From Gammaproteobacteria bacterium (GTDB lineage: Bacteria > Pseudomonadota > Gammaproteobacteria > GCA-001735895): a DNA stretch of 33,236 bases. Under the pieces are notes generated by a model that was given only the letters and a program-made list of their open reading frames with translations, made no database searches and had not been told where the DNA came from. Location of the stretch: NCBI GenBank assembly GCA_015494335.1, contig WGBK01000432.1, positions 1 to 33,236 on the forward strand. Direction: 5' to 3'. Below, one piece after another: positions 1 through 33,236 of this stretch; position 1 is the first letter of the stretch, and each line of letters opens with the position of its first letter. Position numbers and translations under genes: made by a program.

Positions 1-1
1 C

Positions 2-733
2 TACCGCTATACCATGCGCGCGGCGCGCAAGATCAAGTCCACGCTGCTCGAAAGCAACGCGCTGCACCACCGCTCCGATGTCTTCTCGTCCATCGTGGTG
101 GTGATCGGCGTCACCGCCCAGGTCGCCGGCTACCAGTATATGGATGCCCTGGCCGCCATCGCCGTCTCGGTGATGATCTCGATCATGGGCCTGCACCTGA
201 TCCGCAAGGCCTTCGCGGAATTGATCGACACCAGCCTCGATCCGGAGCTGGTGGAGCAGGTGCGCAAGGAAATCCTCGCCATGGACGGTGTGGTCGCCGT
301 GCACAGCCTGCGCAGCCGGTCCATGGGCGGAATGGGCTATATCGACACCGAGATCCGCGTCAATCCGCACCTCAGCGTTTCCGAGGCTCACTACATCAGC
401 CTCAGCATCGAGCACCGCATCCGCCAGAAGTTCGAGGACATCATCGACATCCATGTCCATGTCGACCCGGTCAATGCCGAGGATCATGACGACATCCTCA
501 AGCTGCCGGATCGCGCCGAAGTGCTGTTCAACCTCTACTCGGCCTGGGAAAACCTGCCCGATGCTCATCGCATCTGCAATATCCACCTGCATTACCTGAC
601 CAGCAAGATCGACATCGACCTGATCCTGCCCCTCGAATTCGGTTGCAACAACAGCACCCTGCCACGCGAACTGCGCGAACGCATCGCACATATTCCGTAT
701 ATCGGCACCCTCAACATCTATTACGCCTCCTGA
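2..733 (+). CDS. Cation diffusion facilitator (CDF) family metal efflux transporter, C-terminal ~243 aa; 5' end lies outside the window
   Basis: The frame of ORF 14..733 is open from the window edge to TGA 731-733. It has a CDF TM5 metal-site motif HxxxD ([11 protein letters not shown]), a following hydrophobic TM ([14 protein letters not shown]) and a cytoplasmic C-terminal domain pattern ([19 protein letters not shown]...IHVHVDP). Confidence 0.8.
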
Positions 734-735
734 TT

Positions 736-752
736 TGCACTATAATGGTGCA
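736..752. promoter_or_regulatory. NtrC-type binding palindrome upstream of glnA
   Basis: TGCACTATAATGGTGCA matches 11 of the 12 specified positions of the recalled enterobacterial NtrC consensus TGCACC-N5-GGTGCA. It lies 187 nt upstream of the glnA ATG. It also contains a TATAAT hexamer at 741-746. Confidence 0.55.
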
Positions 753-938
753 TTCGTGGCCTTTCACGGCCAAAATACCGGCCCCGGGGACCCAATCATT
801 GGCTGCACCCGATTTATCTGTAAAATGCCCGATGCATTCGATTGCGATCGACCAGCCCGGATACCCCAGCGGGTCCGACCATCCGCTGCGGTATCCGGGT
901 TAAACCCGACTCCTCAACCGACTATGGAGAATCACCTT

Positions 939-2348
939 ATGTCACCTGCAGACGTACTCAAGCTCATCAACGATCACGGCGTCAAATTCGTCGACCTGCG
1001 CTTCACCGACACCCTCGGCAAGGAGCAGCATGTATCCGTCCCCGCCGCCACCATCGACGAAGACGTCTTTGCCGAAGGCAAGATGTTCGACGGCTCTTCC
1101 ATCTCCGGCTGGAAAGGCATCAACGAGTCCGACATGATCATGATGCTGGATCCCTCCACCGCCGTTCTCGACCCCTTCACCGACGAGCCGACCCTCAACA
1201 TCACCTGCGACATCCTCGAGCCGTCCACCGGCGAAGGCTACGAGCGCGATCCCCGCTCCATCGCCAAGCGCGCCGAGGCCTACCTGCAGGCCAGCGGCAT
1301 CGCTGACACCGCCTACTTCGGCCCGGAGAACGAGTTCTTCGTCTTCGACGACGTCAAGTGGGGCAACGACATGGGTCATGTCTTCTACTCCGTCGATTCC
1401 GAGGAATCCGAGTGGAACTCCGCCAAGCACTACGAGGAAGGCAACATGGGTCACCGTCCCGGCGTCAAGGGCGGTTACTTCCCGGTTCCCCCGGTCGATT
1501 CCCTGCACGACCTGCGCTCCGCCATGTGCCTGGCAATGGAAGAAATGGGCCTGAAGGTCGAGGTGCATCACCACGAAGTGGCCACCGCCGGCCAGTGCGA
1601 GATCGGCGTTGCCTTCAACACCCTGGTGCGCAAGGCCGACGAGGTACAGACCCTCAAGTACTGCGTCCACAATGTCGCCCACAGCTACGGCAAGACCGCC
1701 ACCTTCATGCCCAAACCGCTGGTCGGTGACAACGGCAACGGCATGCACGTACACCAGTCCCTGGGCAAGGACGGGGTCAACCTGTTCGCAGGCGACGAGT
1801 ACGGCGGGCTGTCCGAGACCGCGCTCTACTACATCGGCGGCATCATCAAGCACGCCAAGGCCCTCAACGCCTTCGCCAATGCCTCCACCAACAGCTACAA
1901 GCGCCTGGTACCCGGCTTCGAAGCCCCGGTCATGCTGGCCTACTCGGCTCGCAACCGTTCCGCTTCCATCCGCATCCCCTATGTCACCAACCCCAAGGCG
2001 CGTCGCATCGAAATCCGTTTCCCGGACTCCACCGCGAATCCCTACCTCGCCTTCTCCGCGATGCTGATGGCCGGCCTCGACGGCATCAAGAACAAGATCC
2101 ATCCGGGCGAAGCCATGGACAAGGATCTCTACGACCTGCCGCCGGAAGAAGAAGCCGCCATCCCGCAAGTGGCCTTCTCCTTCGACGAGGCCCTCAAGGC
2201 ACTCGACGAGGACCGCGAATTCCTCAAGCAGGGCGGCGTGTTCACCGACGATGTCATCGACGGCTACCTGGAGCTGAAGAACGAGGAAGTACAGCGCCTG
2301 CGCATGGCCACCAACCCGGTGGAATTCGACATGTACTACAGCCTGTAA
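939..2348 (+). CDS. glnA: Glutamine synthetase type I (469 aa)
   Basis: ATG 939 is preceded by GGAGA at 926-930 and gives the typical 469-aa length. The ORF-track start at 735 adds a non-conserved extension. Motifs: [24 protein letters not shown] (N-terminus), [26 protein letters not shown] (ATP region), SIRIP, and the adenylylation-site context [10 protein letters not shown]. Confidence 0.97.
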
Positions 2349-2376
2349 GCCACAGCGCTGACAGGAACTTCCCTGA

Positions 2377-2400
2377 CCCCCGCCTCGGCGGGGGTTTTTT
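2377..2400 (+). terminator. Rho-independent terminator of glnA
   Basis: Stem CCCCCGC (2377-2383) / GCGGGGG (2388-2394), loop CTCG, followed by T6 (2395-2400). It starts 29 nt after the glnA stop. Confidence 0.85.
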
Positions 2401-2597
2401 GTAGGGCACCTCTAAAATCGTCTTTTTCCGCGATTGCGGCGTCAGCTCCGTGCTCGAATCCTCATGTATTCGTATATACACTGCGGTTCTGCGCGCGGTG
2501 CTTCCTTGCACTCACGCAAAAATCCAGATTTTAGAAGCGCCCTCAAGCCGGATGGAAAGCCTTTTCCTCCAGCATTTCCCCATTTGCCTACCCCTTT

Positions 2598-2614
2598 TGC
2601 ACCACAATGGTGCA
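2598..2614. promoter_or_regulatory. NtrC-type binding palindrome upstream of ntrB
   Basis: TGCACCACAATGGTGCA has perfect 7-bp inverted arms (TGCACCA/TGGTGCA) and matches 12/12 specified positions of TGCACC-N5-GGTGCA. It lies 42 nt upstream of the ntrB ATG, analogous to the autoregulated glnL promoter of enterics. Confidence 0.65.
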
Positions 2615-2655
2615 AATATCCGCCCGACTTGCTACCCTGATGGCCGACTATCAGA

Positions 2656-3740
2656 ATGGCCTCAATGGACAAGCCAGCGCCCAATCCCATGCCCACGATC
2701 AGCGCACGGAAGATCCTCGACTACATCAGCGACAGCATCATCTGCCTCGACGAATCGCTGGTCATCAAGCAGGTGAACGCCACCGCCCAGGTTTTTTTCG
2801 ATACCAGTGATTCAGTGCTCGTGGGCCGCCCCATTGCCTCCCTGTTCGACCCGAAGGCCGAGAACAGCCTGCTGCAATCGCTGCACAAGTGCCTGCGCGA
2901 GCAACACCAGATCACCGAGCATCAGGCACGCCTGCACCTCGCCAACGGCAAGGTGCTGAGCACCGACTACACGGTCCATCCGGTGCAGGAGATCGATGCC
3001 CACACCCTGTTGCTCGAAATCCAGCCCATCGACCGCCACCTGGAAATCGCCCGCGACAGCCAGCGCGTGGCCCAGCAGATCGCCAGCCAGCAACTGGTGC
3101 GCGGCATGGCCCACGAGATCCGCAACCCCCTCGGCGGCATCCGCGGCGCGGCCCAGTTGCTCGACAGCGAGATCGACGACCCGGCCTTGAAGGAATACAC
3201 CGCGGTCATCATCCGCGAGGTAGACCGGCTGCAACACCTGCTCAACGACATGCTGGGGCCCAACCGCCGCATCGAAAAGACTTCGATCAACATCCTCGAG
3301 GTACTCGAGCACGTGGCCAACCTGATCCAGGCCGAGTATGCGGAGATCGAGATCGTCCGGGACTACGATCCGAGCATTCCCGACCTGATGGCCGACAAGG
3401 ACCAGCTGATCCAGTCCTTCCTCAACATCGGGCGCAATGGTGCCCAGGCCATGGACGGGAAGGGCGAACTGGTATTCCGCACCCGCATCAACCGCCAGCA
3501 GACCATTGGCAACCGCCGCTATCGCCATGTCATCGAAGCGACCGTTATCGATCACGGACCCGGCATCGATCCCAGCGTGCAGGAAAACATCTTCCTGCCG
3601 ATGGTCACCAGCAAGCCCGAGGGCAGTGGCCTCGGCTTGCCTATCGCGCAGCAGATCATCTTTGGCCATGGCGGCCTCATCCAGTGCAGCCGCGAAGGCG
3701 ACCGCACCCTGTTCACCACCTTCCTGCCCCTGGAGACGTC

Positions 3741-3744
<4 letters not shown>
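2656..3744 (+). CDS. ntrB: Nitrogen regulation sensor histidine kinase NtrB (GlnL)
   Basis: N-terminal PAS-like region (ILDYISDSIICLDESLVIKQVNATAQ), H-box MAHEIRNPLGGIRGAAQLL, N-box FLNIGRNGAQAM and G-box GSGLGLPIAQQII. The stop overlaps the ntrC start (ATGA at 3741-3744). The start could also be an internal Met a few codons downstream. Confidence 0.9.
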
Positions 3745-5177
<1,433 letters not shown>

Positions 5178-5195
5178 AACGCGATCAGAGCTTGT

Positions 5196-5918
5196 TCAGC
5201 AGCTTTCCAGCGCCCCGATGGCGCGCATATAGGCCTGTTCCAGGGTTTCGGAATCGTAGCGTTCACGGCAGTCTGCCGGCGAGCCCTCGAACAGTATCCG
5301 CCCCTCATGGAGTATGGAGAAGCGGTCGCAGATCTCCTCGGCATCGGCCAGCATGTGGGTGCTGTAGAACAGGGTTCGCCGCTGCTCCCTTTCCGCGGCC
5401 AGCAACTGCTTGAAACAGTAGCGGGCTTTCGGGTCCAGCCCGCTCAGGGGCTCGTCGAGGATGATCAGCGGCAGGCGCAGCATGAAGCAGGAAATCAGCC
5501 CCAGCTTCTGTTTCATGCCCTTGGAATAACGACGCGTTCGGTCCTCGAGCCGGCTTTCGTCCAGCGCCAGTTGCCGGCACAGCTCGATCACCCGCTGCCG
5601 CGGCAACGGCTCACGATACACCCCCGCGACGAAGCGCAGGTATTGCCAGCCGGTCACTTCGCCGGGCAGATCGAACTTCTCCGGCAGGTAGGCCAGCACT
5701 TCACGCGAACGCGGGTTCTTGCGGTCACGACCGTCGATCTCCACCGATCCCGCATCGATATCCCGAATCAGATCCAGCAGGATGCGGATCAGCGTCGACT
5801 TGCCGACGCCATTCTCGCCGGCCAGGGCATGGAATTGGCCGCGGGAAACGCTCAACGAAAGATCCCGCAGCAACTCGCGATCCCCGATCCGGTAACTCAG
5901 ATTCCTGATCTGCAGCAT
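5196..5918 (-). CDS. ABC transporter ATP-binding protein (ABC-2/CcmA-like), 240 aa
   Basis: Walker A GENGVGKST, signature-like YSKGMKQKLGL, Walker B LIILDEPLSGLD and H-loop STHML. It converges on ntrC with only an 18-nt gap. Confidence 0.9.
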   Translation of the reverse strand: MLQIRNLSYRIGDRELLRDLSLSVSRGQFHALAGENGVGKSTLIRILLDLIRDIDAGSVEIDGRDRKNPRSREVLAYLPEKFDLPGEVTGWQYLRFVAGVYREPLPRQRVIELCRQLALDESRLEDRTRRYSKGMKQKLGLISCFMLRLPLIILDEPLSGLDPKARYCFKQLLAAEREQRRTLFYSTHMLADAEEICDRFSILHEGRILFEGSPADCRERYDSETLEQAYMRAIGALESC

Positions 5919-5935
5919 GGCGCTCTGGACTCAAG

Positions 5936-5963
5936 AAAAAGGCCTGCATGGCAGGCCTTTTTT
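5936..5963 (-). terminator. Bidirectional-looking hairpin terminator just downstream of the pilin-like gene
   Basis: A5 (5936-5940), stem GGCCTGC (5941-5947) / GCAGGCC (5951-5957), then T6 (5958-5963). On the minus strand it sits 22 nt after the stop of 5985..6674 and only 17 nt before the ABC ATPase start codon. Confidence 0.75.
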
Positions 5964-5984
5964 CGATTTCTTAAATTTTAAACT

Positions 5985-6674
5985 CTACAGGCGGAAAGCC
6001 ATATCGTATCGAGCATTATCATCATAGGCTGCTCCATCTGAGGCCGCACCAGCAGCCATTCCATTCGATCCAGCAGACTTGTTAGACTGGATTCTGCCTG
6101 AATCAGCCGCATTGTCATCCAACCTAGCCTCCAAGATGCGGGCAATTGCCCCTTCGATCTGACCAAAAATATTAACATGCCCTGCAATACCCAGAGAACC
6201 ATTCTGAATGCCAATCAAACCACCGTAAGCATTGGTTGGGCGTGTTGGATCCTCACCACTGCCTCCGGGAATCAAGCCGGCAGCACGAAGGTGCCCAAAA
6301 AACTTGGAAGTTTCTTGGGTAGGGCTACTGGAACTAGATTCGTCGCTCCAAGAGGAAGATACAACAACATTATCCCAAACCCCGTCAATAACACCATCTC
6401 CAGAGCCATTCGCTGCAGCTCCAACACCGCCGGTCTTGGTGTATATATCGAACCTGGAGCCAGCTCCGCTATCATCCCCCGGCAACTGCAAGTAACGATC
6501 TTGGTAAGAGAACATCGCGGCCGCAAGACCGGCATTATCCGACTCGATCCGCTTGAGCTTGGCGTTGGTGATCATTTCCTGGCCTTTCAGCACGCCGCCA
6601 ATCAACAGGCCGACGATCACGAGCACGATGGCGATCTCCACCAGCGTGAAACCTTTTTGCATTCTGGACTTCAT
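5985..6674 (-). CDS. Prepilin-type N-terminal methylation-motif protein (pilin/pseudopilin-like), 229 aa, Cys-free
   Basis: ATG 6674 is preceded by GGGAGA. The leader and class III signal read MKSRMQKG|FTLVEIAIVLVIVGLLIGG, with Glu at +5. The remainder is Gly/Ser/Asp-rich (SSSWSDESSSSS) and contains no cysteine. The ORF-track start at 6776 is an unsupported upstream extension. Two sampled 60-nt lines (6301-6360, 6361-6420) have GC 28/60 and 29/60. Confidence 0.8.
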   Translation of the reverse strand: MKSRMQKGFTLVEIAIVLVIVGLLIGGVLKGQEMITNAKLKRIESDNAGLAAAMFSYQDRYLQLPGDDSGAGSRFDIYTKTGGVGAAANGSGDGVIDGVWDNVVVSSSWSDESSSSSPTQETSKFFGHLRAAGLIPGGSGEDPTRPTNAYGGLIGIQNGSLGIAGHVNIFGQIEGAIARILEARLDDNAADSGRIQSNKSAGSNGMAAGAASDGAAYDDNARYDMAFRL

Positions 6675-6783
6675 GTGTTTCTCCCAATCAAGTCTATTGA
6701 AACCCGGCCCTTGCGGACCTTCTACCCGTTCACATACATTATTCGTGCCAATCCGACAACCGCCCTGTAGCGCCATTCCGGCT

Positions 6784-7563
6784 TCACTCCGGGGCAGGAA
6801 CCGCAGGAAGCTGTCCGGATTTCGACAGTTCCTGTTGCAGTTTCAACAATCGGTCCTGCAGAAAGCGTCGTTCATCGTTATCGATATCGTCTCCACTGGT
6901 CAGCTCGCTGGCAATCAGTCGCAGGGCATCCTGGTCCCGACCCAGATCATCCAGGGCAATCAGTTTCATGTCCCGCGCCCAGCGCGGCATGCGAACGGAT
7001 TTCGGCAGATCGGCGAGCTGGCTCGCCAGGGACAGGGCGAGTTCCAGATCCTTGAGTTCGTGTTTCGCCAGCAGCACGGCCTCGGTCATTCGGCGCCAGT
7101 GACGTTGCGGATCCCGGTGGAACAGCGTCTGGATCACCTCGATCATGCGCCGCACCCGGTCAGGGTCACTGACCTGGGCATAGACTCGTGATGCCAGAAA
7201 GCCGGGATAATCCGAATCCGGGTTAAGCCGGTAGAGGGTCAACAGCCATTGCGCCAGACGCTGATAATCGAGGTGGCGGTAGTTCAGGTGCTCACCCTTG
7301 TGGTCGTCCTGCAGCTGCAGGCGTATCAGAAGCAGGGATGCGAGAAGCCTCGTCGAGCCGGGGGCAAGGGCACGCAGGGTTTCGGCCTCCGGAGCTGGCG
7401 GCAGCGGCTGGTAATCCGCCCCCGCAACCCGCCCCAGATAGTGAATCGATGCCAGCTGCAGGGCCAGGGCCAGGGCCAGTAATGGCCACAGCCAGACCGG
7501 CAGATCGCGCCAGGATCGCTCTCGCCCCTTGACCGTGAACACCGGGAAAGACTTGCTGGCCAT
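6784..7563 (-). CDS. Hypothetical membrane-anchored helical protein, 259 aa
   Basis: ATG 7563 lies 1 nt from the stop of the upstream gene (TGA 7565-7567). It has one N-terminal TM (LPVWLWPLLALALALQLASI), then a helical, repeat-like soluble part (LAQWLLTLYRLNPDSDYPGFLASRVYAQ...). No family was recognised. Confidence 0.55.
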   Translation of the reverse strand: MASKSFPVFTVKGRERSWRDLPVWLWPLLALALALQLASIHYLGRVAGADYQPLPPAPEAETLRALAPGSTRLLASLLLIRLQLQDDHKGEHLNYRHLDYQRLAQWLLTLYRLNPDSDYPGFLASRVYAQVSDPDRVRRMIEVIQTLFHRDPQRHWRRMTEAVLLAKHELKDLELALSLASQLADLPKSVRMPRWARDMKLIALDDLGRDQDALRLIASELTSGDDIDNDERRFLQDRLLKLQQELSKSGQLPAVPAPE

Positions 7564-7564
7564 C

Positions 7565-8383
7565 TCAGGAACGCCCGAATTCCTTGCGATAGAAGTCGGC
7601 GAGGATGACCGCCTCGAGGAACAGGCTGTAGATGAACACCTGCACCGCTTGACGCCCCAGAACCCCAAGGGGTTTCAGCGGCTCTCCCATCAACAGATCG
7701 TTTCGGGCAAAGGCATCGGCGCCGGGCAGGAACAGGCGAATCCAGGAAAAGGCTTCCCGCGCCCAGCGGAATCCGGCTTCTTCCTCGTAGAAGCGGGCGG
7801 AACGATCCAGAATCAGCTCGATCACCGGGGCGCCGCGCGCCAGGAGGTAGAGCGCCAGTGTCAGCAGCAGCACCGCCGCCAGTTTCTCCAGGGTCAGCGC
7901 CGACAGGGCAACGAACTGGCCGAGCAGCAGCAACTCCAGCCACAGGGACAACCCCCAGTAGAGCGCCTGCCAGGCCGGTGCATTCAGCCCCAGCAGCAGG
8001 CCGGCGCCAAGACCGAGCAGGCCGCTCAGCAGAGCCTGCAGGGCAAACAGCGAAAGCAGGTATTGAACACGGCGGATGGGCATGGCCAGCACGCGTTCGA
8101 ACTGGCCGTTTTCGTAATCTTGGGTAAGCTGAACCGCGAGCAGGGCGACCAGCACGATGGACAGGGCATAGCGCATGAATTCGGCCAGCGCTGCGTTGCT
8201 GATCCGCTCTCCCTCGACCAGAGCCAGACCGGCTACGAACTGGCTCACCAGCAGGCCCAGGGCGGAGACCACCAGCATCAGCACCAGCAGTCGTCGATTG
8301 ACGACGCCAAGCAGCTGAAAACGAAACAGTGCTATAGTCTGCGCAAACACCACCACCTCCTGAATCTTGAGAATCCTCACCAC
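7565..8383 (-). CDS. ABC-2 (NosY/GldF-like) family permease; start uncertain (GTG 8383 to GTG 8350)
   Basis: About six hydrophobic segments. The stretch after TM2 (TQDYENGQFERVLAMPIRRVQYLLSLF) resembles the E-x-G-T-hE-hLhhhP-hsR motif of ABC-2 permeases. The track start at 8383 is GTG. The minus-strand sequence AGGAGGTGGTGGTG places an AGGAGG 5 nt before the GTG at 8350. Confidence 0.65.
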   Translation of the reverse strand: MVRILKIQEVVVFAQTIALFRFQLLGVVNRRLLVLMLVVSALGLLVSQFVAGLALVEGERISNAALAEFMRYALSIVLVALLAVQLTQDYENGQFERVLAMPIRRVQYLLSLFALQALLSGLLGLGAGLLLGLNAPAWQALYWGLSLWLELLLLGQFVALSALTLEKLAAVLLLTLALYLLARGAPVIELILDRSARFYEEEAGFRWAREAFSWIRLFLPGADAFARNDLLMGEPLKPLGVLGRQAVQVFIYSLFLEAVILADFYRKEFGRS

Positions 8384-10085
8384 ACTGCTGCAATTCGAAC
8401 AGCAATTGCTGGCCGCGCTGTTGCTGGTCTATCACAGCCTGATCTGGGGCGGCGGGCTGGTCTGGAGAGAGGACAGTCACCTCAGCCGCTACGCGCTGCT
8501 GCTGATATTGTATGGCCTGTTCCTGCTGTGGCAACCGCTGTGGGTCAAGCTGGCCCATTACCGGCTGGTCAAGATTGCCGTACCGCTGCTGCTGTTCAGC
8601 CTGTTCAGTTATTTCTATATCGACGAGGCCCTGTTCTTCTTCGGGCTGCTGATGACCGGTCTCATAGGCAGCCGCCTGTTCAGCTACAGCACCACCCGCG
8701 GCTTCGACCTGATGGTGATCTCCCTGCTCACCATCGAGATGGCCATCGGCCTGGTTCCCCAGGCCTTCCCGCAGATCTACCTGCCACCCAGCTTCCTCGA
8801 ATGGATCCAGATTCTAACCCTGATCCCCATCCTGCTGTTGTTCTTCGCCCCCATCCCGGATCGCTCGCAGCAGACGCGCAGCCAGTTCGACCTGATGCAC
8901 GGTGTGCTCTCGACCGCGTTGATCTTCATCGTGCTGCTCGGCGGCATCGTCATCAACACACTCTACGGCGTGAATTATACCGACGGACTGTTGCTCAGCG
9001 TATTCATCGTCGCCACGCTGGCTTTCGGCATCAGCTGGTTCTGGAATCCGGGCGTCGGCTTCTCCGGACTCGGCGTGTTGTGGAACCGCTACACGATGAC
9101 CATCGGCAGCCCCTTCGAAACATGGATCAACACGCTGACCACGCTGATCGAGCAGCCCTACATCACCGCAACGGAATTTCTCCAGGCCGCCTGCGACCAC
9201 CTGATCGAGAACGACTGGATCAACGGCATCCACTGGCGCATCGAGAGCATGAGCATCACCGCCGGACGGCAGAAAGGCGTCGAGTTTCGTCACAAGCTGG
9301 ACGAGCAGACCTCGGTAACCCTGTACTTCCGCTCGGACCCGGGCAAGGCCCTGCGCCAGCACACCCTGCTGCTGATCCGCATGGCCTGGCAGTTCTACCT
9401 GTTCAAGGTGAACCAGGAAAAGTTGCGTGCCGAACAGCATATCGAGACCATACATCACACCGGCGCGCGGCTGACCCACGACATCAAGAACATCCTCCAG
9501 TCCATCAAGGCGTCCATCGACATCCTGCAGACCGATGCTGAGGGGGGCCAGGCACTGCCGCTGGGTCTGCTGGACCGCAACCTCAAGCACATCAGCCAGC
9601 GCCTGGAAACCACCTTGCAGAAACTCACCACACCCGAATTGACCGGCGCCGAACAGCAGCAGCGGCTGTCCGAGTGGCTGAAGGATTTCCGCGAGGAACA
9701 CAGCGATTCACGACTGGAATACCAGGTATCACTGGAGCAGGATCCCTCCATCCCGCCCGAGCTGTTCCACAGCGTGGTGGGCAACCTGGTGGCGAACGCG
9801 CTGGCCAAGCCCAGTTGCAACCAGGTACTGGTAGACATCAGCGTAAGCAACGAGCTGATCCTGATCACCGTATGTGACGATGGACGCGCCATCGACAAGG
9901 AGATCGAGGGCAAGCTGTTCCACAAGCCGGTATCCTCGGGCCAGGGCATGGGCATCGGCCTGTACCAGTCGGCGATCATGGCCCATGCCTACCGCTACGA
10001 GCTGGAACTGGTCAACAACGAGAACGGTCGGGTCTGTTTCAGCCTGCTGCGGCATTACAGCGATGAGGAAACCCAGGAGTTGTAA
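8367..10085 (+). CDS. Multi-pass membrane sensor histidine kinase, ~572 aa (start uncertain; track start is TTG)
   Basis: The N-terminal ~230 aa form about 8 hydrophobic helices. H-box HHTGARLTHDIKNILQSIKASIDIL, N-box VVGNLVANALAK, G-box SSGQGMGIGLYQSAIMA. The architecture resembles PrsK-type kinases (from memory, unverified). There is no ATG until about codon 96, and no obvious SD before TTG 8367. Confidence 0.8.
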   Translation: MRILTTLLQFEQQLLAALLLVYHSLIWGGGLVWREDSHLSRYALLLILYGLFLLWQPLWVKLAHYRLVKIAVPLLLFSLFSYFYIDEALFFFGLLMTGLIGSRLFSYSTTRGFDLMVISLLTIEMAIGLVPQAFPQIYLPPSFLEWIQILTLIPILLLFFAPIPDRSQQTRSQFDLMHGVLSTALIFIVLLGGIVINTLYGVNYTDGLLLSVFIVATLAFGISWFWNPGVGFSGLGVLWNRYTMTIGSPFETWINTLTTLIEQPYITATEFLQAACDHLIENDWINGIHWRIESMSITAGRQKGVEFRHKLDEQTSVTLYFRSDPGKALRQHTLLLIRMAWQFYLFKVNQEKLRAEQHIETIHHTGARLTHDIKNILQSIKASIDILQTDAEGGQALPLGLLDRNLKHISQRLETTLQKLTTPELTGAEQQQRLSEWLKDFREEHSDSRLEYQVSLEQDPSIPPELFHSVVGNLVANALAKPSCNQVLVDISVSNELILITVCDDGRAIDKEIEGKLFHKPVSSGQGMGIGLYQSAIMAHAYRYELELVNNENGRVCFSLLRHYSDEETQEL

Positions 10086-10091
10086 GGTGGG

Positions 10092-10967
10092 TCAGGGAAG
10101 CTGGCCGGCTTCGATCATTTTCGAATAAAGAACATTGGGGGGAACCCATTGAACAACATCATCGAACTCACTGCCGCCAGATGTTGAAATCGTCGTCGAG
10201 ACAAAAACACGATCATTGACCGTGTTGTCAAGATTTTCCCGTTGCACCCATGAATTTGCAGGCACATTGCCCATCTTGTCCTTGCCTGTCGAAAGGACAA
10301 CCACTGGCGCGCAACTTACTCCCGGATCGGAGCAATTGGTTGTTCCTCCAGCACCGATAATAACCTCCTGTGAAGAGGAACATCGAACATCGTTTGCACC
10401 TGCAGCTCCTGGAGAGGGATCTGCGGAGCAAACGACGAGATCGGGAACAAGATTCTGAATGCCTTCATCCTTCATTTCACCTGCCATAACAAAATCATCC
10501 TCAGCCGTATTTGAGCCGGAATCGGTATTGGCATCGGACACTTGGTATCGATAGGGCATCCCCCAGGGATCAAGCAGCAAACCCGTATTCGGCGAATACC
10601 TGCCTTCAAGACCCAGGGTTTTACCCGGCACAAAACCAAACCAGACATCGCAGCTATCGACGGTCGGGTCGCTTCCGCCACAGTCCAGCGCTCCACCATC
10701 TTCCCGGCATTCGAATCCATTGGATGAAACCGTCGGCGTAGCCAAATCATCCGCCCAAGCCGGGCAAGGAAGGTAGCCATTGACCTGGGCAAAGGCTTCT
10801 ATGGCTGACACAATATCCGTTAATTCCTTTTGTGCTTGACGGTATTGTTTCAACTCCTGTTGCACAGTCAGCATAGCCACGCTGTAACCGAGAAGAATCG
10901 TAACAATCAAAAGGACGATTGCTATTTCTACAAGAGTAAAACCTGAGCTGTCCCTGTATTTCAGCAT
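10092..10967 (-). CDS. Prepilin-type pilin-like protein, 291 aa, Cys-rich
   Basis: Class III signal MLKYRDSSG|FTLVEIAIVLLIVTILLG with Glu at +5. It has 9 Cys, an LPCP motif after the N-terminal helix (VNGYLPCPAWADD) and the C-terminus FDDVVQWVPPNVLYSKMIEAGQLP. Its start overlaps the stop of the upstream gene (ATGCTGA at 10961-10967). GC is lower than the surroundings. Confidence 0.85.
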   Translation of the reverse strand: MLKYRDSSGFTLVEIAIVLLIVTILLGYSVAMLTVQQELKQYRQAQKELTDIVSAIEAFAQVNGYLPCPAWADDLATPTVSSNGFECREDGGALDCGGSDPTVDSCDVWFGFVPGKTLGLEGRYSPNTGLLLDPWGMPYRYQVSDANTDSGSNTAEDDFVMAGEMKDEGIQNLVPDLVVCSADPSPGAAGANDVRCSSSQEVIIGAGGTTNCSDPGVSCAPVVVLSTGKDKMGNVPANSWVQRENLDNTVNDRVFVSTTISTSGGSEFDDVVQWVPPNVLYSKMIEAGQLP

Positions 10968-12430
10968 TCCACCACACTCAAATCTGTTGCATTCTTGATA
11001 ATACAGACAGCATAGTCATCCGGATTCAGACCGTAGGTATTCGTTGCCGCAGTACCATCATACGCGTGCTGATTAGCCGCTCCATTCAAATATTGATTCC
11101 AAACGCCCATTCGGTCCGATATGGAATCGTCGTTGGTGTAGGAAGACAAGTCCCTGTCCTGTGAACCACTCCTTTCCTCGGCAAAGAAGATGATCGCGGC
11201 AACATTGGTTCGGCCATTGATATTCAAGCAATTGCTGCCGGGGTATGATGTACAACGACTGGAAAAGGGGATAGCAGAATCCGGCGCGAAATCCTTGGCT
11301 ATTACCACAAAGAAATGGTCTTTCCAGTTTTCCCAGAGAGATGGATCCAGCCCCGTTTTTGTTTCACAGAAACCATTCCCACCGGATGAAATCACGAATA
11401 GCTTCTCAGCCGTATGGCTGAGCTTCAACCCATAAAAATGATTTGACTTATGTATATTCTGCGGGAATCGACCAAACAACCGGCCCGTCTTGTCCTTGTA
11501 ATTAGCCTTCTCTTCGTAACTTGGCAAGACCAACTTTCCCGCAAAAATCAGTTGTTGATTTGCTGGTGACACATCCCCATATTCTATCAGGCACTCTGCC
11601 AATTGATTCGTTAAATCCTTGATCGGGCTGGTTGCGCTATTCGTGCTTAACTGCTTGGTTTTCTTTATTCGATCCCAGAGTTCCTTCCTGGTGATATAAA
11701 CGATCTGGTCATTGCTGTCAGAGTTCTTCAGACTGCTTGACAGGGAAGCATCCAGGAATGACCAAACATTCCCCACATCATCAGTGGTGTAAGTCGAGTA
11801 ATCGAGGTTGCTGCCACTTTCAAGATAATTACTGCGATTAAAGTTACCCCCACACAAGGGCTGTGCTGCATCAGGTGTTCTGTCCTGGCCGGATATAACC
11901 GCACCCGGGGCAATAAGAACAGCTATGGGATACTCCGAAGGATCGGAAGAATGCTTGAGATTACCGTTTTCGTCTTCCACCGTAAGCATCCCATTAGTAT
12001 CCCAATTGACCAAGTCCATATCCGGACTGTTCTTGTAACTTCCGGAAACGGCATACCACAAACATTGTCCATTCCCATCTTCCAGTTTTCCAAGGCCAAC
12101 AGTTTTAAAAGGAAAAAGCCCCAAACTGTTTGCTCCCTTGTCACCACATGTTGGATCTTGGCTGCCTTCAAAATTCCACGAATTACTTACATCTGGACAG
12201 GGCAGTCTAGCCATAGCTCCCATATCGTTTACTGCCAAAAATTCAACCGCATAGCTCAACAAGGCTTCCTTTGCTTCCAGAAGAGAAGTTCTTGTCTTTT
12301 CCTTGGCCAATTCCTGTTTGTCTTGTACCGAGGAATCCAGCATTTTGGAAAGGCCAAAGGCCCCTAGTCCCACCATCACTATCATGAAGGTGAGTAGAGC
12401 AAAACCGGTGCTTGGTTTTTTCGTTTTCAT
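10961..12430 (-). CDS. Large atypical pilin-like protein lacking Glu+5 (GspK/PilX/MshP-style N-terminus), 489 aa, Cys-rich
   Basis: The N-terminus MKTKKPSTG|FALLTFMIVMVGLGAFGL has Thr, not Glu, at +5. About 11 Cys, the motif ARLPCPDVS, and an Asn/Ser/Asp-rich body. Sampled 60-nt lines have GC 23/60 (11401-11460) and 26/60 (11941-12000). Confidence 0.7.
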   Translation of the reverse strand: MKTKKPSTGFALLTFMIVMVGLGAFGLSKMLDSSVQDKQELAKEKTRTSLLEAKEALLSYAVEFLAVNDMGAMARLPCPDVSNSWNFEGSQDPTCGDKGANSLGLFPFKTVGLGKLEDGNGQCLWYAVSGSYKNSPDMDLVNWDTNGMLTVEDENGNLKHSSDPSEYPIAVLIAPGAVISGQDRTPDAAQPLCGGNFNRSNYLESGSNLDYSTYTTDDVGNVWSFLDASLSSSLKNSDSNDQIVYITRKELWDRIKKTKQLSTNSATSPIKDLTNQLAECLIEYGDVSPANQQLIFAGKLVLPSYEEKANYKDKTGRLFGRFPQNIHKSNHFYGLKLSHTAEKLFVISSGGNGFCETKTGLDPSLWENWKDHFFVVIAKDFAPDSAIPFSSRCTSYPGSNCLNINGRTNVAAIIFFAEERSGSQDRDLSSYTNDDSISDRMGVWNQYLNGAANQHAYDGTAATNTYGLNPDDYAVCIIKNATDLSVVEC

Positions 12431-12434
12431 GGCT

Positions 12435-12902
12435 TTACTGTTCAGCCCGCTTCTGGTACTTCACTACAACCGTATCCCCCGCCGAGCCGGTATAGACCTT
12501 GCCGCCCGGCGCCACGAGGCGCACGCGGCCGTCGCGGACAGAGATCCTGAGACGGACCACATTGTCGATACGATCGCCATCCTCGTACTGCTTGCCGTTG
12601 ACCCAGGCCACATCCTCGCCGTCGGCATTGATGCTGATGCCGGAGATATGGTATTCCGCCTCTACGGTGATCATCGCCACGGGTTCCGGCTCGGGTTCGG
12701 GTGTCTGCTGTGGAACCGCCGGTTCGGGCTTGCGTACGCGTGGCTCCTGCCGGTAGCGGTTGCGATCGATCAAGGCCCTTTCCTCGGGCGTGGTGAACAG
12801 GGTCTTGAGCTGCAGTCCTTCGACAGGCAGCTGCGCTTCAGAGGCAGCGCCCCAGAGCAGCAGGCCCATCAACCCCGGCAGTAATCTATTTCTTGCTGAC
12901 AT
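12435..12902 (-). CDS. Small secreted protein in the MshK/PilP-like position, 155 aa
   Basis: Signal peptide MSARNRLLPGLMGLLLWGAASEA|Q, a Pro/Glu linker (PEPEPEP) and a beta-rich C-terminal domain. Its start overlaps the upstream gene by 17 nt. The assignment rests on size and position only. Confidence 0.5.
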   Translation of the reverse strand: MSARNRLLPGLMGLLLWGAASEAQLPVEGLQLKTLFTTPEERALIDRNRYRQEPRVRKPEPAVPQQTPEPEPEPVAMITVEAEYHISGISINADGEDVAWVNGKQYEDGDRIDNVVRLRISVRDGRVRLVAPGGKVYTGSAGDTVVVKYQKRAEQ

Positions 12903-13494
12903 CGATACTTATCCATCGAATGGTGCATTGACCCGTCAGGTTCGGCTTGCGGGTATCCAACAGCTTGCCGGCCTGCCCCTTGAGACGCAGCGAGCAACTG
13001 TCGACCGTAAACAGGTTGCTGATCTCCTGCTCGAGGCCCTCGATCAGCGAGAACAGGTCACCCTCGTGCAGCATGTCCAGACTGACCTGCATCGGCGAAC
13101 TCTTGACCGAAACGAAGCGCAGGGGCTTGAAGCCCGGACGCTCGAAGTTTTCCTGGGGCATCAGGTTGTAACCCAGCTTGGGCAGACGCAGGCGGCTGTT
13201 GACGGCTTCCAGGCTTTCGATCCAGCTCAGACGGCGCTCCTCGCCGACCAGACCGCTGGCCTGGTAGGCATTGAACTTGGCCGTGTACTGTTCCATCAGG
13301 TCGAGGTCGCGCACCAGCTTTTCGTACTTGCTGTGGGTCGAGCGCAGGCTGTTTTCCTGCTGACGGTACTCGGCCTCTCGCTGCTGCTCGTAGTAGAGGG
13401 CGAAGTAGATCAGCCCTCCGGCAACGAGAAGGGCCAGCAGCAGGAAGACCAGAGTGCCGCGCAGATATCGCCAGTCGATGAGTTTACTTTGCAT
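12886..13494 (-). CDS. Bitopic PilO/MshJ/GspM-like assembly protein, 202 aa
   Basis: One N-terminal TM (TLVFLLLALLVAGGLIYFALYY), a coiled-coil-like stretch (EQQREAEYRQQENSLRSTHSKYEKLVRDL) and a C-terminal alpha/beta part. It overlaps the upstream gene by 11 nt. The assignment rests on architecture and position. Confidence 0.55.
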   Translation of the reverse strand: MQSKLIDWRYLRGTLVFLLLALLVAGGLIYFALYYEQQREAEYRQQENSLRSTHSKYEKLVRDLDLMEQYTAKFNAYQASGLVGEERRLSWIESLEAVNSRLRLPKLGYNLMPQENFERPGFKPLRFVSVKSSPMQVSLDMLHEGDLFSLIEGLEQEISNLFTVDSCSLRLKGQAGKLLDTRKPNLTGQCTIRWISIDVSKK

Positions 13495-15085
13495 CGGTCT
13501 TCACCTTCCTGACCACGCGGATCGTGAATTCGGCCTTGCCCTGCTCGCGCCGCTTGCCGACGCCCAGCTCGCCGCTGAGCTGTTTTTCCGATTCGACATC
13601 GAGCGGTCGCTTGAGCACCTCGACCTGGTCATACCAGCCGGAAACGCGCATCGCATCCTCGAGATCGGCCACGGCGCTGAGTGCGTAGCGATAGTTGCCA
13701 TCGAAGTCGATGATCTGCCCCGTGAACACGGCAATTTCGAACAGGCCCTTCTGCGCCTTCGGCACTCGGCGATCGCGCCTCGCACGCCGCTTGCGTTTCT
13801 TGCTCTTGCCCCAGGTAATCTCCTGGGCGGCAGTGGCATCGGAACTGGGTGCCAGGAACCAGTCGTACTGGGTCACGCGCATGCTGTCGTAGAGGCTGAT
13901 CTGCTGGCTGATCATGATCATCATCGCTTGCGGCCGCTGCTGGTAGTTCTTCTCCAGCCTTTCCACCGTCTTGACGACATTCTGCATCATCGCGGTACTG
14001 ACCTCGGATCCGGCGCGCGTCGACGACAGCTGCTTGTACTTGGATTCGTATTTCTGCTGCAGCAGCTTCATTTCCTCGGCGCTGTCGTCGTAGAGCCAGC
14101 CCTTGATCAGCGCGCTGCCGAGCAGACCGACGGCCACGGCCAGCAAGGCCACGCCGGCAAAGCGCATCGCCAGGCTGGCCGCATGGTGGTAGAAGTATTT
14201 CTTTTCCTCGCGCCGCGCATAGTGATTGACATAGATGCCGCGGGTGGCGTGGTAACAGAACAGGGCGGAACTGAAATCCTGCTCCTCGGGCACCTCGATC
14301 TTTTCCTCCGACAACACCTGGTTGATCTCGTGGATGCGGTAGTCGAACTCGCTGTTCTCGTCCACCTGGGCACGCAGTTTTTCGAGATGGCGCTGGTTGG
14401 TCAGGACATGGACCTCGACCACATCGGAGCGGTCGATGATGCGCTGGCTGACCAGGTAGCGCTGGGTGCTTTCGACATCGCGCACCACAGCCTGGGCGTA
14501 GTCGCCCTGGTAGAAGCTGGCGATCGGCACCAGACGACTGAGGATCAGCTTGCCGTCGACGAACACCGACTGACGCAGGTTACTCGGCACCTGCTGGCTG
14601 ACCAGGATCACGCAACGCTGCTCGGCCTTGAAGCGCTCCACCACACTCTCGCTGAGCAGCGGCAGACTGAGAATGCCCGACACCGGCACCTTTTGCTTGT
14701 CGATCAGTTCCAGCCAGGGCTCCAGCAGTTGCGGATTGGTCAGACCCATCAGCAGCAGCTTTTCTTCCTTGCGTCCCTTGTCCTTGACCACGCCCTGGGA
14801 GACGACATGGCGGTATTCGGTATTGCGGAAATACTTGTTGAGGCTGCGCTCGATGATTTCCTTGCGATCCGGTCCGCGCAGCAGCGGCACCGTGATCTGA
14901 CGGAACTCCTCCTCGATCAGGTCCACCAGCAGACGCACAGGCTGGTGATGCAGGGATTCGAGGTAGGCCGAGAACAGGTCCAGGCCCAGCTCGTCCGGCT
15001 CGAAATAGACGCTGCTGACCAGTTTCTGGCCGTCCCATTCCTGGGCAACCATTCTGTATCCGGTGAAGTAGAGGATTCTTTTCAT
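13484..15085 (-). CDS. PilM+PilN fusion-like (MshI/GspL-like) inner-membrane assembly protein, 533 aa
   Basis: A cytoplasmic domain of ~300 aa, one central TM (FAGVALLAVAVGLLGSALI) and a periplasmic C-terminal ~210 aa. It immediately follows the platform gene. The periplasmic part carries an unusual basic run, GKSKKRKRRARRDRRVPKAQKG. Confidence 0.55.
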   Translation of the reverse strand: MKRILYFTGYRMVAQEWDGQKLVSSVYFEPDELGLDLFSAYLESLHHQPVRLLVDLIEEEFRQITVPLLRGPDRKEIIERSLNKYFRNTEYRHVVSQGVVKDKGRKEEKLLLMGLTNPQLLEPWLELIDKQKVPVSGILSLPLLSESVVERFKAEQRCVILVSQQVPSNLRQSVFVDGKLILSRLVPIASFYQGDYAQAVVRDVESTQRYLVSQRIIDRSDVVEVHVLTNQRHLEKLRAQVDENSEFDYRIHEINQVLSEEKIEVPEEQDFSSALFCYHATRGIYVNHYARREEKKYFYHHAASLAMRFAGVALLAVAVGLLGSALIKGWLYDDSAEEMKLLQQKYESKYKQLSSTRAGSEVSTAMMQNVVKTVERLEKNYQQRPQAMMIMISQQISLYDSMRVTQYDWFLAPSSDATAAQEITWGKSKKRKRRARRDRRVPKAQKGLFEIAVFTGQIIDFDGNYRYALSAVADLEDAMRVSGWYDQVEVLKRPLDVESEKQLSGELGVGKRREQGKAEFTIRVVRKVKTDAK

Positions 15086-15091
15086 GTCGGC

Positions 15092-16297
15092 TCAGAAATT
15101 GATTGTGCTGATGGTGTCGTACATCGGCCCGAATACGGCGACGATCAGCCACAGCACGATGCCGCCGATCGTCACCAGCAGGCCGGTCTGCAGCACCGGC
15201 TCCATCTTGTCCATGCGATCGTTGATGTCGCGTTCGAAGAAATAACTGACGTTTTCCAGCGATTCATCCATGCGTCCGGTGGATTCGCCGACCTTGAGCA
15301 TACGGATCACCAGCGGCGGGAAGATGCCGATATTCTGAAAGCTCTCGCTGATGCTCGCGCCCTCGGAAATCAGCTTCCAGGCACGGTCGATACCCTCTTC
15401 GAGCACACTATTGCTGACCACGGTCTTGCTCAGCTTGATGGCGTCGAGCACGGTGATGCCGGAAGCGAACATCAGCGCGAAATAGCGGGTGAAACGGGAC
15501 ACCTTGATCTTCTCGTTGACCTCGCCGAAGGGCCACATGCGCAGCAGCAGGCCGTCCATGTAGAAACGGAATCGCGCATTGTTGCGGTAATAATGACGGA
15601 TCAGAAAACCGGCCACAAAGGGGAAGGCAATCACCAGGTACCAGTAGTTCTGCAGGAATTTCGAGGTCGCCATCAGGGCCTGGGTGTACCAGGGAATCTC
15701 GCCGCCGAGGCTGACGATGGCGCTGATGATGTCGGGCACGACGAAGATCATCAGGAACATGATGACGGCAAAGATCAGCGTGCCGATCACCGCCGGGTAG
15801 GTGACCGCCTTCTTGGCCTTGGCAATGATCTCGTCCTGCCACTTGAGGTTCTCGGTGATGTCCTCGAGCACCTGCGCCATGCGCCCGCTGCGCTCGCCGA
15901 CCTTGACCAGACTGACGAAGACATTGTCGAACACGCGCGGGTACATGGCCAGCGCCTGGGAGAAGGCACTGCCGGTCTCCACCGCCTCGATGAGGCTGGC
16001 GATGACATCACGAAAGGCCGGGTTCTCCTCGCTGTCACGCAGGTCCTGCAGGCCTTCGAGGATCGGCACGCCGGACTTGGCCAGCTGTTGCAGGTGGAAG
16101 CTGAAGTTGATCAGGTCGCGCCGGGTGATCTTGTTACGACCGAACAGGTCTCCGCCGGGTTGTTTCGGCTTGGCCTTGACCAGCGACAGACCCATCTTCT
16201 CGAGGCGGATCTCCAGATCCGGCACATTGCCGGCATCGAGGCTGCCGCGTACCGGCTTCCCGCTCTGATCGATGGCCTTGTACTCGTACAGCGGCAT
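15092..16297 (-). CDS. GspF/PilC/MshG-family inner-membrane platform protein, 401 aa
   Basis: Two GspF-type repeats (RDLINFSFHLQQLAKSGVPILEGL...; RFTRYFALMFASGITVLDAI...LVIRMLKVGESTGRMDESL) and three TM segments. Its ATG overlaps the TAA of the ATPase gene by 1 nt. Confidence 0.92.
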   Translation of the reverse strand: MPLYEYKAIDQSGKPVRGSLDAGNVPDLEIRLEKMGLSLVKAKPKQPGGDLFGRNKITRRDLINFSFHLQQLAKSGVPILEGLQDLRDSEENPAFRDVIASLIEAVETGSAFSQALAMYPRVFDNVFVSLVKVGERSGRMAQVLEDITENLKWQDEIIAKAKKAVTYPAVIGTLIFAVIMFLMIFVVPDIISAIVSLGGEIPWYTQALMATSKFLQNYWYLVIAFPFVAGFLIRHYYRNNARFRFYMDGLLLRMWPFGEVNEKIKVSRFTRYFALMFASGITVLDAIKLSKTVVSNSVLEEGIDRAWKLISEGASISESFQNIGIFPPLVIRMLKVGESTGRMDESLENVSYFFERDINDRMDKMEPVLQTGLLVTIGGIVLWLIVAVFGPMYDTISTINF

Positions 16298-18012
16298 TAG
16301 ATCATCTTCTCGGTGAGGTCGGTGACGCGCGCGACTTCCTTGATCGAAGTCACGCCCTTGAGCACATGGCGGATGCCGTCGTCAGCCAGGGTCAGGAAAC
16401 CCTGCTTGTAGGCCAGCTGCTTGATCTCCTTGGCCGTGGCACCCTGGACGATCAGTTCGTCGAGATCCGAGTTCATCTTGAGGATCTCGAGCAGCGCCAT
16501 GCGGCCCTTGTAGCCGGTGTTGTCGCAGGACTTGCAGCCGCGGGCGCGGAAGATGCGATCCGGCACCAGCCCCTGCGGGTTGGACAGCAGCTGCAGGTCG
16601 AAATCGGTCGGCTCGTAGGCTTCCTTGCAGTACTTGCACAGCTTGCGCACCAGGCGCTGGGCGATCACGCCGATGATGTTGCCGGCCATGATCTCGGGGA
16701 TGATGCCGATGTCGCGCAGCCGCGGCAGCGCGCCGATGGCCGAATTGGTGTGCAGCGTGGAATAGACCTGGTGGCCGGTCATGGCCGCGCGAAAGGCCAT
16801 CTCTGCGGTTTCGTGATCGCGGATCTCGCCGACCAGGATCACATCCGGATCCTGCCGCATCAGCGACTTGATGCCGTCCGAGAAACCCATGCCCGCGGTA
16901 TCGCTGACACTGGTCTGGCGGATCAGCGGGAACGGATACTCGACCGGGTCTTCCAGGGTCATAATGTTGATCTGCTCGTTGCTCAGGTGATTGAGCAGCG
17001 AGTAAAGGGTGGTGGTCTTGCCGCTGCCCGTGGGACCGGTAACCAGGATCAGGCCTTCCGGCCGCGCCATCATGATCTTCAGCTTGCGCATCGAGTCGTC
17101 CGGCAGGCCCAGGCCCTCGAGGGGAATCACGCCCTTTTCGCGGTCGAGCACGCGCAGCACGATGTTCTCGCCATGGATGGTCGGTTGCGAGGCGACGCGG
17201 AAGTCGATCTGGCGGCCGATGATGACGCGCGAGATGCGGCCATCCTGGGGCGCACGGGTTTCGGCGATGTTCATCTCGGCCATAACCTTCAGGCGCACCG
17301 CGATGGCCGACCAGTAGGTCTTGTGCAGACTGCGCACCTGCCGCAGCACCCCGTCGATGCGATAGCGTATGCGCAGGAAGCTTTCCTCGGGCTCGAAATG
17401 GATGTCCGAGGCGCCGCGCTTGACCGCGTCGGCCAGCATCACGTCCACCAGCCGCACCAGCGGCTGGCTGTATTCCTCGGTCTCGCCCTGGTAATTGCTG
17501 TAGTCGGCCTCGCCAGTCTCGATCTCGCGCAGGATGCCGTCGATGGACAGCTCATAGCCGTAGAACTGGTCGATGGCGTTGGAGATCTCGGTTTCGCCGG
17601 CGAGCACCGGGACAATCTCGATATGATGCCCGACCAGGATGCGCAGCCGGTCCAGCGTAAACAGGTTGAAGGTGTCGGACATCGCCACCGTCAGCTGGCC
17701 GGTGGCGGCGTTGTAGTTGATCGGAATAACCTTGTGCTTGCGCGCGGTTTCGGAATCGATCAGGTTAATTGCTTCCGGATCGGGCACGACATTGGTCAGA
17801 TCGACGCTGTCCTGCTCCAGGGCCTCGCCCAGGGCCGAGCGCATGATCGCCTCGGTTGCAAAACCGAGGCTCACCAGCAGCTTGCCCAGCGGCTGGTTGA
17901 CCTTCTTCTGCTCGGTCAGGGCGATATCCAGCTGGTCCTGGGTAATCACCCCACCTTCCATGAGGATCTCGCCCAGCCGCTTTGGCTTGTTGTTGTGCGC
18001 CGAGCGGGTCAC
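16297..18012 (-). CDS. GspE/PilB-family assembly ATPase with N-terminal MshEN-type domain, 571 aa
   Basis: The GTG start at 18012 overlaps the upstream stop (GTGA). Tandem MshEN motifs RLGEILMEGGVITQDQLDIALTEQ / PLGKLLVSLGFATEAIMRSALGEA, Walker A GPTGSGKTTT, Asp box MTLEDPVEY, Walker B DVILVGEIRD, His box STLHTN, and a tetracysteine CKYC...CKSC. Confidence 0.95.
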   Translation of the reverse strand: MTRSAHNNKPKRLGEILMEGGVITQDQLDIALTEQKKVNQPLGKLLVSLGFATEAIMRSALGEALEQDSVDLTNVVPDPEAINLIDSETARKHKVIPINYNAATGQLTVAMSDTFNLFTLDRLRILVGHHIEIVPVLAGETEISNAIDQFYGYELSIDGILREIETGEADYSNYQGETEEYSQPLVRLVDVMLADAVKRGASDIHFEPEESFLRIRYRIDGVLRQVRSLHKTYWSAIAVRLKVMAEMNIAETRAPQDGRISRVIIGRQIDFRVASQPTIHGENIVLRVLDREKGVIPLEGLGLPDDSMRKLKIMMARPEGLILVTGPTGSGKTTTLYSLLNHLSNEQINIMTLEDPVEYPFPLIRQTSVSDTAGMGFSDGIKSLMRQDPDVILVGEIRDHETAEMAFRAAMTGHQVYSTLHTNSAIGALPRLRDIGIIPEIMAGNIIGVIAQRLVRKLCKYCKEAYEPTDFDLQLLSNPQGLVPDRIFRARGCKSCDNTGYKGRMALLEILKMNSDLDELIVQGATAKEIKQLAYKQGFLTLADDGIRHVLKGVTSIKEVARVTDLTEKMI

Positions 18013-20288
18013 GGATTCAGCACCTCGATCCGCTGCGCCACCTGGTCGGCATCAAAGGTCGCCAGTACCCGGTCACGACTGGCCAGGGCACGACGATAGT
18101 ACTCGACCGCCACCTCGGGCTTGCCCAGGTGCTCCAGGCTGACCGCCAGGTTGTAGGCGGCATTGGCATCGTCGGGTTTGCGCTGCAGGGCCTGGAAGTA
18201 GGCCGCCTGCGCCTCGGCCCAGCGCTGCTGGCGGCTGTACATGTTGCCGAGGGTGAAGTAGAGATAGGGCGCGTCGGGCTGCTCCCTCAGCATTTCCTTG
18301 ATGCGCGTCTCGCCGTTCTGCGGGTCGATGTTGGCGACGGCGAGCAGCGACGCCATGGCCTCGCTGTCCTTCGGGTTCAGCAGCAACAGGCGCTGGTAGA
18401 GCTCGATGGCGCGGTTGTAGTCACCATCCTGCACCTCGATGGCGGCCATGCCGAGCAGGGCATCGCGGTTGTCGGGGTCGAGAGCCAGTACCTGGGCATA
18501 GCGTCGGCGCGCCTCGGACAGATCACCCTGTTCGTAGGCCCCGTAGGCTTCGTTGAGCAGGCGGTCCTTGTCGTCGATGCGCTCGCTGCTGCTCAATTTC
18601 AACCGGGCCGGGCGGGATTCAGTCGGCGCGGCGGCGGTTTCGGCGGATTTTTCCGCGGCCGGCACCGCAGCCGCGGAGCGGGATGTCGCTGCAGACGGAG
18701 ACTCGGCCTTGCGTTCCTGACCCATGGGCTTCGCGGGCTGCGGTTCCACTGCGGTTCCGGTCTCGACCCCGGTCGCGCCGGAATCTGCGATCTCGGTCCC
18801 TGGTCGGGTCGACGCTGCAGTGGTTTCCGGCGTTTCGGGCTGATCCGCCGAGGCCAGGGTCACACCCTTGGCATCGCCGCCGACCGGTTTTGCGAAGAGG
18901 TCGATTTTCTCTTCCCTGGGCGGCTGGATCACGCCAGGCATCGGATCCCGCTTGAGACGCGCCAGGCTGTTGTCGATGCGATCGGATTCATCGCTGAGGT
19001 CGTACAATGCCCACAGACCCACCATCATCAGCAACAACAACGCCATGCCGCCCATCCATTTCAGGTAGCGGCCACGGTGCTGCGACGACTTGCTCATGAA
19101 CACCTTTTTCGCGTAGTCGGGCGTCATCACCGCGCCAGGCTCCGGCTTGATGCCGGGGAAAATCCGCGATACATCGCTGTCGGACAGCTTGATCAGGGTG
19201 CGATCGTAGTTGTCCGGCGCATAGCCTCCGCGTCCGGTGGTGGAGGTCGTTGCACCCAGGGTCTGCTCGTTGGTCAGGCGGTCGATATCGACGGAGGCCG
19301 TCGGGGATTCCGGGTTGATGATCGTCGACTGCTCGTCATCATCGATCGGCGCAGACGAACCCGGATCATCGACGCGCCCGCCCGGCATCGGCCGGCCGCT
19401 GTGGGTGGTATCGTCCAGAGCCCGCTGGGCGCGTTCCTCGGGATTGGTCAGGGTGGTGTCGTCGGAGCCCAGATCGCTGGCGGAGCGATCGAGATCGTCC
19501 AGGCTGACCGGGCGCATCTCGACGGTGCGGGTCGCGGCGGTGGCGTCGATGCCCGAGGCATCGGAGGAGTCGGCGCCATCGCCCATGAAGGCGGTGACAT
19601 CGTCCTGGGTCAGTTCGGGTTGCGACGCGGCCCGCAGGCGGGCCAGTTCCTCGGCGCTGAACTCGTCGGTCTCGATCAGCGTATTGCCGTCTCGATCAAT
19701 GGGAATGCTGTCGTCCATGACCAGCAGGGTCGGGTCGGTGCCCTGATCGACGGCCGAGAATTCCGTAGTGTCGGAGGACAGGTGGGTTTCGGAAAGATCG
19801 TCGTCGGCCTGTTCACCCGGCCCCTGGTCGAAACGCTCGGTTTCGGTCCAGGCTCCGCCGGTCGAGGTTTCGTCCTCCCGGTTCGGCATCCCGGTTTCAC
19901 CGACCGGGCGGGTTTCATCGTGATCGGCAGCCTCCATGCGCTCGGTTTCGACAAAGCCTTCGTTGACCTCGGTGGAATCGACCTCGGTGGCATCGATGAG
20001 GGTGGTGTCGACGAGCGTCTGCTCGAACTCGCCCGCGTCCATGCGCTCGGTGCGGGTGTAGGTTTCGGTGACCTCGGTCTCGTCGTGCCGCCGGGTTTCG
20101 GTCAGGTCCCGCTCCGTCTCGGTGGTGTCCACTTCGGTGGCATCGATTCGCTGGGTGCGGGTCATGGCCTCGGTTTCGTCGACGCGGGTGGTCTCGGCAG
20201 AGGCCGCATCCGTATCGCCCTCGGCCTGGCCGCTCTTCTGCGCCTTCTTCTCGGCCGCTTTCTTGAGTGCGTCTAAGAGTAAACTCAT
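18009..20288 (-). CDS. Bitopic protein: GspB-like N-terminus, ~400-aa acidic Thr/Glu/Asp-rich region, TM, Pro/Ala/Thr linker and C-terminal TPR domain (MshN-like position), 759 aa
   Basis: ATG 20288 is preceded by GGAGG. The N-terminus MSLLLDALKKAAEKK resembles the MSYILDALRKA start of GspB/ExeB proteins (from memory). Degenerate repeats occur (IDATEVDTTETER...HDET, IDATEVDSTEV..ETER...HDET). TM MGGMALLLLMMVGLWALY. TPR-like C-terminus (YGAYEQGDLSEARRRYAQVLALDPDNRDALLGMA...). Confidence 0.7.
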   Translation of the reverse strand: MSLLLDALKKAAEKKAQKSGQAEGDTDAASAETTRVDETEAMTRTQRIDATEVDTTETERDLTETRRHDETEVTETYTRTERMDAGEFEQTLVDTTLIDATEVDSTEVNEGFVETERMEAADHDETRPVGETGMPNREDETSTGGAWTETERFDQGPGEQADDDLSETHLSSDTTEFSAVDQGTDPTLLVMDDSIPIDRDGNTLIETDEFSAEELARLRAASQPELTQDDVTAFMGDGADSSDASGIDATAATRTVEMRPVSLDDLDRSASDLGSDDTTLTNPEERAQRALDDTTHSGRPMPGGRVDDPGSSAPIDDDEQSTIINPESPTASVDIDRLTNEQTLGATTSTTGRGGYAPDNYDRTLIKLSDSDVSRIFPGIKPEPGAVMTPDYAKKVFMSKSSQHRGRYLKWMGGMALLLLMMVGLWALYDLSDESDRIDNSLARLKRDPMPGVIQPPREEKIDLFAKPVGGDAKGVTLASADQPETPETTAASTRPGTEIADSGATGVETGTAVEPQPAKPMGQERKAESPSAATSRSAAAVPAAEKSAETAAAPTESRPARLKLSSSERIDDKDRLLNEAYGAYEQGDLSEARRRYAQVLALDPDNRDALLGMAAIEVQDGDYNRAIELYQRLLLLNPKDSEAMASLLAVANIDPQNGETRIKEMLREQPDAPYLYFTLGNMYSRQQRWAEAQAAYFQALQRKPDDANAAYNLAVSLEHLGKPEVAVEYYRRALASRDRVLATFDADQVAQRIEVLNP

Positions 20289-20314
20289 GGGTAGCCTCCG
20301 CTGACCTGACCCGG

Positions 20315-21859
20315 TTATTCGCTCTTGCGTTCCGGGGTCAGGAAGCGCTTGTAATCCCTGAAGTCGGTGTTCAGGCTGGCATTACGCACTACCCGGGGCC
20401 GCAGGAAGATCACCAGCTCGGTCTTGCGATACTTGCGGGACTTGGTGCCGAACAGGTAACCGAAACCTTCCACATCCTGCAGACCGGGAATGCCGCGGTG
20501 GCCCTCGTCGGTGGTATCCTGCATCAGACCTCCGATGACGGCGGTATTGCCGTTGGCGACACGCAACACCGACTCCATCTCGCGCACCTGGATCTCCGGC
20601 ACCTTGTTGGAGACACCGGCCGCGGCCAGCGCCGGGTTGGGCGTATCTATGAACTGAAGGATGCGCGACAGGGTCGGCCGGATATTGAGAATCACTTCAT
20701 CGTTCTCGGTGATATAGGGCGTCACATTCATGACGAAACCGACCGGAACCGTGTGGATCGTAGTGGTGTAGGTGGTTTTGGCGGCGCTGTTGTTGGTGGC
20801 TTCCTTCTCCTCGACCTCGGTGGTGAAATAGACCCGGTTATCGACCACCTTGAGTACTGAGGTCTGGTTGTTCAGTGCCATGATCTTGGGGCTGGACATG
20901 ACCGAGACATCGCCGAACTGATGCAGTGCGCGGATCGAGGCGCTGATCGCGCGATCGCTGTTGCTGTTGGTGTAAGTAGCCGCGAGGAACGGGGCTACAC
21001 CCAGATTGCCGGCCAGCGTGCTTTGCTGGAAGCTCCAGCCATTGCCTTGGGCCAGTCGCGCCCAATCCACGCCGGCCTGGAACTCGTCATTGAGCGTGAC
21101 CTCGACCACCGTGGCCTCGATCAGTACCTGCTTGCGCGCATTGGCCAGCACCTGGTCGAGAAAGTTCTGGATCGAACGATGTGCCGACTCGGTGGCGGTG
21201 ACCAGGATGGTGCCGGTCTCGCGGTGGGAAACCACCGAACCTCCCTCGGCCAGCGCTGTCAGGTTACTCTCCAGGCTCTTCCAGAACTCGTTGACGGCGG
21301 TATTGCTGACCGTCGTCGAGGAATTGCTGCCGCCGCCCCCGCCCTCGGTGGTGCCAGGCGAGGCGATCTGGGTGTTGACCGACACGTCGGAGGCGGTCTT
21401 GCGCGCCATGTTGAGGTAGTCGATGCGGTACACTCGGGTGAAGGGGCGGTCGCGCTCAACGATCAGGTTGGGGCCGTCCAGGGTATAGCGCAGCTTCACC
21501 TGGCGCGCAATCCGCTTGAGAATCTGCGGCAGGGTCTGGTCGATGGCGTTGATGCTGACCTTGCCCTCGATGGCCGGATCGATGTCGAGGTTGAGACGGG
21601 CATCGCGGGCCAGTGCGAACAGCAGGTCCCGCGCCGGGAGGTCGGTGGCCACGACGGTGAAGGTCTGCAGCTTCTTCGACGGTTTCGGCGGTGTCACGAT
21701 CGGGGCGCTGTCCACCACCGGCGGAATCGTCTGGTCGACCACCTGGGGAATGGGTTCGTTGACATGGCCGACCGGCTTCATGCGCTCGTCCTTGGCCGGA
21801 AAGGTGGTGCTGCAACCCGCCAGGGTCAGCAAGATCACGATAGAGAGGATGTATTTCAT
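20315..21859 (-). CDS. Outer-membrane secretin, lipoprotein form (MshL-like), 514 aa
   Basis: Lipobox LTLAGC at residues 11-16, an N-domain region (FTVVATDLPARDLLFALARDARLNLDIDPAIEGKVSI) and a secretin C-domain (VLKVVDN...VLRVANGNTAVIGGLMQD...GIPGLQDVEGFGYLFGTKSRKYRKTELVIFLRPRVV). Confidence 0.9.
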   Translation of the reverse strand: MKYILSIVILLTLAGCSTTFPAKDERMKPVGHVNEPIPQVVDQTIPPVVDSAPIVTPPKPSKKLQTFTVVATDLPARDLLFALARDARLNLDIDPAIEGKVSINAIDQTLPQILKRIARQVKLRYTLDGPNLIVERDRPFTRVYRIDYLNMARKTASDVSVNTQIASPGTTEGGGGGSNSSTTVSNTAVNEFWKSLESNLTALAEGGSVVSHRETGTILVTATESAHRSIQNFLDQVLANARKQVLIEATVVEVTLNDEFQAGVDWARLAQGNGWSFQQSTLAGNLGVAPFLAATYTNSNSDRAISASIRALHQFGDVSVMSSPKIMALNNQTSVLKVVDNRVYFTTEVEEKEATNNSAAKTTYTTTIHTVPVGFVMNVTPYITENDEVILNIRPTLSRILQFIDTPNPALAAAGVSNKVPEIQVREMESVLRVANGNTAVIGGLMQDTTDEGHRGIPGLQDVEGFGYLFGTKSRKYRKTELVIFLRPRVVRNASLNTDFRDYKRFLTPERKSE

Positions 21860-21896
21860 TGTTGTTCCCAGTCCGTATAACCGCCACTATGATAAT

Positions 21897-23693
21897 TCAC
21901 GCGATCCCCGCTTGCCCGTCCGGCCGCGGAGGTTCGCGCCTGCCCGCCGGCGTCTTTGCGCCGACTCGTCCTTCCATTCCTGCCGCCTTTCGGCGACCCT
22001 GCAACAGCACCTGCTGCATGCGGTAGATCGAATGCAGGTAGGGCTGGTTGACCTGTATCGCCGGGGGCAGCTCACGGACTGCCTGTTGCCCGGCCGTAAT
22101 GGTCGGATACTCGCCGTAGAATACTCGAAAGATATCCCCCGATGGCTTGCTCACTTCAAACAGGTAGGTCTTGTCGAGATCCAGCGGCCACTCCCTGAGC
22201 AGGTAGTTTTCCAGCTCCTGCGCCGCGGCCCGGTTCCGCACCATCACCTGTATCGATACGCCCTGACGGTCGGCCTGCTCCAGCCAGGCCCGGCTCTGTT
22301 CCAACTTTTTCTGCAGCCAGCCCTGCGGTGCCTGCGATTCCGGCCCCGCCGTCCTGGTGGCCCCGGCAATCGCATCCGGAGCAGCAACAGGGGCGCTCGA
22401 GGTATCTCTTGAAGTCCCCGGCACAACAGCCTGATTTGCATTAACTTTATCAAGTTTATCGCCCCTCAGTGCGTTTTTTTTTGAACCAGCCGGCATTTCC
22501 TCGAGGCTTGCAGTACCGGGCCTTGCAGCTTCAGACTCGTCGGGGCTGTCGCCGGAAAGCTTTTTCGATGCCCCCTCGGCCCGGGAATCCGGTTTTGTGC
22601 TCCTGAAGGCATTGTTTTGCGGCGCCGGCTCGTTGCCGGGGGATAAAGGCGAGTCGACCGCCTGCGGCACCGGCTCCGCTCTGGCAGGATTGCCCTGACG
22701 GTTCGTAGTGGCCACAGACTGGTTTTCGGCGGGCGCAACCGCGGCGACAGGCCCGGTCACCGGCGATGCCAGGCCGAGCCACTGCGGTTGCAGCTTGTAG
22801 ATCGTCAGCAGGGCGATCAGCAACAGGATCAAACCCAGCAGGGACCAGAACAGCGGGCCGTGTCGGCTGCGTTCGATGCCGAGCCGGGTGAAGCCGCTGT
22901 CTTCCACCGCCTCGCGGAGATGCTTCGAGGTCAGGGTATGGGTGTCGCTGGCATAGGCCGCCAGCAGCATCTTGTCGGCCAGGATATTGACGCGGCGCAG
23001 CAAGCCCTCGGAATGATGGGCAATCTGCTTCGCCAGCTTGCGGTTGATCAGCTCGGGGCCAGTGTAACCGACCTCGCGCATGCGGAAATTGAGATAGCGG
23101 TGGATCTCTTCGGCATCCAGCGGCGCCAGCTTGAACTCGTGAGTGATGCGCTCGCGCAACTGGCGGATGGACTTCTTCGACAGGTTCTCGTCCAGCTCCG
23201 GCTGGCCGAACAGGATGATCTGCAGCAGCTTGTGCTGATCCGTCTCCAGGTTGGACAGCAGGCGGATCTCCTCGAGGGTTTCCAGCGGCATGCCCTGGGC
23301 TTCCTCGATGAACAGCACCACCTGGCGGTCCTCGGCATGACGCTTGAGCAGATAGTTCTGCAACTGCGCCACCAGCTCGTGCTTGGAGGCATCGCGGTCG
23401 ATGTCGAAATGCAGCTCGCTGGCGATGACGAACAGGATGTCTTCCGGCGACACGCTGGGGTTGGCGATGTAGATGATCTCCACATCCTGCGGCAGGATCT
23501 GCTGCAGCATGCGGCAGAGCATGGTCTTGCCGCTGCCGACCTCGCCCACCACCTTGACGATACCCTCGCCACGCTGCACCGCATAGGCCAGCGCCGCGAG
23601 AATGTCGCCGCGCCGTCCGCCCTCATAGAAAAGCGAGGTGTCCGGCGTGATGCGGAAGGGCGGCCGGTTCAGGCCGAAGTATTCTTCATACAT
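21897..23693 (-). CDS. ExeA/GspA/MshM-like AAA+ ATPase fused to a TM segment, a long low-complexity linker and a SPOR-like C-terminal domain, 598 aa
   Basis: N-terminus MYEEYFGLNRPPFRITPD, Walker A GEVGSGKT, Walker B VVLFIEEAQ, and LFGQPEL. TM LFWSLLGLILLLIALLTI at about residues 282-300. After a ~170-aa Pro/Ala/Ser-rich linker comes GVSIQVMV...IFRVFYGEYPTITAGQQAVRELPPAIQVNQPYLHSIYRMQ, which parallels DamX-type SPOR domains ([40 protein letters not shown], from memory). Confidence 0.85.
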   Translation of the reverse strand: MYEEYFGLNRPPFRITPDTSLFYEGGRRGDILAALAYAVQRGEGIVKVVGEVGSGKTMLCRMLQQILPQDVEIIYIANPSVSPEDILFVIASELHFDIDRDASKHELVAQLQNYLLKRHAEDRQVVLFIEEAQGMPLETLEEIRLLSNLETDQHKLLQIILFGQPELDENLSKKSIRQLRERITHEFKLAPLDAEEIHRYLNFRMREVGYTGPELINRKLAKQIAHHSEGLLRRVNILADKMLLAAYASDTHTLTSKHLREAVEDSGFTRLGIERSRHGPLFWSLLGLILLLIALLTIYKLQPQWLGLASPVTGPVAAVAPAENQSVATTNRQGNPARAEPVPQAVDSPLSPGNEPAPQNNAFRSTKPDSRAEGASKKLSGDSPDESEAARPGTASLEEMPAGSKKNALRGDKLDKVNANQAVVPGTSRDTSSAPVAAPDAIAGATRTAGPESQAPQGWLQKKLEQSRAWLEQADRQGVSIQVMVRNRAAAQELENYLLREWPLDLDKTYLFEVSKPSGDIFRVFYGEYPTITAGQQAVRELPPAIQVNQPYLHSIYRMQQVLLQGRRKAAGMEGRVGAKTPAGRREPPRPDGQAGIA

Positions 23694-23770
23694 GGGTCAT
23701 GTCATCCTGGTCTCGCTCCATGATAATCGCGGGACCGGCCACGGAAACGCGCGCTGGTGCACAAAGCCGC

Positions 23771-25192
23771 TCACTCGTCATCGTTTTGCGCCTCCGCCGC
23801 CTCGGCACCGCCGACGCGCTCCAGGCGTCCGTACAGGGTGGAACGGTTGATACCCAGCAGCTCGGCCGCCCGGCTCATATTGTTGTCGCTCTGGCGCAAC
23901 GCGAGTTCGATCCATTCGCGCTCGATGCGCTTGAGGGCGTCGCCGAGCTGGAATCCGGGTTGCCGCAACTGCTCGTGCAGCCACTGTTCCGACTGCTCCA
24001 CACCCTTCGCCGCCGGCTGCACGCCCGCCGGCTGCAGTTCCTGATGCAGAACTTCCCGCTTGATGGTCTGCCCCGGGTATTTTGCCGACAGACGGATCAC
24101 CACATTGCGCAGTTCTCGCACATTGCCCGGAAACTCGTGCTGCAACCAGAGTTCGCGGGCCTCGTCGTCGAGACGAAAGCTTCCCGCCCCGTCCGGCGCC
24201 TGGCGCTGGAAATAGTCGAGCAGCAACAGCTTGTCGCCGTCGCGTTCCCGCAGTGCCGGAACACGCAGGGTCAAGACGCTGAGACGATGGTAGAGATCCT
24301 CGCGGAAACGGCCCTCGGACACCGCCTGCAGCAGATCCTTGTTGCTCGCCGCCAGCACCCGACAGCGTGCCTGCCGCGGCCGGGTCTCACCAAGACGATA
24401 GAACTCGCCATTCTCCAGCACGCGCAGCAGCTTGGCCTGCAGATCCAGCGGCAGGTCGGCGATCTCGTCGAGCAGCAGGGTTCCAGCCCCCGTCTCTTCG
24501 AAGAAACCGGGGCGCGCTTCCCGGGCCCCGGTAAAGGCGCCCCGGGCATGGCCAAACAGCTGAGACTCGAGCAGCTCGCCATTGAAGGCGGCGCAGTTGA
24601 GTGTCAGAAAGGGTTCCGCCGAGCGGCGGCTGAAGCGGTGCAGGCTCAGCGCCACCAGTTCCTTGCCGCTGCCGGATTCGCCCTGGATCAGCAGCGGATA
24701 GGGCGAATCGGCGAGCTGCAGGATCTGTTCGCGCAGCAGCTCGATGGCCGGACTCTGGCCGATGATGCCCATGTCCTCGTCGGCGGGACGGCTCGGTTCC
24801 TGATCCCTTTCCAGTTGCCGCTTGAGCCGCATTTTCAGCTCCGCGACATCGCAGGGCTTGGGGATGAAATCCGCCGCCCCGAGTTGCAGGGCCCGTTCGA
24901 CCTGAGCGCGATCGTCCTGCCCCGAGAGCACCAGGATACGCGTTTGCGGAAACTTGCGGTGCAGATGCTCGATCACCGCCAGGCCCTCGTCGGGCAGGTG
25001 AGTGTCCGGCGGCAAGCCCAGGTCCACAAGCGCCAGCATCGGCGCCGGATCCATGCGCTGCAGCAGTTCGATGGCAGCGGGCCGATCCTCGGCCACTTCG
25101 ACCTGGAAGTCGGAGCTCAGCACGTACTTCAGGCTTTCGGCGATGATCGCATCGTCATCGACGATCAGCAGCGAAGAGTGATCGCGGTTCAT
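23771..25192 (-). CDS. Sigma54-dependent two-component response regulator (NtrC family), 473 aa
   Basis: The ATG at 25192 gives MNRDHSSLLIVDDD. The track start at 25366 is an unsupported extension. Receiver with LVDLGLPPD, Walker A GESGSGKE, GAFTGA loop, Walker B TLLLDEIADL and C-terminal HTH NMSRAAELLGINRSTLYGRL. The DLGLPPD...EG receiver pattern resembles PrsR-type regulators (from memory). Confidence 0.92.
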   Translation of the reverse strand: MNRDHSSLLIVDDDAIIAESLKYVLSSDFQVEVAEDRPAAIELLQRMDPAPMLALVDLGLPPDTHLPDEGLAVIEHLHRKFPQTRILVLSGQDDRAQVERALQLGAADFIPKPCDVAELKMRLKRQLERDQEPSRPADEDMGIIGQSPAIELLREQILQLADSPYPLLIQGESGSGKELVALSLHRFSRRSAEPFLTLNCAAFNGELLESQLFGHARGAFTGAREARPGFFEETGAGTLLLDEIADLPLDLQAKLLRVLENGEFYRLGETRPRQARCRVLAASNKDLLQAVSEGRFREDLYHRLSVLTLRVPALRERDGDKLLLLDYFQRQAPDGAGSFRLDDEARELWLQHEFPGNVRELRNVVIRLSAKYPGQTIKREVLHQELQPAGVQPAAKGVEQSEQWLHEQLRQPGFQLGDALKRIEREWIELALRQSDNNMSRAAELLGINRSTLYGRLERVGGAEAAEAQNDDE

Positions 25193-25227
25193 GACAGGCG
25201 GGGCTGCGGCAGGGGGTTCATCCGGCC

Positions 25228-25256
25228 AGTATAGTGTCGAAATATCGACATGACAA
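25228..25256 (-). promoter_or_regulatory. Candidate sigma70 promoter of the response-regulator gene, with a 16-bp palindrome in the spacer
   Basis: Minus strand: TTGTCA (25256-25251), a 17-nt spacer, then TATACT (25233-25228). The spacer contains the perfect inverted repeat TGTCGA-NNNN-TCGACA (25235-25250). The -10 element ends 36 nt upstream of ATG 25192. Confidence 0.45.
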
Positions 25257-25375
25257 ACCTTGATCTCAGGAAATCCACGGATCTCGTTGTTTTGAAAGGA
25301 TTTCTCTTCGATGGCAGGCACAGAACACAAACCGGGAGCATCATTTTCGACCCGCTTCGGGTTCAAGCGATGCCC

Positions 25376-25891
25376 TCAAGGCGGAGCCGCCGACACCGTC
25401 AGGCGCAGGCGTCGCGAGACGTAATCGGGGTTGGCCATGCCGCCGCTGGCGTAGCTGCCACTCTCCGCCAGCGCGGTGATGCGGTAGAACTGCAGGGTAT
25501 CGGTGGCTTCCACATGGGTCGAGCTGCTGCATTCCAGGGTCACGCGGAAAGCCCTCAGCGCATCCTCGTCACTGCCGAAATTGAGTGTCTCGGAGGCCGG
25601 GCATATGCCCGATTGCAGGGCCCGGTAGGCCGCATAGTCCAGGCCGCTGCGCGCGGCCTGCATCGCACGGGCGCCCTGCACCGCCATTGCCAAGGTACTG
25701 TGTTGCACCACCGCCAGGCTGACCATGTAGGCCATCAGCGAGGCCAGCACTACCAGCAGGAAGATGGCCGTGATCAGGGAAAAACCTTGTTGTTTGTTAG
25801 CCCGCCTATCTCTCCACTGTTCGTGGCGAGGCGAACCAATGGCACGGCAGGAGGGTGGTGAGATATGCGGGTCAGGGTGCATTGTTGACAT
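25376..25891 (-). CDS. Pilin-like protein without Glu+5, MshP-like position, 171 aa
   Basis: Hydrophobic N-terminal segment QQG|FSLITAIFLLVVLASLMAYMV with Thr at +5, preceded by a ~35-aa extension, so the start may be mis-set. It is the last gene of the minor-pilin run and overlaps the upstream gene by 20 nt. Confidence 0.55.
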   Translation of the reverse strand: MSTMHPDPHISPPSCRAIGSPRHEQWRDRRANKQQGFSLITAIFLLVVLASLMAYMVSLAVVQHSTLAMAVQGARAMQAARSGLDYAAYRALQSGICPASETLNFGSDEDALRAFRVTLECSSSTHVEATDTLQFYRITALAESGSYASGGMANPDYVSRRLRLTVSAAPP

Positions 25892-26750
25892 GAACCTGGT
25901 GCAGCAGCGACACGCGGCCGCCGCGAGGATCGGAAAGCCCGAGGCGCAGGCTTACCAGGCCGCTGCGCAGGGCGCTGCCCGGCTGGTAGAGGATGCCGCA
26001 GGCATCCACCTGACGCGCCATCGGCGCGATTTCGACGCCGGACCGCGCCGCAAGCTCGGCATCCGTGTCGATGGCGTTCTGGCTGGCCACGAAACCGTAG
26101 CCGGCGTATCGCGTCAGGCGGCCTGTGGCGGCATCGCAGACATAGCTGACCGGTCCGTCCACGGCATAGATCCGCTGTGCCGGCGAGGCCAGCGAAAACT
26201 GCTGGGCAGTGTCGAGCTGTACACGCTGCTCGCTGCCGTTTGCGACGATGCTGAAACCGGGCTGACTGACCACGCCGGGATTGCTGCCCGCGGCCGCCTG
26301 CGGATAGATCTGCCAGGGCGCGGTGTTGTAGACCACAAGGCGATAACCGGGCCAGCTGCTGGCCGAAGCCAGGCGACTGAACCCGCCCAACAGGTTGAAG
26401 GCGGCGTCGGGACCGCTGAACTCCAGACGATCGTCCGCGCCGCTGAACCCGCCGCCGCTCTGGTCGCGATAGCGCGCGGCATCGACCGTAGAAACCAATT
26501 CCAGCGCCCAGCCGTTGGGCGAGTTGTCGACCACGCGCAGGCTGTTGGGCAGGGCATGGCGGATATCGGTGGCAAGCCGACGCAGGGACATCTCGGCGCT
26601 GTCCACCAGCATCTGCCGCCGCTGCTGATCCTGATAGGCTTCGATGGGCCGGTTGATCAGCAAGCCGGCACCGGTGGCCAGGATGCCGAGCAGCACCATC
26701 ACCACGATCAGCTCGATCAGGGTAAAACCCCGTGTCGATGAGCCGCCCAT
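25872..26750 (-). CDS. Large minor pilin-like protein, MshO/PilW-like position, 292 aa
   Basis: The ATG at 26750 overlaps the upstream stop (ATGA). Class III signal MGGSSTRG|FTLIELIVVMVLLGILA with Glu at +5. Size and position after two small pseudopilins match MshO of MSHA loci. Confidence 0.65.
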   Translation of the reverse strand: MGGSSTRGFTLIELIVVMVLLGILATGAGLLINRPIEAYQDQQRRQMLVDSAEMSLRRLATDIRHALPNSLRVVDNSPNGWALELVSTVDAARYRDQSGGGFSGADDRLEFSGPDAAFNLLGGFSRLASASSWPGYRLVVYNTAPWQIYPQAAAGSNPGVVSQPGFSIVANGSEQRVQLDTAQQFSLASPAQRIYAVDGPVSYVCDAATGRLTRYAGYGFVASQNAIDTDAELAARSGVEIAPMARQVDACGILYQPGSALRSGLVSLRLGLSDPRGGRVSLLHQVHVNNAP

Positions 26751-27226
26751 CACCAGGCCGTCCGGTAGCCCGACAAGCGGATCGGGTCGATGGCGGGATG
26801 ATCCACGACCACATCGATGCGCCGCGCCCGGCTGGCCGCCAGTGCGCCGAGAGCGTGGGGTTGCACGGTCACGGTGACCTGGTAGTCGGCCAGTTCGGGC
26901 AGGGCCGTGCCCTGCTGATCGGCCGGGGCGTGGTTGGCGGGCAGGGCGTTGTAGTCCTGCACATCATCGAAATCGGCGCGGGTCTCGCCGGCCTCGCTGC
27001 TGCCCGTCTCCGCCGCACAGGCGGGCATGTCCTCGCAGAAGGCCTTCAGCTCGATCTCTTCCAGATAGGCTTCGGCGATGGCCAGGGCCTGCTCGCGAAT
27101 CATCGGGTCGGCGCTACGCGAAACCAGGGCCGTGAACACGCCCGTCATCGCGGTCGCCGCCAGCGCCACGACCAGGATGGTCACCAGCAGTTCGATCAAC
27201 GTGAAGCCATTCGATTCAAAGCGCAT
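26750..27226 (-). CDS. Small minor pilin-like protein, MshD/GspI-PilV-like position, 158 aa
   Basis: The ATG at 27226 gives MRFESNG|FTLIELLVTILVVALAATAM. The track start at 27253 is an extension. It overlaps the upstream gene by 11 nt. Confidence 0.7.
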   Translation of the reverse strand: MRFESNGFTLIELLVTILVVALAATAMTGVFTALVSRSADPMIREQALAIAEAYLEEIELKAFCEDMPACAAETGSSEAGETRADFDDVQDYNALPANHAPADQQGTALPELADYQVTVTVQPHALGALAASRARRIDVVVDHPAIDPIRLSGYRTAW

Positions 27227-27698
27227 CGACCCACCCCGACAAGCGATGCACAATCAGGCTGCGGCCGTCGATGGTGAAGGTCTGATCGGCACTGATGCCT
27301 TCCACCGTCGAATCGGGCGCGAACACCAGGTTCTTCACCGGCGCGATGCTGCTGACCGCCGGCGCCGTGCGCTGGTAGGGCTGGTCGCGTTGCGCCGGAT
27401 CCCGTACCGGCAGGCTGAAGCTTGCGGAATTGCAGCTGTCGCCCTGCCACAACTGCCAGCCGCTGCTGTCGATACGCGCCTGCACCCGGCAACCGGTGGC
27501 CACGGCCAGCTTCTGGGCGTAACGCAGGCCGTTGACCGTCTCGTTGAAAAAGCCGAGGGAACGATAGCCGTCCATGCCGCCAATGCGGCCCAGAGCCACC
27601 ACGCCGAGGATACCGAGCAGCATCATCACCGCGATCAGCTCGATCAGCGAGAAGCCGCGCGCGGGATATCGATTTCCGGCTTGCAAAAGCAAATTCAT
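27216..27698 (-). CDS. Minor pilin-like protein, MshC / GspH-FimT-like position, 160 aa
   Basis: Class III signal MNLLLQAGNRYPARG|FSLIELIAVMMLLGILG. It is the first gene of the minus-strand minor-pilin run and is divergent from the major pilin gene. Confidence 0.7.
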   Translation of the reverse strand: MNLLLQAGNRYPARGFSLIELIAVMMLLGILGVVALGRIGGMDGYRSLGFFNETVNGLRYAQKLAVATGCRVQARIDSSGWQLWQGDSCNSASFSLPVRDPAQRDQPYQRTAPAVSSIAPVKNLVFAPDSTVEGISADQTFTIDGRSLIVHRLSGWVDAL

Positions 27699-27830
27699 GG
27701 GCTATCGTCAGTTGGGAAACAAAGTTAAAGTCGAATCTGAAGTTGGATCTCAAGTATAGGATCTGGCTGGAGAAAGTAAAAAAACACCGTTTTTCCGATC
27801 ATCCATCATCTCTACAGGGGTAAGACTCTC
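27699..27830. promoter_or_regulatory. AT-rich divergent intergenic region (promoters for the major pilin gene and the minor-pilin operon expected here)
   Basis: A 132-nt gap between divergent start codons, clearly AT-richer than the flanks, with an A7 run. AGGGG lies 11 nt before ATG 27831. I could not identify a convincing -35/-10 or -24/-12 pair. Confidence 0.4.
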
Positions 27831-28280
27831 ATGAAAACAACGCATATCCGTCCCGGACAGTCCGGTTTCACCTTGATCGAACTGGTCGTGGTCATCGTTC
27901 TGCTGGGCATCCTCGGCGTGACCGCGCTGGGCAAGTTCCAGGATCTGTCGACCCAGGCCGCCGACGCCGCCGAACAGGGCGTGGCTTCCGAGCTGTCCTC
28001 GGCCGCAGCCATCAATTACGCCGCGGATGTCGTAGGCACAGGCACCTCGGTCTCCATCACCGCGGTCGATTGCGTCTCGACCGGCACCGCACCCTCCACC
28101 ACCCTTGACAACCTGATGGCTACCGGCAGCGCGCCGACCACGAACTACGAGTATTCGGTTGCCGGTGGCGCAACCGAAGGCGCAGCCTGCAACGCCGGGG
28201 ACACCTTCCTCTGCAGCGTGAGAAACACCAACGGCGACAATACCGTGGACGCCACGGCCACCATCATCTGCACCAACTGA
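27831..28280 (+). CDS. mshA: Type IVa-style major pilin, MshA-like, 149 aa
   Basis: MKTTHIRPGQSG|FTLIELVVVIVLLGILGVTALGKFQDL with Glu at +5. Small, Ala/Thr/Gly-rich, with 4 Cys including a C-terminal pair (FLCSV...IICTN). It is followed by two hairpin terminators. The symbol is given by locus context only. Confidence 0.8.
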   Translation: MKTTHIRPGQSGFTLIELVVVIVLLGILGVTALGKFQDLSTQAADAAEQGVASELSSAAAINYAADVVGTGTSVSITAVDCVSTGTAPSTTLDNLMATGSAPTTNYEYSVAGGATEGAACNAGDTFLCSVRNTNGDNTVDATATIICTN

Positions 28281-28296
28281 GTCCGATCCAACGGAC

Positions 28297-28317
28297 CGGG
28301 GCGAAAGCCCCGATTTT
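28297..28317 (+). terminator. Rho-independent terminator of the major pilin gene
   Basis: Stem CGGGGC (28297-28302) / GCCCCG (28307-28312), GAAA tetraloop, then ATTTT. It starts 17 nt after the pilin stop. Confidence 0.75.
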
Positions 28318-28321
28318 CAAG

Positions 28322-28354
28322 GGCCGCCGCGCTGTTTCAGCCGGCGGCCTTTTT
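28322..28354 (+). terminator. Second hairpin with T-run, overlapping the 3' end of the convergent mshF-like CDS
   Basis: Stem GGCCGCCG (28322-28329) / CGGCGGCC (28342-28349), a 12-nt loop and T5 (28350-28354). The minus-strand stop codon at 28337-28339 lies in the loop. Confidence 0.5.
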
Positions 28355-28834
28355 CATGCCCAGTCCTTCGAGCACATCCCGACCCGGATCGAACCGGCCA
28401 TCGCCATCGAGATCCCGGTAACGCAGGCGCAGCTGCCAGGCTTCGGGCAGCCATTGTTCGCCATCAAACCAGCGCAAAGTCCTGTTGCGGGTATCGAAAT
28501 ACCAGCCCGGCTCCCGGGCCTGCTTCTCGTTCCCGATCTCGCCCCGGTAGGTTTTTGGCGGCTGGAAACCGCCTTCCTGAGACAACAGACGGAAGGGATT
28601 GGCTTGATCGAAACGGGCCAGCCGGTCGAGCCGGCCCTCGCTGGCGGCCTTCAGCAGGCGCAGGCCCAGCAGGGCATTGAGCTGGCCTATCGTCTGTTGC
28701 CGCGCGGTCTGCTGCACCTGTTCGGAGAGCCGGTCGGCACGATCGAGAAACAGGGCCGCCAGTATCGACACCAGGATCACCACCAGCAGCGAGCGCAGCA
28801 GCAGCGTTCCGGGCAGGCCCCGCAAGCGGTTCAT
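28337..28834 (-). CDS. Small bitopic protein in the MshF position, 165 aa
   Basis: The ATG at 28834 overlaps the mshG stop (ATGA). N-terminal TM LLLRSLLVVILVSILAALFL. The track start at 29374 is a shadow-frame extension inside mshG. The assignment is positional only. Confidence 0.5.
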   Translation of the reverse strand: MNRLRGLPGTLLLRSLLVVILVSILAALFLDRADRLSEQVQQTARQQTIGQLNALLGLRLLKAASEGRLDRLARFDQANPFRLLSQEGGFQPPKTYRGEIGNEKQAREPGWYFDTRNRTLRWFDGEQWLPEAWQLRLRYRDLDGDGRFDPGRDVLEGLGMKKAAG

Positions 28835-30054
28835 CGTCTCGCCAGTTGAGTGATATCCCACATGGGCACGAAGATACCCAGGGCCAGCACCAGCACCAGG
28901 GCCCCGATCAGCACATAGATCACCGGCTCGATGCGGTCGGCCAGGGTCTTGATGTCGTAATCCACCTCTTCCTCGTAGAAGTCTGCGATATAGGTCATCA
29001 TCTCCTGGAGGTTCCCGGCTTCCTCGCCGACGGCGAACATCTGCATCACCACGGGCGTGAACATCTCGGTGCGTTGGGCGGAGCGGGTCAGGGTATCGCC
29101 GCGCTCGATGCCCTCGCGCATGCCGGCCACATGACGGCCGATATAGTCGTTGCCGATGGAACGCGCGATCACCCCCATGCCCTGCACGATCGGCACGCCG
29201 GCGCCATAGGCCATGGCAAAGGAGCGGGCGAAACGCGACAGGTAGGCACGCAGCAGGATGTCGCCGAACAGCGGCGCGCGCAGCACGAATCGATGCCAGC
29301 GATAGCGCCCGTCCTCGGTGGAGATCCAGTAGCGGAATCCGGCCCAGGCCGCGAGCAGCCCGCCGAGCAGCCACGGCCAGTATTCGGTAAAGAATTTCGA
29401 GGTGTTCAGCAGCAACACCGTCTGCCAGGGCAGCTCCAGGTGGTTGGCCTCGAAGAAGGCCGCGAACTTGGGGATCACGAACAGGTTGACGATGACCAGC
29501 GCTATGGCGATGGCGGCGATGACGATCATCGGATAGCGCAGGGCGGCCTTGATATTCTGGTTCATCTTGCGGTTGCGCTCGATGTAGCCGGCCATCTGGC
29601 TGAAGGCATGATCCAGCTGGCCGGTGCTCTCGCCGACCTGGATGATGCTCACATAAAGATTGCTGAACACCTTCGGATGGCGGGCGAAGGCCATCGACAG
29701 GGGACGACCGGATTCGAGCTGGGTCAGGGTATCCTCCAGCGCGCGGATCAGCAGCGGATTGCGCACGCTGTCGAGGATGCCGCTAATGGCGCGGGTCAGC
29801 GGGATGCCCGCCTTGTTCAGCGCCGCCATCTGGCGGGTGAACATCAGCAGTTCCTCGACGCTGATCCGGTACAGGTCGAAACGGGTCATGATCTGGTCAA
29901 TCACGTCCGCCTGCTGCTGCTTCTCGCGGATCTGCAGCGGGATCACGCCCTTGTCCATCAACTGCTCGGCCAGGGCTGCCGGAGACTGGGCATCGCGTTC
30001 GCCCTCGACCAGCTGGCCGTCGTTGCTGCGTCCCTTGAACTGAAAGCGCGGCAT
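28831..30054 (-). CDS. mshG: GspF/PilC-family platform protein, MshG-like, 407 aa
   Basis: Two GspF repeats (ELLMFTRQMAALNKAGIPLTRAI...; YLSRFARSFAMAYGAGVPIVQGM...VVMQMFAVGEEAGNLQEMM) and three TM segments. Its ATG overlaps the mshE stop (ATGA at 30052-30056). Confidence 0.9.
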   Translation of the reverse strand: MPRFQFKGRSNDGQLVEGERDAQSPAALAEQLMDKGVIPLQIREKQQQADVIDQIMTRFDLYRISVEELLMFTRQMAALNKAGIPLTRAISGILDSVRNPLLIRALEDTLTQLESGRPLSMAFARHPKVFSNLYVSIIQVGESTGQLDHAFSQMAGYIERNRKMNQNIKAALRYPMIVIAAIAIALVIVNLFVIPKFAAFFEANHLELPWQTVLLLNTSKFFTEYWPWLLGGLLAAWAGFRYWISTEDGRYRWHRFVLRAPLFGDILLRAYLSRFARSFAMAYGAGVPIVQGMGVIARSIGNDYIGRHVAGMREGIERGDTLTRSAQRTEMFTPVVMQMFAVGEEAGNLQEMMTYIADFYEEEVDYDIKTLADRIEPVIYVLIGALVLVLALGIFVPMWDITQLARR

Positions 30055-31802
30055 CAGTCGTCGAGCTCCAGTTCGAGATCCAGCGGCGTTTCCTCGATCA
30101 GCTCCTCGCGCGACTGGCCGGCCAGACGCAGCACTTCGTCCAGCGTCGTCAGCCCCTCAATGGCGTACTGATGGGCCTCGTTGATCAGCGGCCGGTAACC
30201 GGGCGCGCGCCCGGCGGCCTCGACGAATTCCTGAGTGTCCTCGCGACGCAGGGCCTCGGCCAGCTCGGAGTTCATTTCCAGCAGCTCGTACACGCCGATG
30301 CGGCCCCGATAGCCGGTGAATCCGCAATGCAGGCAGCCCTTGCCCTTCTTGTAGTGGTACTGGCTGGCATCCAGGTACAGCCGGTCGCGCAGCCAGGTGG
30401 CTTCGTAGATGTCCGGCTGGTAGTCCTCGGCGCAGCTCTCGCAGACCCGGCGCACCAGACGCTGCGCCAGCACCGCACGCAGGGTGGTGGCGAGCAGATA
30501 ACCCTCGACGCCCATGTCGAGCAGGCGGGTGGCGGTGGATACGGTATCGTTGGTGTGCAGCGTGGACAGCACCAGGTGACCGGTCATCGCGGCGCTGACG
30601 CCGATCTCGACGGTTTCGCGGTCGCGCATCTCGCCGACCATGATGATATCCGGATCCTGGCGCAGCGCGGAACGCAGCACCGCGGCGAAATTGAGGCCAA
30701 TCTTCGGCTGTACCTGCACCTGGTTGATGCGCTGCATGCGGTATTCCACCGGGTCCTCGACCGTGATGATCTTGCTTTGAGGCTGGTTCAGCAGTTTCAG
30801 CGCGGCGTAGAGGGTGGTGGTCTTGCCCGAACCGGTGGGGCCGGTTACCAGCACCATGCCGTGGGGCTGGTGGATCTGCTTGCGGAATCGGTGCAGCAAC
30901 TCGTCACGCATGCCCAGTTGCTCGATATCCAGCGCGCCGCGGGTCTGGTCGAGCAGTCGCATCACCACCGATTCGCCGTACTGCACCGGCATGGTGGAGA
31001 TACGCACATCGATCTCGCGACCGTTGACGGTCATGTTGAAACGCCCGTCCTGGGGCAGCCGTTTCTCCGAGATATTGAGACCGGCCATCAGCTTGAGACG
31101 CACCACCACCGCCGGCGCAATCTGGATCTCCTTCATCTCCTGCTCGTGCAGCACGCCGTCGACGCGCTGACGGATGCGTATGACTTCCTTGTCCGGTTCG
31201 ATGTGGATGTCCGAGGCGCCGACCTGCACCGCGTCCTCGAAGATGGACTGCAGCAGCTTGGCCACCGGCGCATCGGTCATCTCCGCCTGCAGCAGGTCGC
31301 GCAGATCCTCGCTGCCGGAGGACAGTTCCTGGCCCAGCTCCTCGGCGAGAGCGCTGATTTCCTCGGTGCGGCGGTAGACGCGATCGAAGGCCTGCAACAG
31401 GTCGCGTTCGCGCACGATGGCCTGGCTCACCGGCTTCGGCAGCTTGGCCTGGATCTCGTCCAGGGCATAGAGATCGGTCGGGTCGGCCATGCCGACCAGG
31501 TAGTCGCGCGGCCGGTCCTCGAGCACGATGGCGCGATAGCGCCGGGCAATGCTCTCCGACAGCTGGCGCACCACCGATTCGTCGAAGCTGTAATTGGTCA
31601 GGTCGATCAGCGGGATGCCTAGCTGGCTCGACAGCAGGTTGAGTATGCTGTCCTCGTCGATCATGCCCAGTTCGATCAGCGTGCTGCCGAGCTTGCGGCC
31701 GAGCTTCTTCTGCTCCTTCAGGGCCAGGTCCAGCTGCTGCTCGGTGATCAGGCCGCTTTCGACCAGCAGGTCGCCGAGGCGGATCTTCTTGCCAAAGGCC
31801 AT
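30054..31802 (-). CDS. mshE: MshE-type assembly ATPase with MshEN domain, 582 aa
   Basis: The ATG at 31802 is preceded by GGGAGGG. The track start at 32219 is a shadow extension. Tandem motifs RLGDLLVESGLITEQQLDLALKEQ / KLGSTLIELGMIDEDSILNLLSSQ with the 5-residue spacer KKLGR. Walker A GPTGSGKTTT, ITVEDPVEY, DIIMVGEMRD, STLHTND, and a tetracysteine CESC...CLHC. Confidence 0.95.
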   Translation of the reverse strand: MAFGKKIRLGDLLVESGLITEQQLDLALKEQKKLGRKLGSTLIELGMIDEDSILNLLSSQLGIPLIDLTNYSFDESVVRQLSESIARRYRAIVLEDRPRDYLVGMADPTDLYALDEIQAKLPKPVSQAIVRERDLLQAFDRVYRRTEEISALAEELGQELSSGSEDLRDLLQAEMTDAPVAKLLQSIFEDAVQVGASDIHIEPDKEVIRIRQRVDGVLHEQEMKEIQIAPAVVVRLKLMAGLNISEKRLPQDGRFNMTVNGREIDVRISTMPVQYGESVVMRLLDQTRGALDIEQLGMRDELLHRFRKQIHQPHGMVLVTGPTGSGKTTTLYAALKLLNQPQSKIITVEDPVEYRMQRINQVQVQPKIGLNFAAVLRSALRQDPDIIMVGEMRDRETVEIGVSAAMTGHLVLSTLHTNDTVSTATRLLDMGVEGYLLATTLRAVLAQRLVRRVCESCAEDYQPDIYEATWLRDRLYLDASQYHYKKGKGCLHCGFTGYRGRIGVYELLEMNSELAEALRREDTQEFVEAAGRAPGYRPLINEAHQYAIEGLTTLDEVLRLAGQSREELIEETPLDLELELDD

Positions 31803-31803
31803 G

Positions 31804-33057
31804 TCATTGCCCTCCCGGTTCGGTGGCGGACCCCAGCAGCCGCAGACGCTCCGCGACAAAGGCCTCGAGGCGGTTCGACAGTCCGCCGAGAGCACGCGCG
31901 CGGTCATAGGCGGCCAGCGCTTCGGTCGGCCGTTGCAACTGTTCCAGCGACAGACCGAGGCCGACCCAGTGACGGGCCTCCGCGGGTTCGCGCTGCAACA
32001 GGCGACGATAGCTGGCAACGGCCTGCTGATATTGCCCCAGTCGCTGCCAGGCAAGGGCCAGCAGATCATCCTGACGCGGATCGTTGGCAAAGCGTCGCAC
32101 CAGTCCCGCATAGTCGCCGGCCCGGAACAGGGCATGTGCCCGGCGGCGCTGCTCCAGCGCCGGGGACGGCGCGGACCGGGCGACGCTGGCACGGATATCC
32201 AGTCTCGGCCTGGCATCATCCTCGGCCACGGGGCGCTCCGGTTCGGTACTCATTGCGGCGGCTGTTGCGGTTTTTTCCTGTACCCCGGTTGCAGGTGCGG
32301 GTTCCGCTGCGGTCTGCGGTTGATCGTTTGCCTTGGCGACGGCAGCAGCCACCGGCACTGTCTCCTTCGTGTCGGCTTCCGTCTCGGCTTCGATTCCGGT
32401 TTCAACGGTTGCGGTCGCCGGCTCCGGCTCCGTGGGCACCTGCAAGGTCAGAGTCCAGTTCTGACCGCCAGCAGGCCGGAGCTGGGTGGCGGTCTCGACG
32501 CTCACCCGCGGCTCGGTTTCCAGCGCGACCAGCAGATCGCCGTCACGGGGCTGCAGTTCGAGATGCCGGATCCAGGGATTGGCTCCAAGCACCGGGGTCT
32601 CGACCTCGCTGCGGCTGTTCCTGAGCACGAAGCGGTATTCGTTGCCCGACTGGCGCTGCAGGTAACTGGTGGTGGCCGCGGACAGCTCGAAGCGCAGGCT
32701 CAGCGAACGCAGGCCGCGATCCAGTTGCAGACCCTGCAGGAGGATGACCGTCGGTTTCGCATCCTTAGCTGGATCGGCTGTCGCGACTGCAAGGCTTTCT
32801 TTACCCTCGATCACCCCGGAAGAGGGTGCGACTTTCGGGTTCGGGGTCGAATTCGCCGTGGCGGTATCCCGTTCTGGTGCATACAGGGCCTGCAGCACCC
32901 CGCCAATCGCCAGCAATGCCGCAAGCCCGATCCAGGCGACAGGTCTGCGTCGGCCGGAATCCTGCCTGGCCGCGCCTCGCAGGGCCTCCGGCTCCACCAG
33001 GCGCAGCTGGGGTTCCTGCTGCTGCAGGTCGCGCAAGACCTGGTTGATGACGCTCAT
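31804..33057 (-). CDS. mshN: Bitopic TPR protein, MshN-like, with an AMIN-like middle domain, 417 aa
   Basis: The ATG at 33057 overlaps the upstream stop (ATGA). N-terminus MSVINQVLRDLQQQ, TM VAWIGLAALLAIGGVLQALY, a beta-rich middle domain, a Pro/Ala/Thr/Glu linker and a C-terminal TPR (WQRLGQYQQAVASYRRLLQREPAEARHWVGLGLSLEQLQRPTEALAAYDRA). Confidence 0.7.
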   Translation of the reverse strand: MSVINQVLRDLQQQEPQLRLVEPEALRGAARQDSGRRRPVAWIGLAALLAIGGVLQALYAPERDTATANSTPNPKVAPSSGVIEGKESLAVATADPAKDAKPTVILLQGLQLDRGLRSLSLRFELSAATTSYLQRQSGNEYRFVLRNSRSEVETPVLGANPWIRHLELQPRDGDLLVALETEPRVSVETATQLRPAGGQNWTLTLQVPTEPEPATATVETGIEAETEADTKETVPVAAAVAKANDQPQTAAEPAPATGVQEKTATAAAMSTEPERPVAEDDARPRLDIRASVARSAPSPALEQRRRAHALFRAGDYAGLVRRFANDPRQDDLLALAWQRLGQYQQAVASYRRLLQREPAEARHWVGLGLSLEQLQRPTEALAAYDRARALGGLSNRLEAFVAERLRLLGSATEPGGQ

Positions 33058-33236
33058 GCCGCGGCCTCCAGCTGTTCGCAATCGGCGGCGGCTCGGCGCA
33101 GCAAGTGCTTGTCGACCCGGAAGGCCGAGGATCCGTAGGCCAGCAGCAGGGACTTGTGGCAGAGCAGGTTGATCAGCCGCGGTACGCCCCGGCTGAGCCG
33201 GTACAGCTCCCGCAGCACCTGTGGATCGAACAGGGG
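33054..33236 (-). CDS. mshM: ExeA/MshM-like AAA+ ATPase, C-terminal 60 aa only (5' part outside the window)
   Basis: Not in the ORF track because it has no start in the window. The minus-strand frame reads PLFDPQVLRELYRLSRGVPRLINLLCHKSLLLAYGSSAFRVDKHLLRRAAADCEQLEAAA*. This aligns with SEGLLRRVNILADKMLLAAYASDTHTLTSKHLREAVEDSG of the cluster-A ExeA-like protein. It stops right after the ATPase module, with no TM or SPOR tail. Confidence 0.75.
   Translation of the reverse strand, partial: PLFDPQVLRELYRLSRGVPRLINLLCHKSLLLAYGSSAFRVDKHLLRRAAADCEQLEAAA

Follow-up and report, generated by a model that had tools for sequence, protein, structure and literature searches.

Background

MSH loci, to which the one considered here is related, lack a prepilin peptidase gene (Denise et al. 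2019, PMC6668835). In Gallionellaceae genome papers, clusters of the type analysed below have already been labelled MSH or MSHA, and the "rearranged MSH clusters" of Sideroxydans and Gallionella (2013) are probably the same thing. Machines of this type have been mentioned in passing but never studied.

In the window, that is, the whole 33,236-nt stretch of DNA that was analysed, two type IV filament (T4F) loci lie side by side. One of them, cluster B, was expected to be the ordinary distal half of an MSHA operon; the other, cluster A, had been proposed to be a distinct, eleven-gene MSH/T2SS hybrid machine. We consider it reasonably likely that cluster A, extended down to position 5196, is a self-contained T4F machine of a deep-branching MSH-related lineage, its product most likely being an adhesive surface fibre.

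Two separate filament loci

25376..33236, minus strand: cluster B, the distal portion of a canonical MSH operon distinct from cluster A, to which it forms the context

Within the window, cluster B encodes MshN, E, G and F and then, beyond an inverted pilin gene, C-, D-, O- and P-like pilins. Its expected identity is therefore correct, except that the likely major pilin gene (27831–28280) is on the plus strand, opposite to the rest of the operon. The cluster B MshE is 60% identical to an Aeromonas caviae homologue, which we take to be MshE, and genes are arranged at the Aeromonas locus as they are in cluster B.

Could clusters A and B be halves of a single MSHA system that share parts, or could A be a decaying duplicate of B? 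The two are directly adjacent, separated by 183 nt (between 25192 and 25376), and at least six other species-level genomes carry an MshP-like gene just upstream of the cluster A regulator. Moreover, by comparison with the gene order of V. cholerae, no mshQ-like gene follows mshP in cluster B. The window itself holds one secretin gene and a single full ExeA/MshM-like gene, not two of the latter as had been suggested. However, a 99.5%-identical contig continues cluster B past 33236 with mshI, I2, J, K, L and M, so the idea of one split locus fails. The secretin and MshM-like genes of cluster B thus lie just beyond the window, and cluster B is complete alone (mshI, I2, J, K, L, M, N, E, G, F and five pilin-like genes). 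Cluster A, for its part, encodes a separate ATPase, platform and secretin as well as alignment proteins and pilins, with every ORF intact, and A/B paralogues are merely 26–40% identical. The MshP-like gene is not visible in several loci that show 230–1235 nt upstream of the regulator, the 11-gene core is present also at a Sideroxydans locus, and A-type proteins are kept across more than 80 species. The completeness of cluster B and the paralogue identities argue against both a split locus and a recent duplication; we give this explanation, already contradicted, next to no weight. The expectation of a distinct second machine beside a canonical MSHA operon was thus upheld.

Extent and conservation of cluster A

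Cluster A consists of 11 tightly packed, intact minus-strand ORFs (10092–25192) that code for a full T4F machine. All 11 were found where the original prediction had placed them, as were the junctions: GTGA at 18009–18012, TAATG at 16295–16299, and overlaps at 13484–13494, 12886–12902 and 10961–10967. Profile searches agreed with the proposed sigma54 response regulator, AAA_22 ATPase, secretin, TPR protein, T2SSE+MshEN ATPase, T2SSF platform and, at 10092–10967, N_methyl pilin. Four genes at 10961–15085 had no Pfam or NCBIfam match, which makes their labels guesses. Structure prediction nonetheless bore out the PilM+N fusion and a pilin-type N-terminal helix in the 489-aa protein; the PilO-like and PilP/MshK-like labels have topology and one weak profile match behind them. 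The lower limit did not stand: the conserved module reaches 5196, and the added stretch encodes a histidine kinase, ABC-2 transporter components and a third pilin. All core T4F functions are found within cluster A, each intact. As anticipated, the window contains neither a retraction ATPase nor a prepilin peptidase, the lack of the latter being shared with MSH loci; T2SSE ATPases number just two.

The order RR-M-L-N-E-G-(I/J/K-like)-pilins, for which a survey of related genomes had been suggested, is shared by at least 80 gammaproteobacterial species-level genomes. The same 11-gene core in the same order was found in a betaproteobacterial Sideroxydans MAG, where the kinase, ABC transporter and third-pilin extension does not lie beside the core. 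Synteny holds even where the 533-aa protein retains just 25–29% identity. Among carrier genomes the A-type ATPase is 60–86% identical, a range that indicates purifying selection. The machine is common to many uncultured sulfur- and iron-oxidising bacteria.

Motor and secretin

16297..18012, minus strand: assembly ATPase with an N-terminal MshEN c-di-GMP-binding domain (T2SSE 423 bits, MshEN 64.8 bits)
15092..16297, minus strand: inner-membrane platform protein of the GspF/PilC/MshG family (T2SSF 160 bits)
20315..21859, minus strand: outer-membrane lipoprotein secretin, MshL type (TIGR02519)

The ATPase has the c-di-GMP motif NF053729 (59.8 bits against a cut-off of 38) and is under the PilB and GspE equivalog cut-offs (GspE, 517 against 630). 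The platform protein is 26% identical to cluster B MshG and scores 289 against a GspF equivalog cut-off of 424. The secretin, in contrast, reaches 261.8 bits with TIGR02519 (pilus_MshL), above the NCBI equivalog cut-off of 250.2, and stays below the GspD (173 against 351) and PilQ (129 against 284) models. Its lipobox, LAGC, is found in most orthologues.

Cluster A is phylogenetically apart from the adjacent MSH operon. In neighbour-joining trees, which were small and included few reference taxa and outgroups, the secretin and the platform were sister to MSH: the secretin joins MshL (95%), yet falls outside the canonical MshL clade (96%), and the platform groups with MshG (99%) against GspF and HofC. 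The ATPase forms its own 100%-bootstrap clade apart from MshE, GspE and PilB, with low bootstrap values (20–48) for its deep placement, and it scores no better than an out-of-family sequence with the group HMMs of all three. Thus, the cluster A proteins do not all nest within the MSH clade. Activated by c-di-GMP, the MshEN ATPase would drive the platform protein to polymerise pilins.

Putative secretin assembly proteins

21897..23693, minus strand: MshM-like AAA+ ATPase (AAA_22 101 bits)
18009..20288, minus strand: MshN-like TPR protein with the N-terminal motif MSLLLDALKKAAEKK (TPR families at aa 575–740)

The AAA+ protein begins with the ATPase (aa 1–270); a TM helix (281–299) and a disordered linker connect this to a periplasmic, SPOR-like domain at the C-terminus. 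The SPOR match (E=0.0055, 17.5 bits) is under the GA of 21, and the Sideroxydans orthologue has a similar C-terminus. Although a TM helix followed by a weakly SPOR-like periplasmic domain recalls ExeA/GspA, the sequence is MshM-like: identity is 40% to cluster B MshM, 36% to Legionella MshM and 23% to E. coli GspA. The TPR protein has an acidic low-complexity region of about 400 aa, one predicted TM helix and a C-terminal TPR domain. Its N-terminal motif is kept in nearly all gamma- and betaproteobacterial orthologues with a recovered start. This N-terminus was thought to be a GspB hallmark. However, that of canonical MshN, MSVINQ(V/M)L(R/K)DL, resembles the MSLLLDALKK of the TPR protein; since the motif type occurs in canonical MshN, it is not a GspB hallmark. 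By analogy with ExeAB, the membrane-anchored AAA+ protein with its SPOR-like domain and the TPR protein may aid secretin assembly through the peptidoglycan.

The T2SS part of the proposed hybrid is therefore weak. Given the MshM-like AAA+ protein, the motif shared with MshN, an MshL cut-off that is passed and the grouping in the trees, cluster A is an MSH relative rather than an MSH/T2SS chimera.

Alignment complex

13484..15085, minus strand: PilM+PilN fusion, GspL-like, 533 aa (AlphaFold2 and Foldseek)
12886..13494, minus strand: bitopic inner-membrane protein, 202 aa (predicted TM 15–33)
12435..12902, minus strand: small secreted protein, 155 aa, with a predicted signal peptide, a Pro-rich linker and a C-terminal beta-rich part

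The 533-aa protein belongs to a family of 1712 clusters at 50% identity and has no Pfam, NCBIfam or PDB sequence match. Its AlphaFold2 model (pLDDT 79) shows a cytoplasmic PilM/GspL-type actin-like domain, a TM helix with a coiled coil, and a periplasmic alpha/beta domain. Foldseek ranked PilM first (5eoy, 2ych; E about 1e-11), followed by FtsA and cyto-GspL (1yf5, 4pht), so that the predicted fold is PilM-like. The 202-aa gene directly follows the 533-aa gene in all loci compared; position and topology suggest a PilO/GspM/MshJ-like protein, and hhalign gave no significant match to MshJ, MshI2 or GspM. For the 155-aa protein, whose gene position is conserved, hhalign against canonical MshK (probability 30%, E 5e-4, aa 91–136) tentatively points to a MshK/PilP-like protein. 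Together, the fusion and these two proteins would link the motor to the lipoprotein secretin.

Pilins

10961..12430, minus strand: giant pilin-like protein, 489 aa (AlphaFold2)
10092..10967, minus strand: type IV pilin-like protein, 291 aa, canonical G/FTLVE N-terminus, Cys-rich head (N_methyl 24.3 bits, TIGR02532)
5985..6674, minus strand: third pilin, 229 aa, G/FTLVE N-terminus, no Cys, Gly/Ser-rich (N_methyl 29 bits, TIGR02532)

The 489-aa protein has a prepilin-like N-terminus without Glu5 (cleavage site G/FALLT) and a Cys-rich head of about 430 aa with nine invariant Cys. In its AlphaFold2 model (pLDDT 86, pTM 0.83), a 52-residue alpha1 helix (9–60) is consistent with the pilin-like assignment; the head has no PDB fold match (best E=1.3). 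All of its 492 homologues are unnamed or called "PulG". Likeness of the 291-aa protein to solved pilins is restricted to the N-terminus, and it is a probable minor pilin. The third pilin, with an orthologue at the equivalent position in 26 loci, lies outside the coordinates originally considered, and with this sigma54-driven gene the module has more than the two pilins claimed. With a promoter and a terminator of its own, it is probably the major subunit, but may not be so universally, because the Sideroxydans core lacks the third-pilin extension beside it. A prepilin peptidase encoded elsewhere would process the 229-aa and 291-aa pilins, and possibly also the protein that lacks Glu5; the 489-aa and 291-aa proteins may prime or cap the fibre.

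Might the machine instead be T2SS-like, with a short periplasmic pseudopilus, built from the small set of pilins, pushing specific folded proteins through the secretin, and with the ExeA-like AAA+ and TPR proteins assembling that secretin? The fused PilM-N protein and the membrane-anchored AAA+ protein are also compatible with a secretion pseudopilus: the fusion has the GspL architecture, its model matches cyto-EpsL/GspL (TM-score on target 0.58–0.67), and the AAA+ topology, a TM helix plus a putative peptidoglycan-binding domain, is ExeA/GspA-like. In addition, the pilin-like genes number only three, the large protein without Glu5 is reminiscent of the tip pseudopilin GspK, and a retraction ATPase is absent from the window. 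Yet the best structural match of the 533-aa protein is PilM, not GspL, and the match of the 489-aa family to E. coli GspK (hhalign) is limited to the N-terminal 21 residues. All the T2SS equivalogs (GspE, GspD and GspF) are well under their cut-offs, the secretin and platform cluster with MSH and not with GspD/GspF, and the ATPase, which has an MshEN N-terminus instead, falls outside the GspE clade. The cluster contains no GspC-type PDZ protein and only three of five G–K pseudopilin equivalents, and the module has no conserved gene for a candidate substrate. We therefore regard a secretion system as unlikely and favor a surface fibre.

Regulation

23771..25192, minus strand: sigma54-dependent response regulator (REC, sigma54 AAA+ and Fis-type HTH), first gene of the module (Pfam)
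8367..10085, plus strand: sensor histidine kinase (HATPase_c; about seven predicted N-terminal TM helices)
6735..6750, minus strand: sigma54-type -24/-12 promoter TGGCACGAATAATGTA, preceding the third pilin gene by 61 nt
5935..5963, no strand assigned: perfect 13-bp hairpin with flanking A-/T-tracts, a predicted bidirectional intrinsic terminator between the pilin and ABC ATPase genes

That cluster A carries its own sigma54 regulator was confirmed by Pfam (Sigma54_activat 208 bits, Response_reg, HTH_8). Its start at 25192 agrees with an independent 473-aa gene call on the 99.5%-identical contig, and among relatives the regulator heads the cluster in most loci that reach far enough upstream. 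The kinase, whose best NCBIfam match is weak (PrsK, 53.7 bits against a cut-off of 300), has the same position and strand in 27 loci and is presumed to be the regulator's partner. The promoter is conserved: in 19 of 27 loci the orthologous pilin gene has an equivalent element, TGGCAC-N5-xTGCW, 30–76 nt upstream, compared with 27 of 1640 random 200-nt windows (1.6%). The copy in the window has GT, not GC, as its -12 element. In the mechanism we propose, the kinase phosphorylates the sigma54 activator, which would then turn on the monocistronic pilin gene through this promoter. The best reading of the sequence is that of a pilus system under c-di-GMP and sigma54 control.

ABC-2 genes

7565..8383, minus strand: polytopic membrane protein, weakly ABC-2 permease-like (seven predicted TM helices)
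6784..7563, minus strand: bitopic protein of about 259 aa (start MASKSF...), with one predicted TM helix and a periplasmic part that is helical
5196..5918, minus strand: ABC transporter ATP-binding protein (ABC-2/DrrA-like), last gene of the module (ABC_tran 83 bits)

The pilus model does not account for the role of the ABC-2 transporter genes. Since they belong to the conserved module, the machine might act like PEP-CTERM/exopolysaccharide or hormogonium polysaccharide systems and, instead of building an adhesive pilus, export a polymer or glycan or anchor it outside the cell, with the ABC-2 transporter supplying the substrate. Indeed, the XrtA/PEP-CTERM partners PrsR, PrsK, pepcterm_ATPase and PrsT are among the best NCBIfam matches for the regulator, the kinase, the AAA+ protein and the TPR protein, and a Wzy_C/TPR gene lies beside the cluster in one relative's locus. 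However, these matches are far under the cut-offs (341 against 503, 54 against 300, 223 against 324 and 64 against 312), and canonical MshM of cluster B scores higher on pepcterm_ATPase (251); the resemblance is therefore generic. The conserved genes of the module include no exosortase, glycosyltransferase or polysaccharide polymerase, the Wzy_C gene is not in the window, and the Sideroxydans core lacks the ABC genes. Polymer export thus seems improbable, even more so than secretion, and an adhesive fibre remains the preferred reading.

Among the proteins themselves, the polytopic one matches ABC2_membrane_3 under the cut-off (E=0.011), with a detectable orthologue at the equivalent position in about 10 loci. 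The bitopic protein has no family match in profile searches, and its orthologue occupies the equivalent position in 28 loci. The ATP-binding protein matches the drrA subfamily (131 bits), and the position of its gene is conserved.

Cluster A is a second machine beside a complete MSH operon

Cluster A, the eleven-gene group at 10092–25192, is a widespread and uncharacterised system that is real and more extensive than the original prediction stated. The window (33,236 bp, ~62% G+C) indeed holds eleven co-directional minus-strand ORFs there, with coordinates exactly as first reported. Their junctions also proved real (GTGA at 18009–18012, TAATG at 16295–16299, and overlaps at 13484–13494, 12886–12902 and 10961–10967). 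Pfam and NCBIfam searches bore out the assigned domain labels, namely a sigma54 response regulator, a secretin, a T2SSF platform protein and one N_methyl pilin. The same searches revealed an AAA_22 ATPase of 598 aa and a TPR protein of 759 aa, and returned zero family matches for the four genes at 10961–15085. We refer to the products of these four genes by length as the 533-, 202-, 155- and 489-aa proteins; the 291-aa protein is encoded by the adjacent gene at 10092–10967.

Cluster A had been proposed to be a distinct second type IV filament (T4F) machine next to the distal part of a canonical MSH operon (cluster B, 25376–33236). The flank of cluster B is visible in a metagenome contig, L001, which is 99.5% identical to window positions 18831–33236 and extends 6.8 kb beyond. 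Its gene order is mshI (293 aa), PilN-domain mshI2, mshJ, mshK, MshL secretin (556 aa), MshM (271 aa), MshN, E, G and F, followed by an inverted pilin gene, four further pilin-like genes and the sigma54 regulator, after which cluster A begins. Because mshI, J, K and L are thus present in the flank and cluster B is complete on its own, cluster A is a genuine second machine, as had been proposed. That the two clusters represent one shared or degenerate MSH locus is highly improbable. The Aeromonas caviae msh locus matches cluster B in gene order, and the ATPases of the two are 60% identical. Paralogs of the two clusters share 40% (M), 32% (L), 36% (E) and 26% (G) identity, and blastp searches with the 533-, 202-, 155- and 489-aa proteins against all cluster B proteins found no similarity. 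The pilin-like genes of cluster A resemble cluster B pilins only in the N-terminal 20–50 residues.

Two features of cluster B itself deserve mention. The MshA-like pilin gene (27831–28280, plus strand) lies on the strand opposite to all other msh genes of the cluster and is convergent with the mshF-like gene. L001–L003, contigs of the same or near-identical strains, share exactly this arrangement. Cluster B ends in an MshP-like gene, with the cluster A regulator directly after it, and no large mshQ-like gene is present at 25193–25375; a large mshQ is part of the V. cholerae msh operon. The end of an MshP-like gene just upstream of the regulator was also found in at least six other species-level genomes, and no MshP-like gene was seen in several loci that show 230–1235 nt upstream of the regulator. 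Therefore, adjacency to MSH is recurrent but not obligatory.

Extent of the module and its neighbors

The module continues beyond the eleven genes with the following features:

8367–10085, plus strand, histidine kinase
7565–8383, minus strand, membrane protein, weakly ABC-2-permease-like
6784–7563, bitopic protein
5985–6674, third pilin (229 aa)
5196–5918, ABC ATPase

Since the window carries the same extension as related loci, the unit spans ~20 kb (5196–25192) rather than 15 kb. Taken at maximum length, the ORFs of the histidine kinase and the ABC-2-like protein, which are divergent, share 17 nt on the 5′ side (8367–8383). The two genes are separated by 34 nt in a related locus (L004), so at least one of the true starts in the window is probably further inside. 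Unlike MSH systems, cluster A comes with dedicated sigma54 two-component regulators and with genes for an ABC-2 transporter. We regard a role of cluster A in polymer export as quite improbable.

A glnA-ntrB-ntrC operon (735–5177, plus strand) is convergent with the ABC ATPase gene, so that the module has the gene of a second sigma54 activator (NtrC) as an immediate neighbor. An opposite-strand response regulator-like gene also follows the ABC gene in five other loci (L006, L007, L008, L026 and L041), which suggests conserved synteny. In L004 (GCA_050298135.1), the module is flanked by a gene (20357–21548, minus strand) whose 637-aa product combines Wzy_C (O-antigen ligase-like) with TPR repeats. 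This gene, which may encode a pilin glycosylase or act on polysaccharide, is missing from the window. Rfam and tRNA scans of the window returned zero matches.

Secretin, AAA+ and TPR proteins are of the MSH type

Cluster A shares with the MSH systems of V. cholerae, Aeromonas and Pseudoalteromonas, as captured by the TXSScan TFF models, an MshL-type lipoprotein secretin, an MshM-type AAA+ protein and an MshN-type TPR protein, as well as an ATPase with an MshEN domain and a single locus devoid of prepilin peptidase and retraction ATPase (PMC6668835). An MshM-type AAA+ protein is mandatory in the TXSScan MSH model (PMC6668835). The gene order, in contrast, differs: I-J-K-L-M-N-E-G-F in MSH and M-L-N-E-G followed by I/J/K-like genes in cluster A, which has no MshF-like gene.

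The cluster A secretin scores above the MshL equivalog cut-off (TIGR02519, 261.8 bits versus 250.2; the cluster B secretin scores 291.2) and far below the cut-offs for GspD (TIGR02517, 173 versus 351) and PilQ (TIGR02515, 129 versus 284). Most orthologs possess a lipobox. In a neighbor-joining (NJ) tree, the secretin groups with MshL at 95%, as a sister and not nested, outside the canonical MshL clade (96%).

Residues 1–270 of the AAA+ protein are MshM-like: they share 40% identity with cluster B MshM over 267 aa (E = 2e-65) and 36% with Legionella MshM, compared with 23% for E. coli GspA (E = 3e-4). C-terminal to residue 270 come a TM helix, then a disordered linker, and finally a domain whose match to SPOR is weak (E = 0.0055, below GA); the Sideroxydans ortholog has this domain as well. 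Canonical MshM proteins (271–295 aa) lack this additional TM helix and periplasmic domain. In these respects cluster A is reminiscent of the ExeA/ExeB (GspA/GspB) pair of T2SS in Aeromonas and E. coli: both have an inner-membrane AAA+ protein with a putatively peptidoglycan-binding periplasmic domain, and in both the AAA+ gene lies beside genes for a bitopic partner and a secretin. However, the periplasmic domain in cluster A is weakly SPOR-like, with no PF01471 detected by Pfam, and there is no similarity to E. coli GspB. The AAA+ protein resembles ExeA in architecture but is MSH-type in sequence.

The TPR protein begins with MSLLLDALKKAAEKK in nearly all orthologs with a recovered start. This N-terminus had been read as GspB-type and hence as a T2SS hallmark. 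E. coli GspB is dissimilar, there is no Pfam T2SSB match, and canonical MshN proteins start with the same type of motif, MSVINQ(V/M)L(R/K)DL or MSLLNEMLKDL; its presence therefore does not point to a T2SS. The protein (18009–20288, minus strand) differs from MSH counterparts in its size of ~750 aa and in a long acidic region. This region, of ~400 aa (residues ~20–400), is cytoplasmic, very acidic, of low complexity and rich in Thr, Glu and Asp, with loose 'TE(V/T)D'-type repeats. Orthologs range from 525 to 800 aa in length.

The ATPase forms a clade of its own

The ATPase consists of T2SSE and MshEN domains, and its c-di-GMP motif is well above threshold (NF053729, 59.8 bits versus a cut-off of 38). 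In an NJ tree (21 taxa, 552 columns, 200 bootstraps, Kimura distances), A-type ATPases form their own clade with 100% bootstrap. Another 100% clade comprises cluster B MshE and its homologs from Aeromonas and Legionella, which were taken as MshE because they come from syntenic MSH-type loci; GspE makes up a third. The deep position of the A-type clade has bootstrap values of only 20–48, and its members are 35–37% identical to MshE-clade ATPases. Group HMMs agree with the tree: the MshE model gives 460–489 on A-type ATPases versus 1082–1119 on members and 383–573 on non-members, and with each of the MshE, GspE and PilB models the A-type ATPases score at out-of-family level. Thus, by both tree and group HMM, the cluster A ATPase lies outside the MshE clade, to which MSH ATPases belong. 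It is likewise below the equivalog cut-offs for GspE (TIGR02533, 517 versus 630) and PilB (TIGR02538, 530 versus 675.65).

The platform protein groups with MshG at 99% in an NJ tree with two outgroups only (GspF and HofC). Its identity is 26% to MshG and 28% to E. coli GspF, and its score against the GspF equivalog is 289.5 versus a cut-off of 424 (TIGR02120). The small trees thus place both secretin and platform of cluster A as the sister group of their MSH counterparts; being distance (NJ) trees with few outgroups, all of them speak to sisterhood and not to fine placement. The most fitting description of cluster A is that of a sister lineage of MSH that branches deeply. The proposed designation as an MSH/T2SS hybrid did not hold, as T2SS equivalog tests fail and the motif of the TPR protein is common to MshN.

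Alignment-complex proteins and the T2SS alternative

In the AlphaFold2 model of the 533-aa protein (pLDDT 79), the N-terminal half is actin-like and is followed by a TM helix with a coiled coil and by a periplasmic alpha/beta domain. Foldseek placed PilM at the top (E ~1e-11), followed by FtsA and cytoplasmic EpsL/GspL. The predicted structure therefore confirms the suggested PilM+N fusion, in a GspL-like arrangement; in T4aP, PilM, N, O and P are separate. At the sequence level, neither Pfam, NCBIfam nor a 33-sequence profile run against PDB sequences identified the protein, and no match was found to E. coli GspL or for counterparts of GspM and GspC. In the comparison of the alignment proteins with MshI and MshI2, hhalign gave E ~0.1. 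The PilM-like fold nevertheless implies that a functional equivalent of the MshI/J/K type is likely to exist. Of the two smaller proteins, that of 202 aa is bitopic; that of 155 aa carries a signal peptide and weakly matches the MshK profile (hhalign probability 30%, E = 5e-4). The I/J/K equivalents of cluster A thus differ from MshI/J/K in having no significant sequence similarity to them.

A fusion of PilM-type and PilN-type domains as in GspL, together with the ExeA-like topology of the AAA+ protein and the small pilin set, is what might be expected of a T2SS-like secretion role, the main rival to the pilus interpretation. Yet every T2SS equivalog test was negative and the trees also argue against it: the machine has no GspE, GspD or GspF membership, and no equivalents of GspC, H, I or J were recognised. 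Moreover, T2SS have five pseudopilins, GspG–K, versus three pilin-like genes here, whose GspG/GspH matches are confined to the N-terminal methylation region and fall far below cut-off. We consider a secretion role unlikely.

Pilins and their regulation

MSH systems have pilins A/B/C/D/O/P(/Q), instead of which cluster A has three pilin-like genes. The original prediction counted only two, missing the third (5985–6674), a part of the module, because the gene lies outside the 10092–25192 interval. The 489-aa protein yielded a confident model (pLDDT 86, pTM 0.83) with a 52-residue pilin-type alpha1 helix and a ~430-aa head that contains nine invariant cysteines and had no match among PDB folds (best E = 1.3). 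The N-terminus lacks Glu5. Two orthologs from related loci reach 1114 and 1125 aa, and two others ~650 aa, so the head domain can be greatly expanded. For the two smaller pilins, only the N-terminal helix matched PDB sequences.

In type IVa pili of Pseudomonas, Myxococcus and Geobacter, the major pilin gene pilA is under PilS–PilR/sigma54 control: a sigma54-driven monocistronic pilin gene is accompanied by a sigma54 activator and a polytopic kinase. Cluster A likewise combines a polytopic kinase, a sigma54 regulator, a –24/–12 promoter, a monocistronic pilin gene and a terminator. Both a sigma54 activator and a histidine kinase with seven TM helices are encoded within the module. A –24/–12 element, TGGCACGAATAATGTA, is located at 6735–6750, 61 nt upstream of the third pilin gene, and a perfect 13-bp hairpin with flanking A/T tracts lies 3′ of this gene (5935–5963). 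A window-wide search for the sigma54 pattern found 17 occurrences versus 17.7 expected, not above chance; the lone element is not significant, and the signal comes from cross-locus comparison only. In 19 of 27 loci, the orthologous pilin is preceded at a distance of 30–76 nt by an equivalent element (TGGCAC-N5-xTGCW), versus 27 of 1640 random windows. By analogy with the PilS/PilR arrangement, the third pilin would be the best candidate for the major subunit. In contrast to PilS–PilR systems, the regulator genes sit inside the machine operon itself, and the best matches of regulator and kinase are NtrC, PrsR and PrsK, all below cut-off, and not PilS or PilR.

In the close clade, conservation does not extend to a sigma54 promoter ahead of the AAA+ gene (5 of 41 loci). 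It was found only in a distant clade (L074, L075 and L077), near-consensus and ~40 nt upstream, e.g. TGGCACTAAAATTGCT. These three loci lack a regulator gene ahead of AAA+ and carry a response regulator-like gene downstream on the other strand.

We also considered a link to PEP-CTERM/exosortase systems and rejected it. The best matches, to PrsR, PrsK, PrsT and pepcterm_ATPase, are far below cut-off, with scores for the XrtA/PEP-CTERM set of 341 versus an equivalog cut-off of 503, 54 versus 300, 64 versus 312, and 223 versus 324. The resemblance is generic, since canonical MshM gives the same pepcterm_ATPase match.

Proposed function and significance

Cluster A is probably a self-contained, MSH-related pilus machine. 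The kinase and regulator would turn on the third pilin gene, and the pilins would be processed by a prepilin peptidase encoded elsewhere; no such GspO-like sequence occurs in the window, and prepilin peptidase is usually missing from MSH loci (PMC6668835). The c-di-GMP-binding ATPase and the platform protein would polymerise the pilins, while the 533-, 202- and 155-aa proteins may join this motor to the lipoprotein secretin. By analogy with ExeAB, the membrane-anchored AAA+ and TPR proteins might aid secretin assembly through the peptidoglycan. The 489- and 291-aa proteins could prime or cap the fiber.

Known T4F classes are T4aP, T4bP, Tad, Com, MSH and T2SS, and knowledge of MSH derives mostly from Vibrio. 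The locus shows a second, old MSH-related lineage, widespread in environmental chemolithoautotrophs, beside canonical MSH in one genome. More tentatively, cluster A may constitute its own family-level T4F branch, sister of MSH, and, in uncultured Gamma- and Betaproteobacteria that oxidise sulfur and iron, the chief surface organelle under regulation, serving, for instance, attachment to mineral or host surfaces. The branch would be defined by its separate ATPase clade, three alignment-complex families devoid of recognisable sequence relatives, and a giant pilin whose 489-aa form has a head of an undescribed fold; the 533-aa family alone spans ~1700 clusters at 50% identity and has no Pfam model. 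No concept is overturned, as all parts fit the known T4F blueprint. Neither Pfam nor NCBIfam recognises the A-type ATPase clade, the alignment-complex proteins or the large pilin-like protein, for which the annotation is 'hypothetical protein'. Defining the system would improve T4F annotation in metagenomes and add three or four new protein families, one of them with no PDB fold match. It would also provide a testable surface-attachment candidate in iron and sulfur oxidisers, some of which (Sideroxydans, Gallionella) are in culture.

Conservation and carriers

Our literature search found no paper analysing the system itself. Emerson et al. 2013 (PMC3770913) described conserved MSH-homologous clusters with 'significant gene rearrangement' relative to V. 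cholerae and P. tunicata; their hosts are Sideroxydans lithotrophicus ES-1 and Gallionella capsiferriformans ES-2. That paper gives no function for the clusters and no gene list ('data not shown'). Such clusters from MAGs of Gallionellaceae go by the name of 'MSHA' pilin clusters in a 2023 paper (PMC10734482). For Sideroxydans and Gallionella, the supplementary tables of Denise et al. 2019 (PMC6668835) gave no result, and a Sideroxydans CL21 transcriptome paper contains nothing on this cluster. In L098, a Sideroxydans MAG (Betaproteobacteria), we found a locus whose 11-gene order is identical and whose ATPase shares 62% identity with that in the window. The published clusters, compared by description only, are therefore probably the same system. 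The Sideroxydans locus differs in that it was not seen beside a canonical MSH operon and is devoid of the kinase/ABC/third-pilin extension. Its 487-aa protein has >1000 relatives in Gallionellaceae and Nitrosomonadales MAGs.

The 533-aa protein has >480 close homologs, nearly all unnamed or 'hypothetical protein', none with an informative name or a Pfam domain. In a library clustered at 50% identity, its relatives amount to 1712 families, 475 of which have the same length at E ≤ 1e-30. Among the cluster-member names looked up, nearly all were blank and one was 'PilC'. A one-genome-per-species scan, seeded with a closer alignment of the family and thus biased towards close relatives, yielded 80 loci, all from MAGs or uncultured genomes and nearly all labeled Gammaproteobacteria. 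Among them are Thiohalobacter, Thiogranum, the Gamma 3 symbiont of Olavius algarvensis and a MAG of Magnetococcus; Gallionellaceae are carriers too.

According to tblastn, a single gene order holds throughout: response regulator, AAA+, secretin, TPR, ATPase, platform, 533, 202, 155, 489 and 291, followed by the histidine kinase (opposite strand), 272, 294, pilin and ABC ATPase. It is kept even where the identity of the 533-aa protein drops to 25–29%; the ATPase in those loci is still 60–65% identical. The least conserved genes of the module are the pilin-like ones, with 28–39% identity for the 489-aa protein versus 80–86% for the ATPase. Their G+C content is also lower, 0.47–0.50 at 10001–12000 and 0.53 at 6001–7000, versus ~0.62 for the rest of the window. 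Together, low G+C content and low conservation suggest fast evolution or cassette exchange of surface-exposed parts.
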